Shown: one piece after another, positions 1-64,000 of the stretch | Layout: each line of letters begins with the position of its first letter | How positions within the stretch are numbered: position 1 is the first letter of the stretch | Source of the DNA: Candidatus Moranbacteria bacterium UBA2282 | GTDB lineage: Bacteria; Patescibacteriota; Minisyncoccia; Moranbacterales; UBA2206 | Assembly: GCA_002345745.1 (NCBI GenBank) | Contig: DDWQ01000005.1 | Location: 3,707 to 67,706 of the forward strand | Direction of reading: 5' to 3' | DNA length: 64,000 nucleotides | Notes under the pieces: generated by a model | Database searches by the model: none | Told to the model about the DNA's origin: nothing | Seen by the model: only the letters and a program-made list of their open reading frames with translations | Made by a program: the position numbers and the translations under genes

Positions 1-82
1 ATATCTGAGAACTTTTGTGTCAAACGGCTGCGGATTATTCCGTGGTTTTTTAATATCTAAAAAATAAAAAACAAACAAAAAA

Positions 83-3000
83 ATGCACAAAACAATCAAA
101 AACATAGGTGTCATAATTTTCATTGCTATCTTCGCCATTAGTCCCTTGCAAATTAATTTGCAAGCTCTTTCCAAAAATGTTGTAGTGGGTGAGACTTTGC
201 AATTAGAAGAATTATATATCAGCGAAAACACAACTTGGAACAATGATACCAATCTATCAAATTATGGAAACATCTATGTTGATTGGGGTGTAACTTTGAC
301 CATTGAAAAAGGAACACAACTAGCATTTCGTCATTTGCAGATCGATGGCAGCGTTGTTGCCAAAGGTACTAAAGAAGAAAAAATAAAATTAACCGGAATT
401 CCACTAACTTTTGAAGAAGGCGGACTGTATGATCCACGTTGTTCAATGTCGCCAACAGCCACGATTGAATTTAGCGCTCCTGGGGATTATGTGGAAGATC
501 CAGAATCTATTTTTGAATTTGTAGAATTTTCCCAAATGGGTGGAGAATATTCATATGATACAGACAATTGTCCAAGTCTAGGAATGAATAACAGTATCAA
601 AGATATGTTTTTTCCAACAGTCTATGCATCTCCGGTGAATCCAGTTGCTCCAGCTATGACTTTCTATTCAGGCCGAGTGAAAATGAGCAACTGTGATTTC
701 AAAAACAATGCCTATGCGGATATAAAAGTTGAGACGGAATATGGTGAATGGAATTCACAAAGTTATCTGCATATCGAAAACTCCAACTTCCAAAACAACT
801 CTCAAGATACAGCTGTCATAGCTAAAGTTACAAAACCAGATGTATATAGCTCACTTTTTGAAAGCTGTTTCAATGAATGCAAACTCAATTACCCAGATGA
901 CTATATGATTTATGGTCCAATTTGTAATAGCTATTGCACAAATGTCGCAGGCAGTGACCCGAGTTTTCATGACAAATCCAAAGTTCTTTTGAAAAACAAT
1001 TGGTATGGCGATTCAGCTGGTCCAGAAATTGAATCTGTGCCAAATGTGGGTGGGGAAAAACTAATTGGTGACTACACTTCAGAAAGTTGGAGTGCAACAG
1101 AAATTGAAAATTCTGTAGTGCCAGTGACGACTGGTGGAGCATCCAACGTCCTTTTTTTGCCAGGATTGGAGGCGAGTCGGTTGTATAAAGATGGAATAAC
1201 TGAAAATCAACTTTGGGAACCTAATCGCAATGATGATGTGGAGAAATTATTTTTGGATGAAAATGGAAAAAGTCTAAACCAAAATGTGTATACAAAAGAT
1301 ATACTTGATGAGGTAAATGTATCACTATTAGGACAAAAAAATATATATAAATCATTTGAAGCTGATTTGAAAAAGTGGAAAAATGATGACAAAATTATCA
1401 ATGATTATTCGGCTGTGCCATATGACTGGCGATTGTCGCTGGAAGATATTTTAGAGGGAGGCACAATTTCAGATGGAGATCATATCTCATATACTGGAAA
1501 ATCAATCGCACCATATATTATTCGCGAATTAAGAAGATTGGCGAAAACTTCCAAATCTGGCAAAGTGACTATTGTGGCACATTCCAATGGTGGACTGTTG
1601 GCAAAAGCTTTGACTAATAAATTAGGAGTAGAAGCTGAAAGTCTGATTGACAAGATTGTTATGGTGGCTGTGCCACAAGTTGGAACACCGCAAGCAATTG
1701 GTGGACTTTTGCATGGCTATGACCAAGGTTTGCCTGCAGATTGGCTACCTTTGCTTCTGTCGCCTAAAACTGCTCGAACATTGGCAAATAATATGTCGAG
1801 TGCGTATAATTTGCTTCCATCCAATGCATATTTCAATGGCAATGGTAGTGAAACAAGCACACCAGTTATTTCTTTTGAAAATGGATCACTCACGCAACCA
1901 TTCATCAATAAATATGGCAATGAAATTGACACCCCAACCAAATTACATAATTTTCTCTTGGACTCGGAGGGAAAAGTTTCAGTCGATTCAGATAATGTTG
2001 TCAGTCCAAGCACAATCAATGCAAAATTATTAGGCTATGCCAAAGATGTGCATCAATTACTTGATGATAATTGGTCAGTGCCATCATCAATTTCTGTCTA
2101 TCAAATTGCTGGTTTTGGCGAAGAGACACTGGGGAAAATACGATATTGGACAGGCATAGAATGTGTGAAAACATTTCACAGTTGGTGTTTGAAATATCAG
2201 CCAAAATTACAATATTCACCCGAAGTAGTCATTGATGGTGATGGTACAGTGGTAGCACCGAGTGCTTTGGCGATGAGTGCAGATGCAGAAAATGTGAAGA
2301 GGTTTTGGGTAGATTTAAAAAAATACGACACGCTTCTTAATTGGGAAAGAGAGCATGCTGATATTCTTGAAGTTTCAGAATTAAGAAGTTTCATCAAAGA
2401 CAATATTTTAACTCGAAAAAATACGGAATTCCCGCAATTTATTTCAGACTCAATGCCATCCAATAATTCCGAAAAACGCTTACATTACATTTTGCATTCG
2501 CCATTAGCACTTTCCGCACAGGACACATCTGGCAATGAAATTAGTGCTTCAGTTTCGACGATTCCTGGGGCAACATACAGACGCTTTGGCGAAGTGCAAT
2601 TCATCTCTTTGCCAGCTTCTGTGGCACACGCAGTGATGCTCACTGGACTGGCAGAAGGCTCATTCACATTGGAAATGCAGGAAGTGGAGAACGACGCCGT
2701 GGTGGCAGAAACAACTTTTGCCGGTATTCCATCTTCAGACAAAACCAAAGTCACAATAGAGGTGACTGACGGCACAATTGAAAATGCTTCACCACTGGCT
2801 GTGGATTTTGATGGAAACGGTGTAATTGAATTTTCACTAGAACCAAAAGTTGGTGAAACAATCACGCCACTTATTTTAGATCAAACTCCGCCAGAAGCCA
2901 GAATGTTTTTTGACACTCAGACTAATTTAATAAAGGTAGAAGGAATTGATGAAAATCCAACTACAGTGACCTATGCAACATCCATGATATCCAAAAAGAA

Positions 3001-3439
3001 TCAAAATCATAATGAAAGATATGCTAGCAAGGTGACCACAGCTACAGTTGCTGATCAGGCGGGAAATGTCACAATTCTCAAATATACAGAAAAGTTTGTG
3101 AATCATAATCGCAGAGTGGCTGTTGAGCTCAATTCAATCAGCTACAATGGCGTCGTGACCAATCTTTATGATACAATAGCAAAGTACAATTGGACTCTGG
3201 GCAGAAAAGATGAGGTATATAGAATGTTTGCGACCAATTTGCACACAGCCTCTAGTACAGTCGAATCACACTATCGACCAAAACAAAATATCACGATGAT
3301 TATGACGAGACCACAAGAACTAGATGATAATCGTGATGATGACAATGATGCTGATAGGCGAGCAACCAAACAAAAATTGGCAGGTCTAGTTATCCCTGCG
3401 CTGGTGACCAAACAGGGCGTAGTTGAGATTAAGTATTAA
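83..3439 (+). CDS. Large secreted alpha/beta-hydrolase-like surface protein (paralog A); N-terminal signal peptide, AHSNGG nucleophile-elbow motif (lipase/esterase-like)
   Basis: 1118-aa ORF with hydrophobic N-terminal signal (IGVIIFIAIFAISPLQ). Internal motif VTIVAHSNGGLLAKAL fits the G/A-H-S-x-G serine hydrolase elbow. A near-identical paralog lies at 35322..38666. Confidence 0.6.
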   Translation: MHKTIKNIGVIIFIAIFAISPLQINLQALSKNVVVGETLQLEELYISENTTWNNDTNLSNYGNIYVDWGVTLTIEKGTQLAFRHLQIDGSVVAKGTKEEKIKLTGIPLTFEEGGLYDPRCSMSPTATIEFSAPGDYVEDPESIFEFVEFSQMGGEYSYDTDNCPSLGMNNSIKDMFFPTVYASPVNPVAPAMTFYSGRVKMSNCDFKNNAYADIKVETEYGEWNSQSYLHIENSNFQNNSQDTAVIAKVTKPDVYSSLFESCFNECKLNYPDDYMIYGPICNSYCTNVAGSDPSFHDKSKVLLKNNWYGDSAGPEIESVPNVGGEKLIGDYTSESWSATEIENSVVPVTTGGASNVLFLPGLEASRLYKDGITENQLWEPNRNDDVEKLFLDENGKSLNQNVYTKDILDEVNVSLLGQKNIYKSFEADLKKWKNDDKIINDYSAVPYDWRLSLEDILEGGTISDGDHISYTGKSIAPYIIRELRRLAKTSKSGKVTIVAHSNGGLLAKALTNKLGVEAESLIDKIVMVAVPQVGTPQAIGGLLHGYDQGLPADWLPLLLSPKTARTLANNMSSAYNLLPSNAYFNGNGSETSTPVISFENGSLTQPFINKYGNEIDTPTKLHNFLLDSEGKVSVDSDNVVSPSTINAKLLGYAKDVHQLLDDNWSVPSSISVYQIAGFGEETLGKIRYWTGIECVKTFHSWCLKYQPKLQYSPEVVIDGDGTVVAPSALAMSADAENVKRFWVDLKKYDTLLNWEREHADILEVSELRSFIKDNILTRKNTEFPQFISDSMPSNNSEKRLHYILHSPLALSAQDTSGNEISASVSTIPGATYRRFGEVQFISLPASVAHAVMLTGLAEGSFTLEMQEVENDAVVAETTFAGIPSSDKTKVTIEVTDGTIENASPLAVDFDGNGVIEFSLEPKVGETITPLILDQTPPEARMFFDTQTNLIKVEGIDENPTTVTYATSMISKKNQNHNERYASKVTTATVADQAGNVTILKYTEKFVNHNRRVAVELNSISYNGVVTNLYDTIAKYNWTLGRKDEVYRMFATNLHTASSTVESHYRPKQNITMIMTRPQELDDNRDDDNDADRRATKQKLAGLVIPALVTKQGVVEIKY

Positions 3440-3457
3440 TTATTTTATTAAAAAAAT

Positions 3458-3874
3458 ATGACGAAAAAAAGTGTTCTTGTAGTCAACAGCATCGCAATTA
3501 TATTGCTTTTGACATTAGCTTATACGCAAAGCGGAACTAGCTGTTACTCAACTGTTTGGTGTAATAAACTTTGGGATGCTATCAATAGAGTAGGTGAAAT
3601 GTTATTTATTTTTATTCCAGTTTTACTTTTCTCCCTCATCACCTACAAAATGCGTGACGAAGTTTTTCAGGCTTGGTGGAAATTTGCCCGCTGGTTTGTG
3701 CCGGTGATTATGCTGGTTACTCTTCTAATCAACTCTCAAAGCCGAGGTGGTGGAATGGGTATCAGTGGTGCTATATCTAGTAGTTTCAACTTATTTATAA
3801 TTGGCATTTTCTACGCAATTTTTGTCATAACCTCTTTGGTCAAAATAACGCTGGCGTATCGGCGGGTGAAATAA
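3458..3874 (+). CDS. Small polytopic membrane protein (paralog A of 38685..39095); C-terminal 80 aa identical between copies
   Basis: 138-aa ORF, 18 bp downstream of the hydrolase gene, with multiple hydrophobic segments. The 3' ~250 bp is identical to the second copy. Confidence 0.55.
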   Translation: MTKKSVLVVNSIAIILLLTLAYTQSGTSCYSTVWCNKLWDAINRVGEMLFIFIPVLLFSLITYKMRDEVFQAWWKFARWFVPVIMLVTLLINSQSRGGGMGISGAISSSFNLFIIGIFYAIFVITSLVKITLAYRRVK

Positions 3875-3991
3875 ATTTAATCAATGCAAAAAAGTTGAAC
3901 TTTTAAGTTAGCACGGCTAGTGCAAATGTTTAACATTGAAAATGTGTGATTAAATACAAAAAAAGAACTAGCCTGTGCTAATTCTTTGTAT

Positions 3992-4065
3992 GTGGGCGTG
4001 CTTAGATTCGAACTGAGGACCTCGTCATTATCAGTGACGCGCTCTAACCAACTGAGCTACACGCC
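3992..4065 (-). tRNA. tRNA-Ile (anticodon GAT)
   Basis: The reverse complement folds as a 74-nt cloverleaf: GGGCGTG acceptor, GCTC/GAGC D-stem, anticodon loop CTGATAA, TTCGAAT T-loop. Confidence 0.85.
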
Positions 4066-4134
4066 CATATTATGTCGTCGCAAAACGACTCCTAATTTAA
4101 AATTATAAATTTAAAATTTAAAATTAATTTCGGG

Positions 4135-4208
4135 TGGACCCTGGGGGATTCGAACTCCCGGCCTCCTCGGTGCAAGCGAGGCGCTCTAGCCAACTGAGCT
4201 AAGGGCCC
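4135..4208 (-). tRNA. tRNA-Ala (anticodon TGC) with G3:U70 identity pair
   Basis: Reverse complement GGGCCCTTAGCTCAG...CTTGCAC...TTCGAAT...AGGGTCCA has anticodon loop CTTGCAC and a G3:U70 wobble in the acceptor stem. One A:C mismatch in the T-stem. Confidence 0.8.
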
Positions 4209-4254
4209 ATTTATTTTTCAACAACTATAATTCATTATACATTAAAATATAATA

Positions 4255-4283
4255 TTGACAAGTGCTAGGATATGATATAAACT
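4255..4283 (+). promoter_or_regulatory. Candidate sigma70-type promoter for secE-nusG (TTGACA-17-TAAACT)
   Basis: TTGACA at 4255-4260, a 17-nt spacer, then TAAACT at 4278-4283. Confidence 0.4.
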
Positions 4284-4447
4284 TATATATAGAAAAGCCT
4301 TAGGGGCTTTTTAAAAAAGCTTTAAAAATGCATTAAGCTAATAATGGCTTACGCAAAGCATATTTATCAATAAAAGATGCGAATAGTTGCGAATGTATAA
4401 AAAATTTATTCGAATACATTCAATTACTAATTAGCGACAATTAGCAT

Positions 4448-4636
4448 ATGGCAAATAAAGTAATAACATTTTTGCAGGAAGCTCGGACTGAATTAACAAG
4501 AGTCAATTGGCCAAGCAAAAAACAAACAATAAATTACACAATCCTTGTCATTGCGATTAGTGTTGTGGGAGCTATTTTTCTCGGAAGTTTAGACTATTTT
4601 TTTAGTTATTTATTAAAAACATTTATTATAAAATAA
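4448..4636 (+). CDS. secE: Preprotein translocase subunit SecE
   Basis: 62-aa protein with a single C-terminal TM helix, located immediately upstream of nusG (conserved secE-nusG-rplK-rplA synteny). Confidence 0.8.
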   Translation: MANKVITFLQEARTELTRVNWPSKKQTINYTILVIAISVVGAIFLGSLDYFFSYLLKTFIIK

Positions 4637-4637
4637 T

Positions 4638-5183
4638 ATGGCCAAACAAACTCAACATCATGGGAGAGCATGGTATGTAATTCACACCTATAGTGGATAT
4701 GAAGACAATGTTGCTCGCAATTTGAAACAAAGAATTGAATCAATGGATATGCAGGATTTGATTTTTGATGTAATGGTTCCAATTGAAAAGAAAATTAAAA
4801 TTAAAACTGGAAAAAGAACAGTTGTGGAAGAGAAAATTTACCCCGGATATGTTCTAGTTGAGATGATGGTAACTGACGCATCTTGGTATGTCGTGCGAAA
4901 CACTCCAAATGTCACAGGTTTCATTGGTCTTGGTACAACACCAACTCCAGTTGATCCAGCTGAGATTGAAATGTTAAAGAAAAGGATGGGTGTGGCTGAA
5001 CCAAAATACAAAATTGATGTTAAAGTCGGTGATTCTATTAAAGTTATCGATGGACCATTCAAGGATTTTGATGCCAAGGTTGATGAGGTTGATGATGCTA
5101 AGGGTAGAGTTAAAGTATTGGTCTCTATTTTTGGAAGAGAAACCCCAGTGGAATTGGATTTCCTACAGATACATAAATTATAA
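4638..5183 (+). CDS. nusG: Transcription termination/antitermination factor NusG
   Basis: 181 aa with an NGN domain start (WYVIHTYSGYE) and a C-terminal KOW-like region (KVGDSIKVIDGPFKDF). Sits in the secE-nusG-rplK synteny. Confidence 0.9.
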   Translation: MAKQTQHHGRAWYVIHTYSGYEDNVARNLKQRIESMDMQDLIFDVMVPIEKKIKIKTGKRTVVEEKIYPGYVLVEMMVTDASWYVVRNTPNVTGFIGLGTTPTPVDPAEIEMLKKRMGVAEPKYKIDVKVGDSIKVIDGPFKDFDAKVDEVDDAKGRVKVLVSIFGRETPVELDFLQIHKL

Positions 5184-5352
5184 GAAATGTAGGTGTGGCG
5201 TCCCGCAAAGAATTCCAAAATAGCTTCTATATTGTGGATAAATTTGTTTGCGAATTCGCCTTACGGCTACGTGCAGTTTTAACTAAAAAAATTAATTAGC
5301 GAATTCGTGCGGGATGCTCATATTTGTAGCTACTCGTACCTCGCAGACAAAT

Positions 5353-5778
5353 ATGGCAAAAAAGATTAAAACAGTTATTAAATTACAAATCGGAGCTGGA
5401 AAAGCAAATCCAGCGCCTCCAGTTGGTCCTGCTTTGGGTCAGCATGGTTTGAACATTCAAGAATTTTGTACAAAGTTCAATGAAGCGACCAAAGCACAAA
5501 TGGGAGATATTGTCCCAGCAGAAATTACAGTATATGAAGATCGAACTTTCAGTTTTGTTTTGAAAACTCCTCCGGCCTCTGATCTTTTGCGAAAAGCAGC
5601 TGGCGTAGAAAAGGGTGCTGGCAATCCGCTAAAAGACAAAGTTGGCACAATTACTGGAGCAAAACTTCAAGAAATTGCAGAACGGAAATTGCCTGACTTG
5701 AATGCTAACGATGTTGATGCGGCAGAAAAAATAATTGCAGGAACTGCACGATCGATGGGAATTAAAATTGAAAATTAA
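5353..5778 (+). CDS. rplK: 50S ribosomal protein L11
   Basis: [32 protein letters not shown] matches the L11 N-terminal signature. The ORF-track start at 5314 is probably too far upstream. Confidence 0.9.
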
Positions 5779-5856
5779 GAGTGAAGTTATTTAATTAAAT
5801 TTAATTTTGTGGGAGATGTTGTATGTATTATACATCGCTTGAACCACTAAAATATT

Positions 5857-6528
5857 ATGAAGCACGGAAAAAAGTATAGAGCTATGTCTGAAAAAATTGA
5901 TAAAAACAAAGAATATACCTTGGAAGAGGCGGTTAAATTAATGAAAGAAAGCACAACCGCTAAATTTGACGAGTCAGTTGAAATTCACATTAAAACAAAC
6001 GTTGATCCAAAAAAAGGTGATCAACAAGTGCGTGGAACAGCAGCTCTTCCATATGGAAGCGGGAAAACAAAGCGTGTGGCTGTTATAACCTCAACTAGCG
6101 CAGCCGAAGCAAAAGCTGCTGGAGCAGACATTGTTGGCGGAGAAGAATTAGTTGAAACATTTGCTAAAAAAATTGAATTTGATGTTTTGGTTGCAACACC
6201 GGAAATGATGCCAAAATTAGCTAAGGCTGCTAAAATCTTGGGGCCAAAAGGTTTAATGCCAAATCCAAAAACTGAGACAGTAACGACAAAAATCAAAGAA
6301 ACTGTAGAAGCTTTGAAAAAGGGTCGCGCAGCATTTAAAAATGATGCTTCCGCTGTTATTCATCAAGCTGTAGGAAAAGTTTCCTTTGATGATGCGAAAC
6401 TTATTGAAAATATTAAATTTTTTATTGACACTGTAGGAAAAGTTAAGCCTGCAGCCTTCAAGGGAAAACTTATTGCTAGCATCACCATTTGTTCAACAAT
6501 GGGCAAAGGAATTCGAATTAGTTTTTAG
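5857..6528 (+). CDS. rplA: 50S ribosomal protein L1
   Basis: 223 aa with L1 motifs (FDESVEIHIKTNVDPKKGDQQVRG, LGPKGLMPNPKTETVT). Confidence 0.9.
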   Translation: MKHGKKYRAMSEKIDKNKEYTLEEAVKLMKESTTAKFDESVEIHIKTNVDPKKGDQQVRGTAALPYGSGKTKRVAVITSTSAAEAKAAGADIVGGEELVETFAKKIEFDVLVATPEMMPKLAKAAKILGPKGLMPNPKTETVTTKIKETVEALKKGRAAFKNDASAVIHQAVGKVSFDDAKLIENIKFFIDTVGKVKPAAFKGKLIASITICSTMGKGIRISF

Positions 6529-6546
6529 TCTATAAAATCTAAATAA

Positions 6547-6580
6547 AAAAAACTTGATTAGTAGATCAAGTTTTTTTATT
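6547..6580 (+). terminator. Rho-independent terminator after rplA
   Basis: Hairpin AAACTTGAT-TAGTAG-ATCAAGTTT followed by a T-run. Confidence 0.6.
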
Positions 6581-6651
6581 TGTGTATAATTGACGGTATG
6601 AGATTATTTTGCTAAAATTGATTGGTGTTTAATAAACTAAAATTCTCAAAA

Positions 6652-7209
6652 ATGGAAGAAAAAAGAAAGCTTATTATTGGTTTAGTGGGTGAAACTGGAT
6701 CGGGCAAGGACACAGTGGCTAAATATCTTAATGAGAAATATGGTGCGAAATTAATGCGCTTTGCAGATCCAATTAAAGAAACTTTAAACATTTTTTTTGA
6801 TAAAAGTTCAAAACAAGACCAACAATGGCTGTTTACTGAATTTAAAAAAAGATTTGGTGGTAATGTGTTGGGAATGGCACTACGCAAGAAAATTGAAAGA
6901 AATGATGGCTTGATTGTTGTAAATGGATTGCGTATGCTGGAGGATTATGGCTTTATAAAAAGCTTCTCCGATAGTGTTATTCTATATATCACCGCAGATC
7001 AGAAATTGCGCTGGGAGCGGGTCGCTGGTCGTGGCGAAAAATCAGATGATAATATAGATTTGGAGAAATTCCAAGAAATTGAGCGAGCGGAAACAGAAAT
7101 TCATATTCCAGAACTTGGCTCCAGAGCTGAATTTGTAATCAAAAATGAAAAAGATTTAGCATATTTATTGTCCGAAACTGACAGGGTGATGGGTAAAATT
7201 ATGCAATAA
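6652..7209 (+). CDS. P-loop deoxynucleoside monophosphate kinase-like protein (T4 gp1-type dNMP kinase family)
   Basis: Walker A GETGSGKDT and ADPIKETL resemble T4 dNMP kinase (GVKRSGKDT...AGPIKDAL). Start assumed at MEEKRKL; the ORF track begins at 6622. Confidence 0.5.
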   Translation: MEEKRKLIIGLVGETGSGKDTVAKYLNEKYGAKLMRFADPIKETLNIFFDKSSKQDQQWLFTEFKKRFGGNVLGMALRKKIERNDGLIVVNGLRMLEDYGFIKSFSDSVILYITADQKLRWERVAGRGEKSDDNIDLEKFQEIERAETEIHIPELGSRAEFVIKNEKDLAYLLSETDRVMGKIMQ

Positions 7210-7212
7210 ATC

Positions 7213-7240
7213 AGGAGTCCCGTCAAAACGGGACTTTTTT
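7213..7240 (+). terminator. Rho-independent terminator
   Basis: GGAGTCCCGT-CAAA-ACGGGACT hairpin followed by TTTTTT. Confidence 0.65.
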
Positions 7241-7301
7241 GACCAATGAGGGGAAAAAGAGTAAAATTAAGAAGTTACGAGACTTAATATAATAAAAAAA
7301 T

Positions 7302-7874
7302 ATGACAGGAATAAAAAAGGTTATAAAAACATCAAGACCAAATTGGGATGAAACATTTATGATGCTTGCTTTGACATTAGCTAAGCGAGCAGCTTGCAAA
7401 TATCATGAGATTGCTTCAGTTTTTGTGGATGAAGACCACAAGATAATTGCTACAGGCTATAATGGTCCAACTCGAGGTGATGTGCATTGTTTGGAGGTAG
7501 GTTGTGCTAAGGTGGATGGTGATCCAGTGACAAAAAAATTAAAAAGATGTCGTGGTGCACACAGCGAAATCAATGCCATTATGAATGCGGGGAATCCAGC
7601 AAAGCTCAAGGGTTCAACTTTGTATGTTACTGGTTCACCTTGTTATGATTGTATGAAGTCATTAAACAATGTTGGTGTGAAAAGGATTGTGTTTTTTGAA
7701 GAATATAAGCGAATGGCAGCTGGTAATGGAGCAGAGGAAGTTGAATTGGATGAGGTTGCAGAACTTTGCCAAAGAAGCGGGATTGCGTTGACGAAATTCG
7801 AGGGCGATATGAGTCATTTTGAAAGCATATTAAATAAAGATAAAAATATTTCATCAAGTTGTTCCACTTGTTAA
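7302..7874 (+). CDS. Deoxycytidylate (dCMP) deaminase
   Basis: CDA-fold zinc motifs HSEINAI and PCYDCMK. Confidence 0.85.
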   Translation: MTGIKKVIKTSRPNWDETFMMLALTLAKRAACKYHEIASVFVDEDHKIIATGYNGPTRGDVHCLEVGCAKVDGDPVTKKLKRCRGAHSEINAIMNAGNPAKLKGSTLYVTGSPCYDCMKSLNNVGVKRIVFFEEYKRMAAGNGAEEVELDEVAELCQRSGIALTKFEGDMSHFESILNKDKNISSSCSTC

Positions 7875-7898
7875 GCTAATTAATTTAAAAATAAAAAA

Positions 7899-8942
7899 AT
7901 GGAAAAACATCCTGAGTATCAGTATCTTGATTTAATTAAGGATATTTTGGATAATGGTTCGGACAAGCAACTTTTTTTCACGCCAGAAGTTTTAGCAGAA
8001 TATGAAAAAAAAGGCGAAAATCCACCATCTATCCGTTCATCTTTTGGCAGAATGATTCGTTTTGATTTGACAAAAGGTTTTCCACTTTTAACAACCAAGA
8101 AAACTTTTCATCGCGGAATTTTTACAGAGCTCATCTGGTTTTTAAGTGGAGATTCGAATATAAAATATCTCGTTGATAATGATGTACATATCTGGGATGA
8201 ATGGGCTTGGAAAAGATATCACAAACATTGTTTGCAAAATGCTCCTGAGCAAGATATGACTCAGGTTGATTTCATCGCCAAATTAAAGGCTGAAGCTAAA
8301 GATAGTGAATTTGTGAAAGAATGGGGTGATTTGATCACGATTTATGGACGAATGTGGCGCAGATGGCCAGCTAGTGATGGTCGAGAAATTGATCAGTTGG
8401 CGTGGGTGATTGATGGATTGAAAACTGACCCATATCGCAAATCATATGTTGTGTCTGCTTGGAACCCAGATTTTATTTATACTATGGCATCAAAAGAAAA
8501 TAAAAATGAAGTGCCACCATTTTGTCATACAACTTTTCAGTTTGGCGTGGTAAATGGTAAATTAAATTTGGCTCTTTTTCAGCGAAGTGCAGATAGTTTT
8601 TTGGGAGTGCCATTCAACATTGCTAGCTATGCGTTGTTATTGTTAATGGTGGCACAAGTAACAGGGTTGCCAGTTGGGGAGTTTGTGCATTTCTTTGGAG
8701 ATGTCCATATCTATTCCAATCACTTTGATCAAGTGAAGGAACAACTGACTCGAGAGCCACGACCATTCCCAACAGTCAAACTAAATCCTGAAATCAAAGA
8801 AATCGATGGGTTCACATTAAGCGATATTACGTTGGAAAATTATGACCCGCATCCAGCACTTAAAGCCGAGATTGCCAACATTGGTGGCTTCAAAGAAACT
8901 GGCAAAAACTATGATCGAAAATCAACCTGTGCTAAATGTTAA
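7899..8942 (+). CDS. thyA: Thymidylate synthase ThyA (long form, 347 aa)
   Basis: Active-site PPFCHTTFQF and FLGVPFNIASYALLLLMVAQVTGL motifs. Longer than typical bacterial ThyA. Confidence 0.9.
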   Translation: MEKHPEYQYLDLIKDILDNGSDKQLFFTPEVLAEYEKKGENPPSIRSSFGRMIRFDLTKGFPLLTTKKTFHRGIFTELIWFLSGDSNIKYLVDNDVHIWDEWAWKRYHKHCLQNAPEQDMTQVDFIAKLKAEAKDSEFVKEWGDLITIYGRMWRRWPASDGREIDQLAWVIDGLKTDPYRKSYVVSAWNPDFIYTMASKENKNEVPPFCHTTFQFGVVNGKLNLALFQRSADSFLGVPFNIASYALLLLMVAQVTGLPVGEFVHFFGDVHIYSNHFDQVKEQLTREPRPFPTVKLNPEIKEIDGFTLSDITLENYDPHPALKAEIANIGGFKETGKNYDRKSTCAKC

Positions 8943-8953
8943 AAGAATAGAAT

Positions 8954-9424
8954 ATGATTTCAATGATCTGTGCAATTGGGAAAAATCGTGAGATAGGCTT
9001 TCAAAATAAGCTACTTTGGGATATTCCAGAAGATATGGCACATTTCAAGACAATAACTTCTGGTCACACGGTAATTATGGGTGACAAAACCTATCAGTCA
9101 ATCGGTCGTCCATTGCCAAATCGAAAAAATATTGTTGTGACACTCAACAAAGACTTGCAAGCACCTGGGTGCGAAGTGCGATTTGATTTGGAGAAAGTTT
9201 TGCAAGAATATAAAAAAAGCGCAGAAGAGGTTTTTGTGATCGGCGGTGGAATGATTTATAAACTATCATTGCCAATGGCAGATAAATTATATTTGACTTT
9301 AGTGGACGATGCACCAGAAGCAGATACCTTTTTCCCAGATTATTCAGAATTCAAACAGACTATAAAAGAAGAAGAAATTGATAATGGAAAATATAAATTT
9401 AAGTTTGTAGAATTAATTAGATAG
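8954..9424 (+). CDS. folA: Dihydrofolate reductase
   Basis: DHFR N-terminal signature MISMICAIGKNREIGFQNKLLWDIPEDMAHFK. Located directly after thyA. Confidence 0.85.
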   Translation: MISMICAIGKNREIGFQNKLLWDIPEDMAHFKTITSGHTVIMGDKTYQSIGRPLPNRKNIVVTLNKDLQAPGCEVRFDLEKVLQEYKKSAEEVFVIGGGMIYKLSLPMADKLYLTLVDDAPEADTFFPDYSEFKQTIKEEEIDNGKYKFKFVELIR

Positions 9425-9430
9425 AAAAAT

Positions 9431-10099
9431 ATGAAATACGAAGTAGAAATTAAAAGTTTGTTGCAAACAGAAGAGCGAGCGCAGAAGTTGCGGGATAAAT
9501 TAGCCGAGCAAGGCATTCAGTTGGCGAATAAATACAATCAGCTCAATCATTATTTTTTGAGTAATGGTGACTTTGCAAAATTGGAAGAAAAAATCTTGCC
9601 ATTGTTTGATGCAGGAAAGCAAGAGAAATTGAAAAGAATTTTGGAAGATGGAAAAAATCATTCAATTCGCACGCGAGAAATGAATGGCGAAGTATTTTTT
9701 GTAGTGAAGGCTTCAGTTGATGACACAACTTCAGAGAACGGAATTCAGCGGATGGAATTTGAAGAAAAAGTGGAGGTTTCTATGGATGATCTTGGGAAGA
9801 TTCTGGAAGAAGCTGGCTTTGACTATCAAGCTAAATGGTCAAGAAATCGGGAAGAATATGAAAAAGATGATTTCTACATAACCATTGATAAAAATGCCGG
9901 ATATGGATATCTATCAGAATTTGAAATTGAAACTGAAGATGAAAATCAACTATCTGATGCCAAACAAAGAATCTTGGATTTTATGCAAGAGCTTGAACTA
10001 GTTGAACTTTCCCAAGAAAGACTTGGAAGAATGTTTGAATTTTATAATGAAAATTGGAAAGATTATTATGGCACAGAAAGTGTTTTTAATGTAGAATAA
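9431..10099 (+). CDS. Hypothetical protein, possible CYTH (triphosphate tunnel) domain
   Basis: N-terminal EVEIK, RTRE, EFEEK and C-terminal EFEIETE glutamate-rich strand motifs are reminiscent of the CYTH fold. Weak. Confidence 0.4.
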   Translation: MKYEVEIKSLLQTEERAQKLRDKLAEQGIQLANKYNQLNHYFLSNGDFAKLEEKILPLFDAGKQEKLKRILEDGKNHSIRTREMNGEVFFVVKASVDDTTSENGIQRMEFEEKVEVSMDDLGKILEEAGFDYQAKWSRNREEYEKDDFYITIDKNAGYGYLSEFEIETEDENQLSDAKQRILDFMQELELVELSQERLGRMFEFYNENWKDYYGTESVFNVE

Positions 10100-10128
10100 T
10101 ATAAAAATGAAGTGTGTGATGTAAAAAT

Positions 10129-10458
10129 ATGAATTTTGAAGAATATCAAAAGGAAGTGAATAAACATGCTGTGTATCCTATAGTAGGTAAGAAATTTGTG
10201 TATCCTGTTTTGGGCTTGGTTGGTGAAGCGGGTGAGGTGGCAGAAAAAATCAAGAAAATTTTGCGGGACAACGATGGTAATGTTTCAGAGGAACAGAAAA
10301 ATGAGATAAAAAAAGAACTTGGTGATGTATTGTGGTATCTATCGCAATTAGCAATTGACTTGGAAATATCGTTAGATGATGTTGCAAGTTGTAATATTGA
10401 AAAAATAAAAAGTCGAAGGGAACGTGGCGTGGTAAAGGGAATCGGTGATAATAGGTAA
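10129..10458 (+). CDS. MazG-like nucleotide pyrophosphohydrolase
   Basis: 109 aa with paired EXXE-type motifs (GLVGEAGEVAEKI, ELGDVLWYLSQLA) typical of the all-alpha NTP pyrophosphatase family. Confidence 0.7.
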   Translation: MNFEEYQKEVNKHAVYPIVGKKFVYPVLGLVGEAGEVAEKIKKILRDNDGNVSEEQKNEIKKELGDVLWYLSQLAIDLEISLDDVASCNIEKIKSRRERGVVKGIGDNR

Positions 10459-10472
10459 AAATATAAAATATT

Positions 10473-11942
10473 ATGACAAAATACATCCCAGTAATTGGCA
10501 TGGAAATCCATGTTGAGCTAAAGACAAAATCAAAAATGTTTTGCAGTTGCAAAAATGGTTTGGGTATGGAAACTGAACCCAACGTGAACATCTGTCCTGT
10601 CTGCACGGCACAACCCGGAACCTTGCCAGTGGCAAATGCACAGGCGATTGAATTTGTGCAAAAAGCAGGACTAGCGCTAAATTGCAAGATTGCGGAAAAT
10701 TCTAAATTTGATCGCAAAAACTATTTTTATCCAGATATCCCGAAAGGCTATCAGATTTCGCAATATGATCAGCCATTGTGTGGTTTGGGTCACATTCAAA
10801 TTGAAGATCGGGAAATTGGTATCACCAGAATTCATATGGAGGAGGATACTGGCAAGCTAGTGCATCCGAAGGGCGCTGATCATTCCTTGGTTGACTTTAA
10901 TCGTGCTGGTGTGCCTTTGATGGAATTGGTGACTGAGCCTGATATTGAAACGGGCAAGGAAGCGAGATTGTTTTGCCAGAAGTTGCAACAAATTTTTCGC
11001 TATTTGGAAATTTCTGATGCAGATATGGAAAAGGGGCATATGCGTTGCGAGGTGAACATCTCTTTGCACAAAGAGGGTGAAGAAAAATTGAGTGGCACCA
11101 AAGCGGAAATAAAAAATCTGAATTCTTTTCGTGTGGTGGAAAAAGCGGTTGACTATGAAATTTTGCGACAAACAGAGATTCTAGAAAAAGGTGAAAAAGT
11201 TATTCAAGAAACAATGGGTTGGGATGAAGCGCGTGGCGTAACTGTGACACAACGAAAAAAAGAATCCGCCCATGACTATCGCTATTTTCCAGAACCAGAT
11301 ATTCCGCCAATGCGATTTGCTGTTGAATATGTGGAAAATTTACGGCGACATTTGCCAGAATTGCCAGATGCTAAAGCGAAGAGGTTTGTTGAGGAATATA
11401 ATCTATCACCAGAGAATGTCAGCTTGATAACTAGCGATAGGGACTTAGCAAAATATTTTGAACAAGTTGTTTCGGAACTGCAGGAAAAAAAGCAGAGTGG
11501 GGAAGTAAAAGCAGAAGAAGCAAAGCTTATTAAATTAGCTGCAAACTATTTCGTTAGTGAACTGCAGAAACATTTAGTGAAGAATAATCAACAAATTTCT
11601 GATGTTAAGATTAGTGCAGAAAATTATGCCGAGCTGATTGGGCTTTTAGCAGACGGCATTATAAATTCCAGTGCCGGTCAAATTGTCTTAGAGGAAATGT
11701 ATGCCACCGGTGGTGACCCTTCGCAAATTATTGAAGCGAAAAATTTAGCGCAAATGGATGACTCTGGGGAACTTGAAAAAATTGTAGCAGAAGTTTTGGC
11801 GAAAAATCAAAAATCAGTGGATGATTTCAAGGCTGGTAAGCAAAATGCACTGCAATTTTTGATGGGGCAAGTTATGTCGGCATCGAAGGGGAAAGCGAAT
11901 CCTAAAATGGTAATAGATTCATTGAAAAATAAATTAGGGTAA
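10473..11942 (+). CDS. gatB: Asp-tRNA(Asn)/Glu-tRNA(Gln) amidotransferase subunit B
   Basis: 489 aa. N-terminal IPVIGMEIHVELKT...FCSC and C-terminal GatB/YqeY domain. Confidence 0.9.
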   Translation: MTKYIPVIGMEIHVELKTKSKMFCSCKNGLGMETEPNVNICPVCTAQPGTLPVANAQAIEFVQKAGLALNCKIAENSKFDRKNYFYPDIPKGYQISQYDQPLCGLGHIQIEDREIGITRIHMEEDTGKLVHPKGADHSLVDFNRAGVPLMELVTEPDIETGKEARLFCQKLQQIFRYLEISDADMEKGHMRCEVNISLHKEGEEKLSGTKAEIKNLNSFRVVEKAVDYEILRQTEILEKGEKVIQETMGWDEARGVTVTQRKKESAHDYRYFPEPDIPPMRFAVEYVENLRRHLPELPDAKAKRFVEEYNLSPENVSLITSDRDLAKYFEQVVSELQEKKQSGEVKAEEAKLIKLAANYFVSELQKHLVKNNQQISDVKISAENYAELIGLLADGIINSSAGQIVLEEMYATGGDPSQIIEAKNLAQMDDSGELEKIVAEVLAKNQKSVDDFKAGKQNALQFLMGQVMSASKGKANPKMVIDSLKNKLG

Positions 11943-11968
11943 AAATTTTTAAGTATTAAGAAAAAAAT

Positions 11969-12280
11969 ATGGAAGGAATGCAATTTTCAGTAGCTGAAAT
12001 TAAAAAACCAATCCAAGAATCTGGATATAGGAGTGTTTGGGATAGGGTTTCCGAAAGCGCTCTTCAGATATTGCAAAAAGATAGAAATCTTGAAAATGAT
12101 CCAGCTCTTTTAACTAGGGTGGAAGAAATTTTAAGCGACCCATCTTTTAAAGAAAAAGTAACTCAAATTTGGACTGAACAAGTTATGAAAAAAGGCGGTG
12201 TTGACAGTGATCCGAAAAAACAAGATGAGCTATGGGCAAACGGACTAGCTATCAGGATAAAAGATATGATTGATAATTAG
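11969..12280 (+). CDS. Hypothetical protein
   Basis: 103-aa ORF 26 nt downstream of gatB. No recognisable motif. Confidence 0.35.
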   Translation: MEGMQFSVAEIKKPIQESGYRSVWDRVSESALQILQKDRNLENDPALLTRVEEILSDPSFKEKVTQIWTEQVMKKGGVDSDPKKQDELWANGLAIRIKDMIDN

Positions 12281-12329
12281 TTTAGCCCGTCTTTATTAAA
12301 AAGGGATTGGAGAAAATCTCAGTTTTTAA

Positions 12330-13316
12330 TTATTTCATAAACTTCGCCACTTCTTTTTGCATATCGGAATATTTTTCTAGCCAGATGATTCGCTTGTCTT
12401 TGGAAAACCAAGTCATCTGGCGTTTGGCGTAATCTTTTTCCGCCAGATAGACTTTTTCGTAGAGCTCTTCTAGTATGATTTTCTTTTGCAAGTATTCCGG
12501 CATCCAAAAATAGCCCAAGCCGAAGCTCTGGATTTTTTCCCAACTCAATCCTTGTCGGTGGAGTTTTTCCGTTTCTGCTAGCATTCCATCGCTCCAGCGT
12601 GCATCTAGACGTGCTTTGATTCTGGCGTGCAGGGTTTCTTTCGGTACGGAGACCCCGATTTGCAAAAATTGGTATTTGGTATTTGGTATTTGGTATTTTG
12701 TATCTGGAACATGTCCGAGTGATCCGCAAATTTCGATAGCTCTGATTAAACGAACTTTATTTTTAGCATCAATATCCTTTGCGCGTCTTGGGTCGAGTTT
12801 TTTTAATCGAGAAAATAATTCTTCTGTTGATTCTTTGTCTAATTCTTTACGCAACTGCCAATCTGGTTCAACTTCCGGATAAGCGATGTTGTCCACAATC
12901 GATTTGATCCAGAAACCGGTGCCACCGCACAAAATCGGCAGCTTGCCACGGCGCAAAATGTCTGCGATAACTTTATCTGCTTGTTGCTTAAACTCAGCAG
13001 CGCTGAAAGTGTCTTGAGGATTAACAATATCAATCATATAATGCGGAATGCCTTCAGACATAAAAATATCTTTTGTATTTTGTATCTTGTATTTTGTATC
13101 TTGTTTGGTGCTTGGTGTTTGGTGTTTGATGTTTGCATCCCTGATGACTTTACCAGTGCCTATGTCCATTCCACGATAAATCTGCCGTGAATCCACGGAC
13201 ACGATTTCACCATCAAATTCTCGAGCAAGTTTAATCGCCACTGCGGATTTTCCGGCTGAAGTTGGACCTAATATCACAACAATTTTGTTTGATTGTATTT
13301 TTTTGATAGATGTCAT
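12330..13316 (-). CDS. miaA: tRNA dimethylallyltransferase MiaA, carrying two in-frame heptamer-repeat insertions
   Basis: P-loop ILGPTSAGKSAVAIKLA and SVDSRQIYRGMDIGTGK motifs. Extra peptide tracts HQTPSTKQDTKYKIQNTKD and TKYQIPNTKYQ are encoded by 7-nt tandem repeats. Confidence 0.85.
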   Translation of the reverse strand: MTSIKKIQSNKIVVILGPTSAGKSAVAIKLAREFDGEIVSVDSRQIYRGMDIGTGKVIRDANIKHQTPSTKQDTKYKIQNTKDIFMSEGIPHYMIDIVNPQDTFSAAEFKQQADKVIADILRRGKLPILCGGTGFWIKSIVDNIAYPEVEPDWQLRKELDKESTEELFSRLKKLDPRRAKDIDAKNKVRLIRAIEICGSLGHVPDTKYQIPNTKYQFLQIGVSVPKETLHARIKARLDARWSDGMLAETEKLHRQGLSWEKIQSFGLGYFWMPEYLQKKIILEELYEKVYLAEKDYAKRQMTWFSKDKRIIWLEKYSDMQKEVAKFMK

Positions 13317-13402
13317 AACTAATTTCTAACTATATTTTTTGGATGCTCAAATTTTTAATTTCCAATTTTAAATTTTTGAAATAATGATTAATGACTAAAT
13401 TT

Positions 13403-14818
13403 TTAAACCAGCTCTCCTTCCAAATTCCAAATATTGGCCTTCGTAATTTTCACTTTCGCAAATTGTCCGACGAGATTTTTCTTAGAAGAAATTATTTTCA
13501 CATTTTTGCCAGTGCGGGTTTTGCCGAAATATATATTATTTTTTTCTTTTCTTGCCACGTGGTCCGATTTGTCGGACTTTACGTGGTCGATCAACACTTC
13601 CTGCACGGTATTTTTATATTTTTTATTATGGGCGAAAGTGGTTTTTTTCAGAATTTCATTTAGGAATTGTTCTCGGTGTTCTTTTTCGGTCTTGGAAACA
13701 TCATCTTTCATCTTCCAAGCAACTGTGCCGGGGCGGGGTGAAAATTGACCGAAGAAAACTAGATCATATTTGGCTTTGTGCATAATTTCCGCGGACTGCA
13801 TAAATTGCTTTTTAGTTTCACCGGGGAAACCGACAATAATGTCAGAAGTCAACGCAAACGGTGTATTAGGTTTATACGCTTTAAAGGAAATTTTTATTTT
13901 TCTAACTAAATTCAGATAATGCTTAATGGTGTATTTGCGATTCATTTTTTGCAAAATTTCATCTGAACCGGACTGAATTGGTAGATGTACCAACTCACAC
14001 ACTTTTCTTGATTTGGCAATTACTTCAATCAGTTCGTCCGACATATCTTTCGGATGTGAAGACACAAATTGAATCCAAAATTTTCCAGGAATAGCATTGA
14101 TTTTTTTAAGCAACTGCGGAAAACTTACGGTTCTGTAGGGGTGAAACCCCTTTGTAGGGGTTTCACCCCTGCTGTCACAATAGCTGTTCACATTTTGTCC
14201 CAAGAGCGTAATTGATTTGTAACCATCTTTGATCAAGTCTTTTATTTCAGTAATTATTTCAGTGGCTGGGCGGGAAGTCTCACGACCGCGAGCATAGGGA
14301 ACAACGCAATAGGAGCAGAAGTTATTACAGCCGGTCATTATCGGAACAAAAGCCTGGAAGGCGTTGGTATATTGGGGATTAATAGACAGATAATCAATGT
14401 TTTCTTTAGTCAGGTGGTTATTGCTTTGTTCCGAAATTTTCAATTTTAAATTTTCAATTTTTAATGAATTTTCAATGACAAAATTTTCAAACAATCCAAA
14501 TTTGTTGATTGGAAAAAATAAATCCACCTTATTTTTCAGTCTTCGTTGCACATCTTTGCGATTGGCGAGGCAACCAGTTAAAACAATCTGCAGTGGTTTT
14601 TTTTCCGCCACAGATTTCTTTTTGAGATTATGGATTTGTCCATAGACGCGGTCTTCTGCCATTTGTCGCACGCCACAAGTATTAAAAATAACTAAATCAG
14701 CCTCCGCAATCTTTGAGGCTAGCTTGTAATTTCGATCTTCCAAGAATCCCGCAATTCGCTCGGAATCGGAAATATTCATTTGGCAACCGAAAGTTTTGAT
14801 AAAATATTTTTTAGACAT
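13403..14818 (-). CDS. miaB: tRNA-i6A37 methylthiotransferase MiaB, with in-frame palindromic insertion
   Basis: UPF0004 N-terminal domain FIKTFGCQMN, radical-SAM CNNFCSYCVVP, TRAM C-terminus. A perfect 15-bp inverted repeat at 14141-14174 adds about 10 residues (GETPTKGFHPY) in frame. Confidence 0.85.
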   Translation of the reverse strand: MSKKYFIKTFGCQMNISDSERIAGFLEDRNYKLASKIAEADLVIFNTCGVRQMAEDRVYGQIHNLKKKSVAEKKPLQIVLTGCLANRKDVQRRLKNKVDLFFPINKFGLFENFVIENSLKIENLKLKISEQSNNHLTKENIDYLSINPQYTNAFQAFVPIMTGCNNFCSYCVVPYARGRETSRPATEIITEIKDLIKDGYKSITLLGQNVNSYCDSRGETPTKGFHPYRTVSFPQLLKKINAIPGKFWIQFVSSHPKDMSDELIEVIAKSRKVCELVHLPIQSGSDEILQKMNRKYTIKHYLNLVRKIKISFKAYKPNTPFALTSDIIVGFPGETKKQFMQSAEIMHKAKYDLVFFGQFSPRPGTVAWKMKDDVSKTEKEHREQFLNEILKKTTFAHNKKYKNTVQEVLIDHVKSDKSDHVARKEKNNIYFGKTRTGKNVKIISSKKNLVGQFAKVKITKANIWNLEGELV

Positions 14819-14994
14819 ATAGACGATTAAAAATGAAAATTATGGCTTAAAAAAGCCAAAAATAGTATTAGTTGTTGACAAGTTAGATTTTTTATGCAAT
14901 AATACTAGATAGGTACTTATAAAATTTAAAAATAGAGCGTCATATGACAATGTCAATTATGGCGTAAAATCAACAAAAAAACAAGGAGTACAAG

Positions 14995-15294
14995 ATGGCT
15001 GCAGAAGAGAAATACAAGAAGACAATGCTGATATTAAATCCAATCGCAATTCGGTGGGCAATCGAATTCATTTTGTTTGAGAATCAAACAACGATGAATG
15101 TAAGATCACTCGATATGGGCGGTTGGTTTACCTGCAAAATTAATTTGAGAAGGCTAAAGAGATGGTTTGACCGTCATGGGTGCGACGTCTGTGAAATTCC
15201 TATTTTTCAGGTTGTCTTAAATGACAGTTCAGTACCAGTTAAAAAAATAACTGAAAAAAATATCAACAAGATAAGCTTTCCTGCTTGTCTTTGA
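14995..15294 (+). CDS. Hypothetical protein
   Basis: 99-aa ORF preceded by a good RBS (AAGGAG 6 nt upstream of ATG). No recognisable motifs. Confidence 0.4.
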   Translation: MAAEEKYKKTMLILNPIAIRWAIEFILFENQTTMNVRSLDMGGWFTCKINLRRLKRWFDRHGCDVCEIPIFQVVLNDSSVPVKKITEKNINKISFPACL

Positions 15295-15295
15295 T

Positions 15296-15340
15296 GGGCA
15301 AAAACCGGGAGTTCTGCAACAGCAGGACATCCGGTTTTTA
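15296..15340. terminator. Bidirectional hairpin terminator between the 14995 ORF and thrS
   Basis: AAAACCGG...CCGGTTTT stem with flanking A/T runs on both strands. Confidence 0.45.
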
Positions 15341-15355
15341 TATTGCTACAGAAGT

Positions 15356-17113
15356 CTATTTTTTATCTTGAATCTCAGCTACAATTTTTTCTATAAATTC
15401 ATCTACGTTTGTCACTGTCTGATCTTTTGTCCCTCTTGGACGCACGGCGACGGTTTGCGATTCCATTTCTTTTTCTCCAACCACAAGCATATATGGGATT
15501 TTTTGTTTGTCGGCGTTACGAATTCTTTTGCCCAAACTTTCTGCGGTCGCATCAACCTCAGCACGTACGCCAGCTGCTAGCAGTTTGTTTTTCACATCTT
15601 GCGCATAGGCGCCAAACTTTTCTTCGGAAACTGGAATAATCATTACTTGCACAGGGGAGAGCCAAGTTGGAAAGGCACCAGCAAAATGTTCAATGATAAG
15701 AGTAAAAAATCTTTCATAGGATCCGAGAATTGCTCGATGAACCATAACAGGTGAAACTTTTTCTCCGTTTTCATCTGTATATTCAAGTCCAAATCTTTTT
15801 GGAGTGGCGAAATCAATTTGAACTGTAGGAATTTGGATTTCTCGTCCAGCTACATCTTTAAATATAAAGTCTAGTTTAGGACCATATAGAGCTGCTTCTC
15901 CTTCACATTTTTTTGCCTTAAGATTCATTTCATCTGAAATTTCCTGAAGCATTGTTTCGCACTTATCCCAATCCTCAGTTTCCCCAATATATTTTTCTGG
16001 ATGTTCATAATCTCGAACTGAAAGTGAAACCCAATGATTTTCCCATAATCCTAGTGCGGTATAGAAATCCTGAATTATGTTAACCATATTTTTTATCTCG
16101 TCTTTCACTTGGTCAACACGGCAAAAGGAATGACCATCTTCAACTGTGATTGCATAGACTCTTGATAGACCACTAACCTCGCCAGTTTTTTCTGCTCGGT
16201 ATTGCTTATCTGATTCCATATATCTGATTGGAAGATCTTTATAGGATCTAGTTCTTGAAGCATAAATTTGTGTTTGGTGAGGACATTGTACTGGCTTTAA
16301 AACTAAATTGTGTTTTTTTTCTGAAGTGACATGAAATAATTCATCGCCAAATTTTTTTGCATGCCCTGATATTTCAAAAAGTTCTTCTTTGGCTAGAGAT
16401 GGTGTTGATACTTTTTGAAATCCATATTTTCTACAAACTCCTTCAATGTGTTTTTGCAATTCATCTTTTATAATGGTTCCTTTCGGAGTATAGAGGGGCA
16501 GTCCTGGACCAACTAAATCGGAAAAGCAAAATAGATCTAATTCTTTGCCTAGTTTTCGATGGTCTCTCTTTTCCGCTTCCTCTATTATATGCAGATATTC
16601 TTTCAATTCATTTTTAGTTTCAAACACCACGCCATAAATTCGTTGCATCTGTTTGTTTTTTTCGTTAGCTCGCCAATAGGCACCAGAAATTTTTGTTAGT
16701 TTCATAGCGTCGGCTCTGATTTCACCAGTTGAATCAAGATGTGGTCCAGAGCAAAGATCAACAAATTGGCCGGATTTATAGACGGTAATTTTTTCACCAC
16801 TTGTAGCTAGTTCTGAAATTAATTCTAATTTATAATCTTGTCCAAGTTTAGCGAAATCATTTTTGGCATCAGTGGCGGAAATTTCTGCTTTCTCAAAAGG
16901 GTGATTGGCTTGAATTATTTTTGCCATTTTGTTTTCCAAAATTTCCAAATCTTCCGGGATGAGAGTTCGCGGTAAATCAAAATCATAGTAAAAACCATTC
17001 TCAAGAGCTGGACCAGTGCCAAACTTGGCTTCTGGAAACATTTCTAAAACGGCAGCAGCTAGGACATGTGCGGTAGAGTGGCGAAGAATTTCCAATTTGT
17101 TTTGTTCGTTCAT
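15356..17113 (-). CDS. thrS: Threonyl-tRNA synthetase (lacking N-terminal TGS domain)
   Basis: 585 aa starting at the editing-domain HSTAHVLAAAV region. Class II core and C-terminal anticodon-binding domain present. Confidence 0.9.
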   Translation of the reverse strand: MNEQNKLEILRHSTAHVLAAAVLEMFPEAKFGTGPALENGFYYDFDLPRTLIPEDLEILENKMAKIIQANHPFEKAEISATDAKNDFAKLGQDYKLELISELATSGEKITVYKSGQFVDLCSGPHLDSTGEIRADAMKLTKISGAYWRANEKNKQMQRIYGVVFETKNELKEYLHIIEEAEKRDHRKLGKELDLFCFSDLVGPGLPLYTPKGTIIKDELQKHIEGVCRKYGFQKVSTPSLAKEELFEISGHAKKFGDELFHVTSEKKHNLVLKPVQCPHQTQIYASRTRSYKDLPIRYMESDKQYRAEKTGEVSGLSRVYAITVEDGHSFCRVDQVKDEIKNMVNIIQDFYTALGLWENHWVSLSVRDYEHPEKYIGETEDWDKCETMLQEISDEMNLKAKKCEGEAALYGPKLDFIFKDVAGREIQIPTVQIDFATPKRFGLEYTDENGEKVSPVMVHRAILGSYERFFTLIIEHFAGAFPTWLSPVQVMIIPVSEEKFGAYAQDVKNKLLAAGVRAEVDATAESLGKRIRNADKQKIPYMLVVGEKEMESQTVAVRPRGTKDQTVTNVDEFIEKIVAEIQDKK

Positions 17114-17400
17114 AATTTTTTGTAAAATAATTATTTAAATAGGGCTGATCCTGAGTGCTCGCGATTTGTTTTTTCTGGCTGAATTAAAAATTTAGAGAAA
17201 AACAAAAATGCCAAAAAATTATCTGATTTCGAGGTCCGACGATGCTGTCGGGCGGTTCCACTCGAATTCCCATAATTTTTGGGCACTTTATTGACCAGAT
17301 TCGTCAGGTCCTACGGAGATTACGCGGTTGGTAGCCGTTTCAAATATCTCATTTGTTTGTATCATCAGTATAATACGAAAGCTCTTTGCTTGCAAGTGTG
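17114..17400 (-). promoter_or_regulatory. Candidate promoter plus T-box-like leader for thrS
   Basis: Minus-strand TTGCAA-17-TATTAT at about 17372-17400. Leader contains GAGUGGAACCGCC (plus coordinates 17251-17270), resembling the T-box consensus GGGUGGNACCGCG with A opposite a U73 discriminator. A nested terminator-like hairpin and a U-run follow. Confidence 0.4.
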
Positions 17401-17487
17401 GGAGTTTTTAGGAGCTAGTGGAGAAACGCACTAACGCCAAGGCGCGGAATTATTTTTCTTTCACGCTCTTAAGTCCTTTTGTATTTG

Positions 17488-20400
17488 TTAAAAGATGGAT
17501 ATTTTTGCTTCCGGCAGAATATTTTTCAGGTTACTCTCTAGACTGTCGGTTTGCGCAATGCAATAGGCTGTTTCTAGTTTCTGATTGTTGATAGAAAGAA
17601 AAACTTTCATCACGCCAGCTTCACAACGGTCAAAATATTGCGAAAGTTTTTTCAGCACTTCTTGGTCAGAATTAGCTGGCAGGGTAATAATTATTTTTGT
17701 GGCATCAATTTTCCTCTCAGTTATTTTTTCATTGTGCTTGCGTGTGGCCAAGACACGGCTGAATTTTTCCACTTCCGCTGGATTGACGATGGTAACCGTA
17801 TCACACAAAATTTTGAAAGTGCCATCTTTATCAGAAATTTTTCCGCCAACCAAAATCACTTTATCTTCTTCCCAAATTGATCCCGTAGCATCAAGTATTT
17901 TTGGAAAAACAAGAATTTCCATTGATGCTTCTGTGTCTTCAATGGTTACAAACAACATAGTTTTTTGGGTTTTCAAATAAATTTTATGAATTTTGGAAAT
18001 AACTCCGCCAACATTGATATTTTGTCCAACATGAGAAGAATTGATATCCTTGATCGGCACACCCATCTGCTCAAAATAATCTTTGTACTCGCGGGCAGGA
18101 TGATCGCTAATATAGAGTCCCATTAGTTCCTTTTCCCAACTCAGACGTTGCTTTTTAGTAGCGGGCTCACATTCAAGCATAGCAATTTCTGGTAGGGCAA
18201 TTTCAGCAGAACTAAAAAGACTGCCTTGTTGCGAATTTTGATTTTTCTGAAAAGTTTTGGAATGGGAAATTATATTTTCAACAGACGCGATGATTTGATT
18301 GCGTTCTCCCAGTCCTTCCAGCGCACCAACTTTAGCCAAAGCATCAATTGATTTTTTATTCAAATCTTTAGTTTGCACTCTTTCAACAAAATCAGTTAGA
18401 TTTTTGAATTTGCCACCTTTTTTTCGCTCGATCACAATTTCATGTGCCACATTGTGCCCAACATTTTTGATGGCGTTGAGTCCAAATCTAATTCTAGATT
18501 TTTTAGTTTCCGGATCAACCCCCACACTGAAATTATCCTTGTTTGTTTCATTGGGTAAAATTGTATCTAGCGCGTTATTATTTTTGGTGTCGGGGTAAAT
18601 AATTACTGCAAATTCTTCAAAACTTTCATTGATGTGCGGTGCCATAACTTCAATACCCATATCACGACATTCAGACACTTCAATTGCTACGCGATCAATT
18701 TTGTCTTGGTCAGAAGTGAGAAGAGCAGCCATAAAAGGTGCTGGAAAATGTGCTTTCAGATAAGCAGTTTGATAACCAATAAGTCCATAGCAAGCAGCAT
18801 GACTCCTGTTAAAACCGTAACCCGCAAATGGCTCGATATATTCAAAAACTTTTTCACCAATTTTGCGATCCACGCCTTGCGTGACACAACCTTCAATGAA
18901 TTTTATTTTTTGCTCAGCAATCAGTGCAAAAATTTTCTTGCCCATCGCTTTGCGCAAAACATCCGCTTCACCCATAGAAAATCCAGCCAAATCACGCGCG
19001 ATTTGCATAACCTGTTCTTGATAGACAGCGACGCCATAAGTTTTTTTGAGAATTGGTTCTAGATTTGGATGCAGGTAGGACATTTTTTTTTCGCCGTGTT
19101 TTCGTGCGATGAAGTCTGGGATCCAATCCATTGGTCCTGGGCGATAGAGTGCTACCATCGCGATAATATCCTCTAATTCAGTGGGCTTCAAAAGTTTTAA
19201 GTATCTTTTCATACCAGAACTTTCCAATTGGAACACCCCAGTGGTTTCAGCTTTCTGCAACAGTTCAAAAGCTTTAGCATCATCTAGTGGAATAGTGTCG
19301 ATATCAATTTCAATTCCTTCTAATTTTTTGACAATACGCAAAGTGTTTTGCATAATAGTAAGATTTTTTAGTCCTAAGAAGTCCATTTTAAGCAGACCAA
19401 TTTTTTCTACGAAACTAGATTTAGTTGAAGATGAATATTGGGTTACAGTTCCGCCATTCTCGCCAGTTTTGGTGATGTTTTGCAGTGGAGTATATTCAGT
19501 TACAGGTTCTTTAGTGATAACCACCCCACAAGCATGCATTGAAGCATGACGAATTACACCCTCTAAACGTTTAGCGCTATCAATGAGTTTTTTTGCACCG
19601 GGATCCATACCATAAAAATCTTTAAACTCTTTGGATTCTTCCAGAGCTTCTTCAATAGTGGAAAATTGTGGAATGAGCTTAGCCGTAGCATCACAAAAAG
19701 CATAAGGGATACCTAGCGCTCGTCCGGCATCACGAATCGCAGCGCGTGCTGCCATAGTTCCAAAGGTGATGATTTGGGCAACATGGTCGTTGCCATATTT
19801 TCGGCGAACATATTGCAGAACTTCATCTCGTCGGTCGTCAGCAAAGTCCATATCGACATCAGGCATTGAGACACGTTCTGGATTTAGAAATCTTTCAAAC
19901 AGTAAATCATATTTAATTGGGTCTATATTGGTGATACCAACAAGATAGGAAACAAAACTTCCAGCGGCACTGCCACGACCCGGTCCAACGACGATACCTT
20001 GGCTACGAGCCCAATTGGTAAAATCCTGGACGATTAGAAAGTATGAAGCGTAACCGGTTTTTTCAATAACACTCATTTCATAATCCATACGTTTTCTGTG
20101 TTCACTGGTAATGTCGTCGCCAAATCTTTTAATTAGTCCGTCTTCGCAAAGTTTTTCTAAATATGTTTGAGCAGTGAAGCCTTCTGGAAAATCAAAATGA
20201 GGGAGTTGGGTTTCGCCTAATTTAATTTCCAGATTACATTTATCGACAATTTCTTGGGTATTACTGATCGCCTCAGGAATGTGGGCGAAATGTGCGGCCA
20301 TTTCTTCGGGACTTTTCAGATATAATTCAAAATCCATTAAACTCATACGGTCTTTCATTTCGACAGTTTTATTGGTTTGAATGCATAATAGGATGTCTTG

Positions 20401-21054
20401 AATTTCTGCGTCTTCTTTTTTGATATAGTGAATATCATTAGTAGCAACTATTTTGATGCCAAGTTTTTTAGAGAGTTTAATAATACCAAGATTAGCAATT
20501 TCTTGTGCTGCAAATTTTGGATGATGCTGAATTTCAAAATAGAAATCGCCATCAGCGAAAATGTCTCGATATTCCAATGCTAGCTCTTCAGCTTTTTCTA
20601 AATCGCCAGCAATAATTGCCGAGGGAATTTCACCTTGTGCGCAAGCGGAAAGGCCAATGAGTCCTTCAGCGTGTGCGCGTAGAGCTTTGCGATCAATGCG
20701 AGGTTTGTAATAGAAACCTTCCAAATGAGCAATTGTGATTAGACGCATTAAATTTTTATAACCCGCTTCATTTTTAGCTAGCAAAATCAGATGATGTCTT
20801 TTGCGGTCTTCTGCTGTTGGATTTTTACTATGCAAGTCAGTGGCAGTAACATACATTTCGCAACCTATAATTGGTTTGATACCACGCTCTTTGGCTTTGA
20901 TATAGAATTCAATAGCACCATAAAGCACACCATGATCAGTGATAGCGAGTGAATCCATTCCCAATTCCTTGGCTTGATCAAGAATTTTATCGACCTTGGC
21001 AAGACCGTCTAAAAGGCTATAGTGAGTGTGAACATGGAGATGAGTGAATTTCAT
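17488..21054 (-). CDS. dnaE: DNA polymerase III alpha subunit
   Basis: 1188 aa with PHP domain N-terminus (HLHVHTHYSLLDG), polymerase core, OB fold. Confidence 0.95.
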   Translation of the reverse strand: MKFTHLHVHTHYSLLDGLAKVDKILDQAKELGMDSLAITDHGVLYGAIEFYIKAKERGIKPIIGCEMYVTATDLHSKNPTAEDRKRHHLILLAKNEAGYKNLMRLITIAHLEGFYYKPRIDRKALRAHAEGLIGLSACAQGEIPSAIIAGDLEKAEELALEYRDIFADGDFYFEIQHHPKFAAQEIANLGIIKLSKKLGIKIVATNDIHYIKKEDAEIQDILLCIQTNKTVEMKDRMSLMDFELYLKSPEEMAAHFAHIPEAISNTQEIVDKCNLEIKLGETQLPHFDFPEGFTAQTYLEKLCEDGLIKRFGDDITSEHRKRMDYEMSVIEKTGYASYFLIVQDFTNWARSQGIVVGPGRGSAAGSFVSYLVGITNIDPIKYDLLFERFLNPERVSMPDVDMDFADDRRDEVLQYVRRKYGNDHVAQIITFGTMAARAAIRDAGRALGIPYAFCDATAKLIPQFSTIEEALEESKEFKDFYGMDPGAKKLIDSAKRLEGVIRHASMHACGVVITKEPVTEYTPLQNITKTGENGGTVTQYSSSTKSSFVEKIGLLKMDFLGLKNLTIMQNTLRIVKKLEGIEIDIDTIPLDDAKAFELLQKAETTGVFQLESSGMKRYLKLLKPTELEDIIAMVALYRPGPMDWIPDFIARKHGEKKMSYLHPNLEPILKKTYGVAVYQEQVMQIARDLAGFSMGEADVLRKAMGKKIFALIAEQKIKFIEGCVTQGVDRKIGEKVFEYIEPFAGYGFNRSHAACYGLIGYQTAYLKAHFPAPFMAALLTSDQDKIDRVAIEVSECRDMGIEVMAPHINESFEEFAVIIYPDTKNNNALDTILPNETNKDNFSVGVDPETKKSRIRFGLNAIKNVGHNVAHEIVIERKKGGKFKNLTDFVERVQTKDLNKKSIDALAKVGALEGLGERNQIIASVENIISHSKTFQKNQNSQQGSLFSSAEIALPEIAMLECEPATKKQRLSWEKELMGLYISDHPAREYKDYFEQMGVPIKDINSSHVGQNINVGGVISKIHKIYLKTQKTMLFVTIEDTEASMEILVFPKILDATGSIWEEDKVILVGGKISDKDGTFKILCDTVTIVNPAEVEKFSRVLATRKHNEKITERKIDATKIIITLPANSDQEVLKKLSQYFDRCEAGVMKVFLSINNQKLETAYCIAQTDSLESNLKNILPEAKISIF

Positions 21055-21387
21055 AGTAGAATTTTGTAATTTTGTAATTTTTAATTTTGTAAATAATGTT
21101 CTAATTTTTAATGTTTAAAAATTGGAAAATTATAATTTATTTAAAAATTAAAAATTGGCAATTAAAAATTTGAGAAAAATAAAAAAAGCCACAAAACTTA
21201 AAGTTAATGGCTGACAAATTTAATATAATTAATATTATTCATACGATTATGTCTTCCTCCATAGCCCGGATTGCTCACTGGGGTTTGCAAGGAAGATAAT
21301 TTAATGTAATTAGTATAACATATCTTAAAAAAAAGAAAAACCACCAAACAATCTTGGTGGTCAAATTAAAGCAAATGATTGATTTTC

Positions 21388-21660
21388 TTAGGATATTTGT
21401 TCATTCCCAGCATTGTGGGGACGAGAAAGCACGTGCATTTTTTTCCGGAAGAACTGAATTAATTGTGCACATCCACAGAAGAGATCAAACACAGTCTTCA
21501 TAGATATAGCAACTATTAACATAGCAATGATTACTATGCTCAACCTTGCAATCACAGAATATTCAAATACGATGAATGCCATTTTCAAAATTAGTAACAG
21601 AAAAAGAGCAGTTGGGATGAAAAGCGCTTTAAGTGTAAAGCCAATGATTTTTGTTGTCAT
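21388..21660 (-). CDS. Small hypothetical membrane protein
   Basis: 90 aa, two to three hydrophobic helices. AAGGAGA RBS upstream. Hairpin terminator ACCACCAA-ACAATC-TTGGTGGT downstream at 21343-21367. Confidence 0.5.
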   Translation of the reverse strand: MTTKIIGFTLKALFIPTALFLLLILKMAFIVFEYSVIARLSIVIIAMLIVAISMKTVFDLFCGCAQLIQFFRKKMHVLSRPHNAGNEQIS

Positions 21661-21832
21661 AGCAAGTCTCCTTGTCGGCTTGAGGTGAATACAAATAGTT
21701 TAAGGAACGGCCTCTTTTATGTAATGATTTCAAAAAAAACACAAAAAGTCAAGAGTAGTGCATTTTTTTGCTGTTTATATTTGAAAGAGTCAATATCAGA
21801 AGTATGTTATAATAAACAAAAGTATAAAATAT

Positions 21833-22534
21833 ATGAAAAAATCAACTTTTGCATGGGAAGAGGAATTGCTGGGTCCGCAGGAGTTTAATTTTGTTATTGG
21901 CATTGACGAGGCGGGACGTGGACCATTAGCGGGACCAGTGGTGGCTAGTGCGGCAATTGTCCGAAAACTTCCTAAGGCTCAACCTTCTCTAATGTGGGAT
22001 TTGGTGCGTGACTCCAAAAAACTCTCTCCCAAACAACGAGATAAAGTGTTTGATTTTGTTACAGAAAATTTTTATGTCGGCGTTGGAATTTGCGATCATC
22101 AAACTATTGATGAAGTGAACATCTTGGAGGCGACTTTTTTGGCGATGAAAAAAGCCCTTTCTGATTTATATCTAAAAATAAATCAAGACTTGTCCAAATG
22201 TGGGCAGGGTCAAACTCACAGAATTCAGGATGCTAAGTATATTATCCTCGTTGATGGTAATAAACAAATTCCCAATCTCTCGCTCTATCAGAAAGCTGTG
22301 ATTGGCGGGGATGGCATTGTGAAATCCATTTCCGCAGCTTCTATTGTTGCCAAGGTGACGCGAGATCGAATAATGCTGGAAATGCATAAAAAATATCCAA
22401 ACTATGGTTTCGATAAGCACAAAGGCTATGGTACGAAAGCACATATGGCAGCCCTGCAGGAATTTGGTCCCTGCAAAATTCACCGGCAAACCTTCGAACC
22501 AATGCCGACTCTTGCCAAACGCAAAATTAGATAG
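21833..22534 (+). CDS. rnhB: Ribonuclease HII
   Basis: IGIDEAGRGPLAGPVVASAAIV catalytic motif. Confidence 0.9.
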   Translation: MKKSTFAWEEELLGPQEFNFVIGIDEAGRGPLAGPVVASAAIVRKLPKAQPSLMWDLVRDSKKLSPKQRDKVFDFVTENFYVGVGICDHQTIDEVNILEATFLAMKKALSDLYLKINQDLSKCGQGQTHRIQDAKYIILVDGNKQIPNLSLYQKAVIGGDGIVKSISAASIVAKVTRDRIMLEMHKKYPNYGFDKHKGYGTKAHMAALQEFGPCKIHRQTFEPMPTLAKRKIR

Positions 22535-22588
22535 ACACATTTTTGAAATATGCTATAATTGAAACAGTAAAAAATTAGATTAAAATAT

Positions 22589-22942
22589 ATGGAGCAAAAA
22601 GAAATAACTATAAATGACTTGGCCGTAATGATGAAAGAGGGATTTGAAAAATCCGATAAGAGAACAGATGAAAAAATTGAAAAATTGGCAGTCATGATTA
22701 AGCATAGTTTTGATGGTGTTGATAAAAAATTCGAAGTAATGGCAGAAGAATTTTGGAGCGTGAAGAGGCGGTTGGATATGTTTGAAGGGAAGTTAGATGT
22801 AATTGAGCGAGGTCAGGAGGACATTAAGCTTCGTCAAGACAACTCGGCGTGGCGTTTTGAATTGGAAGAACAAGAAAAAACCTTGGAAAAGCATAATGCT
22901 CGAATTGGCGTGCTTGAGGAAAAAGTCCTGTTGGCAAGCTAG
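22589..22942 (+). CDS. Hypothetical coiled-coil protein
   Basis: 117 aa, charged heptad-like sequence. No motif. Confidence 0.4.
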   Translation: MEQKEITINDLAVMMKEGFEKSDKRTDEKIEKLAVMIKHSFDGVDKKFEVMAEEFWSVKRRLDMFEGKLDVIERGQEDIKLRQDNSAWRFELEEQEKTLEKHNARIGVLEEKVLLAS

Positions 22943-22962
22943 AATTTTTATTTAATGTTTTT

Positions 22963-25365
22963 GTGTGCAAAATAAAATTTATGAAAAAAATAAAAAAGAT
23001 TATTTGTTCTAAAAAAAATCTAAAACGAGATATCAGTATCATCACACTTTCTTTGTTGTTGGCGGTCTCAGTTGTCAAAGCTGGCAACTTGGATTCCATT
23101 AGCAGTCCGAGTGCTACGGGATATACCTTGACCGATATCTATCAAAGATTGACAACCAATCAAAGTGCAAATGACAGCGAACATATTTTTTCACCGTTAG
23201 CTGATCCGTCCGCTAGCTTTCATACATTAAAAGAAATTTATGAATCCATTCCAACTATTGAAGCGAGCAAAGTTAAATTAGGCACAGATTATTTGGGAAT
23301 TTCTGGAACTCTTTTACCAAGTGGAGGGACAACTGATGCTGGCAATGTGCTAAGTGGCAAAACTTTTTTTGGCAATAATCAAACTGATTGGACTTTGCAA
23401 ACTGGATCAATGCCTAACATTGGACAACAAGTTTTGACTCCTGGAATTGTCGATCAAATCATTACTCTCGGTTATCACGATGGCACTGGAAAAGTTGTCG
23501 GTGACACTGACTTAATTTCTGGCAATATCAGAAGCGGAATCAATCTTTTTGGAATAGACGGTGATTCTGACGTGGTGGACACATCATCAGGAACGGCAAT
23601 TGCTAATGAATTGGTGTCAGGAAAAAAAGCGTGGGTTGGTGGGGTTGAACTTACTGGCATGTTAGCGAATATTGGACAGCAAATTCTCACCCCTGGAATA
23701 ATAAATCAGACAATTACTTCAGGATATCATAATGGTACAGGATATGTTTTAGGTGACACTGAGTTGATTTCAACTAACATTAAAAGCGGAGTAAATATTT
23801 TCGGAGTTGCTGGTGATTCTAATGTGGTCGACACTTCTTCGGGAGATGCTGTCGCGGGAAACTTGTTGTCCGGGAAAAAAGCTTGGGTGGACGGTGCAGA
23901 AGTCACGGGAAATTTTGCTTCGCAAGAAAAAACCGCAACCACTGAAGGCGAGCAAATAACGCCAGACTCTGGTAATTGGCTGTCCAAAGTTACAATAGCA
24001 ATAACAAATTTAATTACGGGAAATATTAAAAAATCAGTCACGGTTGGTGGTGTGGCAGGAACTTATTCAGGTTTTCCGGGAACTGGTTGGACACCTAATG
24101 GGTCTGGCGATGGTTCAACTGCACTCACTCAAACTATTTGTGAAGCGCAGGGTGCCAATTGGAAATGGTTTGAAGATGCCAACGGAGATGGCGATACAAT
24201 TGATCCAGAAGATGGAATTTGCATTAAGACTGCAACTATCACATCAGATTCTTGGAATGGTGCGGAACAAATGAATGGCTATGTTTTGGCTGACACAACT
24301 ATGGCCTCTGGAACTTCAAATTCCGTGACAGTTGCTGGCACACCATGGGTAGCAGATCGCTATAAAAATGAAATTGTGAAAATCATCTCCGGAACAGCTT
24401 CGCCTTGTTGGGGAATTGTGAAAACCAACACCACAAACACCATCACAGTTTTTGGCTCTTGGTTGCAATCAACCTATGCGGCTTGTGCGACAACTCCAGA
24501 TGCCACTTCACACATTCAAGTTTTTGATGATAATAAATTCGACAATTCTTTTATTGGAGATTATTCTTGTGCTGGAAATTTTCCAAGCGGAACAGTGACA
24601 CTTGGATCGTATCCCACAAGCGGCACAATTGCTTTGGCAGTAACGGATTGCTATGACGGCAAAAGGGATTTATTACCTAATGAAACTGATCGAGCGGTGC
24701 TCTCTGGCACAGTAACGACGACCGATGCCACTTCAGTGACTGATTCTGATCAAGCAATGTCAGTTAACGTCTGGATAGGACAAAAAGTTTTGATTACAGG
24801 CGGAACAGGCAGTGGTTCATATGGAGTTGTGGAAAGCAACACTGGAACAAAATTGACGGTCGCTAGTTGGAGCGGAACAGCACCTGATGTTGCATCAACT
24901 TTCAAAATTATTTATATTTTGCCTCGGTCAGCTTATGTTGGTACGGCAGGAATGTCACAAATTATTGGTGGCACAAGTGATGATGTCAAAGCTGGTCAAG
25001 GACCACTTGCGGAGAAACAACTAAAAGAATGGGTCGGCACAAAACTTCCAACCTCGCAAGATTTTTTCGGTTTTTGTGGTGCCACTTCTGGTGATGCTGA
25101 TGGAACTGCTGGTGGCAGCACATATAGTTCCTCTGGTGCTTCGACTAATAGCACAATTGGAAATTATGGATCTAATGTTGGTAGAGGAAAAAACGCTGCG
25201 CCGAATGATGAATATATGGATCTTTCTAATAGCGGTTCTTGGGAGTGGCTTTCAGAGCAGCACAGTGGCAGTGGTGCTCGGGTTGCCGGCAATAGCGCTT
25301 GCTCGTACTTCGGTAGTTCTAATGTCAACAGTGGCTATCGGTTCAGAGCGGTGTTTCGCCCCTAA
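22963..25365 (+). CDS. DGR target protein: secreted/anchored protein with three tandem ~80-aa repeats and a C-terminal C-type-lectin-like variable region
   Basis: N-terminal signal/anchor. Repeated blocks NIGQQ(V/I)LTPGI...GD(S/T)(D/N)VVDTSSG...SGKKAWV. C-terminus ...NSACSYFGSSNVNSGYRFRAVFRP contains the VR that matches the TR downstream. Confidence 0.85.
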   Translation: MCKIKFMKKIKKIICSKKNLKRDISIITLSLLLAVSVVKAGNLDSISSPSATGYTLTDIYQRLTTNQSANDSEHIFSPLADPSASFHTLKEIYESIPTIEASKVKLGTDYLGISGTLLPSGGTTDAGNVLSGKTFFGNNQTDWTLQTGSMPNIGQQVLTPGIVDQIITLGYHDGTGKVVGDTDLISGNIRSGINLFGIDGDSDVVDTSSGTAIANELVSGKKAWVGGVELTGMLANIGQQILTPGIINQTITSGYHNGTGYVLGDTELISTNIKSGVNIFGVAGDSNVVDTSSGDAVAGNLLSGKKAWVDGAEVTGNFASQEKTATTEGEQITPDSGNWLSKVTIAITNLITGNIKKSVTVGGVAGTYSGFPGTGWTPNGSGDGSTALTQTICEAQGANWKWFEDANGDGDTIDPEDGICIKTATITSDSWNGAEQMNGYVLADTTMASGTSNSVTVAGTPWVADRYKNEIVKIISGTASPCWGIVKTNTTNTITVFGSWLQSTYAACATTPDATSHIQVFDDNKFDNSFIGDYSCAGNFPSGTVTLGSYPTSGTIALAVTDCYDGKRDLLPNETDRAVLSGTVTTTDATSVTDSDQAMSVNVWIGQKVLITGGTGSGSYGVVESNTGTKLTVASWSGTAPDVASTFKIIYILPRSAYVGTAGMSQIIGGTSDDVKAGQGPLAEKQLKEWVGTKLPTSQDFFGFCGATSGDADGTAGGSTYSSSGASTNSTIGNYGSNVGRGKNAAPNDEYMDLSNSGSWEWLSEQHSGSGARVAGNSACSYFGSSNVNSGYRFRAVFRP

Positions 25366-25366
25366 G
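25247..25366 (+). repeat. DGR variable repeat (VR), last 39 codons plus stop of the target gene
   Basis: 120-bp match to 26470-26589 with 17 mismatches, every one at a TR adenine (TR AAT/AAC codons versus VR AGT/GGC/GGT/TTC etc.). Confidence 0.9.
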
Positions 25367-25415
25367 TTTTTTCCCGTCAAAATATTTGATGATTTGGTGA
25401 TTTGGATAATTTGAG

Positions 25416-25540
25416 TACCGCGAATTACGCAGATTTAAACTAATTCCGCTAATTTAAATACCGCGAATTACGCAGATTTAAACTAATCCCGCTAATTTAA
25501 ATACCGCGAATTACGCAGATTTAAACTAATTCCGCTAATT
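25416..25540 (+). repeat. Tandem direct repeat, 43-bp unit x ~3 (TACCGCGAATTACGCAGATTTAAACTAATTCCGCTAATTTAAA)
   Basis: Copies start at 25416, 25459 and 25502. One C/T difference between copies. The third copy is truncated at the GxxExxY start codon. Confidence 0.9.
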
Positions 25541-25924
25541 ATGACAGAAAAATTACTGCACAAAGAACTTTTGTATAGGTTGGTAGGCGCCGCGATGGAT
25601 GTACATAAAATTTTAGGACCTGGATTTCTTGAAGGAACTTATCAAAAAGCTTATGAAAAGGAACTAGGGATCCAGAAAATTACTTTTATCTCCCAGAAGA
25701 GAATTAAAATATTCTATAAAGGTATTGATTTGGGATTCCAGGTGCTAGATTTGATTGTGGATAATAAGATAATTATAGAAATAAAAGCTGTTTCCGAAAT
25801 TTTACCAATTCATCAAGCTCAGCTAATATCTTATTTGAAAGCGACCGAGTATGAACTTGGAATTTTGATAAACTTTGGTGCTAAAAGTTTACAGTATAAA
25901 AGATTGGTATTTACAAAAAATTAG
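25541..25924 (+). CDS. GxxExxY-family protein (PD-(D/E)XK-like; family often found in 23S rRNA intervening sequences)
   Basis: 127 aa with a GFLEGTY motif near the N-terminus and size typical of the family. Flanked upstream by 43-bp repeats and downstream by an inverted copy of the GCGAATTACGC core (GCGTAATTCGC at 25924-25934). Confidence 0.65.
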   Translation: MTEKLLHKELLYRLVGAAMDVHKILGPGFLEGTYQKAYEKELGIQKITFISQKRIKIFYKGIDLGFQVLDLIVDNKIIIEIKAVSEILPIHQAQLISYLKATEYELGILINFGAKSLQYKRLVFTKN

Positions 25925-25958
25925 CGTAATTCGCTTAAATTAGAATAATTCGCGTTAT

Positions 25959-26342
25959 ATGGCACGATACGAACATATCAAAATTTTCCAAGTAGCCTAT
26001 ATTTTGACAGTGGAGATTCATAAAGTTGCATCCAAATTCGGCAAAAAACACCGATATACTTTGGGTGAGAAAATAAAAAATCTTTGCAGTGATATGTTGG
26101 ATATGATCGTGGTGGCAAATGCAGCGACGGAAAAACAAGAATCTTTGAAAATGATTGACGCGCAACTGGAAAAAATCAGAATTCAATTGCGCATCGTGTA
26201 TGATCTGCGAATAATCAGTGCCGGACTGCTAGGCATTCTCAACAAACGCATTGAGGAAGTTGGTCGGCAACTTGGTGGGTGGCAGAAGTGGGCGGAAGAG
26301 GAAGCTTGTCCGTCCGCTCCTGCCAGAGTCTCTGTGGACTAA
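25959..26342 (+). CDS. avd: DGR accessory variability determinant (Avd)-like four-helix-bundle protein
   Basis: 127-aa basic helical protein. IFQVAYILTVEIHKVASKFGKKHRYTLGEKIKNLCSDMLDMIVVANAA resembles the PF05635/Avd family. Lies between VR and TR. Confidence 0.75.
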   Translation: MARYEHIKIFQVAYILTVEIHKVASKFGKKHRYTLGEKIKNLCSDMLDMIVVANAATEKQESLKMIDAQLEKIRIQLRIVYDLRIISAGLLGILNKRIEEVGRQLGGWQKWAEEEACPSAPARVSVD

Positions 26343-26469
26343 GGTCTCAGAGAGAGCGCAGAAGACGGGAATTACAGTCCGACTCACTGTTTTTGTAAAA
26401 CAGTATATTCGACAAAAGGCTTACACATTTTTTGTGATAGCTTCCGAATTTTGAAAGTAGACGGACAAT

Positions 26470-26589
26470 GGCTTTCAGAGCAGCACAATAACAATAATGC
26501 TCGGATAGCCGGCAATAACGCTTGCTCGAACTTCAATAATAATAATGTCAACAATGGCAATCGGTTCAGAGCGGTGTTTCGCCCCTAAG
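26470..26589 (+). repeat. DGR template repeat (TR), non-coding, rich in AAT/AAC
   Basis: Direct repeat of the VR. Contains adenines at all 17 variable positions. Ends 14 bp from the RT stop codon. Confidence 0.9.
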
Positions 26590-26603
26590 CAATTCCTGAA
26601 AAA

Positions 26604-27833
26604 TTAATTCTCATCCCACATAAAGTAGGCGTAGTTTTTGTCAGCCGGACGAAGATAGATTTTGAGAATGCCAAAATGTTTTTCATAGAGAGTTTTTCGG
26701 AGGCCAAAGCAATTGGCGTGCTTGAAAAATCCATAGGTGGAATTTAGGGAGGAAAAAATATGTTGAAAATCTTCCAAAAATTCCGGAAAAACTGAAAAGC
26801 GGTCATAAAAAATTTTGTCGCAGGCGCAAAGATGGTCATTTGGATCGAGCGAATTTAAAATTTTTTGGTTAAACTGCCAGAGAGTATTCTTTAGCTTTTT
26901 GACTGTTCCTCGGCGGATAAGTATGTGATCCGGTTTGGTGATATATCCGCAGAAATTGATGCCTTTGTCACATTGTTGCAAAACTTGTTTTTTTGGATGA
27001 AGTTTGAGTAGTAATTTTTTTTCAACAAACTGAGAAATTTCATCTCGCCAAAAAAGCAATTGTGTCTTGGAAGGATGAAGAAGCAGAAGATCGTCCATAT
27101 AGCGAAAGCTATGGGGGCATTTCAAAGTATGTTTGACAAACTGGTCTAGTTCATTGAGATACACATTAGCGAAGAATTGACTGGTCAGGTTGCCAATCGG
27201 CAATCCTTGGTGGCTGGGATTTCCAAAGAGCGATTTGTGCCTTGGAATTGAGCGTAATAATTTGATGTCGCCTTTAACACAATAGTTCAAAGTCGGATTT
27301 TGAAAAACAATTTTTTCCGTTAGCCACAAAATGTCCGGATTTCTGAGATGTTTTTGGATAATTGCAAATAGAATGCGCTTATCGATGCTCACAAAAAAAC
27401 TGCGAATGTCAACTTGCAGGTAGAATAATTTTGGGTCAATCGATTTTTTCAGATAGGCGATGGCTTTGTGTGCACCTTTTTCTTTTCGACAGGCATAGGA
27501 ATGAAAAACGAATTTTTTCTCCCAAATCGGTTCCAGATAGCTCACCAAAAGATGATGCACGATGCGGTCGCGAAAATCAGCCGCCCAGACTTCGCGTAGC
27601 TTTGGGTCAATAATAGCAAAACAGGTGTGTTTCCCAGGCTCATATGATTTATTTTTTAACTCGCGTTCTAATCGCAGCAGTTCCACTTCAAAATTCAATT
27701 CGAATTTAGCGGCATTGGTGGTGTGGCGTTTGGATTTCCGGCATTGATAATATGCTCGTAGAAGATTTTTAAAAGAGAAAATATCTCTCTCAGGCTGTGT
27801 CAATTTTTGTGCTTGAAAAAGTTTTTGTTTCAT
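26604..27833 (-). CDS. DGR reverse transcriptase
   Basis: 409 aa with FHSYACRKEKGAHKAI (DGR RT motif 2), QGLPIGNLTSQFFANVYL (IGxxxSQ motif 4) and YMDDLLLL (YxDD catalytic motif). Confidence 0.9.
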   Translation of the reverse strand: MKQKLFQAQKLTQPERDIFSFKNLLRAYYQCRKSKRHTTNAAKFELNFEVELLRLERELKNKSYEPGKHTCFAIIDPKLREVWAADFRDRIVHHLLVSYLEPIWEKKFVFHSYACRKEKGAHKAIAYLKKSIDPKLFYLQVDIRSFFVSIDKRILFAIIQKHLRNPDILWLTEKIVFQNPTLNYCVKGDIKLLRSIPRHKSLFGNPSHQGLPIGNLTSQFFANVYLNELDQFVKHTLKCPHSFRYMDDLLLLHPSKTQLLFWRDEISQFVEKKLLLKLHPKKQVLQQCDKGINFCGYITKPDHILIRRGTVKKLKNTLWQFNQKILNSLDPNDHLCACDKIFYDRFSVFPEFLEDFQHIFSSLNSTYGFFKHANCFGLRKTLYEKHFGILKIYLRPADKNYAYFMWDEN

Positions 27834-27897
27834 GGTATTATTTTAGCATGGATATCTTGCAGGTACTTTACTTTTAAATAAATAAATTTATAAAATT

Positions 27898-28299
27898 ATG
27901 ATTAGTGACGCTCGTTGGCGTGAGCGATTTGGAGATTATAAAAAAGCAGTCAGGCGTATGCAGGACGCTCTGAAAAAAGAATCATTTAGCGAGCTGGAGA
28001 AAGACGGTGTAATTCAAAGGTTTGAATTTACTTTTGAACTTGCGTGGAAAACATTAAAAGATTATTTGGAGGATCAAAGTTTCATCGATATTTCCAGTCC
28101 GAAAAAGGCCATCCGTAAAGCGTTCGAAAGTGGAACAATTGCAGATGGCAATATTTGGATTGAAATGCAAGAGGACAGAAATAGAATGTCGCATATATAT
28201 AATCAAAGCGAAAGTGAAAAGATATTTAAAAATATTAAAGATAAATATATGAAAGCTCTAAATGACTTAGTCATTGCGCTGGAAAAAGAACTCCAATGA
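27898..28299 (+). CDS. HEPN-domain protein of the nucleotidyltransferase-substrate-binding (HI0074-like) family; toxin-like
   Basis: 133 aa with the conserved R-x4-H motif (RNRMSHIY) near the C-terminus. 4-bp overlap with the downstream MNT gene. Confidence 0.7.
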   Translation: MISDARWRERFGDYKKAVRRMQDALKKESFSELEKDGVIQRFEFTFELAWKTLKDYLEDQSFIDISSPKKAIRKAFESGTIADGNIWIEMQEDRNRMSHIYNQSESEKIFKNIKDKYMKALNDLVIALEKELQ

Positions 28300-28598
28300 A
28301 ATTCGGACTGACTGAAAAAGAAATAATGCTGTTAGTAGGCGTGTTTGAAAAAACTCGCAATATAGAGAAAGTTTTTATTTATGGTTCACGCGTCAAAGGT
28401 AATTACAAAAAAACCTCCGATATTGATTTGGTAGTTTGTTTTGCTTATAATGTCAAAAAAAGCGTTGCTATGCTAAAATCAGAATTGGAAGATTTACCCA
28501 TAATTTATAGTATTGATATAATTGATGAAGAAGAAATTGAAGTTGGAAAATTCAAAAATGAATATGCTAGAACAAGGCAGGTTTTTTATATGAAGTAG
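28296..28598 (+). CDS. Minimal nucleotidyltransferase (MNT); antitoxin-like partner
   Basis: GSRVKGNYKKTSDIDLVV matches the GSx9-13Dx(D/E) polymerase-beta-type NTase motif. Confidence 0.75.
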   Translation: MKFGLTEKEIMLLVGVFEKTRNIEKVFIYGSRVKGNYKKTSDIDLVVCFAYNVKKSVAMLKSELEDLPIIYSIDIIDEEEIEVGKFKNEYARTRQVFYMK

Positions 28599-28612
28599 TG
28601 TCTTAAAATAAA

Positions 28613-30319
28613 ATGGAAATTTTTAAAAAATATAAAGAAATAATTTTTCAGCAGATGAAATTTATTTTTATGAAAAACGGACGGGCGATTGTTTCGGCTA
28701 TTTTTGTTTTACTGATTGTTTCAAGCGTGACTATTTGGCACGCCTTAGCAACAGAAGCCACTAATATCAATTCTGAATCAAAATTTGCTTGGAGTGAAAA
28801 CACTGGCTGGTTGAATTTTGCATCAAGTAATGGTGGTGTGATGGTGACCGATACAAATATCTCCGGCTACATTTGGAGCGAGAATCTTGGTTGGATTTCA
28901 CTTAATTGTTCTAATAGCAACTCTTGTGCCGTTTCCAATTACGAGGTGGCTAATGATGGAGAGGGAAATTTGTCCGGCTTTGCTTGGAGTGACACTGTCG
29001 GCTGGATAAATTTTTCTCCAACAAACGGCGGAGTGAAAATAGATTCGGGAGGAATTTTTTCTGGTTATGCTTGGGGTGAAAATTTCGGTTGGATTGTTTT
29101 CAATTGTCAAGACTTGGATGTTTGCACAACTTCAGATTTCAAGGTCAAGACAACCTGGCTGCCCATAAGCGTGAGAAATCAAAATTCCGATGAAGAGCAA
29201 GATGGAGTGGAAGTCTTTGATGTTAATTTTTCCGCTACTGATGCAATGATAGTTATTAATTGGGACACTAATCATAATGCAGACAGTCATATTAGCTGGG
29301 GAACGGACAAAAATCTGGAAAAAGAAAAAAACAATAATAATAAAGAAGAGAAGCATCGAATTGTACTTCGGGACTTGGAATCAAATACAAAATATTATTT
29401 TCGCGTAAAATCAACAGATGGGAATGATAAATCCGATTCTTCAAGGATTTATTCCGTTTTGACTAAATCGCCATCCGCTATTTTTGCTAAACGCTCATAT
29501 CAAAATTTAGAACAGGAGAACTATGAGACGGTGGATATTCAAGTCTCTGATAGGAGCAAAAATGAGGAAAAGCTGGAAAGCTTAGTAGACACTTTAGTAA
29601 CTGTTCCGGAAAAAGTTGCGGAAAATATAGAACCAAGCCAAAAAAACAATTGGCTTTTTAGTAGCTTTTCTTTTATTAGCGAAAAAAGTAAGAATATCGC
29701 TTTCATTACTTGGAATGGAATAGCGTTTGTCTATAATGAGATTTATGTGGCTGTCATTGACGGGCAAAGGCAAATTGCTGGATTTATAATGGCAATAAAT
29801 GATCAGCTCGCCAGCGTCTATGAGTCGGCTATTTCCAAATTTAATAAAGAAAAAGCGACAGAAATCGCTAGACTAAAACAATCTAAATTTTTTACCACGC
29901 AGGTCTTTAGTCGAAATGAGAAGAAATTGCTAGCTGAAGTACGCTTCCAAATTTTGGATAAATCCGACAATCCTGTAGTTAATTTGGAAGCCACATTATT
30001 TTCTGATCCGCAAACAGCCGTCACTGATGATAATGGAGTAGCTTCTTTTAAGGATGTCCTTATTGGCTCACACACATTGGCTTTTGATTATCAGGGCGAA
30101 AATTTTGAGAAAAAAGTGTCTATTGCAGACACTGTGACTGATGAAGGAAAGGTGCGGGCAGAAGTGGTGGAGGTCAAGGCAGAAAAAGAAAAATTGGCTT
30201 GGTGGATGTGGACGGTAATGATTCTTCTGATTGTGACAGCATCTTTAGCAATATACTTTGCCAGAAAATATTATTTGCTAAAAATCGCAAAGGATGATAA
30301 ATTAGTTAGTAGTAAATAA
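28613..30319 (+). CDS. Membrane-anchored surface repeat protein (WSENxGWINF-type ~28-aa repeats, FN3-like domain, C-terminal TM anchor)
   Basis: N-terminal signal/anchor. Four repeats (WSENTGWLNFAS, WSENLGWISLNC, WSDTVGWINFSP, WGENFGWIVFNC). Segment ISWGTDKN...YYFRVKSTDGND. C-terminal hydrophobic helix followed by ARKYY. Confidence 0.55.
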   Translation: MEIFKKYKEIIFQQMKFIFMKNGRAIVSAIFVLLIVSSVTIWHALATEATNINSESKFAWSENTGWLNFASSNGGVMVTDTNISGYIWSENLGWISLNCSNSNSCAVSNYEVANDGEGNLSGFAWSDTVGWINFSPTNGGVKIDSGGIFSGYAWGENFGWIVFNCQDLDVCTTSDFKVKTTWLPISVRNQNSDEEQDGVEVFDVNFSATDAMIVINWDTNHNADSHISWGTDKNLEKEKNNNNKEEKHRIVLRDLESNTKYYFRVKSTDGNDKSDSSRIYSVLTKSPSAIFAKRSYQNLEQENYETVDIQVSDRSKNEEKLESLVDTLVTVPEKVAENIEPSQKNNWLFSSFSFISEKSKNIAFITWNGIAFVYNEIYVAVIDGQRQIAGFIMAINDQLASVYESAISKFNKEKATEIARLKQSKFFTTQVFSRNEKKLLAEVRFQILDKSDNPVVNLEATLFSDPQTAVTDDNGVASFKDVLIGSHTLAFDYQGENFEKKVSIADTVTDEGKVRAEVVEVKAEKEKLAWWMWTVMILLIVTASLAIYFARKYYLLKIAKDDKLVSSK

Positions 30320-30452
30320 AAGCTTAATCAAAATATACAGATTTGTTAACAAATAATCTTTTCGCTAAAAACTCCCAAATTTTGGCTATGACTGGTTAAA
30401 AATTGAGAAGTTTCGCTTGAAAAATTATTTATTAACAAACCTGAAAAAATTT

Positions 30453-30662
30453 ATGTCAACACAGAAACAAAGACACACTAAAGGACGACGAGATCGCGCT
30501 AGAGCTGAATTGAAAATGACTTCAACAACGCTAGTTACTTGCACAAAATGCGGAGCGAAAATTAAAGCACATATTGCTTGTTCAAAATGCGGATTCTACA
30601 AAGGGAAGGAAGTTGTAGACACAATGAAAAAGATCACTAAAAAAGCAACAGCCAAGAAATAG
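30453..30662 (+). CDS. rpmF: 50S ribosomal protein L32 (zinc-ribbon type)
   Basis: MSTQKQRHTKGRRDRARA start and CTKC...CSKCGFYKG zinc ribbon. The ORF-track start at 30417 is probably too early. Confidence 0.75.
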   Translation: MSTQKQRHTKGRRDRARAELKMTSTTLVTCTKCGAKIKAHIACSKCGFYKGKEVVDTMKKITKKATAKK

Positions 30663-30758
30663 ATACAAATTAGGACACGAATTAAATCCGTATTACCCAC
30701 AAATTTAAACAAAAAATTTGGATAGTAATTCGGATATAATTAGAATAATAATTAGGAT

Positions 30759-31265
30759 ATGGCGAATAGGCATTTAGCTCGTTCAATCGCGATGCAATCT
30801 CTCTATGAGTGGGATTTTAAAGGTAAGAAAACTGAGAATTTAGACGAGATTATTAAAAAAAATATTCAAGAATTTGCTCCTGGAATTGAGGACGATTCTT
30901 TTGTATACCATTTGGTGAAAAATACCATTAAGAATCAAGATAAAATCGATCCTTTAATTGAAAAATGTGCGCCAGAATGGCCTTTGGAACAAGTGACAGT
31001 GGTTGACCGAAATATATTGCGTTTGGGAATTTATGAATTACTCTTCGGTAACTATGACGATGTTCCACCAAAAGTAGCTATTAACGAAGCTATCGAACTT
31101 GCAAAATCTTTTGGGGGCGAATCTTCAGGAAGATTTGTAAATGGTGTGCTGGGCACGATTTATCGTGAACTAGGTGAGCCGATGAAGAATGACAAATCTA
31201 AAAATGATAAAAAGATTGCTGAGGTTAAAAGTGACGGAGAAGATGTGACGGTTGAAGCATTGTAA
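30759..31265 (+). CDS. nusB: Transcription antitermination factor NusB
   Basis: 168 aa. [18 protein letters not shown]-terminal motif and all-helical NusB fold length. Confidence 0.85.
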
Positions 31266-31390
31266 ATTTTAAATAACCAATAACCAAGAAACAATCACCA
31301 AACAAATTTCAAGTTCCAATAATCAAAGTTTGAATATTTGATTATTGAATATTATTTGATTATTGTATCTTGTTTCTTGTATCTTGTGAG
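31266..31390. repeat. Imperfect ~55-bp-arm inverted repeat built from heptamer units (AACCAAT.../...TTGTATCTTGT)
   Basis: Left arm AAATAACCAATAACCAAGAAACAATCACC...CCAATAATCAAAG. Right arm TTTGATTATTG...TTGTATCTTGTTTCTTGTATCTTGTG. Located in the intergenic region upstream of rnc. Confidence 0.6.
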
Positions 31391-32080
31391 ATGATAGAAA
31401 AATTAGCCGAAAAATTAGGCATAAAATTTAATAATCTTGATCTTCTGCAACAAGCTTTGACACATCGCTCATATTTGAATGAGCATAGAAGTTACAAGCT
31501 GGATCACAACGAGCGATTGGAGTTTCTCGGAGACGCTGTTTTGGAATTGGTAGTAACTGAATTTTTATATGCTAACTATACTAACCCAGAAGGTGATTTG
31601 ACTAACTGGCGAGCCGCTTTGGTTAATGGAGAAATGTTGGCAAAAATTTCCACTAAATTGGGAGTAGAAGAATTTTTATTAATGAGCAAAGGCGAATCTA
31701 AGGACACTGGCAAAGCACGTCAATATTTGCTGGCTAATGCTTTTGAATCGATTACGGGTGCGATTTATTTAGACCAAAAGGAAAATGGCTTCAATGTCGC
31801 TAAGAAATTTATTTTAAAAAATGTTGTTTCGCAATTACCTGAGATTATAGAAAGCAAGTCATATATGGATCCCAAGAGTCTTTTTCAAGAAAAAGCGCAA
31901 GAAAAATCCGGCATCACGCCGTCATACAAGGTAATGGAAGAAACTGGACCAGATCATGCTCGCGAGTTTGTCGTCGGCGTCTATCTGGAACACGAATTGA
32001 TTGCTAGTGGCAAAGGTTTGTCCAAGCAAGAGGCTCAAAGAAACGCCGCCGCCGCTGGATTGGAAGTCAAAAAATGGTAG
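31391..32080 (+). CDS. rnc: Ribonuclease III
   Basis: ERLEFLGDAVLELVVTEFLY RNase III signature and C-terminal dsRBD. Start assumed at MIEKLAE; the ORF track begins at 31370. Confidence 0.9.
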   Translation: MIEKLAEKLGIKFNNLDLLQQALTHRSYLNEHRSYKLDHNERLEFLGDAVLELVVTEFLYANYTNPEGDLTNWRAALVNGEMLAKISTKLGVEEFLLMSKGESKDTGKARQYLLANAFESITGAIYLDQKENGFNVAKKFILKNVVSQLPEIIESKSYMDPKSLFQEKAQEKSGITPSYKVMEETGPDHAREFVVGVYLEHELIASGKGLSKQEAQRNAAAAGLEVKKW

Positions 32081-32130
32081 AGGTAAAATTTACATATTTG
32101 TAGATTTGCATAAAATTCGCATCATTTGTA

Positions 32131-34497
32131 TTGTACATTATGTATTTAAAAAAATTAGAAATTTCAGGTTTTAAATCTTTTGCCAACCGTACAACGTTGG
32201 ATTTTTCGGTATCGCACGAAGGTGTACGGGGCATTACGGCTGTCGTTGGTCCGAATGGTTCTGGTAAATCAAACATTGCCGATTCTTTGCGCTGGGTGTT
32301 GGGCGAACAATCAATGAAAAATCTGCGTGGAAAGAAATCGGAAGATATTATTTTTGCTGGATCGGGAAAGAAGGCACGACTGGGCAGTGCGCAGGTTACA
32401 TTGTATTTGGATAATGGTGATAAAAAAATCCCTTTGGAATTTGATGAAGTTTCTATTACGCGCAAAATTAATCGTAGTGGCGAAAGTGAATATCTAATAA
32501 ACAATTCGCGAGTGAGATTGCAAGATATCGTGGATATTTTGGCTAAAGCAGGCATCGGTAAAGAAAGTTACGCCATCGTTAATCAGGGGATGGCAGATTC
32601 AGTTTTAAATGCGACACCACTTGATCGACGTTCAATTATTGAAGAAGCTGCTGGCGTGAAACAATATCAAATCAAAAAAGATAGGTCTTTGCGTAAGCTT
32701 GAATCAACGCGGGACAATTTGGATAAAGCTCGAAGCTTGGCGGAAGAAATCAAGCCTCATCTAAAAAATTTGAAGAGACAATCTGAAAAGGCGGCACAAA
32801 GTGCTGATGTTATTGGAAAGTTGCGAGAAAAACAGACTCAGTTATATACCTATTTATGGAACAATTTTCAGCAAGAAAAAAATAAATTTAATGAAGCCAA
32901 GGAAGCAATGGGTCGGACGATGATGAATATGCAACGAGATGCGGATAGATTAGCAGACGAGCTCAATAAAGAAGCTAAAGTTGAAACAACCAATACACAA
33001 TTAGCAGAGCTAGAAAAACAATTCCAAGTGAAACGCAATCTATTTAATCAATTAGATCGCGATTTAATTGTTACGAGTGGTCGCATTGAGATTGAAGGTG
33101 AGAAGCAGAAAAATATTGAAATGATTGAAGAAATCAAGGTGCAGAGCATCCCAGTGGACTTGCATTATGTCCGAAAGGGACTCGAAGAAATTCGTGCTGA
33201 TCAAGAAAAATTGATTGCACAAATGGAAAGTGCGGAAAGTATGGATGATATGCAAGATATTAAAGAATTTGCGCGCTCCATTCAACAGCGTTTGTTCGAG
33301 TTGAAAAATGATATTGAAAATGGCAAAAAACCCACCGTCGCTAAAGCTATGGCGGACGAAGGAAAAATGAGTGAAGTTGTGGCGACGCCTAAGCTCCTGC
33401 CAGAAGTTGACTCAACTGCAATTTTGGAACTCAAAGAAAAAACTATCAAAATCCGAGCAGAACTTCAAAAGACTGAAATTGAAATTAAAGAATTGGAACA
33501 AAAAATTGCAGATGAGATCCAAATGGACAGGCAAAAAAGACAGAAATTTTTCGAAGTGGAAAGAAGTTTCCGTGCAAAACAGGACGAATTAAGCAAGCTC
33601 AAAGATCAATTTAATGAATCTAAGATTGCACTAGCACGCGTTGAAGTGCATGAGGAAGATTTGCGAGCGGAAGTTTTGAAAGAGCTTAATCTCAGTGTGG
33701 AAAGTTTGGCTAGTGAAATTTCACAACTAGATCGTGGTCAGTTTGAGAGAGATATTGCTCGATTGAAAATGCAGATGGAACAAATTGGGGGAATCGATCC
33801 TCTTGTGATGGAGGAATATGAAGAAACAAACAAACGTTTTGAATTTCTAACCAACGAATCTGATGATCTGGAAAATGCTATTGTCTCATTGCGAGAAGTC
33901 ATCAAAGAAATGGATCATAAAATTAGCGGTGAATTTTCTAAGACATTTGAAGAAATCAATAAAGAATTTACGAAATATTTCAGAATTATTTTTGGTGGTG
34001 GAAATGCAATTTTGAAAAAAGTTGAAGTTAGAAAGAGATTATATAAATCCAAAGATCAACTTGAGGGTATTACTGATGAATCAACAGAAGATGATGAGGA
34101 TATAGCATCTAGTAGTGAAAATGAAAAAACTGAAATTGGCATTGATATTGCTGCTTCACCTCCAGGGAAAAAAATTAGCAATCTTTCAATGCTTTCTGGT
34201 GGAGAAAGATCATTGACTTCACTGGCACTATTGTTTGCTATTATTGCACATAATCCGCCGCCATTTGCTGTCTTGGATGAAGTTGAAGCCGCGCTGGACG
34301 AAGCTAATTCTCGACGCTTCGGTCGGATCATTCAAGAACTTTCCGGTCAAACGCAATTTGTTATCATCACCCATAATCGCGAAACAATGCGTCAAGCTGC
34401 GGTGCTATATGGCGTAACAATGGGGGACGAAGGAATTTCCAAGCTCTTGTCAGTTCGTTTGGACCAAGTTGGCAAAGACGGCAAGATTTTGCAATAA
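32131..34497 (+). CDS. smc: SMC-family chromosome segregation ATPase, short form (788 aa) without recognisable hinge
   Basis: N-terminal Walker A (VVGPNGSGKSNIADS), C-terminal signature LSGGERSLTSLALLFAI and Walker B AVLDEVEAALD. Long central coiled coil. Sits in rnc-smc synteny. Confidence 0.7.
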   Translation: MYIMYLKKLEISGFKSFANRTTLDFSVSHEGVRGITAVVGPNGSGKSNIADSLRWVLGEQSMKNLRGKKSEDIIFAGSGKKARLGSAQVTLYLDNGDKKIPLEFDEVSITRKINRSGESEYLINNSRVRLQDIVDILAKAGIGKESYAIVNQGMADSVLNATPLDRRSIIEEAAGVKQYQIKKDRSLRKLESTRDNLDKARSLAEEIKPHLKNLKRQSEKAAQSADVIGKLREKQTQLYTYLWNNFQQEKNKFNEAKEAMGRTMMNMQRDADRLADELNKEAKVETTNTQLAELEKQFQVKRNLFNQLDRDLIVTSGRIEIEGEKQKNIEMIEEIKVQSIPVDLHYVRKGLEEIRADQEKLIAQMESAESMDDMQDIKEFARSIQQRLFELKNDIENGKKPTVAKAMADEGKMSEVVATPKLLPEVDSTAILELKEKTIKIRAELQKTEIEIKELEQKIADEIQMDRQKRQKFFEVERSFRAKQDELSKLKDQFNESKIALARVEVHEEDLRAEVLKELNLSVESLASEISQLDRGQFERDIARLKMQMEQIGGIDPLVMEEYEETNKRFEFLTNESDDLENAIVSLREVIKEMDHKISGEFSKTFEEINKEFTKYFRIIFGGGNAILKKVEVRKRLYKSKDQLEGITDESTEDDEDIASSSENEKTEIGIDIAASPPGKKISNLSMLSGGERSLTSLALLFAIIAHNPPPFAVLDEVEAALDEANSRRFGRIIQELSGQTQFVIITHNRETMRQAAVLYGVTMGDEGISKLLSVRLDQVGKDGKILQ

Positions 34498-34730
34498 ACG
34501 ATTAGTTTTTAAAATCATCATCATCTGACCGTGGGTAATTCCGTGGTTTTTTGCTTTACGGAGGTGAATTTTAGGAGTAAAATAAAGTTATGCACAGGGT
34601 CTTGACTTGAAAAATAAGCATAATAGTGTTATTATATCAGTATAGATAATCATCTTTTTTAGAATACAAATAATGGCAATGAGGAAATTCAGTTATTAAA
34701 CACAAAAACAACCTAGCAAACTAATCATAT

Positions 34731-35197
34731 ATGAAAAAAACAATCCAAAACCAAATAATTATTTACGAAGGAGACAACGGTGAATCTCGTATAGAAGTAA
34801 AATTTGAAGGTGAAACAGTTTGGCTTTCGCAATCACAATTGGTTGAACTTTTTGGATCAAGTAAGGCTAATATAAGCGAGCATATTAAAAATATCTATAC
34901 AGAAAAAGAATTGGCACTGGAAGCAACTGTTCGGAATTTCCGAACAGTTAAAAAAGAGGGTAATAGAAAGGTTTCTAGGGATGTTGAGCATTATAATCTT
35001 GATATGATTATTTCACTATTTCAAAATCAACCGGAAGAAAAATTTTGGATGATGCTGGCAAGGTAAGTCATGAGAAAGCTACGGAAAAAGCTAGTTTGGA
35101 GTATCGCAAGTACAAAGCAAGGAATTTGAGCGAGGTTGAGAAATCTTATTTGGAAACTATAAAAGGTATAGAAAAAAAGATTGTCAAAAAATCATAG
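34731..35197 (+). pseudogene. RhuM-family (virulence/DOC-like) gene remnant with internal deletion and frameshift
   Basis: N-terminal 95 aa (IIIYEGDNGESRIEVKFEGETVWLSQSQLVELFGSSKANISEHIKNIY...YNLDMIIS) matches the RhuM N-terminal domain. The reading frame terminates at 35066. A second frame from about 35003 encodes the RhuM C-terminal tail (ILDDAGKVSHEKATEKASLEYRKYKARNLSEVEKSYLETIKGIEKKIVKKS). Confidence 0.65.
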
Positions 35198-35321
35198 TCC
35201 AGCTTTGAAAATTCCGCACTAGTATTTGAGTAATTGGGGTGTGGATGATATTATAAGGGTAGCAATAATTCATGAATTTATTCAGTAATAAATTCAGTAA
35301 TTAATTTATTAAAACAAAAAA

Positions 35322-38300
35322 ATGCACAAAACAATCAAAAACATAGGTGTCATAATTTTCATTGCTATCTTCGCCATTAGTCCCTTGCAAATTAATTTGC
35401 AAGCTCTTTCCAAAAATGTTGTAGTGGGTGAGACTTTGCAATTAGAAGAATTATATATCAGCGAAAACACAACTTGGAACAATGATACTAATCTATCAAA
35501 TTATGGAAACATCTATGTAGATTGGGGTGTGACTTTGACCATTGAAAAAGGAACGCAATTAGCATTTCGTCATTTGCAGATCGATGGCAACGTTGTTGCC
35601 AAAGGCACTAAAGAAGAAAAAATAAAATTAACCGGAATTCCACTAACTTTTGAAGATGATGGATCATATGACCCGCGTTGTTTTATGTCGCCAACGGCTA
35701 CGATTGAATTTAGCGCTCCTGGGGATTATATTGAAGATCCAGAATCTATTTTTGAATTTGTAGAATTTTCCCAAATGGGTGGAGAATATTCATATGATAC
35801 AGACGATTGTCCAAGTCTAGGAATGAATAACAGCATCAAAGATATGTTTTTTCCAACAGCCTATGCATCTCCTGTGAATCCAGTTGCTCCAGCTATGACC
35901 ATCTATTCAGGCCGAGTGAAAATGAGCAACTGTGATTTCAAAAACAATGCCTATGCGGATATAAAAGTTGAGATGGAATATGGTGAATGGAATTCACAAA
36001 GTTATCTGCATATCGAAAACTCCAACTTCCAAAACAACTCTCAAGATACAGCTGTCATAGCTAAAGTTACAAAACCAGATGTATATAGCTCACTTTTTGA
36101 AAACTGTTTTAATGAATGCAAACTCAATTATCCAGATGACTATATGATTTATGGTCCGATTTGTAATAACTATTGCACAAATGTCGCAGGCAGTGACCCG
36201 AGTTTTCATGACAAATCCAAAGTTCTTTTGAAAAACAATTGGTATGGCGATCCAGCTGGTCCAGAAATTGAATCCGCGCCAAATGTGGGTGGAGAAAAAC
36301 TAATTGGTGACTATACTTCAGAAAGTTGGAGCGCCACAGAAATTGAAAATTCTGTAGTGCCGGTGACGACTGGTGGAGCATCTAATGTTCTTTTCTTGCC
36401 AGGGTTGGAGGCGAGTCGGTTGTATAAGGATGGAATAACTGAAAATCAACTTTGGGAACCTAATCGCAATGATGATGTAGAAAAATTATTTTTGGATGCC
36501 AATGGGAAAAGTCTAAATCAAAATGTGTATACAAAGGATGTTCTTGATGAGGTAAATGTATCGCTATTAGGACAAAAAAATATCTATAAATCATTTGAAG
36601 CTGATTTGAAAAAGTGGAAAAATGATGACAAAATTATTAACGATTATTCAGCTATTCCGTATGATTGGCGATTGTCCCTAGAAGATATTCTAGAGGGAGG
36701 CACAATTTCAGATGGAGATCATATCTCATATACTGGAAAATCAATCGCGCCATATATTATTCGCGAGTTAAGAAGATTGGCGGAAACTTCCAAATCTGGC
36801 AAAGTGACTATTGTGGCACATTCCAATGGTGGGTTAGTGGCAAAAGCTTTGACTAACAAATTGGGAGCAGAGGCTGAAAGTCTGATTGACAAGATTGTTA
36901 TGGTGGCCGTGCCACAAGTTGGAACACCGCAAGCAATCGGTGGACTTTTACATGGCTATGACCAAGGCTTGCCAGCAGATTGGCTACCTTTGCTTTTGTC
37001 TCCTAAAACTGCTCGAACATTGGCAAATAATATGCCGAGTGCGTATAATCTGCTCCCATCAAATGCATATTTCAATGGCAATGGCAGTGAAACAAGCACA
37101 CCAGTTATTTCTTTTGAAAATGGAACACTCACACAGTCATTCATCAATAAATATGGCAATGAAATTAACACCCCAACCAAATTACATAATTTTCTCTTGG
37201 ACTCGGAGGGAAAAGTTTCAGTCGATTCAGATAATGTTGTCAGTCCAAGCACAATTAATGCAAAATTGTTAGGCTATGCCAAAGATGTGCATCAATTACT
37301 TGATGACAATTGGTCAGTGCCATCATCAATTTCTGTCTATCAAATTGCTGGCTTTGGGGAGGAGACACTGGGAAAAATACGATATTGGACAGGCATAGAA
37401 TGTGTGAAAACATTTCACAGTTGGTGTTTGGAGTATCAGCCAAAATTACAATATTCACCCGAAGTAGTCATTGATGGTGATGGCACTGTGGTGGCACCGA
37501 GTGCGTTGGCGATGAGCACAGATGCAGAAAATGTGAAGAGGTATTGGGTGGATTTGGATGATTACAACGATGTCTTTACAATGAAAAGAGAACACGCAGA
37601 TATTTTAGAAGTTCCATGGTTGCGAAATTTTATTAAGGATAACATCTTAACTCAGTCATCAACATCTTTTCCTCAATTTATTTCCGATTCAAAACCATCT
37701 AATAAATCCGAAAAACGTTTGCATTACATTTTGCATTCGCCATTAGCACTTTCCGCGCAGGACACATCTGGCAATGAAATTAGTGCTTCAGTTTCGACGA
37801 TTCCTGGAGCGAATTACAAACGCTTTGGCGAAGTGCAATTCATCTCTTTGCCAGCTTCTGTGACACACACAGTGATGCTCACTGGACTGGCAGAAGGCTC
37901 ATTCACATTGGAAATGCAGGAAGTGGAGAATGACGCCGTGGTGGCAGAAACAACATTTGCCGGTATTCCATCTTCAGACAAAACCAAAGTCACAATGGAG
38001 GTGACTGATGGCACAATTGAGAATGCTTTGCCACTAGCTGTGGATTATGATGGAAACGGTGTAATTGAATTTTCACTAGAACCAAAAGTTGGTGAAACAA
38101 TCACACCACCCGCTTTGGATCAAACTCCGCCAGAAGCCAGAATGTTTTTTGACACCAAAACAAATTTAATAGTAGTGGAAGGCGTGGATGAAAATCCAAC
38201 GACAGTGGTATATTCCACAGCACCAAAATTTAAAAAGAATCAGAAGCAAAAAGACAAAATAACCACAGCCACAATCACTGACCAAGTAGGAAATGTCACT

Positions 38301-38666
38301 GTGCTAACATATATCGAAAAAGCTCCAAATTATGAACGAAGAATTGCCGTTGAAGTGAAGTCTGTGAGTTACAATGGCGTTGTGACCAATCTTTATGATA
38401 CAATAGCAAAGTACAATTGGACTCTGGGCAGAAAAGATGAGATATACAGAATGTTTGCGACTCATCTTCGCACATCTTCTAGCACGATTGAATCACATTA
38501 TCGACCAAAACAAAATATCACGATGATTATGACGAGACTGCAAGAGCTAGATGACAATCGTGATGATGACAATGATGCTGATAGGCGAGCAATCAAGCAA
38601 AAATTAGCAGGTTTAGTTATTCCTGCACTGGTAACTAAACAAGGTGTGGTTGAGATTAAATATTAA
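35322..38666 (+). CDS. Large secreted alpha/beta-hydrolase-like surface protein (paralog B)
   Basis: 1114-aa ORF, about nine in ten residues identical to 83..3439 by eye. Same AHSNGG motif. Divergence is concentrated near the C-terminal third. Confidence 0.6.
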   Translation: MHKTIKNIGVIIFIAIFAISPLQINLQALSKNVVVGETLQLEELYISENTTWNNDTNLSNYGNIYVDWGVTLTIEKGTQLAFRHLQIDGNVVAKGTKEEKIKLTGIPLTFEDDGSYDPRCFMSPTATIEFSAPGDYIEDPESIFEFVEFSQMGGEYSYDTDDCPSLGMNNSIKDMFFPTAYASPVNPVAPAMTIYSGRVKMSNCDFKNNAYADIKVEMEYGEWNSQSYLHIENSNFQNNSQDTAVIAKVTKPDVYSSLFENCFNECKLNYPDDYMIYGPICNNYCTNVAGSDPSFHDKSKVLLKNNWYGDPAGPEIESAPNVGGEKLIGDYTSESWSATEIENSVVPVTTGGASNVLFLPGLEASRLYKDGITENQLWEPNRNDDVEKLFLDANGKSLNQNVYTKDVLDEVNVSLLGQKNIYKSFEADLKKWKNDDKIINDYSAIPYDWRLSLEDILEGGTISDGDHISYTGKSIAPYIIRELRRLAETSKSGKVTIVAHSNGGLVAKALTNKLGAEAESLIDKIVMVAVPQVGTPQAIGGLLHGYDQGLPADWLPLLLSPKTARTLANNMPSAYNLLPSNAYFNGNGSETSTPVISFENGTLTQSFINKYGNEINTPTKLHNFLLDSEGKVSVDSDNVVSPSTINAKLLGYAKDVHQLLDDNWSVPSSISVYQIAGFGEETLGKIRYWTGIECVKTFHSWCLEYQPKLQYSPEVVIDGDGTVVAPSALAMSTDAENVKRYWVDLDDYNDVFTMKREHADILEVPWLRNFIKDNILTQSSTSFPQFISDSKPSNKSEKRLHYILHSPLALSAQDTSGNEISASVSTIPGANYKRFGEVQFISLPASVTHTVMLTGLAEGSFTLEMQEVENDAVVAETTFAGIPSSDKTKVTMEVTDGTIENALPLAVDYDGNGVIEFSLEPKVGETITPPALDQTPPEARMFFDTKTNLIVVEGVDENPTTVVYSTAPKFKKNQKQKDKITTATITDQVGNVTVLTYIEKAPNYERRIAVEVKSVSYNGVVTNLYDTIAKYNWTLGRKDEIYRMFATHLRTSSSTIESHYRPKQNITMIMTRLQELDDNRDDDNDADRRAIKQKLAGLVIPALVTKQGVVEIKY

Positions 38667-38684
38667 TTATTTTTTATTAAAAAT

Positions 38685-39095
38685 ATGAGCAAAAAAAGTA
38701 TCTTAGTCGTTTCATCTGTGTACGTTGTTTGTTTCGTTGCGGGTTTCTTAGCTAGTTTATTGTGCGAATCTAGTAAATGCAGAATATATGATGATAGTGT
38801 TTTAGGTTGGATATTACTTAATTTTATTTTTCTTATTCCAGTTTTCCTTTTCTCCCTCATCACCTACAAAATGCGTGACGAAGTTTTTCAGGCTTGGTGG
38901 AAATTTGCCCGCTGGTTTGTGCCGGTGATTATGCTGGTTACTCTTCTAATCAACTCTCAAAGCCGAGGTGGTGGAATGGGTATCAGTGGTGCTATATCTA
39001 GTAGTTTCAACTTATTTATAATTGGCATTTTCTACGCAATTTTTGTCATAACCTCTTTGGTCAAAATAACGCTGGCGTATCGGCGGGTGAAATAA
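38685..39095 (+). CDS. Small polytopic membrane protein (paralog B)
   Basis: 136 aa. N-terminal half diverged from 3458..3874; C-terminal 80 aa identical. Confidence 0.55.
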   Translation: MSKKSILVVSSVYVVCFVAGFLASLLCESSKCRIYDDSVLGWILLNFIFLIPVFLFSLITYKMRDEVFQAWWKFARWFVPVIMLVTLLINSQSRGGGMGISGAISSSFNLFIIGIFYAIFVITSLVKITLAYRRVK

Positions 39096-39126
39096 GTAAA
39101 TAAAAAAATATGAAATAAGCCTGAAT

Positions 39127-39573
39127 ATGAGAAAAACAATAAAACAAGTTTTTGGGGAATATCTTGATGAACAAAAAAAGAAATTAGCGCCAAGGACATA
39201 TGAGTATTATGACGAAACTGTTTATTATCTGGAGCAGTGCCTAAACGGCTACGGCTATAATACCTTGGGCAAAGAAGATGCTAAAAAATTTGATGAAAAT
39301 TTTAAGAAGGGGATTGAATTCTGTGATACATTTGAGCCACAAATTCTAAGCAGTTCAAACTTTTTTGAATTTCTTGGATATTATTATCCAAAGAAAATAG
39401 CTTGCGGGCACGATCGGGCTAAAAAAATTTGCGGTGCCACCACAGCATTGTATAAGTGGATGGTAAAAAACAAGTACATACTCCAAGAAGAGGACGGTGA
39501 TGAGATCGAGTTGAAAGAGAGTGTCGATTATCTAAGGGAATCATTTGATGAAGGAATGGAAAAGTATGGATGA
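39127..39573 (+). CDS. Hypothetical protein
   Basis: 148-aa ORF between the membrane protein and the Type III mod gene. No motif recognised. Confidence 0.4.
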   Translation: MRKTIKQVFGEYLDEQKKKLAPRTYEYYDETVYYLEQCLNGYGYNTLGKEDAKKFDENFKKGIEFCDTFEPQILSSSNFFEFLGYYYPKKIACGHDRAKKICGATTALYKWMVKNKYILQEEDGDEIELKESVDYLRESFDEGMEKYG

Positions 39574-39618
39574 GGAAAATTCTGGCGAAGAGCGGTAAAT
39601 TGAAAAAGATCAAGTAAG

Positions 39619-41376
39619 ATGGTATCATATAGAAAGGTAATAAAGTTCTTATTTATGTCAGAAATCGAAAACGAAAAATACAAAGACTTATCAAGGGAGG
39701 ATCTCTTGAGAGTCATTGAAAAGTTGGACTCCCGTAAAAAATACGGGCTTATTTGGGATGAGGAAAAGGTAAAAGAGCAGTTTGAGAAAGATGCTGTGAA
39801 TGCCTTGCCGATTTTGAAGGAGATTAAGGGCAAAGAAATCGCAACTAGTCCAGATGAGCCAATAAACATTTTGATTGAGGGCGACAACTATCATGCTCTT
39901 TCTGTTTTGAATTTCACTCATCAAGGTAAAGTTGATGTGATTTATATTGACCCGCCGTATAATACTGGGAATAATGATTTTTCATATAATGACAACTATG
40001 TTGATCGAGAGGATGCATTTAGGCATAGTAAATGGTTGTCTTTTATGAATAAGAGATTGAAGCTTGCTAAGAATTTACTGAAAGATGACGGCACAATTTT
40101 TATGAGTATTGATGATAATGAATTTGCACAGCTGAAGCTTTTGTGTGACGAGATTTTTGGTGAAAAAAATTTCATCATTGATGCTATTTGGAATTCTAGA
40201 AAATCTGTGTCAAGTGATGCAATTGTTTCATTAAATCACAATCATACATTTATATATGCCAAAGATATTGAAGTTGTGAGAGACGCAGTTAGAAAAAGTA
40301 ATAAATTCAAACTTCCTGCTCAAGAGGAAAAATTTTCAAATTTCGATAACGATAAAAGAGGCGCATGGACAGCTGACCCATTTGAAGCCGCTGGAGTACG
40401 AAAAAATCTATCCTATGCAATAAAAAATCCAAAAACAAGTGAGATTTATTATCCTACGAAAGGTCGTCATTGGGCAGTGTTGGAAGAAGAGTATTTCAGA
40501 TTATTGAAAGATGATAAAATTGTATTTGGAAAAAATGGTAAAGGAAAGCCATCGCGAAAACGATTTTTGAGTGATGCGATGGAAAAAGGCATGACTCCAA
40601 AATCAATTTGGGATGATGTAGGCACAACTACAAACGGTACCAAAGAATTAGAATTAATCTTAGGCGAAAAAAAGTTTACCAATCCAAAGCCAGTTTCTCT
40701 TATTAAAAAAATCTTAAGTTTATCGACTGATAAAAATAGTATAGTCTTGGATTTTATGGCAGGATCTGGGACTACTGGGCATGCGGTTTTGGAATGTAAT
40801 AAAGAAGATGGTGGAAGAAGGCAGTTTATCTTATGCACCAATAATGAATTAAATGGAATTGGAACGGTTTTAGCCCAAGAGAATCCAAATGTAAATATCG
40901 AAAAATTTGGTATTTGTGAGCGAGCAACATTTCCTCGAATAAAAAATATCATACAAGGTTATAAAAATTCAAAAGGTGAGAAAACCGATGGACTTGGCAG
41001 CAATCTAAAATATTTCAAAACTGGTTTTGTAAAAAAGACAATCAATAGGGATGATATGAAAATAAAACTCACACGAGAATGCACGGAAATGCTTTGCATT
41101 CGTGAGGGAGTTTTTGATGAAAAGAAGAAGACTGACGACTATGCGATTTTTGAGCAAAAAGGTCGCATTATGGCAGTCTACTATTCCATCGAACGCAAAG
41201 GCTTGAAAGAATTGAAAAAAGAACTAGACAAAATGAAAGGCGAAAAAGTTCTATATTGCTTCACGCTGGATCCGCTCGGTTTGGATAAAAGTGATTTTAC
41301 TAGCTGGAAAGATACTCAGCTGGAACCGATTCCGCAAAAAATATTAGAAGTTTACGAAGAAATTTATGAATATTAA
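39619..41376 (+). CDS. mod: Type III restriction-modification system methyltransferase (Mod), N6-adenine class
   Basis: DPPY catalytic motif (VIYIDPPYNTGNNDFSYNDNY). AdoMet-binding region (DFMAGSGTTG) lies after the target-recognition domain. 11-bp overlap with the res gene. Confidence 0.8.
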   Translation: MVSYRKVIKFLFMSEIENEKYKDLSREDLLRVIEKLDSRKKYGLIWDEEKVKEQFEKDAVNALPILKEIKGKEIATSPDEPINILIEGDNYHALSVLNFTHQGKVDVIYIDPPYNTGNNDFSYNDNYVDREDAFRHSKWLSFMNKRLKLAKNLLKDDGTIFMSIDDNEFAQLKLLCDEIFGEKNFIIDAIWNSRKSVSSDAIVSLNHNHTFIYAKDIEVVRDAVRKSNKFKLPAQEEKFSNFDNDKRGAWTADPFEAAGVRKNLSYAIKNPKTSEIYYPTKGRHWAVLEEEYFRLLKDDKIVFGKNGKGKPSRKRFLSDAMEKGMTPKSIWDDVGTTTNGTKELELILGEKKFTNPKPVSLIKKILSLSTDKNSIVLDFMAGSGTTGHAVLECNKEDGGRRQFILCTNNELNGIGTVLAQENPNVNIEKFGICERATFPRIKNIIQGYKNSKGEKTDGLGSNLKYFKTGFVKKTINRDDMKIKLTRECTEMLCIREGVFDEKKKTDDYAIFEQKGRIMAVYYSIERKGLKELKKELDKMKGEKVLYCFTLDPLGLDKSDFTSWKDTQLEPIPQKILEVYEEIYEY

Positions 41377-43678
41377 TCTCAAAGAATATCAAGAAAAAGC
41401 TGTCGATCAACTCACTGACAAGGTGAAGGGTCTTTTGGAACGCGAAGGAGTTGGTGAGGTATGTGTTTTTCAGGCTCCGACTGGAAGCGGAAAGACTGTG
41501 ATGACTGCCAAATTCATTGAGGGACTTATCCGTGAAATGCCGAAAACAAATCTGTGTTTTGTTTGGGTTAGCATTGGCAAGGGCAATTTGCATTTGCAAA
41601 GCAAGCATAGTCTTGAGCGAATTTTTGGCGGATCGCCAAGAGTTTCTTCAATCGAGGAGGAATTTAATGGTGGACGCGAAAGAATCGTGCGAAATGAAGT
41701 CGTGGTTGCTAATTGGGAAAAATTGCGAACAAAGGATCGGGAATCTGGCGATTGGAAAAATGTTTTGATGAAAGACGGCGAGAAAATAAATTTCCGCGAA
41801 GTGTTAGCAAAAACCAGAGAACAAAGACAAATCATTTTGATTATCGATGAAAGCCATATTGGAGCAACAGCTGAACGGACTGGAGAGTTGCGAAAAGAAA
41901 TCAATGCAGATGTGATTATTGAAATGAGTGCCACGCCAACTATTACGCAAAATGTTTTTGAAATTGTGCGTGTCAATCCGTCCGAAGTGATTGATGAGGG
42001 AATGATCAAAAAAGAACTGATTATTAATGAGGGAATCAACAAAATTGAAAATGATGAGAAAGACTCGCAAGAAGTTGTTTTGGAAATGGCCTTTCAGAAA
42101 AGATTAGAGCTCAAAAAATTATTTGAAAAAGAGTGCGTGAATGTCAACCCGCTTGTACTTATTCAAATTCCAACGGCCGAAGCTGGCAAAGACAAGATTG
42201 AAGCCGTTCGAGAATTTCTTGGCAAAAGAAATATTGTTGAACGAAAGAATGGCAATGGAAATGGCAAGCTGGCTATCTGGCTCGCCGATCAAAAATCAGA
42301 ACAACTTGATTGGATTTCGGAGCCTGACAATGAAATTGAATTTTTAGTTTTTAAACAAGCGATTGATACTGGCTGGGATTGTCCGCGCGCTCACATTCTC
42401 GTGAAATTTCGAGAATCACACAGTGAAACTTTTGAAATTCAAACTGTTGGACGAATTTTGCGTATGCCTGAACAAAAGCACTATGAAAGTGAAGATTTGA
42501 ATCGTGGATATATTTATACAAATGTCCAAAGTATTTTGGTGAAAAAAGAGGAATATAATCCAAATATCATCAAGCACCTCAAGGGTAAAAGAATTGAGAG
42601 TTATGTTCCAGTGAAAGTCACTTCATACTTCAAACAGCGTGTTGATTATGGCGATATAACTTCCAGCTTCACGCCGACATTTGAAAAAGTCGCCAATGAA
42701 TATTTTGGCCTTGAAGGTGATCATGCCCTTTTTGCGGAGTGTCTTGCACTTGTTGAAAAGAAAGGTATATCTGTTGATGTGAAACATTATGAGCAAGAAA
42801 TTATTGCAGACACGAAATTAGATATGAAATCGTTTGATGAATTGCAAGGAAAAATTACACCGGAAACAATTAAACGATTGACTATCGCTGGCAATGATTT
42901 GGATAATATGTTCAAGCAGGTCATCAAAAGTAATTTGGGATCATTCCGAGGCGTGAAGCGTTCTGTTTCCCCGATAAAAACAGCTATCTATTGTTGGTTT
43001 AAAAAATATTTAGGTTCTGATAGTTGGAATGAGCCAAGCTTTTTGACTCAAAAAATATTTTTGCACAATGGTAACAAAGCAGTTTTTGAAAAAATATTAG
43101 CACAGGCTATTGAGGTATACCGAGAAGTGAAAGAAGATGAAGTTCGTGAGAAGGTCAAAGAAAGTGAAAAATATTATGATTTTGAATTGCCAAAAGAATT
43201 ATTTTTCAATGATCACACGGATGAACTAGTTGAAGTGAAGAATTACGCCTACGATAATTGCTATCTTGGCAAAGACCGCTCCGAGCCAGAAAAGCATTTT
43301 GAAAAATTTCTTGATACTAATGCAGACAAGATTTTGTGGTGGTGGAAGAATGGAGAAAATAGACAGGACTATTTTGGTGTGCGGTATGAATACAAGGGAG
43401 AAATTTTCACCTTCTATCCTGATTATCTTATCCAATTTAATGCTGGCAATCTAGGAATTCTGGAAGTTAAAGACTCGGGCGATCGCGATGGCAGTGGAAA
43501 AACCAAAGCCAAAGCGGAAGCCCTGCAAAAACATCTTGCAAGTCAAAAAAATGATAAACTTTTCGGCGGTGTTGTCATCGAAAGAAATGGCGATTGGTTG
43601 ATTAATTCCAATAATGTTTATACTTGGGATAAATGTGAGAATGGAAATTGGAGTGAGTGGAAAAATTTAGATTTGTAA
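41366..43678 (+). CDS. res: Type III restriction enzyme Res subunit (SF2 helicase plus PD-ExK endonuclease)
   Basis: Helicase motif I QAPTGSGKT, motif II IIDESH, and a C-terminal PD...EVK nuclease motif (FYPDYLIQFNAGNLGILEVKD). Confidence 0.8.
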   Translation: MNINLKEYQEKAVDQLTDKVKGLLEREGVGEVCVFQAPTGSGKTVMTAKFIEGLIREMPKTNLCFVWVSIGKGNLHLQSKHSLERIFGGSPRVSSIEEEFNGGRERIVRNEVVVANWEKLRTKDRESGDWKNVLMKDGEKINFREVLAKTREQRQIILIIDESHIGATAERTGELRKEINADVIIEMSATPTITQNVFEIVRVNPSEVIDEGMIKKELIINEGINKIENDEKDSQEVVLEMAFQKRLELKKLFEKECVNVNPLVLIQIPTAEAGKDKIEAVREFLGKRNIVERKNGNGNGKLAIWLADQKSEQLDWISEPDNEIEFLVFKQAIDTGWDCPRAHILVKFRESHSETFEIQTVGRILRMPEQKHYESEDLNRGYIYTNVQSILVKKEEYNPNIIKHLKGKRIESYVPVKVTSYFKQRVDYGDITSSFTPTFEKVANEYFGLEGDHALFAECLALVEKKGISVDVKHYEQEIIADTKLDMKSFDELQGKITPETIKRLTIAGNDLDNMFKQVIKSNLGSFRGVKRSVSPIKTAIYCWFKKYLGSDSWNEPSFLTQKIFLHNGNKAVFEKILAQAIEVYREVKEDEVREKVKESEKYYDFELPKELFFNDHTDELVEVKNYAYDNCYLGKDRSEPEKHFEKFLDTNADKILWWWKNGENRQDYFGVRYEYKGEIFTFYPDYLIQFNAGNLGILEVKDSGDRDGSGKTKAKAEALQKHLASQKNDKLFGGVVIERNGDWLINSNNVYTWDKCENGNWSEWKNLDL

Positions 43679-43684
43679 AAAATT

Positions 43685-43984
43685 ATGCAAACTGAAACAA
43701 AAGAGGAAATTTTAGAAAGGCGAAAAGAGCTTGAAAGCGAGATTTTGGAAATGCTTGAAGAAACCGAAAGTGATTTTGAATTACAAGATGTCAAAGATGC
43801 GATTTTCAACGAAGAAGAGCAGGATGATTTTATGCATGTTGTCGCTATGTTTGACCGTGGCGGTGATGCCTCAGAATTGAGTAATGCCTTGGAGATTGTG
43901 ACTGACGCTTGGAATTATTTTCCGCATAAAGTTCTGGGTGGAATTTCTCCCGCTGAACAAAAGCTGAAGTATGAGAAAAAATAA
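43685..43984 (+). CDS. Hypothetical acidic protein
   Basis: 99 aa, highly acidic, 7 bp downstream of res. Function unknown. Confidence 0.4.
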   Translation: MQTETKEEILERRKELESEILEMLEETESDFELQDVKDAIFNEEEQDDFMHVVAMFDRGGDASELSNALEIVTDAWNYFPHKVLGGISPAEQKLKYEKK

Positions 43985-44255
43985 AGCATATTTTAAATAA
44001 GCTAATTAAATTAATTCAAAACTATGCCAAAAAAATAAGCAAAAAAGTAGCCGTGACTAAAGAGCTTTCACAAAGCGAGTTGCAAAAACTGGCGCATGCG
44101 GGGACGAAGGAGGCGTGTGAAAATATTGGATAATTTGGCTAAAACAAGCATAAAAATAGATTGAATGTCATTTTTGACTACTCGTGCAATTGACAACCTT
44201 AATATGATAGTATAAACTAGATAAGTAACTAAAATAAGTTTTAAATAGTGGAATT

Positions 44256-44786
44256 ATGTTAACTATAAGATTTGCAAGAGTTGGTAAGAGAAATAAGGCT
44301 CAATTTAAAATAATGCTACAAGAGCACACAGTTGCTCCAGGTGGTCGCCATATTGAGATTTTGGGTAGTTATAACCCACATTCAAAAGAAGCTAATTTAA
44401 AGGACGACAGAATTAAATATTGGGTTTCTCAAGGAGCTCAACCATCAAATACCGTTCACAATTTATTGGTGAGAAAAGGTGTTATTGAGGGAGCAAAGAG
44501 AAAAGTTAAAGTTCCTGCCCGCAATGCTTCGCCTTCAGAAAGCACTGGGGAAAATTCAGGTCAAGTAGAAACTTTAAAAGAAAGTACTAACTCAGAGAAG
44601 CATAGCGAGGCAGGCGGGCCTGCTAAGAAAGTGGAAGAAAAAGTTGAAGAAGTGAAGGCAGTAGAGGGAGAAAAGACAGAAGAAGTGAAGACAGAAGAGA
44701 AAGTCGCAGTGGAAACTGCTCCAGTAGTTGAAACACCAGCAAAAACAGTAGAAGTCGCTCCAGTTGAGGAAGTTAAGGCAGTTTAA
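44256..44786 (+). CDS. rpsP: 30S ribosomal protein S16 with low-complexity C-terminal extension
   Basis: MLTIRFARVGKRNKAQFKIMLQEHTVAPGGRHIEILGSYNPH S16 core, plus a KVEE/VK-rich tail. Confidence 0.85.
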   Translation: MLTIRFARVGKRNKAQFKIMLQEHTVAPGGRHIEILGSYNPHSKEANLKDDRIKYWVSQGAQPSNTVHNLLVRKGVIEGAKRKVKVPARNASPSESTGENSGQVETLKESTNSEKHSEAGGPAKKVEEKVEEVKAVEGEKTEEVKTEEKVAVETAPVVETPAKTVEVAPVEEVKAV

Positions 44787-44799
44787 TTTTCAATATAGA

Positions 44800-44971
44800 A
44801 AAATAGAATATCCGTAGACAGCAGGCAATTTTGTATAAGCCCTGCCGAGGAGCAAAGAGTTTGCTTTCTGAGTCTGCGGTAAAACGCAGATTTTTAATAT
44901 ACTAATACTCGCGAATGTTAGAGCAAATGTATTCGAATAAATTTGCTTTATAATTAGCGACAATTTGCATT
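44800..44971 (+). promoter_or_regulatory. Possible L10-leader-like structured 5' UTR of rplJ-rplL
   Basis: Hairpins GCAAAGAGTTTGC and CTGCGGTAAAACGCAG upstream of rplJ. Shares TAATTAGCGACAATT with the secE upstream region. Confidence 0.25.
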
Positions 44972-45487
44972 ATGCAAACTAAAGAGCAAAAAGAAGTAAT
45001 TATAAAAGAGCTAACGGAGAAACTAAAAAATTCTAAAGCCGTAGTTTTTTCTGATTACAAAGGTTTGAACGTGAAGGATATGACTATACTTCGTCGAGAC
45101 TTGCGAGAAGCTGGAGTTGATTTGAAAGTTTTGAAAAAAACATTGATGAATGTTGCATTGAAAAATGCCGGCATTGAAATGGATGCTAAGAAGCTAGAAG
45201 GACAAGTCGCCATCGCAATTTCCAGTCGAGATGAAGTGGCAGCAGCAAAGATCATTGCCAAATTGGCAAAGTTTAATGAAAATTTGAAAATTGTCGGAGG
45301 AATTCTAGGGACAAAAGAATTGTCTATGGCAGAAGTTAATGCTTTAGCGAAACTTCCAAGCAAGGAAGAATTGTTATCCAAATTAGTTGGAACTCTCAAC
45401 GCTCCTGTTTCAGGATTTGTAAATGTTTTGGCTGGCAATGTACGCGGATTGGTAACAGTTTTGCAAGCTATTTCAGAAAAGAAATAA
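44972..45487 (+). CDS. rplJ: 50S ribosomal protein L10
   Basis: N-terminal KEQKEVIIKELTEKLKNSKAVVFSDYKGLNVKDMTILR L10 signature. Confidence 0.9.
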   Translation: MQTKEQKEVIIKELTEKLKNSKAVVFSDYKGLNVKDMTILRRDLREAGVDLKVLKKTLMNVALKNAGIEMDAKKLEGQVAIAISSRDEVAAAKIIAKLAKFNENLKIVGGILGTKELSMAEVNALAKLPSKEELLSKLVGTLNAPVSGFVNVLAGNVRGLVTVLQAISEKK

Positions 45488-45579
45488 TAAATTTAGTTAA
45501 GTAATTTTTTAAATAATAATTTAGGTTATAGTCGGTAGCTTATTAATAGACTACAAACTACAAACCACAAACTAATCAA

Positions 45580-45984
45580 ATGACTGAAGAAAAAAAAGAA
45601 GGAGTTGTCGTGCCAGAAAAATTCCAAAAGCTTGTTTCTGAAATTGAAACAATGAGTGTTTTGGATCTAAGTGAGTTGGTGAAAGTGTTGGAAGAAAAAT
45701 TTGGCGTTAGCGCTGCTGCTCCAATGATGATGGGTGTTGCTCCTACTGAGGAAGCTGCTGCTGTAGAAGAAAAATCTGAGTTTGATGTTGAAGTTACTGC
45801 TGCTGGTGCTTCAAAAATCAATGTAATTAAGGCTGTTCGTGAAATTACTGGTCTTGGACTCAAGGAAGCAAAAGACTTGGTTGATGCTGCTCCAAAAGTA
45901 ATTAAAGAAAAAGTAGCTAAGGCTGAGGCTGAAGTTATGCTAAAGAAATTACAAGAAGCTGGCGCAACTGCAGAATTGAAATAA
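45580..45984 (+). CDS. rplL: 50S ribosomal protein L7/L12
   Basis: Dimerisation N-terminus, Ala/Glu-rich hinge, C-terminal [24 protein letters not shown] signature. Confidence 0.95.
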
Positions 45985-46016
45985 TAGACGCAGGCTGCAA
46001 AAATCGGCTATATTTT

Positions 46017-46049
46017 AAAAGATGACCCCCATATTTAATCGGGAGTCAT
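46017..46049 (+). terminator. Rho-independent terminator after rplL
   Basis: AAGATGACCCCC-ATATTTAATC-GGGAGTCATCTT hairpin followed by TTTTTTT. Confidence 0.65.
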
Positions 46050-46261
46050 CTTTTTTTATTTTTCTATTGACGTCTAAATAAAAAGGGAGTATTCTGAATT
46101 GGTGAGCATTAAACCTATTATGTAATAACTCACTGCTGCAATTTCCACATTTTGGTCAGATTCTCCAAAAATTATGCCACAAAATCTAAAAATTTCATTA
46201 CACAACTTATTACGCAACAGGTCTATTTTTAAAAAATAATAAATTTTAATTTTCTAAGACT

Positions 46262-48058
46262 TTGGTAAAGCCAGAGCTTTTGTTTTTTATGCAAGTAAAT
46301 ATAGAAAAAGTGAAAAAAATTCAATGGAGTAAAATTCTTCCTTTTATTGGTGATACTAAGACATATAATGTTTCTAAGTTTAAGGCGGATATCATGGCTG
46401 GTTTAACCGTGGCAGTAATAGAACTTCCTCAATCCATGGCTTATGCTATTATTGCTGGCGTGAACCCTAAATATGGATTATACGCCGCAATTTTCCCAGC
46501 TATCGTAGCAGCTCTTCTGGGTTCATCACGTTTTTTAGCCTCTGGTCCAACTAATGCTATTTCGATGGTAGTTTCTTCTTCGATGGCTTCGGCTGTTATT
46601 GCGGGAACTTTAGTGAGTACCTTACCTGAAGAACAGAAGATCGCCATTTTGTTTTTGTTGTCCTTTATGGTGGGGGCTATTCAGTTGCTGATGGGAGTTT
46701 TAAGATTTGGGAATTTCATCAATTTTGTTTCACATTCAGTGGTAGTAGGATTTACTACGGGAGCCGGAATTTTGATTGCTACCAATCAGTTGAAGAATTT
46801 AATCGGGGTTAAAATTAGTGGTCATCCGAATTTCGTAGAAGGTATAATGCATGTACTTAAAAAACTTCCGGACACCAATTGGTATGCGCTGGCTCTAGGC
46901 GTCTTCACTATGGTGTTCATTCTTTTTTCTCGAAAAGTGTCGAAAAAAATTCCTGGACCATTATTGGCGATGGTTATCTCAGCAATGTTTGTTTTTATTT
47001 TTGATTTGGGATCAAATGGAGTAGAAACTATTGCTAAAATTCCTCAATCTTTACCGCCTCTTTCTTCCTTTCCGCTAGATATGGCGAGTTTTAAAGCGAT
47101 GTTTCCTTCGGCCTTAGCTATTGCTATTTTGGGAATTGTGGAGGCTCTTTCGATTGTTAAATCGATTGCTAGTAAGAGCGGTGACAAAGTTAATGGTAAT
47201 CAAGAGTTTGTCGCTCAGGGGCTAGCTAATATGACAGCAGGTTTAACTTCTGGTATCCCTGGCTCAGGCTCTTTTACCCGTAGTGCGGTTAATTTTATGT
47301 CAGGAGCCCAAACTAGATTTTCCGTGGTTTTTTCTTGTCTATTTATTCTTCTTGTATTGTTAGTAGCAGCTCCATTAGCTAGATTTATCCCTACAGCTAG
47401 TTTGGCAGGAATTTTAATGATCATTGCTTATTCATTAATTAATAAACATGCTTTCGTGCTATCCTTCAAAGCAACCCATAGTGACAGAGCTGTGTTACTC
47501 GTGACAATGCTTGCTGCGTTATTCTTGGAACTAGAGCAGGCTGTGTATATTGGAGTTATTTTGTCTATTTTGTTATTTGTTAGAAAAATTTCTGTTCCGC
47601 AAATTTTTCAGGTATCCCCTGACCAGATGACGCACAAGCTTGTTTCGATGGAAAAATCTCTGGTTTGTTGTCCACAAATTTCTATTTTTCAAGTTGAAGG
47701 ATCTTTGTTTTTTGGGGCGATTGCCGAACTGGAAGATAAATTTTCTACTTATATCAAAAATGGTAGCAAGATTGTGATTGTGCGTTTGGCGCATGTGCAA
47801 TTAGTAGATGCTACGGGCATTCACGCGTTGGAATCTTTTTTGCGGGAGTGTGATGAAAAAAATATTACGATGATGTTTACCAATGTCAGACCAGCTGTGA
47901 TGAGAGTTTTTGCGCGATCTGGCATGTTAGATAAAGTAGGTAAAGAAAATTTCTTTGAACATACGAAGCAGGCTATTGAGGCGGCAGTAAAAAAAGTGAA
48001 TCAAATGAATAAATGCAAGGATTGTACTATCCGTTGTTTTGAAGAATGCGGGAAATAA
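46262..48058 (+). CDS. SulP-family anion (sulfate/bicarbonate) transporter with C-terminal STAS domain
   Basis: About 10-12 TM segments with SulP motifs (AGLTVAVIELPQSMAYAIIAGV, GPTNAISMVV). Cytoplasmic STAS-like region (IVIVRLAHVQLVDATGIHALESFL). Cys-rich tail. Confidence 0.8.
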   Translation: MVKPELLFFMQVNIEKVKKIQWSKILPFIGDTKTYNVSKFKADIMAGLTVAVIELPQSMAYAIIAGVNPKYGLYAAIFPAIVAALLGSSRFLASGPTNAISMVVSSSMASAVIAGTLVSTLPEEQKIAILFLLSFMVGAIQLLMGVLRFGNFINFVSHSVVVGFTTGAGILIATNQLKNLIGVKISGHPNFVEGIMHVLKKLPDTNWYALALGVFTMVFILFSRKVSKKIPGPLLAMVISAMFVFIFDLGSNGVETIAKIPQSLPPLSSFPLDMASFKAMFPSALAIAILGIVEALSIVKSIASKSGDKVNGNQEFVAQGLANMTAGLTSGIPGSGSFTRSAVNFMSGAQTRFSVVFSCLFILLVLLVAAPLARFIPTASLAGILMIIAYSLINKHAFVLSFKATHSDRAVLLVTMLAALFLELEQAVYIGVILSILLFVRKISVPQIFQVSPDQMTHKLVSMEKSLVCCPQISIFQVEGSLFFGAIAELEDKFSTYIKNGSKIVIVRLAHVQLVDATGIHALESFLRECDEKNITMMFTNVRPAVMRVFARSGMLDKVGKENFFEHTKQAIEAAVKKVNQMNKCKDCTIRCFEECGK

Positions 48059-48087
48059 CCAAAACCTTGCTATTGAAGTCTCGTCTC

Positions 48088-49122
48088 TTACAACAAATGA
48101 TAAATTAATTTTATAATTGGAAACATTAGATAGTCAGTGAGACCTGTTTTGTAGCGGGTTTGATCATAGATAGTTGCGTTTTTTTGCCATTGTAGGATAA
48201 TTTCTTTTAATTCCGAGACAATATTTTGCTGTTTAAAGAAGATACCTGATTCAGCATTAAAACGAAAAGAAAGAAAATCAATATTTTGCGAACCGACCAA
48301 TCCTTCGCGGTCATCAATTAAAAGAATTTTGGCATGGTTCATTTCTCGACTGAGATAAAATTTCACACCTAGCACAGATAGTTTATGGGCATAATAGTGG
48401 TTCATACGATCCATAAAAAGCGAATCAGTTTTCTTTGGTATAATAAGTTCAATTTTCACTCCACGCTTGATGGCCGCATCCAGCAAAGCGACAAACCAGC
48501 GGGGTGGGGTGAGATAGGGAGTGACAATCTGAATATTTTTTTGAGCAGCGGATATTTTTTGCGTGTAAAGTGATTTCAAAGAAAACATACCAGAGACTGG
48601 CCAATGCTCAAGCACCCAAAATTTTAGTTTACTAACCAGAGCCTTTTTTCGTAGTAATAGAATTTGTTTATTCTTGCCACCTGCCATTTCATAGGAATAG
48701 GCAAAGGAGGACATAATCGGTCGAATGATTCTCCCGCGTAATTTTAGCTGTAAATCATTCCAAGCCGCAAAACGTTTGCCAATATTTACCCCACCAACAA
48801 AGGCGGTATTTTCATCAACAATTAAAATTTTTCGGTGAATGTGTCGTAACCAGTGGCTAAAAAAAAGAATTTCAATGCCAGCAGAACGCATAGATTTAAT
48901 AGTTTGTGCACTAAGTTCAGAGCTACCAAAAGCATCCAGCACTAAAACCACTCTGACTCCGTGACTGGCTTTCTCAGTTAGCTTGCCAATAAAATCATGA
49001 CTACTGGAAGTGTCCTCCATAAAAATATACATTTCCAGAAAAATGGATTTTTTTGCTTGGTTGATTTCCGCAATCATTGCGTCCCAAGTTTTGGTTGAAG
49101 TTGTATAAATTTTATATCCCAT
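48088..49122 (-). CDS. Phospholipase D-family enzyme, cardiolipin synthase-like (two HKD motifs)
   Basis: HRKILIVDENTAFVGGVNIG and NHAKILLIDDREGLVGSQNID give two HxK(x4)D motifs. Confidence 0.75.
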   Translation of the reverse strand: MGYKIYTTSTKTWDAMIAEINQAKKSIFLEMYIFMEDTSSSHDFIGKLTEKASHGVRVVLVLDAFGSSELSAQTIKSMRSAGIEILFFSHWLRHIHRKILIVDENTAFVGGVNIGKRFAAWNDLQLKLRGRIIRPIMSSFAYSYEMAGGKNKQILLLRKKALVSKLKFWVLEHWPVSGMFSLKSLYTQKISAAQKNIQIVTPYLTPPRWFVALLDAAIKRGVKIELIIPKKTDSLFMDRMNHYYAHKLSVLGVKFYLSREMNHAKILLIDDREGLVGSQNIDFLSFRFNAESGIFFKQQNIVSELKEIILQWQKNATIYDQTRYKTGLTDYLMFPIIKLIYHLL

Positions 49123-49262
49123 ATTTATTTTAATTATAGAACATACCGATAGGTTAAAGCAATGAATGAAAAATAAAAAAAAGTGAGGCAGTTAAGACGT
49201 CTCACTCATGCACTCTGCAACAGTCCTTGCCGTTGCAGAGTGCTATGCTGGTTGTGTCCATA

Positions 49263-49388
49263 TTAAAATACGGACTGAAGATATTTTAGCACTGAGTGTG
49301 CTAAGTTTGGATTCCATGCGATAAAAACAGTCAAAACACTAATCAGAATTACAAATATAGTTACTGGTCGTAATCCAAGTTTGTTCAT
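49263..49388 (-). CDS. Small (41-aa) hydrophobic membrane peptide, not in the ORF track
   Basis: Minus-strand ATG preceded by GAAGGAGACACC RBS. Encodes MNKLGLRPVTIFVILISVLTVFIAWNPNLAHSVLKYLQSVF with one TM helix. Confidence 0.4.
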   Translation of the reverse strand: MNKLGLRPVTIFVILISVLTVFIAWNPNLAHSVLKYLQSVF

Positions 49389-49618
49389 GGTGTCTCCTTC
49401 ACTGGGTAGAGGTTAATAGAAAGGTACATTTCATAGTTACCTTAGCATAAAGGAGTATAAAAGTCAAAGTCGGGGGGGGCTACACATTCTACTCTCCCAG
49501 CCTTAGTTTAATAATACAAAAGTCATTTTTATTAGCTGACTTTGAAAAATAAAATAAGCCATTCGAACAATGTCCGAAAGGCTTATTTTTTGGATAAAAT
49601 ATTATTTCAGCAAATATT

Positions 49619-50344
49619 TTATTTGTCCAACTTCTTTTTAAAATTATCTTGGTAAGCATTTTTTATTGAGGTGTATGGATCAACTGCACCTTCTACTATT
49701 TCCCGATAGGAATTTTTGGTGCCATACTCATTGGTCACTTTTATTCCTCCAGCAATGGTGCTATCAGGAAAACCAAGATACATTACTGGATCGAGAGGCA
49801 GACCCAACACCGATCCTACGGTATTTCTGGGATTGGATGGTCCGAAAATGGGCCAAACAATAAAGGGTCCCGAGGGTATTCCCCAACTGGCAAGAACTTG
49901 AGAAATATCTTCAGCATCGAAATTATCATCAATATAATAGATATCGACAACCCACAACCCAAAAGCATTAAATACAGGTGCCCAAAAATCAACAATAGCT
50001 TCTTCGCCTTTACCTTGAAGCAGATCGCCAACAAATCGAAGTGGCATTGTTACATTGTAGAAAATGTTAGTAATGCCAGTTTTTATTGGATCAGGTACGA
50101 TTTTTTCGTAGGCATCTGTCACTGGGAAAAACACATAATTGTATAATCCATCGTTTAGCCAAAACATTGGCCTGTTTATAAACTCCAAAGGATCATCAAA
50201 AGTTTCTTCTTCGTAGTTGTCACTGGTTGCCCGATTAAAATATGGGTCTTCCGCCTGACCTGAATCCGTTTCTTTCTTTGCACAGCCACTGTTTAAAAAC
50301 AAAAAAACAATAAGCAGTCCCATCGCTAATAATTTTTTCTGCAT
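49619..50344 (-). CDS. MlaA/VacJ-like lipoprotein
   Basis: Lipobox LFLNSGC after the signal peptide. DDPLEFINRPMFWLNDGLYNYVFFPV...PLRFVGDLLQGK matches the MlaA (VacJ) family core. GGAGGA RBS before MQKKLL. Confidence 0.6.
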   Translation of the reverse strand: MQKKLLAMGLLIVFLFLNSGCAKKETDSGQAEDPYFNRATSDNYEEETFDDPLEFINRPMFWLNDGLYNYVFFPVTDAYEKIVPDPIKTGITNIFYNVTMPLRFVGDLLQGKGEEAIVDFWAPVFNAFGLWVVDIYYIDDNFDAEDISQVLASWGIPSGPFIVWPIFGPSNPRNTVGSVLGLPLDPVMYLGFPDSTIAGGIKVTNEYGTKNSYREIVEGAVDPYTSIKNAYQDNFKKKLDK

Positions 50345-50492
50345 AACATCCTCCCAAGGTTGATTGTTGAACAAAATGAAAAGAGCAAGAAGTGTCTGTA
50401 GTATATATATTTTTGCTGAAATGTCAAGATTATTTTTGTATAAAAAAACCGCTTCGGTAGTAGTTACTACTGAAACGGCTTTTGGGGTTGGA

Positions 50493-50912
50493 TTATTCGA
50501 TTTCGAACCACCCTTTTAATCTTTCCTGAATTTCTGGTGGCAGCGATCTTATTCGCGTAATGCATTTCTCTTCAAAGACAGGGTATCCGCCTTCAATCGA
50601 GAAACGATCATTAGGTGCGTAGTGAGAGAGCTCTCTCTCCAACACCTTTTCCCCGTCCTTTATTTTGAGAGTAATGGAATCTACAATTACCTCGCCGGAT
50701 TGGCTGTGGTAGATGCTATAACCTGTAATGGTTTCATCTTTCATAATGTTAATCCGACAAGTTACATCTGACGCATACAGAGAATGGCTGAATAGCATCG
50801 CACTATTCATGTTTTCCTTCAATTCTTCTTGCCATTCTTCATCAGCAAAAACAGGGGAAGAAAGTGATATAGAGAGAACTACACTTACTAAAAATACAGT
50901 GCAAAATTTCAT
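50493..50912 (-). CDS. Hypothetical secreted protein
   Basis: 139 aa with a cleavable-looking signal peptide (VVLSISLSSPVFADEEW). Confidence 0.45.
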   Translation of the reverse strand: MKFCTVFLVSVVLSISLSSPVFADEEWQEELKENMNSAMLFSHSLYASDVTCRINIMKDETITGYSIYHSQSGEVIVDSITLKIKDGEKVLERELSHYAPNDRFSIEGGYPVFEEKCITRIRSLPPEIQERLKGWFEIE

Positions 50913-51226
50913 TATTTTCCTCCAAATATTAAGAACATTCTTCCTGAAAAATTCTGGATTTTTACTAAAAGTAATAAACCCGCCTATTTAACTGTAATGA
51001 TATATTATACACCCAAAAAGTAATTTTGTCAACAATTTGCAGATGATTCTTGTAGATGATTCTATTTTGAAATGCAATTGAATTGACCTAAACTACGCTT
51101 TTTAGTGTGGCATGGTCTGAAATCCTGCGTAATATAAACGGTCTTGCGATCGTTTTTTTGTATAAAAAAAGCCGTCCCCACATATCAATGATATGCATTT
51201 GGAACGGCTCGTGTCGGAATTAACTA

Positions 51227-51769
51227 TTAATACGCATCGAGCTTAATGATGGCTATATCAATTTTGCTCGCAACTTCAAATCTTAGATCCCCAGCGAAAT
51301 AGGGAAAGAACAAACATTTTTTCCCTGTAATTTTAGTCAATGGAGAAGACTCATCATTGCAAAACAGTTCTTCGTTTATTCCTTGCAAGAATTTTCTTGC
51401 GGCAAAAATTGAGGTATCTTCGCTCATCACTAAAAAAAATTCAGCAGTCTCTTTATTTTTCACAACTACCATTTTGGTTGACTCCGGATGGTCTTTCAAC
51501 GCAGGTTCATTACAAGAATGTTGTCGCCGAATGTTAGAAAGAAGAAACGTGGTGTTTCCAACTGTGAGCTTGCCTCCACTAGCAGAGGAAAACAAGTCAG
51601 CTATGAAATTAATTTCTTGAGCCCTTGTTTTTTTGTCGGAAGGATAGATGCGTACGACAATTGAAGTGTCGGGGCCTTCTGTATCAATGATGACAAATTT
51701 ACCATTGATAATAACTAATTTTTCAAGCGCTTCAGTCATTATTCCTGTTGTTCCTGTTGTTTTTTTCAA
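51227..51769 (-). CDS. Hypothetical protein (TTG start)
   Basis: 180-aa ORF. Strong AGGAGG RBS 6 nt upstream of the TTG start. No motif recognised. Confidence 0.45.
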   Translation of the reverse strand: MKKTTGTTGIMTEALEKLVIINGKFVIIDTEGPDTSIVVRIYPSDKKTRAQEINFIADLFSSASGGKLTVGNTTFLLSNIRRQHSCNEPALKDHPESTKMVVVKNKETAEFFLVMSEDTSIFAARKFLQGINEELFCNDESSPLTKITGKKCLFFPYFAGDLRFEVASKIDIAIIKLDAY

Positions 51770-51960
51770 GGTACACCTCCTAGTATAATTTTTTTTGCCT
51801 AATAATAGGCTTTAATAGATGATTGTATCCATGGATCTTTCCTTAATGGATATAACATTGTAGTCTGAAAAAAATAAAAAGTCAAATCAACTGGGATAGC
51901 TTAATGCCTTGAAAAAGTTTAATCAAAAAGCCATCCACGAGGGATGACTTTTTGCTTTGT

Positions 51961-52031
51961 TGGGGCGGTAGGATTCGGACCTACGCATCGTGGAACCAAA
52001 ATCCACTGCCTTACCGCTTGGCTACGCCCCA
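51961..52031 (-). tRNA. tRNA-Gln (anticodon TTG) with U1:A72
   Basis: Reverse complement TGGGGCGTAGCCAAGCGGTAAGGCAGTGGATTTTGGTTCCACGATGCGTAGGTCCGAATCCTACCGCCCCAA. Anticodon loop TTTTGGT. The U1:A72 pair is typical of bacterial tRNA-Gln. Confidence 0.8.
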
Positions 52032-52092
52032 ATTTAGTTTTTGTATTTAGTATCTCGCATCTGGTATACAAAATACCACTTACTAGATACTA

Positions 52093-53748
52093 TTATTTCT
52101 CCACCACCACCTTTGCGCCCATAAGTTCCATCGCGGAGCTTAGGAGTGAATTTTGCCCGTCTGCAACGCTATGAGCATCATCGATGGGCTGACTTTCTTC
52201 TATTTTCGGCGCATCAGCAATGCCAGCCTCTTTATTGGTGACAATTTTCAGGAGAATTTTTAACCCTAGAATTTTACCAAGAACGGACTCGACTGTCAAC
52301 TTGTTCGCGTGATCATTCAATTTTTCCTTGTAGAAGTCATAGGGAGTGGCAATGGTTATTTCTGCGCCAGTAACCGCAATAGCTTGGCAGTTGGAAGCAA
52401 GCAGGGCTGCGAGAGAATGATTGTGATTTTTTATTTCCTCTAATAACTTTCTCCAATTATTTTGCACCGTGTATAAATCAGTATCGCCAGTTGGCAATGC
52501 TGGTTCTGTGCTTTCAATAACGGGATCCTCTTCTTGGATAACAACAGTTGTAGGTTGAACAATCGCAGTTGGTTCTGCAATAGGAATATTTTGCACAGGC
52601 ATTTGCAAATTGATGTCGCCTTGCGTTTCTTGTTTGCTATAGTCAGTGGAATTGGCTGGAAAAGTGTGGGTAGCACGGATGATAGCAATTTCGAGAGGCA
52701 ATTGTGGCAACATAGAATTGGCAATTTTATTACGCGCTTCAAGCAAAAGATTGAGCGTCAGAATAATAACAGGCAACTCAGCTTTTTCAATTTGTTGCAA
52801 CATTGTCTGCAGTTGTTCTTGTGTTGCTTCGGAAGTGAAATAATTTTTTAGTTCCGGATTTATTTTAAGCAACATCAATTGACGCAGATAGTTGATAAGT
52901 GATTTAGCAAAAATTTGCAAATCATAGCCATTATTCAAAAGCTCATTTATTTTAGTAATTGCACTAGTCGCATCTTTTTGCAAAATCATGCTAGTGATTT
53001 CAGCTGCAAATTTACGATCTGTGGTGCCTAGAATTTCCTCCACTTCTGTGGCAGTGATGTTTTTATCTTCTAGTGCAATAACTTGTCCGAACAAACTTTC
53101 TGCATCTCGCATTCCACCTTCGGCCGCAATAGCAATCATTTCCAAAGAAGCTGCGTCAATAGTAATCTTTTCACTCTTTGCAATATTAGATAATTTTTCA
53201 ATAATATTTTCAATTGGCAGACGTGTGAAATCAAATCTTTGGCAACGGGAAATAACTGTGGCGGGGACTTTATGAATTTCCGTTGTGGCCAGAATGAAAA
53301 TCACATGTGCTGGTGGTTCTTCTAGAGTTTTCAACAATGCATTGAAAGCACCGCTGGAAAGCATATGCACTTCATCGATAATATAGACTTTGAATTTCAA
53401 TGATGTTGGTGGCAGTCCGATTGTTTCACGCAATTCACGAATATTATCCACGCCAGTGTTAGAAGCGGCATCAATTTCAATGATATCGAGTGATTTGTTT
53501 TCATTGATCATTTGGCAACTTGGACATTTTTCACAACTAATAGCATTAGATAGGTCGGTGCAGTTAACTGTCTTAGCTAGAATTCGAGCAATCGAAGTTT
53601 TTCCGGTTCCGCGCGGTCCGGTGAAAAGATAGGCTTGGCCGATGTGATTATTTTTAATAGCATTAGAAAGAGTCTGAACAATATGTTTTTGTCCAATTAC
53701 TTTCTCAAAATTTCCTGGTCGATATTTGCGGTAGAGAGTTGAAGTCAT
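52093..53748 (-). CDS. dnaX: DNA polymerase III subunit gamma/tau
   Basis: AAA+ Walker A GPRGTGKTSIARILAK, zinc module CEKCPSCQ, sensor motifs. Confidence 0.9.
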   Translation of the reverse strand: MTSTLYRKYRPGNFEKVIGQKHIVQTLSNAIKNNHIGQAYLFTGPRGTGKTSIARILAKTVNCTDLSNAISCEKCPSCQMINENKSLDIIEIDAASNTGVDNIRELRETIGLPPTSLKFKVYIIDEVHMLSSGAFNALLKTLEEPPAHVIFILATTEIHKVPATVISRCQRFDFTRLPIENIIEKLSNIAKSEKITIDAASLEMIAIAAEGGMRDAESLFGQVIALEDKNITATEVEEILGTTDRKFAAEITSMILQKDATSAITKINELLNNGYDLQIFAKSLINYLRQLMLLKINPELKNYFTSEATQEQLQTMLQQIEKAELPVIILTLNLLLEARNKIANSMLPQLPLEIAIIRATHTFPANSTDYSKQETQGDINLQMPVQNIPIAEPTAIVQPTTVVIQEEDPVIESTEPALPTGDTDLYTVQNNWRKLLEEIKNHNHSLAALLASNCQAIAVTGAEITIATPYDFYKEKLNDHANKLTVESVLGKILGLKILLKIVTNKEAGIADAPKIEESQPIDDAHSVADGQNSLLSSAMELMGAKVVVEK

Positions 53749-53857
53749 AAAAATATGTAAATTGCAGTAGTAAATTATTATGTAGTAAGTCTAGTATATC
53801 ATATTAAAAAAGAAAAGAAAAAACGCCATTTTCTTGGCGTTTTTCTCAGGAATTTTG

Positions 53858-54307
53858 CTATTTCTTGAATACCCAGAATTTGTAGCCCACAAAGTTCCAA
53901 AAAAGTCCGACAGCTGTTCCGCAGATAGCACCAATATTGCCCCACAGCTGTCCATTAATTGCAATGTTTGCGAAGATTGGTTGAACAAAACTTACGACTA
54001 GTGTGGCGGTAGTAACATTAATTATGGCACCCACAAGACTGACGCCAATAAATTGATAGAATTTTTTATCATTATCTGTTTGTGATTTATCTTGGAATGT
54101 CCAATGCTTGTTGACATAGTAGCTGAAAATAACGGCGGATAAAAATGACAATGCTTTGAAGAATGAATAATAGACACCCTGACTTTGGCTGGTGGTGTAC
54201 ATTAAAACATTAAGGACAACTAAATCTACACCAGTGTTCATTATTCCAACAACAAAAAATTTTGCAAACTGTTGGATAAATGGGAAGCGTGCTAATAATT
54301 CTTTCAT
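53858..54307 (-). CDS. GtrA-family membrane protein
   Basis: 149 aa, four TM helices. FAKFFVVGIMNTGVDLVVLNVL and YYVNKHWTF are typical of the GtrA family. Confidence 0.65.
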   Translation of the reverse strand: MKELLARFPFIQQFAKFFVVGIMNTGVDLVVLNVLMYTTSQSQGVYYSFFKALSFLSAVIFSYYVNKHWTFQDKSQTDNDKKFYQFIGVSLVGAIINVTTATLVVSFVQPIFANIAINGQLWGNIGAICGTAVGLFWNFVGYKFWVFKK

Positions 54308-54320
54308 TTTGTATTTCTAT

Positions 54321-55067
54321 TTATTCGTTTAAAGGTTTATTAAGTTCTTGTCTGAGTTCTTCAATGTCTGGTGCCCATTCATCAACTATGGAAAATTTCT
54401 TCGGAGTTGTTTCAATTTCATCTTCTGCAGGCTTGATTTCCAAAGCTGTTTTTGCAAGCGCGTCAATTTCATCATCAGGAGTGTGTTTGTGTGCTTCGGT
54501 TTTTTTCATTGAAGCAAAACTACGCATCGCGCTACCTGTTTGAATTACATTTTCGATAGAAGCCCAATCAGAATCAATGTCACGCGGAGTCACAATTGTA
54601 ACTTCATCACCCGGTTCAACTTTGAAATAGGTGATGGAAGCCAAAAGCACGCGATAGGGTTTTCCGTTGGCGATTATGAAATAGTTCCCATCCGCATCTT
54701 GATTGACTGTTCCAATGAGTTGGCTTCTTTCAATTGGTCCGATTTGTTTGTAGATGAAAGAACCATCTGAAGTGATTGTCAATTTCAACATATCGCCTTC
54801 AATCAGTTTTGATTTTGAAGCATAGTTGGCTGGCACAGGATATTGTTTTCCGTCAGAGCCAATCATAATTTGACCATCGAATGTTCCTTCGATGACTCGA
54901 CCATCACCATCCTCATCTGTTTTTTTTCTGCGTCCAACTTTCTTTTTGCCTTCCAATTGAAGAAGCATTGCTTTGGCGGATTGCAAACTCTTTTCCGAGT
55001 TATAGATCATCTCGCGCAAAGCTTGGACTTTATCTGAAATATTTTCAATTTGTTCTTTATCTTCCAT
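54321..55067 (-). CDS. Hypothetical protein with N-terminal coiled coil, basic linker and two beta-rich repeats
   Basis: 248-aa ORF with internal repeats (DGKQYPVPANYASKSKLIEGD / DGNYFIIANGKPYRVL). No family recognised. Confidence 0.4.
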   Translation of the reverse strand: MEDKEQIENISDKVQALREMIYNSEKSLQSAKAMLLQLEGKKKVGRRKKTDEDGDGRVIEGTFDGQIMIGSDGKQYPVPANYASKSKLIEGDMLKLTITSDGSFIYKQIGPIERSQLIGTVNQDADGNYFIIANGKPYRVLLASITYFKVEPGDEVTIVTPRDIDSDWASIENVIQTGSAMRSFASMKKTEAHKHTPDDEIDALAKTALEIKPAEDEIETTPKKFSIVDEWAPDIEELRQELNKPLNE

Positions 55068-55398
55068 TTTGTTTTTTTATTTTTAATCTGCCAGAAGGCA
55101 AATATTTTATTTTTTATTTTACATCTAAATTATACAATCATATCTCATAGTGTGCAAGAGTTAGTAGGATGATGGCGGTGTGGATAAAAGTTTAGATGCT
55201 ATGTGTGTACATATTGCTATGACACTATTGACTTTTGAGTTAGATTGCAGTAGAATTAATAATTAGTTTTTTCCAAATAAAATAGTTTAAAATTCAACTA
55301 GGCTCACAGAGCTAATGGAGTATTGAATATGTACCGTGGTGCTTGCAATAACTGTGATGCATCTTTCATTTTTTAATTCAGAAATAAGGGAGAGTAAA

Positions 55399-55524
55399 AT
55401 GAGCCAGCAGAGAATGTCTTATTCAGGAATAGATATGCAAAGATTGTTGTTAGTTCTACAATGGGCGTTTGGAAAATTGTTTAATGTGAATCCAAAGGAT
55501 TGGGAGGAGAAAGATGTATATTAA
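55399..55524 (+). CDS. Small hypothetical protein (41 aa), overlapping the start of the downstream peptidase gene
   Basis: GGGAGAG RBS 7 nt upstream of ATG. Encodes MSQQRMSYSGIDMQRLLLVLQWAFGKLFNVNPKDWEEKDVY. 11-nt overlap with the 55514 ORF. Confidence 0.35.
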   Translation: MSQQRMSYSGIDMQRLLLVLQWAFGKLFNVNPKDWEEKDVY

Positions 55525-56107
55525 AAACACAGTTCCATTGATTACCGAAGAAATTGGCTGGGACGATTTGCATGTGGCTCTCCGAGGTTTGCAAATGGCA
55601 AATTCAAACAATCTGCTGTTGGGATCTAATGGCGGAAGAGTTAGCAATCTTCTTTATTTTCGGGACCATGTGGCTAATCGTAAAATGACTATTGTTGGAG
55701 CCCAAATCGTTGGCTCCCTGGCACTGAATTTTTTTCTTTATGGAGAAACAAGATTGGCGACTCCTGAATCCACGTTTCTTCTTCACGAATGTCGCTGGAC
55801 GCTCGGAGGAGAGGAGGTTACAAAAGGTGAGGCACAAATGAGGGCATTGTTGCATGAATACAACCGAGATTTTGAAAGATATCACTACTGGTCAGACGTG
55901 CATCAGAAGTTGACGATATTTGATCAAATCACAATTGAGCTGATGTCCCAAAAAACCAATTTGTCAGCCTACGCCGTGGCGAAATTAATACGAGAGGAGT
56001 CGTATTTTGATGTTGATTGTGCTCTACATTATGGCATTATTCACGATGTCGTAGATGCGCAACAGATTGCTCTTTTGCCTCAACTCGGGGTTTTCGAACC
56101 ATGGTGA
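55514..56107 (+). CDS. ClpP/crotonase-fold serine peptidase-like protein (S14/S49-like)
   Basis: SNGGRVSNLLYFRDH...IVGAQIVGSLALNFFLYGETRLATPESTFLLHE resembles the ClpP core (NSPGG...MGAFLL...IHQP). Confidence 0.5.
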   Translation: MYIKNTVPLITEEIGWDDLHVALRGLQMANSNNLLLGSNGGRVSNLLYFRDHVANRKMTIVGAQIVGSLALNFFLYGETRLATPESTFLLHECRWTLGGEEVTKGEAQMRALLHEYNRDFERYHYWSDVHQKLTIFDQITIELMSQKTNLSAYAVAKLIREESYFDVDCALHYGIIHDVVDAQQIALLPQLGVFEPW

Positions 56108-56209
56108 GAAATTTCTCTCGCTAAGTTGTAGCCCAAAGGCCTTATGATGAAGTTTATCATAAGGTCTTTTTTATTTGCCCAAAGCTAGGTTTTGACATAG
56201 AATTGAGAC

Positions 56210-56848
56210 ATGAAATATTTGAAGGAAATTCCATTTTTTGAAAATGCATCGGACGGGATGCATTGTTTTCAGGCGTCTTTGAAAATGATTATGAAATATT
56301 TTTGGCCGGATGAAAATTATTCTTGGGATGAATTAGATAAAATAACCTCCAAGGCTCCTGGTTTATGGACTTGGCAAATGGCTGGATTGATTTGGTTACA
56401 GGAAAAAGGATTAGAAATTAAAGCCATTGAAGTTTTTGATTATAAAAAATTTGCGGAATTAGGCGGACAATATTTATTGGATGAATTTGGGGAAGAAGTA
56501 GGAAAGGCACAAATAGAACATAGTGATATCAGTCAAGAATTAGAATTCGCTAAAAAATTTAGTGAAGTCATTGATATAGAAAAAAGAATCCCCACGATTG
56601 AGGATGTAAAAAAGTTATTACAGGATGATTATGTAATCGTTGTTAATGTTAATTCAAGGGTGTTGCGCAAAACGGATGGGTATAGTGGACATTTTATTGT
56701 AGTTAAGGGTTTCGATGAAGATGGCTTTATCTTAAATGATCCAGGCTTGCCAGGAATTGAAAATATGAAAGCTGGCTTTGAATTATTTGAAAAAGCTTGG
56801 GCCTATCCAAATGAAAAAGCTAAAAATATTATGGCTTTTAGAAAATAA
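56210..56848 (+). CDS. Papain-fold cysteine peptidase, Peptidase_C39-like
   Basis: Catalytic Cys context DGMHCFQASLKMIMKYF and downstream GHFIVVKGFDEDG...NDP His/Asp fit the C39-like domain. Confidence 0.5.
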   Translation: MKYLKEIPFFENASDGMHCFQASLKMIMKYFWPDENYSWDELDKITSKAPGLWTWQMAGLIWLQEKGLEIKAIEVFDYKKFAELGGQYLLDEFGEEVGKAQIEHSDISQELEFAKKFSEVIDIEKRIPTIEDVKKLLQDDYVIVVNVNSRVLRKTDGYSGHFIVVKGFDEDGFILNDPGLPGIENMKAGFELFEKAWAYPNEKAKNIMAFRK

Positions 56849-56958
56849 TTATGAATGAAAAATTATTTTAATTGGCGGGTCTATTCCCTAGGACCGTCCT
56901 AAGCGACCTAAGCGAGTTTTAATTGCGGCGAATTCGCCACAATTAAATGCAATGCAAT

Positions 56959-56995
56959 TTCCTTCCATACGACCATGTATGGAAGGATTTTTTTG
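56959..56995 (+). terminator. Rho-independent terminator
   Basis: CCTTCCATAC-GACCAT-GTATGGAAGG hairpin followed by TTTTTTT. Preceded by palindrome GGCGAATTCGCC at 56925-56936. Confidence 0.65.
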
Positions 56996-57059
56996 ATGGG
57001 GAATTGACAGGTTTTGATGTAGTGATATAATATCATTATAACAAACTAAAATAAAAAAA

Positions 57060-57947
57060 ATGAACGAATTAATAAACATAAAAGTTATTCAAAAAGATTT
57101 TAATGGGGAAAAGAAAAGATTTGTGAATGCGAGGGAGTTGTACAAATGGTTGGGAGTTGGCAGGGATTTTTCTAATTGGATAAAAGATAGGATTAAAAAA
57201 TATGATTTTGTAGAAGACTTGGATTTTTTCCTGACCTTCGCCAAATTTGGCGATGGATTTGATGGCTTCAATAAAGCAAAAGCTATTGACCCAAAATCTG
57301 GAAAAATCTTAGCCAAAGAATATGTTATTTCAATTGATATGGCTAAGGAGTTGGCAATGTTAGAAAATAACGAAAAAGGAAAGATGGTTAGAAAATATTT
57401 TATAAGAGTTGAGCGCGGTTTTAAAAAAGTGATGCGGGTTGCAACTAGAGATCCGAAATTCATCAACCAATTATCGAGTCAGTTTTTTGAAACTCGCGAA
57501 GAGACGAAGGAATTTCGCAAAGACTTTACTGATTGTATAAAAGATTTTGTAGCAGTGAAAAATTATGGTACTTATACCGACATGTTCTACAGCTTTTTGT
57601 TTTTAGAAAGAGCTAAAGAGTATCGTAAACTTTTAAATTTGGCCAAGAATGATTTTACTAGAAATTTCATGTATGAAGAAATAATTTTTATTATAGGTGC
57701 TTTTGAAACTGGATTGGCTGGGGAAATTGAGAAAGAATTTAAAAAATTAGGCAGAATGTTGACGCAAGAAGAGTTTGAGAAAATTTTTAGAGATTTTTCT
57801 TCAACAAGAAATTGGTTGGTCTATCAAAAAAGAGCGCGTAACATCATGGCGACATATGATGAAGAATTGCGAAGAATTAAACATCCGAAACTTATCGATT
57901 ATAGAAAAGAATTTAGTCAGGAAGATATCCAGAAGCTTTTGGCATGA
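57060..57947 (+). CDS. Phage antirepressor AntA-family protein
   Basis: N-terminal FNGEKKRFVNARELYKWLGVGRDFSNWIKDRIKKYDFVEDLDF...ISIDMAKELAMLENNEKGKMVRKYFI matches the AntA/AntB antirepressor N-terminal domain. Confidence 0.65.
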   Translation: MNELINIKVIQKDFNGEKKRFVNARELYKWLGVGRDFSNWIKDRIKKYDFVEDLDFFLTFAKFGDGFDGFNKAKAIDPKSGKILAKEYVISIDMAKELAMLENNEKGKMVRKYFIRVERGFKKVMRVATRDPKFINQLSSQFFETREETKEFRKDFTDCIKDFVAVKNYGTYTDMFYSFLFLERAKEYRKLLNLAKNDFTRNFMYEEIIFIIGAFETGLAGEIEKEFKKLGRMLTQEEFEKIFRDFSSTRNWLVYQKRARNIMATYDEELRRIKHPKLIDYRKEFSQEDIQKLLA

Positions 57948-58167
57948 ATAATTCTAAGAGTATGTATAATTTGTATATACCATTGAAGTCTCAATTGAGG
58001 GCGGTAAACGGAGAATGATTTGTGCCAATATGGGGGAAATTTTTCGTAAAAATTTTAATCTTATAGAATTCTATAAAATTAAAAAAGGAACAACTTGATT
58101 TAGTTAAAAAATATGAAAAACTAAAAGTTCGTAGTTGCTAGATTTTTAAGCTACTTTACACAAAAAT

Positions 58168-58195
58168 TCAGCCTGTCAAAGGGCTGTTTTTTGTT
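58168..58195 (+). terminator. Weak hairpin terminator
   Basis: CAGCC-TGTCAAAG-GGCTG followed by TTTTTTGTTTT. Confidence 0.4.
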
Positions 58196-58349
58196 TTCTG
58201 GGCTGTGGATAACTCACCCTTGCCATTGTGGCAGAGTGGAGTAGAATAGGGAGGTAGGCAATACAAGTGGGGCGAAGTGGATAATCACCCTACGAATTAC
58301 GAATACGCTACGCTTTACGAATGTACGAATTATACGAATAAAAAATTAT

Positions 58350-58784
58350 ATGTTTATCGGAGAATATTCACATTTGGTTGATGAAAAAAAAAGATTGGCA
58401 GTACCAAGCAAGTTTCGCGTGGAGTTGAAAAATAAAGTAGTGGTGACCCGCGGGTTGGATAAATGTTTGTTTGTCTATCCGATGAAAGCTTGGGAAGAGT
58501 TGGCCGGAAAATTAGGCAACTTGCCAGTTGGAGAAGCTGACACACGAAGTTTCACCCGTTTGATGCTGGCAGGAGCGGTGGATGTGGATGTGGACAAGCA
58601 AGGACGAATTTTGATTCCGGATTATTTGAAAATTTATGCAGGTTTAGCAAAAAATGTTGTCATCGCAGGCCTCTATAATCGTTTAGAAATCTGGGATGAA
58701 AAAAGATGGGATGCCTATAAGAAAGGTGCCGAAAAGAATTCTGATGAAATCGCTGAGCAACTTGGTAAGTTAGGAGTGTACTAA
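58350..58784 (+). CDS. mraZ: Transcriptional regulator MraZ
   Basis: MFIGEYSHLVDEKKRLAVPSKFR N-terminus and duplicated MraZ domain. Confidence 0.9.
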   Translation: MFIGEYSHLVDEKKRLAVPSKFRVELKNKVVVTRGLDKCLFVYPMKAWEELAGKLGNLPVGEADTRSFTRLMLAGAVDVDVDKQGRILIPDYLKIYAGLAKNVVIAGLYNRLEIWDEKRWDAYKKGAEKNSDEIAEQLGKLGVY

Positions 58785-58808
58785 GATTTATAAATTAAGA
58801 TTATTGAG

Positions 58809-59741
58809 ATGACTGTTATTCATAAACCGGTTTTGTTGAAAGAAAGCATAGCAGGACTAAATTTAAAAGACGGATCTCGTGCTGTGGACGCCACTCTGGG
58901 GGGAGGCGGACACAGCAGTGAGATATTGAAGATAATTGGTAAGAAGGGCAAGCTAATTGCAATCGACCAAGATGTGGTAGCGATTGAAAATTTCAGAAAA
59001 GAATTTCCCAATGCAGAACGCGTTGTGCTGGTTAACGACAATTTTGCAAATATAAAAAATATTTTAGCGGAATTGAAAGTTGATTTAGTAGATGCAATTT
59101 TGGCAGATTTGGGATATTCCTCAATGCAACTGGAAGATGAGCAAATCGGGATGAGTTTTTTGAAAGATGCTCCATTAGATATGCGCCTCAATAGAGATGG
59201 CGAACTGACAGCCAAGCAAATTGTCAATGAATATTCACAAGGCGAGATTGCTAGGATTATTAAAAAATATGGAGAAGACCGTTTTGCTAGATATATTGCA
59301 AAGAAAATTGCTGATTATAGAAAGACAAAGCAGATTGAAACGACAACAGAATTAGTGGAGATTATAAATTCCGCGATACCAGAAAAATTCAAACACGGCA
59401 AGTTACATCCAGCGACGAAAACATTTCAGGCGTTGCGTATTGAAGTCAATCACGAATTAGAAGTTTTAGAGAGGTTTATTCCGCAAGCGATTGAGGCTCT
59501 GGCTCCAGGCGGACGATTGGTAATCATCGCGTTTCATTCATTGGAAGACCGCATCGTGAAAAGTGTTTTTCGCGAATATGCCAAAGGTTGTATCTGCCCG
59601 AAAGAATTTCCAATTTGTCAGTGTGAAAATTTGCCGAAAGTAAAAACAATCAACAAAAAGCCAATCATACCTACAGCAGAAGAGATGGAAGAAAATCCCC
59701 GTGCCAGAAGTGCCAAGTTACGCATTTGTGAAAAATTATAG
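58809..59741 (+). CDS. rsmH: 16S rRNA (cytosine1402-N4)-methyltransferase RsmH
   Basis: VDATLGGGGHS SAM-binding motif. Sits in mraZ-rsmH synteny. Confidence 0.9.
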   Translation: MTVIHKPVLLKESIAGLNLKDGSRAVDATLGGGGHSSEILKIIGKKGKLIAIDQDVVAIENFRKEFPNAERVVLVNDNFANIKNILAELKVDLVDAILADLGYSSMQLEDEQIGMSFLKDAPLDMRLNRDGELTAKQIVNEYSQGEIARIIKKYGEDRFARYIAKKIADYRKTKQIETTTELVEIINSAIPEKFKHGKLHPATKTFQALRIEVNHELEVLERFIPQAIEALAPGGRLVIIAFHSLEDRIVKSVFREYAKGCICPKEFPICQCENLPKVKTINKKPIIPTAEEMEENPRARSAKLRICEKL

Positions 59742-59806
59742 ACAAAAATATAGGTGCTAAAAAATAAATATAAATATACAATTTATTGTCAGGGGGCTGA
59801 AAATAA

Positions 59807-60214
59807 ATGTCACGGATTTTTATTCTAAATAAGTCTGCCGTCAGCTTGCAAAAAGCTCGCGTGCAAAGAACCTCAGCTACTTTCAGTGGGAGGTTTTTGG
59901 GTGGTAAAAAAGCAATTAATGCTGGTAGTGCTAGAATAAACCTAGTTTCATTAGTTTTCACTGTTGTGATTTGTACTTTTATGGCAGGAGCATTCTATTT
60001 ATATCAAGTAAACAATATCGCTACTAAAAGTTATGAGATTCGTGATTTAGAAAGTCAAATTCAAGAATTGAGCAAGGAAAGTAAAAAAATGGAAATTCGT
60101 GAAGTCGAACTTCGTTCAATGTATAATATTGAAAAAGCTTCGCAAGATCTAAACTTGGTTAATTCTGCGGATGTAACCTATGTGGAGATGAGTGGACCGG
60201 TAGCGATGAAATAA
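59807..60214 (+). CDS. ftsL: Cell division protein FtsL-like (bitopic, coiled coil)
   Basis: Single TM helix followed by a coiled coil. Located between rsmH and ftsI. Confidence 0.55.
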   Translation: MSRIFILNKSAVSLQKARVQRTSATFSGRFLGGKKAINAGSARINLVSLVFTVVICTFMAGAFYLYQVNNIATKSYEIRDLESQIQELSKESKKMEIREVELRSMYNIEKASQDLNLVNSADVTYVEMSGPVAMK

Positions 60215-60258
60215 TTTTCTCTTGATGACTGGATTATTAGTATTACTTTATTTACATT

Positions 60259-62127
60259 ATGTTTGCTATAAATAAAAAAAAATCAGAGGAACTTTCTAAC
60301 GGAAGGATACATGTATTAACTTTTTTGTTTTTTGCAATAATTGGAATTCTCCTTTTTCATTTTTACGCTTTGCAATTTGTACAACATTCACAATATCAAG
60401 CACTGGCTAATGGACAACATTCTTTTTTTAAAAATTTAATTCCTGAGCGTGGAGAAATTTTTATGAAAGATAAAAATGGCTCATATCCAGCGGCGGTCAA
60501 TCGTGCGACAAAGATGGTTTATGCCATTCCGACAGAAATAGAAAACCCAGATGCAACCGCCTTCATGGTAGCAGAAATTTTGCAACTAGATGCGGTCGAA
60601 CTTAAGGGTAAATTTGAAAAGAGTGATGATATGTATGAGCCTCTAAAACACAGATTGAGTGATGAAGAAATTGATAAGATAAACAATTCTAAATTGAAAG
60701 GCATCTATTTATCAGATGAGAGCTATCGCTATTATCCTTCTGGCGAACTAGCAGCAAATGTTGTTGGATTTGTAGGATGGAAGGATGATTCATTAGGTGG
60801 GCGTTATGGATTGGAATCATATTTTGATGAAGAATTGAAAGGCGTAAAAGGTTCAATTTTTCAACAGCGAGATGCTTTTGGCGGCTGGATAGGTATGGGT
60901 AACAAAGAATTTTCTGAAGCAAAAAATGGTGACACTATTTTTCTAACAATTGATCATATCGTACAATATCAAACTGAACGAATTCTCAAAAATGCAGTTT
61001 CCAAATATGGAGCAGATGGTGGCAGTATAATTGTGATGGAGCCGGAGACGGGAAAAATATTATCAATGGCGAGTTTTCCATCCTTTAACCCAAATGAATA
61101 TGCAAGAGTTGAGAATATTGATAATTTTCGTAACACAGCGGTGAATGATGCCTATGAACCGGGAAGTATTTTCAAACCGTTTACTATTGCTGCAGGACTC
61201 GACAGTGACAAGATCACACCTGATTTAACTTATACGGATACTGGTGCAGTCACTGAAGCTGGATATACGATAAAAAATTCTGATTTGAAAGCTAATGGTT
61301 TACAAACAATGACGGAAGTTTTGGAAAAATCTCTAAATACAGGTGTGATTTATGTAGAAAAATTAGTAGGGAATAAAAATTTTGCTGATTATATCGAAAG
61401 ATTTGGTTTTGGCGAAAAAACAGGAATAGAGTTAATAGGTGAGGCTGATGGCAATATTAGTAATTTAAAAAATCTGAAAAGTAATATTCAATTTTTCACA
61501 GCTTCTTTTGGACAAGGCGTTACTACTACACCAGTCCAATTAGCAGTTGCTTATGGAGCCATTGCTAATGGTGGAACATTAATGAAACCACAGATTGTGA
61601 ATAGAATAGTTCACCCTGATGGACGAGAAGAAGTTATTGACCCGCAAGAAGTACGACGAGTTATTTCTCAAAAAGCAGCGATGCAGACAGCGCAAATTTT
61701 ACGAAGCGTGGTGGTGAAAGGTCATGGTAAGAGAGGTGATGTTCCTGGGTTTCTGGTTGGAGGCAAAACTGGGACAGCACAAGTTGTTGATGCGGAAACC
61801 AAGGGTTATTCAGAGGATAAATTCACCGGCTCATTCGCTGGCTTTGCACCAATTAATGACCCAAAATTTACGATTATTGTTAAATTAGACACTCCAAAAA
61901 ATGTTGAATGGGCTGAATCAAGTGCTGCGCCAGCCTTTGGAGAATTGATGAAATTTTTGTTAGAATATTATAATATCGAGCCAACCGAGGAATATACTCA
62001 AAAAGATTTGGAATTATTTAATCAGTCACATAACTTGATTCAATTTAAAAAAGAAGAAGATACTGCTACTAATGTTGTTGTGACTAATTCAGAAACCACA
62101 GAAAAAGAGAAGGATAATGCTGATTAA
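60259..62127 (+). CDS. ftsI: Penicillin-binding protein 2/FtsI-type transpeptidase
   Basis: N-terminal TM anchor and dimerisation domain. SxxK (SIFKPF), SxN (KSLNTG) and KTGT (GGKTGTAQV) motifs. Confidence 0.85.
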   Translation: MFAINKKKSEELSNGRIHVLTFLFFAIIGILLFHFYALQFVQHSQYQALANGQHSFFKNLIPERGEIFMKDKNGSYPAAVNRATKMVYAIPTEIENPDATAFMVAEILQLDAVELKGKFEKSDDMYEPLKHRLSDEEIDKINNSKLKGIYLSDESYRYYPSGELAANVVGFVGWKDDSLGGRYGLESYFDEELKGVKGSIFQQRDAFGGWIGMGNKEFSEAKNGDTIFLTIDHIVQYQTERILKNAVSKYGADGGSIIVMEPETGKILSMASFPSFNPNEYARVENIDNFRNTAVNDAYEPGSIFKPFTIAAGLDSDKITPDLTYTDTGAVTEAGYTIKNSDLKANGLQTMTEVLEKSLNTGVIYVEKLVGNKNFADYIERFGFGEKTGIELIGEADGNISNLKNLKSNIQFFTASFGQGVTTTPVQLAVAYGAIANGGTLMKPQIVNRIVHPDGREEVIDPQEVRRVISQKAAMQTAQILRSVVVKGHGKRGDVPGFLVGGKTGTAQVVDAETKGYSEDKFTGSFAGFAPINDPKFTIIVKLDTPKNVEWAESSAAPAFGELMKFLLEYYNIEPTEEYTQKDLELFNQSHNLIQFKKEEDTATNVVVTNSETTEKEKDNAD

Positions 62128-62235
62128 TTTAAAATATACTACATATTGTCGAGGCTTTATCTCTGCTAGGCTAAACTCTGAAGAGGAGAAGTTTCTGATG
62201 GGGACATAACGTTAATTGAAAGTTAGATAAAAATA

Positions 62236-63564
62236 ATGATAAATGAAAAGCCTAAAAAAATATTAATTCTGCAGAAAATTCTACGCATAGCAGCTGTTTT
62301 GGTATTGAAAAAATATAATCCTAAGATAATCAGTATCACTGGTTCAGTAGGAAAAACTTCAACTAAGGAAGCTGTTGCAACTGTTTTAGCTAGTAAATTT
62401 CGTGTAAGGAGAACTGAAAAAAACTATAATAATGAAATCGGCTTGCCATTGACTATTATTGGTGCCAGCAGTGGTAATCATTCTCTTTTTGGGTGGTTAA
62501 AAGTTTTTTTGCAATGGTTGTGGATTATGATTTTGCCAATTGAATATCCAGAAATTTTAATTTTGGAAATGGGTGCAGATCGCCCAGGGGATATTCAGTA
62601 TTTAACTAGTTTTATCAATTCAAGTGTTGGTGTGATTACGGATATTTCATATAGTCACGTAGAATTTTTCAAAAATGTCGAAGGCGTGGCTAAAGAAAAA
62701 AGCATTTTGGTGAAAAAATTAGAAGAGAGAGGTCTGGCAGTGATTAATGTAGATAATCCATATGTTGCAAAATTAAATCAGCCAGCTGACGGACAAATAA
62801 AATGCAAAGTAGTTTCTTTTGGTTTTTCACAAGTGGCTGATATGCGTGCGACTGACGTTTCTTTTAGTTATGTGGGATCTGACGCGTGCGATTTGAATGG
62901 CTTGAGCTTCAAATTGAATTATAAAGGCACAACTATCCCGATGCGGTTAAATAATGTTCTAGCGAAACATCAGATCTATGCCGTTCTAGCCGCCGTGGCA
63001 GTTGGTGATGAATTTGGCATTAATTTGGTTGAAGCAGGAGCGGCATTAGAAAATTTTTCATTGCCAGTTGGTCGGATGAATTTGCTATGTGGCATAAAAA
63101 ATACGCATATAATCGATGATACTTATAACTCATCACCAACTTCAGCTGGTGCGGCTCTAGAATCGCTAGGCGAGATAAAAGCAAAGAGAAAGATTGCAGT
63201 TCTAGGCGATATGCTAGAATTGGGTCAGGAAGAAGAATTGCAACACAAAGCGATGGGTAAAAAGTTTGCTGAAATTCGCGGGGATATATTTTTCGCAGTT
63301 GGTGACAGAATGAAAAAAGCGGGAGAAGAATTAGTTAAAAATAATTTTCCAGAAAAGGATATTTTTTATTTTGAAAATCCAAATGAGGCTGGCAGAAAAT
63401 TACAAGAAATTATGCGCGAAGGAGATTTGATTTTAGTGAAGGGTTCACAAGGAATGCGAATGGAAAAAATTGTTGAGGAAGTAGTGGCTAATCCATTGGA
63501 AACTGAGAATATTTTATGTCGACAGACTGAAAGATGGCGTGAAATTCCGTTTACAAAACCATAA
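62236..63564 (+). CDS. murF: UDP-N-acetylmuramoyl-tripeptide--D-alanyl-D-alanine ligase MurF
   Basis: P-loop ITGSVGKTSTKE and C-terminal VLGDMLELGQEE MurF signature. Confidence 0.8.
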   Translation: MINEKPKKILILQKILRIAAVLVLKKYNPKIISITGSVGKTSTKEAVATVLASKFRVRRTEKNYNNEIGLPLTIIGASSGNHSLFGWLKVFLQWLWIMILPIEYPEILILEMGADRPGDIQYLTSFINSSVGVITDISYSHVEFFKNVEGVAKEKSILVKKLEERGLAVINVDNPYVAKLNQPADGQIKCKVVSFGFSQVADMRATDVSFSYVGSDACDLNGLSFKLNYKGTTIPMRLNNVLAKHQIYAVLAAVAVGDEFGINLVEAGAALENFSLPVGRMNLLCGIKNTHIIDDTYNSSPTSAGAALESLGEIKAKRKIAVLGDMLELGQEEELQHKAMGKKFAEIRGDIFFAVGDRMKKAGEELVKNNFPEKDIFYFENPNEAGRKLQEIMREGDLILVKGSQGMRMEKIVEEVVANPLETENILCRQTERWREIPFTKP

Positions 63565-63689
63565 GATGCCAATATTTTGCAAACAAAAGACAATTTCTTT
63601 CGGAGAGTGTTTTTTGTTTTTCTAAATAAGAAAGAGGCAAAAGCTTTGATTTTTTCTGGAACTTGTGTAAACTGATCTTATTGGCCTCA

Positions 63690-63850
63690 TCGTCTACCGG
63701 TTAGCCCGCCTCGCGTCGACCAGTCTCGAATCGTCAAGAAATCCTTTCGAGACGAGGCGGACGAGCGGTCGCCCGCTTCGACTCGATGAAACATCTTGTC
63801 GAATCGAGGCGAGTCTCCGCGAGTCGAGGCGGGGACGTCAGGTTCTCATC
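63690..63850. repeat. GC-rich island of nested inverted repeats (CGAGGCGG / TCGAATCG / GTCTCGAA words); candidate structured RNA
   Basis: Perfect hairpins GTCTCGAA...TTCGAGAC and CTCGAT...ATCGAG. Outer pairings CCGCCTCG/CGAGGCGG and CGCTTCGACTCG/CGAGTCGAGGCG. Strongly GC-enriched relative to the AT-rich flanks. Confidence 0.5.
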
Positions 63851-63875
63851 CTGGAAATAGGGTTATAATTACTGA

Positions 63876-64000
63876 TATGTTATTTTTCATTTATTATTTA
63901 GTTAGCGAAGATAGAACAAAAACATACGTTGGTTTTTCTGATGATTTGGATAGAAGAATTTCGGAACATTCCGCTGGTAAAGTAAAAACAACAAAAAATT
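63876..64000 (+). CDS. GIY-YIG nuclease-family protein (5' partial, runs off window end)
   Basis: Translation MLFFIYYLVSEDRTKTYVGFSDDLDRRISEHSAGKVKTTKN matches the GIY-(x10)-YVG...R...EH motif of small GIY-YIG proteins. Confidence 0.6.

Follow-up and report, generated by a model that had tools for sequence, protein, structure and literature searches.

A duplicated two-gene cassette for an LCAT-like hydrolase and a small membrane protein, with mosaic identity between its copies, in a Moranbacteria genome

The closest described enzymes to the large protein analysed here are LCAT and lysosomal phospholipase A2 (LPLA2; PLA2G15), both of PF02450, which it resembles in its alpha/beta-hydrolase fold and an invariant Ser-Asp-His set, and with which it is predicted here to share the expected chemistry, hydrolysis or transfer of phospholipid sn-acyl groups. 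Unlike them, the large protein is bacterial (Patescibacteria), three times longer, extended by a beta-helix and three beta-sandwich domains, and encoded alongside what appears to be a dedicated membrane partner. The LipA-Lif systems of Pseudomonas and Burkholderia likewise combine a secreted lipase and a membrane-anchored helper in one operon. Lif has ~340 aa, one anchor helix and a large periplasmic domain, whereas the small protein described here has 136-138 aa and four helices. Neither Pfam nor fold searches matched it to Lif, so an identity as lipase-specific foldase finds no support, nor does the suggestion, made when the DNA was first read, that the small protein might resemble a lipase chaperone. 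By proposed role, the large protein can also be likened to Vamp_34_196 of Vampirococcus lugosii, a predicted secreted phospholipase from a lipid-auxotrophic episymbiont lineage (PMC8080830). Patescibacteria are reported to be without lipid synthesis and to have lysolipids enriched, and the mechanism of lipid uptake or breakdown has not been identified (PMC11665869, PMC12455944, PMC8080830). No description of the cassette structure, the partner gene or their concerted evolution was found in the literature searched.

Layout of the cassette and its products

The window, that is, the whole 64,000-nucleotide stretch of DNA analysed, belongs to a tiny, parasitic-type member of the Moranbacteria (candidate phyla radiation). 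It carries two collinear copies, A and B, of a two-gene cassette ~35 kb apart (73-3874 and 35312-39095, by blastn and ORFs; Table 1), in agreement with the duplication described in the sequence-only reading, and the spacer between large and small gene is 18 nt in both. The copies align by blastn at 91.2% over 3407 bp (73-3472 with 35312-38699) and at 98.6% towards the end (3598-3874 with 38820-39095), and no third copy was found by blastn within the 64-kb window. Homology extends from 73 to the stop codon of small gene A at 3874. Its end at the small-gene stop is exactly as first read, but its start, taken then for a ribosome-binding site, is an A-rich leader without a recognisable Shine-Dalgarno motif. 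A shared motif noticed upstream of both copies is an exact 15-mer, ATTCCGTGGTTTTTT, present at 37-51 and again at 34538-34552 and nearly matched at 47319, but it is the 3' arm and T-run of terminator-like hairpins; it lies 32 nt upstream of copy A and 770 nt upstream of copy B and is therefore outside the duplicated unit. Copy B is flanked by smc and rpsP, in a flexible block that also contains a RhuM-family fragment and a type III restriction-modification system.

Large protein A has a signal peptide-like segment at aa 3-29, its single N-terminal hydrophobic segment, followed by a beta-helix region (~aa 40-340; AlphaFold model, pLDDT 84.8), an LCAT/LPLA2-like hydrolase (~aa 352-790) and beta-sandwich domains (~aa 795-1118). 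Pfam LCAT (PF02450) matches aa 442-733 of both copies (54.4 and 55.1 bits; cut-off 21). Foldseek matches the AlphaFold model to LPLA2 (4x90, 4x97 and 4x92; E 2e-12 to 5e-12, target TM-score 0.64-0.69) and to LCAT (6mvd; E 1.5e-9); sequence identity to these solved structures is ~15%, and a sequence-level search of the PDB with the large protein gave no match. The family match, predicted fold and single hydrophobic segment uphold the initial description as a secreted AHSNGG hydrolase-like protein, and the beta-helix suspected in the N-terminal third is seen in the predicted structure. A putative catalytic triad, Ser501-Asp720-His758, was assigned from position and invariance. The protein is probably exported via Sec and located at the surface, as judged from its sequence. 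Its last domain (aa 1019-1118) is the part found as 'orphan' fragments before extra small genes in relatives.

The small protein represents an undescribed family of membrane proteins and has four hydrophobic helices with a predicted N-in/C-in topology. Neither small protein nor any of 64 family members matched Pfam or NCBIfam, and the PDB gave no fold match at E 0.001 or better. The C-terminal half, with a SLITYKMRDEVF.AWW.FARW motif and a Gly-rich loop, is the most conserved part of the family and is predicted to lie on the cytoplasmic side and in the membrane; it is 100% identical between A and B, and no other protein exceeds 88% identity to it. The N-terminal halves fall into two discrete classes, each shared with other genomes: 'type A', with a predicted extracellular Cys pair, is 65% identical to P0127, and 'type B' shares 82% identity with P0156, encoded in another genome, and 39% with copy A. 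Across the family, the two halves have discordant histories. A distance-matrix comparison found no specific co-variation of the N-terminal half with any large-protein segment.

Table 1 Features of the two cassette copies and their surroundings (window positions)
Feature	Position	Strand	Remarks
Cassette copy A	73..3874	+	10-nt A-rich leader, large gene, 18-nt spacer, small gene
Large gene A	83..3439	+	1118 aa
Small gene A	3458..3874	+	138 aa
Cassette copy B	35312..39095	+	layout as in copy A
Large gene B	35322..38666	+	1114 aa; AHSNGG, DGDGT and REHAD motifs all present
Small gene B	38685..39095	+	136 aa
Catalytic alpha/beta-hydrolase domain, copy A	1136..2452	+	Pfam LCAT E 1.6e-14
Ser501 (AHSNGG), putative nucleophile, copy A	codon 1583-1585	+	invariant in 65 homologs
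Asp720, copy A	codon 2240-2242	+	invariant in 65 homologs
His758, copy A	codon 2354-2356	+	invariant in 65 homologs
C-terminal domain, copy A	3137..3436	+	aa 1019-1118; always extreme C-terminus of family members
177-bp identical block	73..249 = 35312-35488	+	leader and signal peptide region; begins 10 nt before ATG
249-bp DNA-identical block	3626..3874 = 38847-39095	+	small gene 3' end, up to its stop codon
Divergent patch 1	2288..2482 (copy B 37527-37721)	+	aa 736-800, around catalytic His (putative); A-B 71%
Divergent patch 2	2903..3142 (copy B ~38142-38369, 12-nt indel)	+	aa 941-1020, penultimate beta-sandwich
Divergent patch 3	3458..3625 (copy B 38685-38846)	+	small gene N-terminal half
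Tract differing between assemblies	250..735 (486 bp)	+	28/28 differences = copy-B state in JGI contig
Terminator-like hairpin and T-run upstream of copy A	26..51	+	contains 15-mer at 37-51
Terminator-like hairpin and T-run	34527..34552	+	30 nt after smc stop codon; contains 15-mer at 34538-34552

Recurrence of the gene pair in Patescibacteria

The gene pair is conserved across Patescibacteria, where it is widespread and often multi-copy. A large gene with a small gene directly after it occurs twice in the window, in L001 and on the P0006 contig, and the pairing recurs in nearly all of 80 metagenome loci having enough upstream DNA. Named homologs come from Moranbacteria, Paceibacterota, Yonathbacteria and Minisyncoccota, and some genomes have the small gene alone. 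Some relatives (L040/41, L066, L068, L079/81, L084, L086 and L052) encode, downstream of a full cassette, arrays in which an orphan C-terminal fragment (~90 aa) accompanies a small gene, the break repeatedly falling at aa ~1019-1031; these fragments are without the catalytic domain, and no such array is present in the window. In an unrelated genome (L013), the C-terminal halves of three small genes match over 243 bp with 0 mismatches, yet their N-terminal halves are of two types, and two otherwise divergent large genes share a 100% identical 3' block of 1367 bp.

Mosaic identity and the history of the copies

Identity between A and B ranges from 100% to 43% per 100 bp, with lows at ~2293-2492, 2893-3200 and 3393-3600. 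Uniform divergence was looked for and not seen: identity per window is non-uniform, silent sites behave alike, and an identical 3' block exists, so the mosaic pattern between paralogs that had been proposed stands. The final ~250 bp, reported as DNA-identical beside diverged N-terminal halves of the small gene, measure 249 bp; the divergence assigned to the C-terminal third of the large protein is instead found at aa 736-800, at aa 941-1020 and in the small-gene N-terminal half, and between copies the large protein is 93% identical over its last 100 aa and 97% over the catalytic domain. Beyond the two blocks in Table 1, the third-longest identical run has 128 bp (736-863). The 249-bp run exceeded those of all 20,000 shuffles (maximum 147; P <= 5e-5, permutation test), a run of 82 identical third-codon positions is similarly improbable (P ~1.5e-4, permutation test), and third-position differences, counted per 40 codons, are overdispersed (variance/mean 5.9). 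In 40-codon windows, pS between A and B is 0.00 over codons 1-40 and 201-240 and over the final 66 small-gene codons, 0.1-0.3 outside these zero tracts and the patches, and 0.83, 0.55 and 0.81 in the three divergent patches. The patch values are at or above the pS of roughly 0.5 against an 82%-identical ortholog in L001, and within the 249-bp block, where A-B pS is 0, that of the nearest outgroup is 0.36-0.63.

Relationships of the copies to other homologs change along the cassette. At patch 1 (pS 0.83 at codons 758-797, a 40-codon window), copy B is nearer to P0002, P0004 and P0008 (82-83%) than to copy A, which is an outlier there against every sampled homolog. At patch 2, identity is 63% between A and B, 78% between A and P0002 and 74% between B and P0006, and the quartet topology switches. 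For the large protein as a whole, identities and quartet counts change topology in the patches, where the quartet counts are small (5:1:1). In both the small-protein halves and the large-protein segments and quartets, converted stretches of the paralogs group by genome and unconverted ones by type. In the divergent patches pN/pS is below 1 and thus gives no sign of diversifying selection.

The heterogeneity of silent sites fits recombination or gene conversion acting over an old divergence, not uniform decay or codon constraint. We consider it probable that the cassettes are old paralogs, each encoding an LCAT-like enzyme and a membrane partner, which have been repeatedly homogenised by gene conversion with type-specific patches kept. 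The two copies would be old and would have retained anciently diverged patches at aa 736-800, aa 941-1020 and the partner's first two transmembrane helices and extracellular loop, and the remainder would have been homogenised again and again by short-tract recombination (gene conversion) between them, a process expected to leave tracts without silent difference; the timing of these exchanges in vivo is one that we infer.

The divergent patches could also be imports from other strains and not relics of an old duplication. A recent duplication followed by the acquisition of foreign segments from other Moranbacteria alleles, with only a minor part for intragenomic conversion, is possible, if on the unlikely side. 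It would accommodate the proximity of copy B to P0006 at aa 941-1020, its closest relative there, the outlying position of copy A at aa 736-800 and the discordant histories of the small-protein halves, as well as the likeness of the type B half to P0156, whose genome encodes a large protein only ~70% identical. The cassette also has no conserved synteny among relatives, and both copies adjoin restriction-modification or defence genes in flexible regions. However, a background pS of 0.1-0.3 with embedded zero tracts needs at least two ages of exchange between A and B, and a recent segmental duplication would not usually have homology that stops right at the ORF limits. The copy-B-like tract in another assembly, described below, would likewise be an A/B exchange and not an import. 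Import and conversion between A and B are not mutually exclusive.

For the same population a second public assembly exists, and over 36.8 kb its JGI contig matches the window at all but 28 bases. Around copy B there are 0 differences in 23,345 bp; around copy A there are 28 in 13,439 bp, all within 250-735, and because every one of them has the copy-B state, copy A equals copy B over 73-863 in the JGI contig. Either conversion is live in this tract or the assembler switched paths there. The largest k-mers of common assemblers are about the size of the 177- and 128-bp anchors on the two sides of the tract, so the difference between assemblies could have arisen in silico. That some of the identical tracts themselves, together with this one, reflect paralogs merged or mis-phased during assembly is very doubtful: the confinement of all disagreement to 486 bp between identical anchors is what such an error might leave, but in both assemblies the two copies sit 35 kb apart, each within unique flanking sequence, and all other variable sites agree, the 249-bp block included. 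Moreover, other samples, assembled independently (L004-L007 and L013-L016), have the same architecture with an identical 3' block, and copies that had simply been collapsed would not show the divergent patches. Purifying selection alone, without recombination, is hardly tenable as the source of the identical 3' block and was rejected, for although the block encodes the most conserved part of the family, 82/82 third-codon positions are identical between A and B, whereas 36-63% of the silent sites there are different in the nearest ortholog, and the small-gene C-terminal half in the window differs from that of L013 at 53/243 bases.

Predicted function and comparison with known systems

The large protein may act in surface phospholipid deacylation for host-lipid scavenging. 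The enzyme would deacylate or transacylate phospholipids at the cell surface and thereby supply lysolipids and fatty acids to an organism from a phylum reported to be without lipid synthesis, and the small protein would be its membrane partner, docking the enzyme or handling its products. Enzymatic activity and partner role are both predictions, and copies A and B may differ in specificity. A more far-reaching proposal, which we regard as speculative and probably wrong in its full form, is that the cassette is the missing host-lipid acquisition module of Patescibacteria, with specificity modules shuffled by segmental gene conversion. The enzyme would then strip acyl chains or make lysolipids from host membranes, and the partner would take up or re-acylate the products. 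Candidate specificity modules are, in the enzyme, the penultimate beta-sandwich and the region next to the putative catalytic His and, in the partner, the extracellular loop with the first two helices; these might be exchanged between paralogs and also with orphan modules, each a C-terminal fragment with a small gene. If true, ultra-small episymbionts would have a system, based on cassettes, for diversifying a surface enzyme.

It is also conceivable, though unlikely, that the cassette encodes an antagonistic effector-immunity pair, in which a secreted lipase attacks the membranes of neighbours, the small protein protects the producer, and the copies and arrays are specificity variants. The immediate downstream position of the partner gene, the discrete classes of its N-terminal half, the existence of extra solo small genes and the arrays in relatives that join a C-terminal fragment of ~90 aa (breakpoint aa ~1019-1031) to a small gene are all consistent with such a pair. 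Against it, Pfam found no T5, T6 or T7-type delivery domain, leaving a Sec-type signal only, and neither PADLOC nor Pfam gave a match to an immunity family. The catalytic domain is central and conserved, and orphan fragments are without it; the most conserved part of the partner is predicted within the membrane and at its cytoplasmic face, whereas a secreted enzyme would be encountered on the outside. A variable C-terminal toxin domain following a conserved region was not encountered; the last 100 aa are homologous across the family.

Polymorphic toxin loci (Rhs, CDI and T6SS Tle-Tli) are similar in having an enzyme gene followed by a small partner gene, multi-copy loci, mosaics made by recombination and, seen for the cassette in relatives, arrays of a 3' fragment and a partner. 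They differ in that the cassette is without a contact-dependent delivery domain, its partner-linked fragment is a conserved non-catalytic C-terminal domain and not a variable toxin, and its partner is polytopic, with a conserved motif at the predicted cytoplasmic face. The other comparison is with systems in which segmental gene conversion acts on the surface-protein genes of reduced-genome bacteria (Mycoplasma genitalium mgpB/MgPar, Neisseria pilE/pilS and Borrelia vlsE). In contrast to these, both copies of the cassette are full-length and apparently expressible, the window is without a silent-cassette array, and neither high-frequency switching nor pressure from immunity or phages is evident for the cassette. 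What likens the cassette to them is short-tract, non-reciprocal exchange giving mosaic variants of a putative surface protein, together with partial copies, which for the cassette occur in relatives.

Mosaic identity between two cassette copies

The window holds two direct-orientation, collinear two-gene units 35 kb apart (copies A and B), each comprising a gene for a large, secreted-type protein and, after an 18-nt spacer, a gene for a small membrane protein. Alignment by blastn pairs 73-3472 with 35312-38699 (91.2% over 3407 bp) and 3598-3874 with 38820-39095 (98.6%), and detects no third copy in the window. The flanks beyond 73-3874 show no relatedness between the copies. Together with the ORFs at both loci, these matches bear out the duplicated cassette described in an earlier, sequence-only reading of this DNA, and the mosaic identity and DNA-identical 3' end described there are found as well. 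Identity per 100 bp ranges from 43% to 100% in a global alignment, so divergence is not uniform, and the longest identical run (249 bp, 3626-3874 = 38847-39095) ends with the stop codon of the small gene, in agreement with the predicted final ~250 bp. Two further identical runs cover 177 bp (73-249 = 35312-35488), beginning 10 nt upstream of the ATG, and 128 bp (736-863).

Coordinates of the cassette genes and of neighbouring features in the window
Feature	Coordinates	Strand	Details
Copy A large ORF	83-3439		1118 aa
Copy A small ORF	3458-3874		138 aa
Copy B large ORF	35322-38666		1114 aa
Copy B small ORF	38685-39095		136 aa
Truncated RhuM-family gene	34731-35066		copy B block; strong PADLOC PDC-S05 matches
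ORF without assignment	39127-39573		copy B block; 148 aa
Type III restriction-modification, mod	39619-41376		copy B block
Type III restriction-modification, res	41366-43678		copy B block
PD-(D/E)XK gene	25541-25924		retroelement neighbour
bAvd accessory gene	25959-26342		retroelement neighbour
Reverse transcriptase	26604-27833	minus	retroelement neighbour

Silent sites separate this mosaic from constraint. The 249-bp run is longer than any obtained when the variable sites were shuffled 20,000 times (maximum 147). For 82 consecutive identical third-codon positions P is about 1.5e-4, and third-position differences are strongly clumped (variance/mean 5.9). In 40-codon windows, the silent-site proportion of differences between the copies (pS) is 0.00 at codons 1-40, codons 201-240 and the final 66 small-gene codons, 0.1-0.3 across most of the large gene, and 0.83 at codons 758-797, 0.55 at codons 958-1031 and 0.81 for the stretch comprising the gene junction and the N-terminal half of the small gene. 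Against the closest ortholog (L001, a Moraniibacteriota MAG with 82% protein identity), pS varies rather little along the cassette (0.3-0.7) and amounts to 0.36-0.63 inside the block in which A and B are identical; the identical 3' block is therefore not a product of codon-level constraint. Set against the ortholog values, pS between the copies indicates that the three divergent patches date from the split from this relative or from before it.

Protein relationships change along the cassette in the same manner. Across most of the large protein, A and B are 93-97% identical, compared with 56-87% to the homologs P0002-P0007, and quartet counts in these background segments support A+B (10:2:1, 12:2:0 and 6:0:0). 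At aa 736-800, a segment that includes H758, A-B identity falls to 71%, and B is 82-83% identical to P0002, P0004 and P0008. At aa 941-1020 it is 63%, with A 78% identical to P0002 and B 74% to P0006, and the quartets shift to A+P0002/B+P0006 (1:5:1; small numbers). The C-terminal halves of the small proteins are 100% identical between A and B, and no other sequence among 120 homologs exceeds 88% identity to them. Between A and B, the N-terminal halves share just 39%, although that of B is 82% identical to homolog P0156 and that of A 65% to P0127. These N-terminal halves fall into several discrete classes common to different genomes, and in several pairs the N-terminal half is more conserved than the otherwise well-conserved C-terminal half, which indicates discordant histories of the two halves. 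The sequences thus give good support to paralogous cassettes that trade short tracts yet retain three old, type-specific patches. Part of the patch divergence may have been imported rather than retained. With pN/pS < 1 in every window, the copies give no indication of diversifying selection.

A second assembly and the surroundings of the copies

A variant of the copy A large protein in the protein database (P0001) derives from JGI contig Ga0242423_000295, part of a second public assembly of the same population; the two small proteins and an unchanged copy B are encoded on this contig too. In the 13,439 bp surrounding copy A, it departs from the window at just 28 positions, all within 250-735 and each with the copy-B base, so copy A equals copy B over 73-863 in that assembly; over 23,345 bp around copy B there are 0 differences. 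The ends of the 250-735 tract lie in the identical anchors of 177 bp and 128 bp. This looks like a conversion tract segregating in the population, and an assembler path switch across repeats of at least k would have an equally fitting appearance. The case illustrates how, in metagenome-assembled genomes, assembler phasing can be mistaken for exchange between paralogs, and vice versa.

The 15-mer ATTCCGTGGTTTTTT occurs exactly at 37-51 and 34538-34552, and a one-mismatch version lies inside an ORF at 47319. The sequence-only reading had noted a shared motif upstream of both copies; it is present at both loci, albeit outside the duplicated unit, and there supplies the 3' arm and the T-run of a terminator-like hairpin with 9 pairs. 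One such hairpin lies 32 nt upstream of copy A and the other 30 nt downstream of the smc stop codon, 770 nt upstream of copy B. As a hairpin arm at non-equivalent distances, the 15-mer qualifies neither as a boundary of the cassette nor as a regulatory site common to both copies. Some 85 nt upstream of the hairpin preceding copy A, with no intervening gene, is a strong promoter-like site (TTGTCA-17-TATAAT, 11/12 matches; L003 9831-9975, in a record overlapping the window start; window about 1-57). The interval could correspond to a short RNA or to a leader of copy A that terminates there. At copy B the promoter-like site is a different one (35226-35254), and it has no hairpin. Rfam matches in the window and the copy A leader comprise three tRNAs only.

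Copy A lies between a restriction enzyme/methylase pair and tRNA-Ile, tRNA-Ala, secE and nusG; the nearby restriction enzyme is accompanied by a fusion gene with LexA-like, S24 peptidase and methylase domains (L003 7018-9734). tRNA-Ile(GAT) and tRNA-Ala(TGC) are adjacent on the minus strand (3992-4209). Such a pair usually occupies rRNA operon spacers; no rRNA was found in the window. Copy B occupies a ~9-kb flexible block flanked by smc and rpsP (34560-43700). In relatives, the cassette occurs in unrelated neighbourhoods.

Between the copies, a diversity-generating retroelement spans 22963-27833. Its variable repeat (25246-25366) lies at the 3' end of an 800-aa ORF without Pfam match and differs from the template repeat (26469-26589) at 17 positions, all of them template adenines. 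A 43-bp tandem repeat (25407-25540; 3.1 copies, 95% matches) separates this target gene from the PD-(D/E)XK gene, and a HepT-like and nucleotidyltransferase (MNT-type) gene pair (27898-28600) adjoins the retroelement, on the basis of precomputed Pfam annotation of the JGI contig. Self-comparison also reveals a 32-bp near-perfect palindrome at 58053-58084 (94% self-complementary).

An LCAT-like enzyme and its predicted membrane partner

The one hydrophobic segment at the N-terminus of the large protein (aa 3-29) follows basic residues, and the protein matches Pfam LCAT above the cut-off (E about 1e-14), with weaker matches to DUF7379, PGAP1 and beta-helix families. Its AlphaFold model, built with 65 homologs (mean pLDDT 84.8), comprises a beta-rich N-terminal region (~40-340), an alpha/beta domain (~352-790) and beta-sandwich domains to the C-terminus; among PDB structures, the closest folds are those of lysosomal phospholipase A2 (E 2e-12) and LCAT (E 1.5e-9). 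The Pfam and fold matches confirm the proposed hydrolase-like protein with an alpha/beta-hydrolase core, and the suspected beta-helix in the N-terminal third corresponds to the beta-rich region and the weak Pfam match. S501 (in AHSNGG), D720 and H758 are invariant. PDB sequence searches, whether with the family profile or with the N-terminal, catalytic or C-terminal part of the protein, returned nothing significant, and the catalytic domain is identified by fold comparison only.

The small protein has four hydrophobic helices, and basic residues at both termini and in the 63-78 loop predict an N-in/C-in topology in which a loop with a Cys pair and a Gly-rich loop face outward. Conservation is highest in the SLITYKMRDEVF.AWW.FARW stretch, predicted to lie on the cytoplasmic face, and in helices 3 and 4. 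Pfam, NCBIfam and PADLOC assign it to no family, and Foldseek returned non-significant helical bundles only and no match to a solved fold. In a mirror-tree (distance-matrix) test of 34 large/small pairs, the N-terminal half is weakly correlated with every large-protein segment (rho <= 0.19 for all pairs and at most 0.40 among close relatives); these 34 pairs, in which linkage and recombination confound the test, give no support for a specific co-evolving interface between the enzyme and this half.

Linkage, recurrent exchange and proposed function across Patescibacteria

The large protein has > 1100 relatives, those with names being assigned to Moranbacteria, Paceibacterota, Yonathbacteria, Minisyncoccota or 'Patescibacteria group'. 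A genome-collection scan by large-protein peptide patterns recovered 2 loci, the patterns being too specific. Searches via the small protein yielded 80 metagenome loci, in which a same-strand large gene lies directly 5' wherever the DNA suffices, except for tandem small genes and a few solo ones. Linkage this tight across the phylum suggests that the small protein is the membrane partner of the enzyme. Two solo small genes (L018 6001-6411 and L021 3447-3839), one after an alanyl-tRNA-synthetase-like gene and the other after a LysM-rich protein, carry a third N-half type and have no upstream large gene or C-terminal fragment, and the small protein may therefore also function without an adjacent enzyme gene.

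Exchange within a genome is not peculiar to the window. In another metagenome, locus L013, from an unrelated genome, packs two large and three small genes into 9 kb; the small genes have two N-half types and a common 243-bp C-terminal half with 0 mismatches, and the large genes are otherwise very different, yet a 1367-bp 3' block is 100% identical (4597-5963 and 9205-10571). The small-gene C-terminal half differs at 53/243 bases between the window and L013, and two ENA samples yielded the same L013-type arrangement in independent assemblies. Homogenisation of the 3' part within a genome thus recurs in the cassette family. The gene conversion proposed in the sequence-only reading holds up on the mosaic, the silent sites, the segment relationships and this recurrence. 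The genes neighbouring L013 and L004-L007 have cell-envelope roles and encode glycosyltransferases, an LPG_synthase_TM protein and PMT_2 proteins.

Several loci (L081 1-4300, L040/41, L066, L068, L079, L084, L086 and L052) are arrays in which a full cassette is followed by one or two modules of a ~90-aa fragment and a small gene. Small genes in these arrays are divergent, and some fragments have their own ATG. Every fragment corresponds to the last ~100 residues of the large protein, with recurrent breakpoints at residues ~1019-1031, where the last domain begins. Searched for exhaustively, this 100-aa domain gave 151 clusters, many of them short, in which its position is always C-terminal; the longer ones among those checked are LCAT-type proteins, and the checked set as a whole comprises LCAT-type proteins or fragments, bar one spurious Cna_B repeat protein. 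A general sorting tag for other cargo is thereby rejected, and the domain is specific to the LCAT-like family, travelling with the small gene and with no other cargo.

Given its fold and invariant triad, its export signal and the reported lipid auxotrophy of the phylum (PMC11665869, PMC12455944, PMC8080830), we infer that the large protein would act as a surface phospholipase or transacylase harvesting host lipids. Patescibacteria are reported to lack lipid synthesis, and a review states that no mechanism of lipid uptake or breakdown has been identified (PMC11665869); our literature search on LCAT-like enzymes in Patescibacteria found no paper describing the large-protein family. With its phylum-wide conservation, secreted-type LCAT/LPLA2-like enzyme and dedicated membrane partner, the operon is a concrete, testable candidate for the lipid-acquisition step. 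Mosaic paralogs, discrete partner 'types' and orphan modules further suggest that streamlined genomes retain and reshuffle several specificity variants of a surface enzyme, which would bear on host range and genome dynamics in episymbionts.

The main functional rival is an effector-immunity pair. The orphan arrays of relatives, which resemble the orphan modules of polymorphic toxin loci, and the partner 'types' speak for it; against it, the large protein has no delivery domain, its catalytic domain is central and conserved, and the conserved part of the partner is predicted to face inward. Gene conversion is in itself an ordinary mechanism; less ordinary is the object on which it appears to act, a Patescibacteria-wide LCAT-like enzyme with a four-helix partner in modular, reshuffled variants.

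Follow-up and report, generated by a model that had tools for sequence, protein, structure and literature searches.

Heptanucleotide simple-sequence repeats within the miaA gene of a Candidatus Moranbacteria bacterium and the loops that they encode

The miaA gene of Candidatus Moranbacteria bacterium UBA2282 contains two tracts of tandem heptamers whose repetition is primary at the level of the DNA. The tracts belong to the known class of prokaryotic heptanucleotide repeats and are probably simple-sequence repeats of an A/C-rich family (CCAAAYA / AAATACM on the coding strand) that were born of slippage and are tolerated by the protein. They look long-standing and stable. A repeat process acting on the DNA would in this way write low-complexity loops into a highly conserved enzyme. 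All coordinates refer to the window, which is the whole stretch of 64,000 nucleotides that was analysed.

The miaA gene and its heptamer tracts

The gene is flanked by gatB on one side and miaB on the other, and it carries the following features.

12330..13316, minus strand: miaA (tRNA dimethylallyltransferase), one intact ORF of 328 aa
12669..12707, minus strand: site-2 array, Tandem Repeats Finder unit TTGGTAT x5.6 with 90% matches
13059..13145, minus strand: site-1 insertion IRDANIKHQTPSTKQDTKYKIQNTKDIFM, aa 58-86, between the GTGK motif and the SEGIPH strand
13071..13104, minus strand: site-1 array B, Tandem Repeats Finder unit TTTTGTA x4.9, also a perfect 14-mer x2.3
13102..13135, minus strand: site-1 array A, Tandem Repeats Finder unit TGTTTGG x4.9

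The ORF matches the IPPT profile PF01715 over residues 45-306 (profile positions 1-242 of 243; 1.2e-62, 212 bits against a cutoff of 23.6). It contains the P-loop GPTSAGKS at aa 16-23, which fits GPT(A/S)xGK(S/T), as well as DSRQIYRGMDIGTGK at aa 41-55, which fits the DSxQxY...IGT(A/G)K motif of MiaA, and the columns of both are invariant in the homologue alignment. The top PDB sequence matches are the MiaA structures 3d3q, 2qgn and 2zm5, and a Foldseek search with the AF2 model (pLDDT 78.8) likewise returned MiaA proteins as all of its top matches, with TM 0.73-0.79 to the E. coli MiaA-tRNA complexes 3foz and 2zm5. The original prediction, that miaA contains in-frame tracts of tandem heptamers, is borne out both by the profile match to the single ORF and by the three period-7 arrays that Tandem Repeats Finder reports inside it (scores 54-64). 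The gene appears to encode a normal MiaA that is always in frame and that would form i6A37 on tRNAs with A36-A37-A38.

MiaA recognises the A36-A37-A38 anticodon loop, and mimicry of this loop by the unit 'CCAAA' was considered and dropped. No RNA structure was found at the tracts (z +0.6 and +0.2); they therefore have no stem that could present a loop, and the mimicry is unsupported. An Rfam search of the window identified three tRNAs and nothing else.

On the coding strand the site-1 units read GCAAACA, TCAAACA, CCAAACA, CCAAGCA, CCAAACA, AGATACA, AAATACA, AGATACA and AAATACA (aa ~61-82). Array A comprises about five units of CCAAACA that encode (I)KHQTPSTKQ, and array B about five units of AGATACA/AAATACA that encode DTKYKIQNTK. 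Site 2 is composed of AGATACA followed by (AAATACC)x4 and encodes DTKYQIPNTKYQ at aa 204-216, with the last unit specifying the nearly invariant Tyr214-Gln215. Perfect units number at most four at site 2 (AAATACC) and two to three in the other arrays. Contrary to what had been proposed, the tract lengths cannot be divided evenly by 21: the tracts first delimited span 35 and 69 nt and the Tandem Repeats Finder arrays 39 and ~65 nt.

Period-7 repetition at the level of the DNA

The periodicity of the tracts was compared with that of 20,000 synonymous versions back-translated under the codon usage of this genome. The 7-nt periodicity of the whole site-1 tract (0.83) was reached by none of the 20,000 versions and that of site 2 (0.93) by only one (P=5e-5). 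The arrays employ the rare codons TAC (14% of Tyr codons), ATA (14% of Ile codons) and ACC (16% of Thr codons), and since these are placed exactly where the periodicity demands them (P<=5e-5), the repeats are in the first place a feature of the DNA. This bears on an alternative in which the NTKYQI-NTKY loop, and with it the site-1 arm, is functional, for example as a tRNA contact, and the DNA period is a by-product of selection for the peptide. The codons are far more periodic than peptide and codon usage together predict, and on this and the further evidence given below such selection is unlikely.

Under a strict score only the three miaA period-7 arrays pass in the 64 kb, and none in shuffled sequence; they are the strongest period-7 arrays of the window. 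At looser thresholds the window holds 10 period-7 arrays against 0.4 expected, or six against 0.05, and 0-5 arrays for the other periods of 4-15. The enrichment extends beyond this genome. Related CPR loci totalling 82 kb yielded 10 period-7 arrays versus 0-3 for other periods, and 849 kb surrounding AAATACC arrays in other genomes contain 232 period-7 arrays, with any other period represented at most 13 times; once the seed arrays are set aside, 111 of the 232 remain, and these comprise 84 different units. Within ~146 kb of the clade, miaA and miaB hold most of the strong arrays, a count that is biased in its ascertainment because the loci were picked around miaA.

In these respects the tracts resemble the long heptanucleotide repeats of prokaryotes, which surveys of long repeats, as summarised in PMC4679880 and PMC4692102, describe as head-to-tail arrays of 3-10 copies with an enrichment of period 7 over other periods, and for which polymerase slippage is the proposed origin. 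Unlike the repeats of those surveys, the miaA arrays lie in a conserved housekeeping ORF and have lasted at one orthologous position in members of a CPR clade. Units with a length that is a multiple of three are likeliest in coding regions according to the summary of those surveys (PMC4679880), and a study of GGGAATC repeats found its heptamer repeats to be under-represented there. A search of the literature for heptamer repeats in combination with Patescibacteria found no paper; the peptides TKYQIPN and KYQIPNT gave none, and 7-mer DNA terms gave unrelated papers only.

Replication slippage or unequal exchange on the DNA would create and keep the arrays, and no selection for the repeated peptide would be involved. 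Their persistence within a gene may reflect three properties, namely units that are stop-free in six frames, a hydrophilic sense reading (KYQIPNT, PNTKHQT, KYKIQNT) and tolerant positions in the protein. All four miaA units are stop-free in six frames, which is true of only 18% of the heptamer classes with two GC positions and 6% of those with one. Counts of the two readings are consistent with a filter by selection: the hydrophilic one exceeds GIWYLVF by 25 to 8 where the open frame is 300 aa or longer, as compared with 42 to 37 in contexts below 150 aa. A rule for heptamers that live in genes is thereby suggested, in which the unit is stop-free in all frames and its sense reading is hydrophilic.

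Encoded loops and their turnover among homologues

The solved MiaA structures of E. coli (2ZM5/3FOZ), S. epidermidis (3D3Q) and B. halodurans (2QGN/3EXA) share the fold and motifs of the predicted protein, and their site-2 loop is of similar length with the same Tyr-Gln end. Unlike them, the Moranbacteria protein has a low-complexity insertion of ~25 residues after GT(A/G)K, and its site-2 loop sequence has been overwritten by the DNA repeat. At site 1 the structures 3d3q, 2qgn and 2zm5 have 2-7 residues where the Moranbacteria protein has residues 58-86, and the expectation of a repeat-derived insertion relative to canonical MiaA is confirmed here. The same expectation fails at site 2, where about 7 additional residues had been proposed: the loop is 2-3 residues shorter than in the solved proteins and 3 aa longer than in the nearest relatives that have no array. 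The site-1 insertion also departs from the short form in its flanks (IRD... / ...DIFMSEG), which means that the long form is not simply the short form plus heptamers.

Both sites fall in non-regular segments of the predicted structure, in agreement with their proposed location in loops. The AF2 model has pLDDT <50 over residues 44-79, which span much of site 1, and this segment is predicted to be disordered; site 2 is modelled as a coil between the helix at 186-199 and the strand at 215-221. The tolerant position at site 1 would correspond to an excursion that follows the GTGK motif and is hypervariable and probably disordered, and that at site 2 to the coil preceding the core strand that starts at the conserved Tyr214.

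Among 120 CPR homologues the segment equivalent to site 1 varies from 10 to 68 aa. The short form is present in 29 of the 120, the long form has conserved flanks (xRD ... [FY]xSxGI) in many lineages, and short, medium and long forms are interspersed on the tree. In the close relatives the insertion is present in P0003 and P0005 and missing from P0002 and P0004. Site 2 has lengths of 8, 11, 14 and 17 residues, and a PEEKSDPQ-type loop replaces the repeat-encoded one in 16 of the 120 homologues. The repeats account for part of the length spread of CPR MiaA proteins (294-358 aa).

Sharing of the peptide segments by orthologues, which the original prediction regarded as speaking against repeat-derived inserts, was observed in part, at site 2. 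Here dozens of CPR orthologues with 55-83% identity have, in the same place, a peptide of the type [DN]TKYQI[PL]NTK-Y that ends at the nearly invariant Tyr214, and this recurrence, together with the conserved flanks of the long site-1 form, would fit selection for the peptide. On the other hand close relatives do without either loop (the PEEKSDPQ-type and short site-1 homologues), unit variants alter the peptide freely (ILNTK, IPDTR, KIQDTR), the site-1 insert is predicted to be disordered, and the site-2 type of peptide is also seen in unrelated proteins and at other positions, such as the N-termini of P0031 and P0091.

Slippage with tolerance of the product, the reading that we prefer, is consistent with the manner in which the units turn over. 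At the orthologous site 2 of P0076, P0035, P0046 and P0101 the 7-nt periodicity is 0.63-0.81, compared with ~0.28 gene-wide, and relatives of ~60% identity have lineage-specific variants that are common to several units of the array (AAATACT; AGATACC; CAGATAC/CCGATAC). A period that persists while each lineage has its own unit variants points to homogenisation in place. Site 1 of P0005 has the same 10 units as the window, with an A-to-G variant in four adjacent units versus one in the window. The units would thus be homogenised within each lineage by concerted evolution, and as only net length changes in multiples of 3 nt would survive, the length of the array would be held constant in the meantime. 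The site-2 lengths differ in steps of 3 aa, whereas slippage by 21 nt alone would give steps of 7 aa. This indicates that other indels or boundary shifts have contributed.

The arrays are also part of a pattern of uneven identity between lineages, in which one block stands out.

12666..12719, minus strand: block of LGHVP + array + F, 54 nt identical in the window, P0002 and P0004

No other identical run in the gene is as long as this block. The three lineages are ~80% identical overall, and their array codons are identical in 12 of 12 cases as opposed to ~60% elsewhere. The identity exceeds that of simple neutral drift with P roughly 0.001-0.04, a range set by the local identity assumed, and could be due either to a constraint on the nucleotide sequence or to a recent recombination tract. 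The identity profile of the gene is a mosaic: the site-1 region is 88-96% identical to P0005/P0003 and the site-2 region 85-100% identical to P0002/P0004. It appears that homologous recombination between related CPR lineages shuffles the site-1 and site-2 segments.

The same mosaic, the mixing of site-1 forms on the tree and the occurrence of the AAATACC unit in many phyla would also be expected if the arrays had arrived by recombination, or as a small mobile sequence, instead of being made in place. This is improbable, as the arrays have neither terminal repeats nor target duplications and no genes associated with them, and site 2 covers the ancestral conserved codons of Tyr214-Gln215, which fits a local seed. 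Furthermore, recombination would explain the distribution of the arrays and not their origin, and control heptamers are equally frequent.

Frame stability and related arrays

The original prediction further envisaged that changes in repeat number would toggle the miaA frame by 7-nt steps, with phase variation or a slippage hotspot as a possible outcome. Formation of i6A37 on tRNA would then be phase-variable. The frame arithmetic behind this idea is sound. In simulations, gain or loss of one or two units yields products of 82-98 aa when placed at site 1, and of 234, 241, 327 and 334 aa with junk tails when placed at site 2. There is also a precedent in Haemophilus influenzae, in which heptanucleotide tracts can drive phase variation (PMC2651432); its repeats (TGAAAGA of hmw1A/hmw2A, AATTTTG, AACAACC) resemble those of miaA in having 7-nt units that shift the frame by plus or minus one unit within an ORF. 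The H. influenzae tracts consist of ~6-38 perfect units, are strain-variable and lie in or upstream of genes for surface proteins or receptors (PMC2651432). The miaA tracts differ in that they have at most four perfect units with an imperfect remainder, showed no variation in the sequences compared, and belong to a housekeeping gene that encodes neither a surface protein nor a restriction-modification function.

The stability of the alleles argues in the same direction. By exact protein matching the protein was located on eight contigs. Three contigs, each from a different sample, were compared at the DNA level and do not differ in the gene, which the samples SRR1313264, SRR1313257 and JGI 3300040971 carry in exactly this form. 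The protein forms a cluster of its own at 90%, and a database of 5.8 billion proteins gave no high-identity partial matches. One and the same site-2 array is shared by three lineages, and the number of site-1 units is equal in the window and P0005. No alleles with whole-unit differences were recovered from the exact-protein contigs or the protein database. A search for site-2 length variants with the conserved flanks separated by a gap of 14-44 nt, a pattern that matches the window, L001-3, L008 and L009, gave no matches in a collection of metagenome contigs that does not contain these lineages. A conserved alternative product after site 2 was considered as well. The +1 or -2 unit change leads into a 136-aa ORF (12319..12729), which is open for 114 codons in the window versus 6-44 in eight relatives and was rejected as a chance feature. 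Phase-variable tRNA modification is accordingly very improbable and is set aside as a reading without supporting evidence. Tandem repeats are prone to mis-assembly, and an assembly or sequencing artefact could in principle have produced the tracts; the likelihood of this is negligible in view of the identical sequence in independent assemblies from different samples, the intact frame and the orthologous arrays of other lineages.

Related arrays are found outside miaA, two of them in the window.

14435..14465, minus strand: GAAAATT-type array in the interdomain linker of the adjacent miaB, reported by Tandem Repeats Finder, reading SLKIENLKLKI
31361..31389, minus strand: ARAYACM-family array in the rnc leader, non-coding, flanked by the NusB and RNase III genes

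The miaB array lies between the Pfam domains UPF0004 (4-101) and Radical_SAM (158-344). It is conserved in L004, and the corresponding linker in the relative L200 reads KILNTKYQTLDTK and is of the AAATACC family. A scan for the ARAYACM family found three arrays in the window versus none in five shuffles, and that of the rnc leader is the only one outside miaA. In genomes of other phyla the AAATACC array occurs in frame in unrelated housekeeping genes; examples from other genomes are genes for a class I aaRS, PriA, a transketolase and a histidine kinase and an epimerase-glycosyltransferase open frame, and genome contigs contain more than 119 stretches with AAATACC arrays in many phyla. KYQIPNT or GIWYLVF peptides in metagenomic proteins should therefore be annotated with caution, as read-through of a repeat and not as domains.

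The recurrence of the family in miaB has a bearing on whether the tracts act as a nucleic-acid element, that is as DNA or unstructured mRNA bound by a factor, for instance with one cold-shock/OB-fold domain per 7 nt, which would couple the expression of miaA and miaB. Besides the miaB linker of L200, the perfect identity of the 54-nt block in three diverged lineages, the lasting periodicity at one orthologous site, the predicted unpaired state of the tracts in the mRNA and the heptamer binding by CspB that has been discussed for TAACTGA repeats (PMC4679880) are compatible with such an element. In its broader form the proposal is that a stop-free repeat family compatible with coding settles in the loops and linkers of genes related to translation and replication, in CPR and other bacteria (MiaA, MiaB, a class I aaRS, PriA). 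Its nucleotide sequence would be maintained because each 7 nt could be bound by a single-strand-binding regulator, through which miaA and miaB would be co-regulated. Neither form is favoured, and each has a slim chance of being correct. The unit sequence drifts by lineage, many relatives have no arrays, and the high local identity is in keeping with a mosaic made by recombination. AAATACC is, moreover, not commoner than controls of the same composition in viral contigs.

A known counterpart of a heptamer scattered in this manner is TAACTGA, found in Beggiatoaceae, Cyanobacteria and Bacteroidetes (MacGregor 2015, PMC4679880), which along with the STRR heptamers of cyanobacteria resembles the present family in forming short scattered arrays of one heptamer. 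Its permissive reading is LSVISYQ, a 7-aa repeat as is the KYQIPNT of miaA, and its taxa overlap with the AAATACC hosts, which include Microcoleus, Aequorivita and other Bacteroidota. One strand of TAACTGA contains stop codons, and its arrays mostly lie between genes, upstream of start codons, whereas the AAATACC family is stop-free in six frames and often coding; the miaA units AAATACC, CCAAACA and AAATACA are coding and are not TAACTGA. The idea that AAATACC is itself a special unit in the manner of TAACTGA was rejected, as the comparison with controls gives no sign that it is favoured: viral contigs contain eight AAATACC arrays against 32, 12 and 17 for equally stop-free control heptamers of the same composition, and 84 other units were found near the AAATACC arrays of other genomes.

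Heptamer arrays within miaA

The miaA gene is flanked by gatB on one side and miaB on the other. Its product matches the PF01715 (IPPT family) Pfam profile at 1.2e-62 and contains both the MiaA P-loop and the DSRQIYRGMDIGTGK motif, and its AlphaFold model (pLDDT 78.8) superimposes best onto E. coli MiaA-tRNA complexes (TM 0.73-0.79). Judged by the names of its homologues, the source belongs to the Patescibacteria/CPR, close to Moranbacteria and Parcubacteria. The proposal that tandem heptamers lie inside the gene is confirmed by Tandem Repeats Finder, which detects three period-7 arrays at two sites.

12330..13316, minus strand: miaA ORF, 328 aa, intact, enclosing both repeat sites
12669-12707: period-7 array (site 2)
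13071-13104: period-7 array (site 1)
13102-13135: period-7 array (site 1)

On the coding strand, site 1 (aa ~61-82) consists of the units GCAAACA TCAAACA CCAAACA CCAAGCA CCAAACA AGATACA AAATACA AGATACA AAATACA, and site 2 (aa 204-216) of AGATACA followed by (AAATACC)x4. The tracts had been described as multiples of 21 nt, which fails on the original prediction's own coordinates, as these give 35 and 69 nt. The window holds 10 period-7 arrays against 0.4 expected, and 0-5 for other periods; the three in miaA are the strongest, with none in shuffles.

Back-translation with the codon usage of 19 long ORFs of the window (20,000 draws per peptide) reproduced the 7-nt periodicity of site 2 only once (1/20,000, P=5e-5) and that of site 1 never (0/20,000). 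In both tracts the minority codons TAC, ATA and ACC are placed exactly where the heptamer demands them. The repeats of both sites are DNA repeats, not peptide repeats. The units AAATACC, CCAAACA, AAATACA and AGATACA are all free of stop codons in six frames, which holds for just 18% of the two-G/C heptamer classes and 6% of the one-G/C classes. Their sense translation is hydrophilic (KYQIPNT, PNTKHQT, KYKIQNT), and the antisense hydrophobic (GIWYLVF). Two plus-strand antisense ORFs that cross the arrays, 12616..12882 (88 aa) and 12981..13190 (69 aa), encode hydrophobic peptides of the GIWYLVF/CILYLVF type; they are probably spurious, though an annotation might take them for small membrane proteins.

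Probably, the tracts are heptanucleotide simple-sequence repeats from a single A/C-rich family that arise and are homogenised as DNA. Their retention in miaA would be owed to stop-free units, a hydrophilic sense reading and a tolerance of variation at both positions. A functional element at the nucleotide level is quite improbable.

The two sites among MiaA proteins

Both tracts were thought to add residues to canonical MiaA. Alignments bear this out for site 1, which has ~25 residues extra relative to every solved bacterial MiaA, an insertion missing in the CPR homologues P0002 (83% identical) and P0004 (82% identical). It does not hold for site 2, the loop of which is 2-3 residues shorter than in the solved structures 3d3q, 2qgn and 2zm5 and just 3 aa longer than in the closest array-free relatives; its last Tyr-Gln aligns with a conserved Tyr-Gln of the three structures. 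As to disordered loops, the AlphaFold model agrees for site 1, where pLDDT falls below 50 at residues 44-79 (most of the insert) and a short hairpin (strands 83-86, 89-93) then leads to the conserved IPHYMIDI strand. For site 2 the model shows coil, with helix 186-199 before it and strand 215-221 after it. The miaA mRNA is predicted to be unpaired around both tracts.

Across 120 CPR homologues the site-1 segment has 10 residues in 29 (the canonical T-x-E-E-Q-x-G-I form), 18 in 17, 27-40 in most others and 68 in one, many of the longer segments being of low complexity; these forms are intermixed across a tree from whose input both sites were excluded. Site 2 is 11 aa long in 48/120, 14 in 20/120 and 8 in 16/120. 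Its peptide, [DN]TKYQI[PL]NTK-Y or near variants, recurs in dozens of homologues at 55-83% identity. Selection for this loop as a peptide is unlikely.

In four distant relatives the 7-nt periodicity of site 2 is strong (0.63-0.81 versus ~0.28 gene-wide), and each has a unit variant of its own that recurs in several units (P0035: AAATACT; P0046: AGATACC; P0101: CAGATAC alternating with CCGATAC). At site 1 the homologue P0005 has ten units, as does the window, with an A-to-G variant in four adjacent units versus one in the window. Such a pattern is what concerted evolution would be expected to leave in an old array with a total length fixed by the reading frame. Other CPR MiaAs carry different low-complexity inserts at the two sites, among them KKSLALRNSESSARGRKKPSF, common to at least eight sequences, KVKSQKSKLQGKIQNYK, PSPKGRGSSSSSPLGRG and IRNHESDANLRINYPTRKFVDSDSF. 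The last looks translated from heptamers of the TACGAAT type, which recur at 58291-58340 of the window, upstream of mraZ.

A perfectly identical block of 54 nt, the longest identical run of the gene, covers site 2 in the window, P0002 and P0004; the array codons agree at 12/12 positions, versus ~60% at conserved residues elsewhere. When the window was compared with the related loci L004, L005, L008 and L009, sliding identity was highest with P0005 and P0003 near site 1 (88-96%) and with P0002 and P0004 near site 2 (85-100%). Such a mosaic suggests that related CPR lineages have recombined homologously within miaA. This recombination probably has a share both in the conserved block and in the scatter of the forms. 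Origin of the arrays themselves by import, through recombination or a mobile sequence, is highly improbable; viral contigs contain 8 AAATACC stretches, versus 32, 12 and 17 for three control units of the same composition and equally stop-free. AAATACC therefore does not appear to be a special unit.

Proposed phase variation, and heptamer arrays elsewhere

The frame arithmetic behind the suggested phase-variation hotspot is right, since MiaA would come out truncated or garbled after the gain or loss of one unit or two. However, everything checkable argues against actual switching, and the chance that miaA is a contingency locus switched by repeat-unit changes is remote. Perfect units number four at most, whereas established heptanucleotide switches have ~6-38, vary between strains and serve genes for surface proteins (PMC2651432). 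Three contigs, each from a different sample, carry the gene with identical DNA, and the exact protein occurs in 8 contigs; an artefact is practically negligible. The 90% protein cluster has one member, and no high-identity partial matches were found. Three diverged lineages share an identical site 2, and two have equal unit numbers at site 1. Two metagenome scans for length variants matched nothing at all, the scanned collection lacking these lineages. The long alternative frame following site 2 is not conserved. This 136-aa same-strand overlapping ORF (12319..12729, minus, +2 frame of miaA) starts just upstream of the site-2 array, ends 11 nt beyond the miaA stop and is reached by a +1 or -2 unit slip; its frame stays open over 114 codons in the window but only over 6-44 in eight relatives, and it is thus a chance feature rather than a conserved product.

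Reference genomes of many phyla contain (AAATACC)x3 as an exact array, in more than 119 stretches altogether. The 849 kb around AAATACC arrays contain 232 period-7 arrays, versus at most 13 for any other period, and 111 of the 232 are built of other units, 84 different ones. Where the open frame is 300 aa or longer, AAATACC arrays take the hydrophilic reading 25 times and the hydrophobic one 8 times, versus 42 and 37 in contexts below 150 aa. The array is in frame in five real long proteins: a class I aminoacyl-tRNA synthetase, a hybrid histidine kinase, an epimerase-glycosyltransferase open frame, PriA and a transketolase. Heptanucleotide repeats are described as over-represented among bacterial simple-sequence repeats (PMC4679880, PMC4692102), and a proposal relayed in PMC4679880 is that a polymerase-DNA contact of ~7 nt favours slippage. 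No report of heptanucleotide repeats in Patescibacteria, or of the KYQIPNT peptide, was found in the literature searched.

Other repeats of the window

Most strong period-7 arrays in ~146 kb of this CPR clade sit in miaA and miaB. In miaB (13403..14818, minus) a GAAAATT-type array at 14435-14465, read as SLKIENLKLKI, lies in the UPF0004/radical-SAM linker and is conserved in L004; the linker of the related locus L200 reads KILNTKYQTLDTK, of the AAATACC family. At ~aa 216-230 (CDSRGETPTKGFHPYRT) the window MiaB has 13 residues extra compared to the L004 orthologue, and segments of about this length but different sequence stand there in L198 and L199, which points to another indel-tolerant loop.

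Heptamers also occupy the interval between nusB and rnc.

30759..31265: nusB
31262-31395: nusB-rnc interval
~31392: probable ATG of rnc

A/C-rich heptamers (AATAACC type, 31272-31301) are inverted relative to T/G-rich TTGTATC heptamers (31363-31387), the latter of the same family as the miaA arrays. Together they are predicted to form a long imperfect hairpin (-24.2 kcal/mol, z = -2.8; 2/200 shuffles fold as well) that terminates at the RNase III start codon and is similar to the E. coli rnc leader with its self-cleaved hairpin.

A 43-nt tandem repeat (25407-25540; 3.1 copies, 95% matches) follows an 800-aa ORF without a Pfam match (22963..25365) and immediately precedes a PD-(D/E)XK_3 gene (25541..25924), then a bAvd-like/23S-rRNA-IVS-family gene (25959..26342). 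At 3992-4209, tRNA-Ile(GAT) adjoins tRNA-Ala(TGC), arranged as in a 16S-23S spacer, with no rRNA detected anywhere in the window; the spacer between the two tRNAs holds a heptamer array, AATTTAA x4.6, at 4094-4125.

Follow-up and report, generated by a model that had tools for sequence, protein, structure and literature searches.

A perfect in-frame palindrome in miaB of a Candidatus Moranbacteria bacterium and its likeness to REP/REPIN-type hairpin doublets

Described repeat systems and the palindrome in miaB

The Rickettsia palindromic element RPE-1 is about 100-150 bp long and specific to Rickettsia. RPE-4/6 have been equated with intragenic repeats of R. conorii and counted as belonging to the CGTC type of REP (Di Nocera et al. 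2013, PMC3733652). According to the same survey, REP units have stems of 6-13 bp, loops of mostly 2-3 nt and a size of 20-40 nt, and REP dimers located inside genes, which make up a minority of REPs, have been recorded in Opitutus and Rickettsia, among others (PMC3733652). GGGGWSAS is the motif of the inverted repeats associated with TIRYT (Di Nocera et al. 2013; Quentin et al. 2018, PMC6006769).

Here we analyzed a palindrome in a stretch of 64,000 nucleotides (referred to as the window) of Candidatus Moranbacteria bacterium UBA2282. The perfect inverted repeat AGGGGTGAAACCCCT-TTGT-AGGGGTTTCACCCCT occupies 34 bases of the plus strand, 14137-14170, and its arms are complementary at 15/15 positions, giving a perfect 15-bp stem closed by a 4-nt spacer (TTGT, coding strand ACAA; 14152..14155). 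An earlier note on this DNA had reported such a repeat, correctly except that its coordinates, 14141-14174, lay 4 nt too far to the right. The first arm (AGGGGTGAAACCCCT, 14137..14151) is itself a hairpin unit with a 6-bp stem, AGGGGT/ACCCCT, and a 3-nt loop, GAA, and the second (AGGGGTTTCACCCCT, 14156..14170) is its exact reverse complement. Both units are preceded by GT on the plus strand, which yields GTAGGGG, with the AG of this tag forming part of the stem. No other perfect inverted repeat with a short loop in the window is as long as this palindrome; in 30 shuffles the longest inverted repeat measured 9-11 nt, with one of 14 nt. The RNA fold of the palindrome has a free energy of -29.9 kcal/mol (z = -6.8). 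Within the 64 kb, the 13-mer core of the arms matched only the two arms themselves (chance expectation at up to two mismatches, 0.37), and no second copy was found in the window. The dispersed copies typical of REPs and REPINs are found instead in relatives, namely L003 and a Levyibacteriota metagenome-assembled genome (MAG).

The host gene is miaB, a 471-aa ORF on the minus strand (13403..14818) whose UPF0004, Radical_SAM and TRAM domains are all intact, and the palindrome lies in frame within it and leaves the ORF unbroken. Compared with orthologues in which the site is empty, the insert amounts to 36 nt, or 12 codons, made up of the doublet plus AC (14135..14170, minus strand); its codons, AGG GGT GAA ACC CCT ACA AAG GGG TTT CAC CCC TAC, encode RGETPTKGFHPY, residues 217-228 (R217-Y228). 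At the left junction there is an extra AGC codon for Ser216 (14171..14173, minus strand), missing from the orthologues L132 and L002, which probably arose through slippage of a CAG triplet. The earlier note had assigned the insert to the linker between the radical-SAM and TRAM domains and had put its length at about ten residues without a break in the frame. The frame is indeed preserved; however, the insert falls in a core loop of Radical_SAM as delimited by Pfam (residues 158-344), and TRAM begins only at residue 399. It adds 12-13 residues when the nearest empty orthologues serve as reference, and 8 in comparison with the solved MiaB of Bacteroides uniformis (7MJZ), whose loop is shorter by that number. 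In the AlphaFold model, pLDDT falls below 50 exactly at residues 217-227 with confident strands on either side, and this low-confidence surface loop of the radical-SAM domain is predicted to be disordered.

Empty and filled sites among MiaB orthologues

The palindrome is an insertion, since the closest orthologues have an empty site that reads SYSDGKIDF; in the closest of them, P0002, the codons are GAC GGC AAA ATC GAT TTT. Of the 106 Moranbacteria MiaB proteins parsed, 24 (P0002 and 23 others) have this short basal loop, and some insert occupied the site in 77 of 106 homologues. With intact domains, a loop confined to residues 217-227 and orthologues that lack it, the insert has the properties of an in-frame insertion at a permissive site, as is characteristic of RPEs. 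Orthologues with the same residues in the absence of palindromic DNA, which would have pointed to a simple lineage-specific loop, were not encountered; rather, L132, L002 and L003 all carry palindromes.

We compared these three filled copies, together with the empty L001, codon by codon with the window. In all three, the nucleotide junction is that of the window miaB and the geometry of the hairpin is unchanged. The left junction GAC|AGGGG and the right junction CCCTAC|A are common to the window, L132 and L002, and L003 has an additional AAA codon at the left junction. Apart from the arm substitutions described below, the spacer is the sole part that varies among the orthologous copies (ACAA, CTAG, CTGA and TTAA). 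The arms of L132 and L002 are identical to those of the window at 30/30 and 29/30 positions, although nucleotide identity over the whole gene is 78% and 70% and that at third positions 58% and 48%. All 10 third-codon positions of the arms are invariant in the window, L132 and L002, with probabilities of ~4e-3 and ~6e-4 when calculated from the gene-wide identities of 0.58 and 0.48; the arms are better conserved than synonymous change would lead one to expect. Near-invariant arms in genes that have diverged to this extent make the element unlike a decaying fossil. The single arm change in L002 is still paired, as G-U, when the sense RNA folds, and the L003 copy differs by five fully compensated pairs, with 100% of cells paired. 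No target-site duplication was common to the four orthologous copies, and the ACAG motif that flanks the window copy was not found in L132, L002 or L003. Given the common junctions of the window, L132 and L002, old vertical inheritance is no worse an explanation than recent transposition, and may be a better one.

Relatives of the hairpin unit and RAYT-like genes

Copies outside the window, for which the earlier note had proposed a search, do exist. In L003, miaB contains one AGGGATCSGATCCCT doublet (2577-2610) and miaA two (3481-3521 and 3894-3930), all in frame and within 12 kb; their core differs from that of the window, is fully compensated and is identical at the three sites. The Levyibacteriota MAG has at least four doublets on four contigs, along with one Y1 gene. 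The AGGGGTTTCACCCCT unit is present twice in frame in one Parcubacteria ligA, and the exact window doublet, with the loop GCGC, is found in a cyanobacterial MAG. No further exact doublet from a Moranbacteria genome came up in the genome scan or in the metagenome scan, and the metagenome scan for doublets of the GAA/TTC type gave nine loci, none of them a further exact doublet. Members of the wider class AGGGGT-N3-ACCCCT are located in frame in genes for MiaA, PheT, POR, Hsp70, LigA and a PMT-like protein, and about half of the CPR matches to this class lie inside identified genes. Phage was rejected as the vehicle of the element, as 2.9 million viral contigs contained one match.

The hairpin class flanks RAYT-like HUH/Y1 transposase genes in CPR and in other phyla. 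Y1_Tnp ORFs adjoin units of the class in L130, L099, L120 and L121, and the best NCBIfam match of these ORFs is the REP-associated tyrosine transposase model, with scores under its cut-off. The units that flank the transposase gene of L130 differ from the window unit by 1/15 nt, and one unit provides the TAG stop codon of the Y1 gene. As an independent test, protein sequence alone was used to retrieve two CPR homologues of the L130 protein, and in both L137 (CPR1) and L138 (Daviesbacteria) the same hairpin class lies within 100 nt of the Y1 gene. More than 7000 homologues were found, of which the named ones are all from CPR. Relatives that flank RAYT-like genes carry TTAG, ATAG or AAAG where the window units read GTAG. 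The Y1 protein of L121 has a Bac_DnaA_C domain, while the CPR Y1 proteins (~215 aa) have no DnaA-like domain. No Y1 transposase homologue was detected in the 64-kb window, either by tblastn or with a custom HMM run on all six-frame ORFs.

These features bring the miaB element close to REPs of the GTAG type, with which it shares a small GC-rich hairpin of a 6-bp stem and a 3-nt loop and, in part, the GTAG tag, which here arises from the GT before AGGGG and stands only partly outside the stem. Its paired units fold as a single long hairpin as REPIN doublets do (Bertels & Rainey), variants of the hairpin class are genome-specific with one core per genome, and RAYT-like Y1 genes have units of the class as immediate neighbours and can take their TAG stop codon from them, as in REP/RAYT systems. 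There are also clear differences. With units of 15-17 nt and a doublet of 34-36 nt, the element is smaller than REPs, described as 20-40 nt, and smaller than typical REPINs; its AG is base-paired, whereas the tag of a REP is a conserved unpaired tetranucleotide at one end of the hairpin; and both tags point in the same direction, a head-to-tail arrangement that is rare among classical REPs. Moreover, REPs are predominantly extragenic, whereas the window copy is inside miaB, in a CPR host, as a single copy in a window that has no RAYT gene, and the associated Y1 proteins remain under the NCBIfam cut-off for RAYTs.

The resemblance to Rickettsia RPEs (Ogata et al. 2000) lies in an in-frame palindrome that is read through, in its placement in a surface loop and in housekeeping genes as hosts, which in both cases include genes for tRNA modification and DNA repair. 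The RPE-style invasion proposed in the earlier note is therefore supported as behaviour, by the empty orthologues and the in-frame multicopy relatives, but not as membership of the Rickettsia RPE family, from which a length of 34-36 nt, a different unit structure and a Moranbacteria host set the element apart; and compared with RPE-4/6 of the CGTC type, the window unit is closest to the GTAG type. As for TIRYT repeats, the commonest members of the hairpin class (GGGGTCAG...) fit GGGGWSAS and the Bac_DnaA_C domain of the L121 protein is typical of the TIRYT subclass, whereas the window sequence GGGGTGAA fits this motif at 7/8 positions only. In a limited literature search we found no RAYT, REPIN or REP described in CPR/Patescibacteria and no earlier report of RPE-like behaviour in CPR.

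Origin and maintenance of the element

We consider it likely that the miaB element is a miniature REP/REPIN-like doublet of two 15-nt hairpin units, carried as a passenger in a permissive loop. The 15-nt unit, with its constant 6-bp stem AGGGGT/ACCCCT and a 3-nt loop of GAA or its complement TTC, is present twice, arranged palindromically around a 4-nt spacer. By analogy with REP/RAYT and IS200/IS605 systems, a RAYT-like enzyme would recognise such hairpins on single-stranded DNA and cut beside the foot of the stem, and the hairpins would then be copied in trans to new sites without target duplication. The miaB copy would have landed, or been inherited, between Asp215 and the next codon, in a surface loop of the radical-SAM barrel, and may survive there because it is 36 nt long, uses one of its stop-free frames and encodes a Gly/Pro-rich dodecapeptide predicted to be disordered. 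Mobilisation would be the work of a RAYT-like enzyme; the family may still be active in this genome, and the element may affect the miaB mRNA. We read the element as a REP/REPIN-like doublet that has become fixed at a permissive loop, and this supports the RPE-like reading.

It is also conceivable, although unlikely, that the hairpin, however it arose, has been domesticated, that is, inherited vertically at this exact position and preserved by selection acting directly on the nucleic acid. In that case it could pause translation, mark a processing site or influence stability in the miaB mRNA, or it could be a protein-bound DNA site. The invariant third-codon positions of the arms next to a spacer that is free to vary, the retained G-U pair of L002, the compensated pairs of L003 and the identical junctions in the three genomes with the GAA/TTC variant are all consistent with such a constraint. 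On the other hand, the sister orthologue P0002 and most Moranbacteria do without the element and keep the basal loop, and the core of the L003 copy is common to its two miaA copies, which points to homogenisation across the family rather than to compensation specific to this site. Furthermore, the element matches no Rfam model and shows nothing terminator-like, the comparison comprises only four sequences, and palindromic mobile DNA can also mimic covariation.

Somewhat less probable still is that the miaB hairpin is itself functional, as a co-translational pause or mRNA-processing site in the gene of a two-cluster radical-SAM enzyme or as a chromosomal site for a RAYT-like protein, and no longer just a passenger, as its nucleotide-precise orthologous position, invariant arms and free spacer might suggest. 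If this were true, the MiaB and MiaA loops of CPR would be recurrent landing pads, in which a CPR-wide RAYT/hairpin system, together with replication slippage, would repeatedly rewrite loops in frame.

A local origin by template switching, snap-back synthesis or quasipalindrome correction in an indel-prone loop, with no link to a transposase, is more doubtful. Such mutations do create perfect inverted repeats in coding DNA, and a clear case is found at the same MiaB site in L133 (P0016 type), where the perfect 15-bp palindrome TGAATTCTTATCGAT-TT-ATCGATAAGAATTCA has a right arm that is an inverted copy of adjacent DNA, since its left arm is conserved host sequence coding for V-N-S-Y. Heptamer arrays also occupy this loop in other lineages, and the MiaB loop, which gathers both arrays and a local inverted duplication, is therefore an indel-prone site whatever the mechanism. 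For the window element, however, local inverted duplication was rejected because its arms match neither the flanks nor the empty-site sequence; in addition, the same or near-identical units are present in unrelated genes and genomes and beside RAYT-like genes, and L003 has identical cores at three sites. A chance palindrome or an assembly artefact in an ordinary lineage-specific loop, as might be suspected of a single copy in a metagenome-assembled genome, is effectively refuted, given that the shuffles did not reach 15 bp and that three assemblies, produced independently in separate projects, have the same arms (the NCBI MAG of the window, ENA ERZ27313544 and JGI 3300014205).

Two further classes of element were considered. 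An intrinsic terminator or known structured RNA was rejected, as the element has neither a T-run nor an Rfam match, and a MITE was rejected because the whole element is a hairpin with no internal segment and no target-site duplication is common to the orthologous copies.

The genomes of CPR/Patescibacteria are small and are usually called streamlined. They have a widespread RAYT-like family and a cognate hairpin, AGGGGT-N3-ACCCCT, that is often translated inside essential genes, with a few MiaB and MiaA loops repeatedly struck. Many of the lineage-specific loops of CPR proteins may be derived from repeats; such loops would mark permissive sites for protein engineering and can mislead alignment, phylogeny and gene calling. 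The loops also offer a compact system in which the persistence of REP-type elements in very small genomes can be studied, and the miaB locus is a clean example of it rather than a new principle.

Other inserts are present in both genes. In miaB, a second lineage-variable insert, HVKSDKSDHV, lies in the TRAM domain (13556..13585, minus strand), in a loop modelled with low confidence (residues 416-424). It is an imperfect palindrome, CACGTAAAGTCCGACAAATCGGACCACGTG; L003 has a different, perfect 17-bp palindrome at this site. The linker between the UPF0004 and radical-SAM domains contains a heptamer array, GAAAATT on the coding strand (14435..14465, minus strand), within the low-confidence segment 119-151. 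The heptamer repeats that the earlier note had seen in miaA are likewise present, as TTGGTAT x5.6 (12669..12707, minus strand), which encodes TKYQIPNTKYQ, and as two adjoining arrays, KHQTPSTKQDTKYKIQNTK (13071..13135, minus strand). The tolerance of miaA for inserts is borne out by palindromic doublets that in other CPR genomes take the place of the heptamers at the same two MiaA sites: the first holds a doublet in L003 and L087, and the second holds one in L003 and is empty in L002 and L087.

An inserted palindrome in the radical-SAM core of MiaB

The miaB gene of the window is a 471-aa ORF on the minus strand (13403..14818) with a complete MiaB architecture (UPF0004, residues 4-101; Radical_SAM, 158-344; TRAM, 399-471), and its homologues, from Candidatus Moranbacteria and other Patescibacteria, are annotated as MiaB. 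On the plus strand the element within it reads CTGT AGGGGTGAAACCCCT TTGT AGGGGTTTCACCCCT GCTG, with its arms at 14137-14151 (AGGGGTGAAACCCCT) and 14156-14170 (AGGGGTTTCACCCCT). The arms are complementary at 15/15 positions across a 4-nt spacer, which confirms the palindrome described in an earlier note, although its true place, 14137-14170, is 4 nt to the left of the 14141-14174 reported there. No other perfect short-loop inverted repeat of the window is as long; in shuffled controls (n=30) the longest such repeat was 9-11 nt, with 14 nt in one. RNA folding of the 48-nt region gave a 15-bp stem with a 4-nt loop (-29.9 kcal/mol, z = -6.8), and no terminator-like feature or Rfam family was found at the site. 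Each arm is itself a small hairpin, AGGGGT-GAA-ACCCCT, so that the element is one unit present twice, the two copies being alike except that the 3-nt loop is inverted.

The coding strand at the element, AGG GGT GAA ACC CCT ACA AAG GGG TTT CAC CCC TAC, encodes RGETPTKGFHPY at residues 217-228, which puts the insertion in the radical-SAM core rather than the radical-SAM/TRAM linker to which it had been assigned. An AlphaFold model of the window MiaB built with 41 homologues (mean pLDDT 76) has four segments with pLDDT below 50: a linker with a heptamer array (residues 119-151), the cluster-binding loop (164-176), a segment coinciding exactly with the element's peptide (217-227), and a second lineage-variable insert, in the TRAM domain, whose DNA is an imperfect palindrome (416-424). 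The loop at the element position is 8 residues shorter in the solved MiaB structure of Bacteroides uniformis (7MJZ). The TRAM-domain insert (13556-13585) encodes HVKSDKSDHV from the imperfect palindrome CACGTAAAGTCCGACAAATCGGACCACGTG; at the same TRAM site the miaB of locus L003 carries a different palindrome, perfect over 17 bp, whose peptide GSKSP...GLLEP is seen also in the homologues P0024 and P0028.

The element is an insertion in a hypervariable MiaB loop. The segment after the invariant GQNVNSY was parsable in 106 of the best 120 MiaB homologues, with the short basal form SYxDGKINF in 24 of these and an extra 4 to 37 residues in 77. In P0002, the closest relative at 84% identity, the site is empty (GAC GGC AAA ATC GAT TTT), and a similar peptide occurs in three other homologues, for which the DNA was retrieved. 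In L132 (protein P0003), GAC is followed by the insert AGGGGTGAAACCCCT CTAG AGGGGTTTCACCCCT AC and then AAG; in L002 (P0006), GAC by AGGGGTGAAATCCCT CTGA AGGGGTTTCACCCCT AC and then AAA; and in L003 (P0011), GAC AAA by AGGGATCCGATCCCT TTAA AGGGATCGGATCCCT AC and then AGC. All four copies fold to 15-bp/4-nt hairpins (-27 to -30 kcal/mol), and their alignment shows pairing in every cell, with one G-U pair and with two-sided changes at five pairs, all due to L003. The comparison of orthologues suggested in the earlier note thus bore out its reading, with an empty site in one relative and palindromic DNA in three.

Probable inheritance and turnover at permissive loops

The junctions are identical in the window, L132 and L002, which suggests inheritance of the element. 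The arms agree with those of the window at 30/30 positions in L132 and 29/30 in L002, set against miaB nucleotide identities of 78% and 70% and third-codon-position identities of 58% and 48%, respectively. By simple arithmetic from the gene-wide identities, the chance of such whole-arm identity is ~7e-4 for L132 and ~3e-4 for L002, and from third-position identity the chance for the arms' ten third positions is ~4e-3 and ~6e-4; the spacer varies freely among the copies. This arm conservation may reflect selection acting on the hairpin, recurrent site-specific insertion or conversion. Neighbour joining pairs the empty P0002 with the filled P0003 as sisters, while P0006 and P0011 fall in other clades amid empty sites and other cassettes, so gains, losses or replacements have occurred. 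The core of the L003 miaB copy is also that of both miaA copies in the same genome, which points to family-wide homogenisation or turnover rather than to site-by-site independent compensation. A simple picture of an element that recently hopped does not fit a window with one copy and without a transposase gene, nor does it fit the shared junctions.

The MiaB loop is a general hot spot. The same place is occupied in L135 by a heptamer array, (CATGGAA)x4, encoding GTWNMEHGT, in L134 by a doubled hairpin-plus-tail element encoding SPSPEGEGARRADE, and in L133 (10240-10271, in the miaB of the P0016 genome) by a perfect 15-bp palindrome, TGAATTCTTATCGAT-TT-ATCGATAAGAATTCA. The left arm of the L133 palindrome is the conserved VNSY coding sequence and the insert starts with its exact inverted copy, which reads as a signature of local template switching; cassettes of this DKNSS...AKED type occur in 7 of the MiaB homologues examined. 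The arms of the window element resemble neither the empty site nor the flanks, which makes a local origin unlikely for it. MiaA has two variable sites, holding palindromic doublets in L003 and L087, nothing in L002, and heptamer arrays in the window (12669-12707 and 13071-13135), where heptamer-repeat insertions had been noticed earlier. The variety of cassettes in the MiaB and MiaA loops therefore indicates survival in permissive loops as the common filter on several mutational sources.

The window is rich in tandem arrays of 7-nt period (4094-4125, 12669-12707, 13071-13135, 14435-14465, 31272-31301, 31363-31387, 45550-45574 and 58291-58332), and those of miaA and miaB are in frame inside the genes. 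Three heptamers make seven codons, so the array peptides have a 7-residue period, as in TKYQIPNTKYQ. The same protein sites in other Moranbacteria carry other heptamers, such as that of L135.

A hairpin class associated with RAYT-like transposases

The window holds a single copy of the element, and its 13-nt core is confined to the two arms (chance expectation 0.37 matches at <=2 mismatches). Further copies, for which the earlier note had proposed a search, do exist elsewhere: the 12-kb contig of L003 carries three in-frame copies of the related AGGGATCSGATCCCT doublet, one in miaB and two in miaA. Scanning one genome per species for AGGGGTNNNACCCCT-N1-8-AGGGGTNNNACCCCT gave at least 119 matching stretches in many phyla. 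Among the matches listed, the commonest form was AGGGGTCAGACCCCT...AGGGGTCTGACCCCT, multicopy and chiefly intergenic in Lachnospiraceae and present too in Omnitrophota, Planctomycetes and Actinomycetota; twelve were CPR loci, the window's exact arms occurred in a cyanobacterial MAG (L010), and a Parcubacteria gene (L070 = L131) contained two directly ordered copies of the unit AGGGGTTTCACCCCT. In-frame hosts confirmed by Pfam were MiaA (L087), PheT (L065), a 2-oxoacid:ferredoxin oxidoreductase (L025), an Hsp70-family protein (L078), LigA (L070) and a PMT-like glycosyltransferase (L005); the class was nearly absent from viral contigs. The element belongs to a dispersed repeat family. In Lachnospiraceae genomes (among L006-L122: Dorea sp. 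D27, Faecalicatena, Mediterraneibacter, Extibacter and Lachnospiraceae CE91-St61) there are many copies of AAAGGGGTCAGACCCCT-N6-8-AGGGGTCTGACCCCTTT, often lengthened to ~25-bp hairpins and flanking at least one RAYT-like gene (L099), and this 15-mer doublet is also found in Omnitrophota, Planctomycetes, Solirubrobacterales and Proteobacteria MAGs.

In one pattern-fetched Falkowbacteria locus (L013 = L124) the doublet is read in frame as part of an ORF that carries the motif AYCLNPNHFHLLL. This doublet, AGGGGTTTAACCCCT TTAAG AGGGGTTAAACCCCT (L013 2570-2604 = L124 3357-3391), is of the same class and sits in a RAYT-like transposase gene, shortly before the HUH motif. With this ORF as query, and then with a custom HMM, Y1 transposase ORFs were found in six distinct pattern-fetched loci and none was found in the window. 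All those scanned match Pfam Y1_Tnp and, within NCBIfam, score best against 'REP-associated tyrosine transposase', though below the cut-off of that model. Hairpin units adjoin the Y1 genes in four loci: in L130, whose units differ from those of the window at one base in fifteen, TTAGGGGTTTAACCCCT lies ahead of the gene (3617-4315), the TAG stop codon falls within TAGGGGTTAAACCCCT and there is a further unit beyond it; doublets lie on both sides of the RAYT-like gene in L099, a complete Lachnospiraceae genome; and in L120 and L121 units are in contact with the gene end. Since these loci had been fetched by DNA pattern, the association was possibly circular, and we therefore searched with the L130 protein instead. 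This gave >7000 homologues, and those named were all CPR (Saccharibacteria, Daviesbacteria, Levybacteria, CPR1 and Patescibacteria). Both loci fetched by protein sequence alone had the hairpin class beside the gene: AAGGGGTTTAACCCTT...AAGGGGTTAAACCCTT upstream of it in L137, and AGGGGTTCAACCCCT 40 nt upstream in L138, where the stop codon lies in a degenerate unit.

Published REPs have 6-13 bp stems, 2-3 nt loops and a GTAG-type tag, and they occur as dimers; 'REPtrons' are transposase genes with repeats on their flanks, and REP ends can provide a TAG stop codon (PMC3733652). Apart from the tag, this description is matched by the hairpin units and the flanked Y1 genes; both window units read GTAGGGG on the plus strand, but with the AG paired in the stem, and the units beside RAYT-like genes have TTAG, ATAG or AAAG. 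The motif GGGGWSAS, described for repeats around TIRYT transposases (PMC3733652, PMC6006769), fits the common GGGGTCAG form of the class. Intragenic REP copies are a minority, encoding 20-30 residues, and stand out in Opitutus terrae and Rickettsia conorii, corresponding in the latter to RPE-4 and RPE-6 (PMC3733652). No papers connecting REP, REPIN or RAYT with CPR were found in the literature searched. The best description of the element is that of a miniature REP/REPIN-like doublet which comes from a CPR-wide, RAYT-associated class of hairpins and has become fixed, in frame, in a MiaB loop that is disordered. The window has one copy and lacks a transposase gene, and for the source genome full REP membership is putative. 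The RPE-like behaviour proposed earlier is supported by this in-frame position and by multicopy in-frame relatives, although the element falls outside the Rickettsia RPE families.

Other repeats and insertions

A 3.4-kb segment occurs twice (73-3472 and 35312-38699, 91% identity), and the likeness extends over the next 277 nt (98.6% identity). Both copies contain a gene for a ~1115-aa protein with an LCAT-like alpha/beta-hydrolase domain and an ORF of 136-138 aa without a Pfam match, and in both a perfect palindrome of 20 nt, CTTGCAAATTAATTTGCAAG, lies a short way upstream of the large ORF (145-164 and 35384-35403). Just upstream of the second copy, a 111-aa ORF (34731-35066) with a weak match, below the Pfam cut-off, to the N-terminus of the RhuM virulence-protein family holds a 12-bp perfect palindrome (34925-34949). 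At 25407-25540, directly after an 800-aa ORF without a Pfam match, there are 3.1 copies of a 43-nt repeat (95% identity), and a 121-nt segment nearby (25246-25366) recurs 1.2 kb away (26469-26589) at 86% identity. The miaB and miaA genes are adjacent in the window; in L132 they are separated by two genes (2611-4219), one with a Bro-N domain and the other without a Pfam match, an arrangement suggestive of a small insertion of mobile or phage origin.
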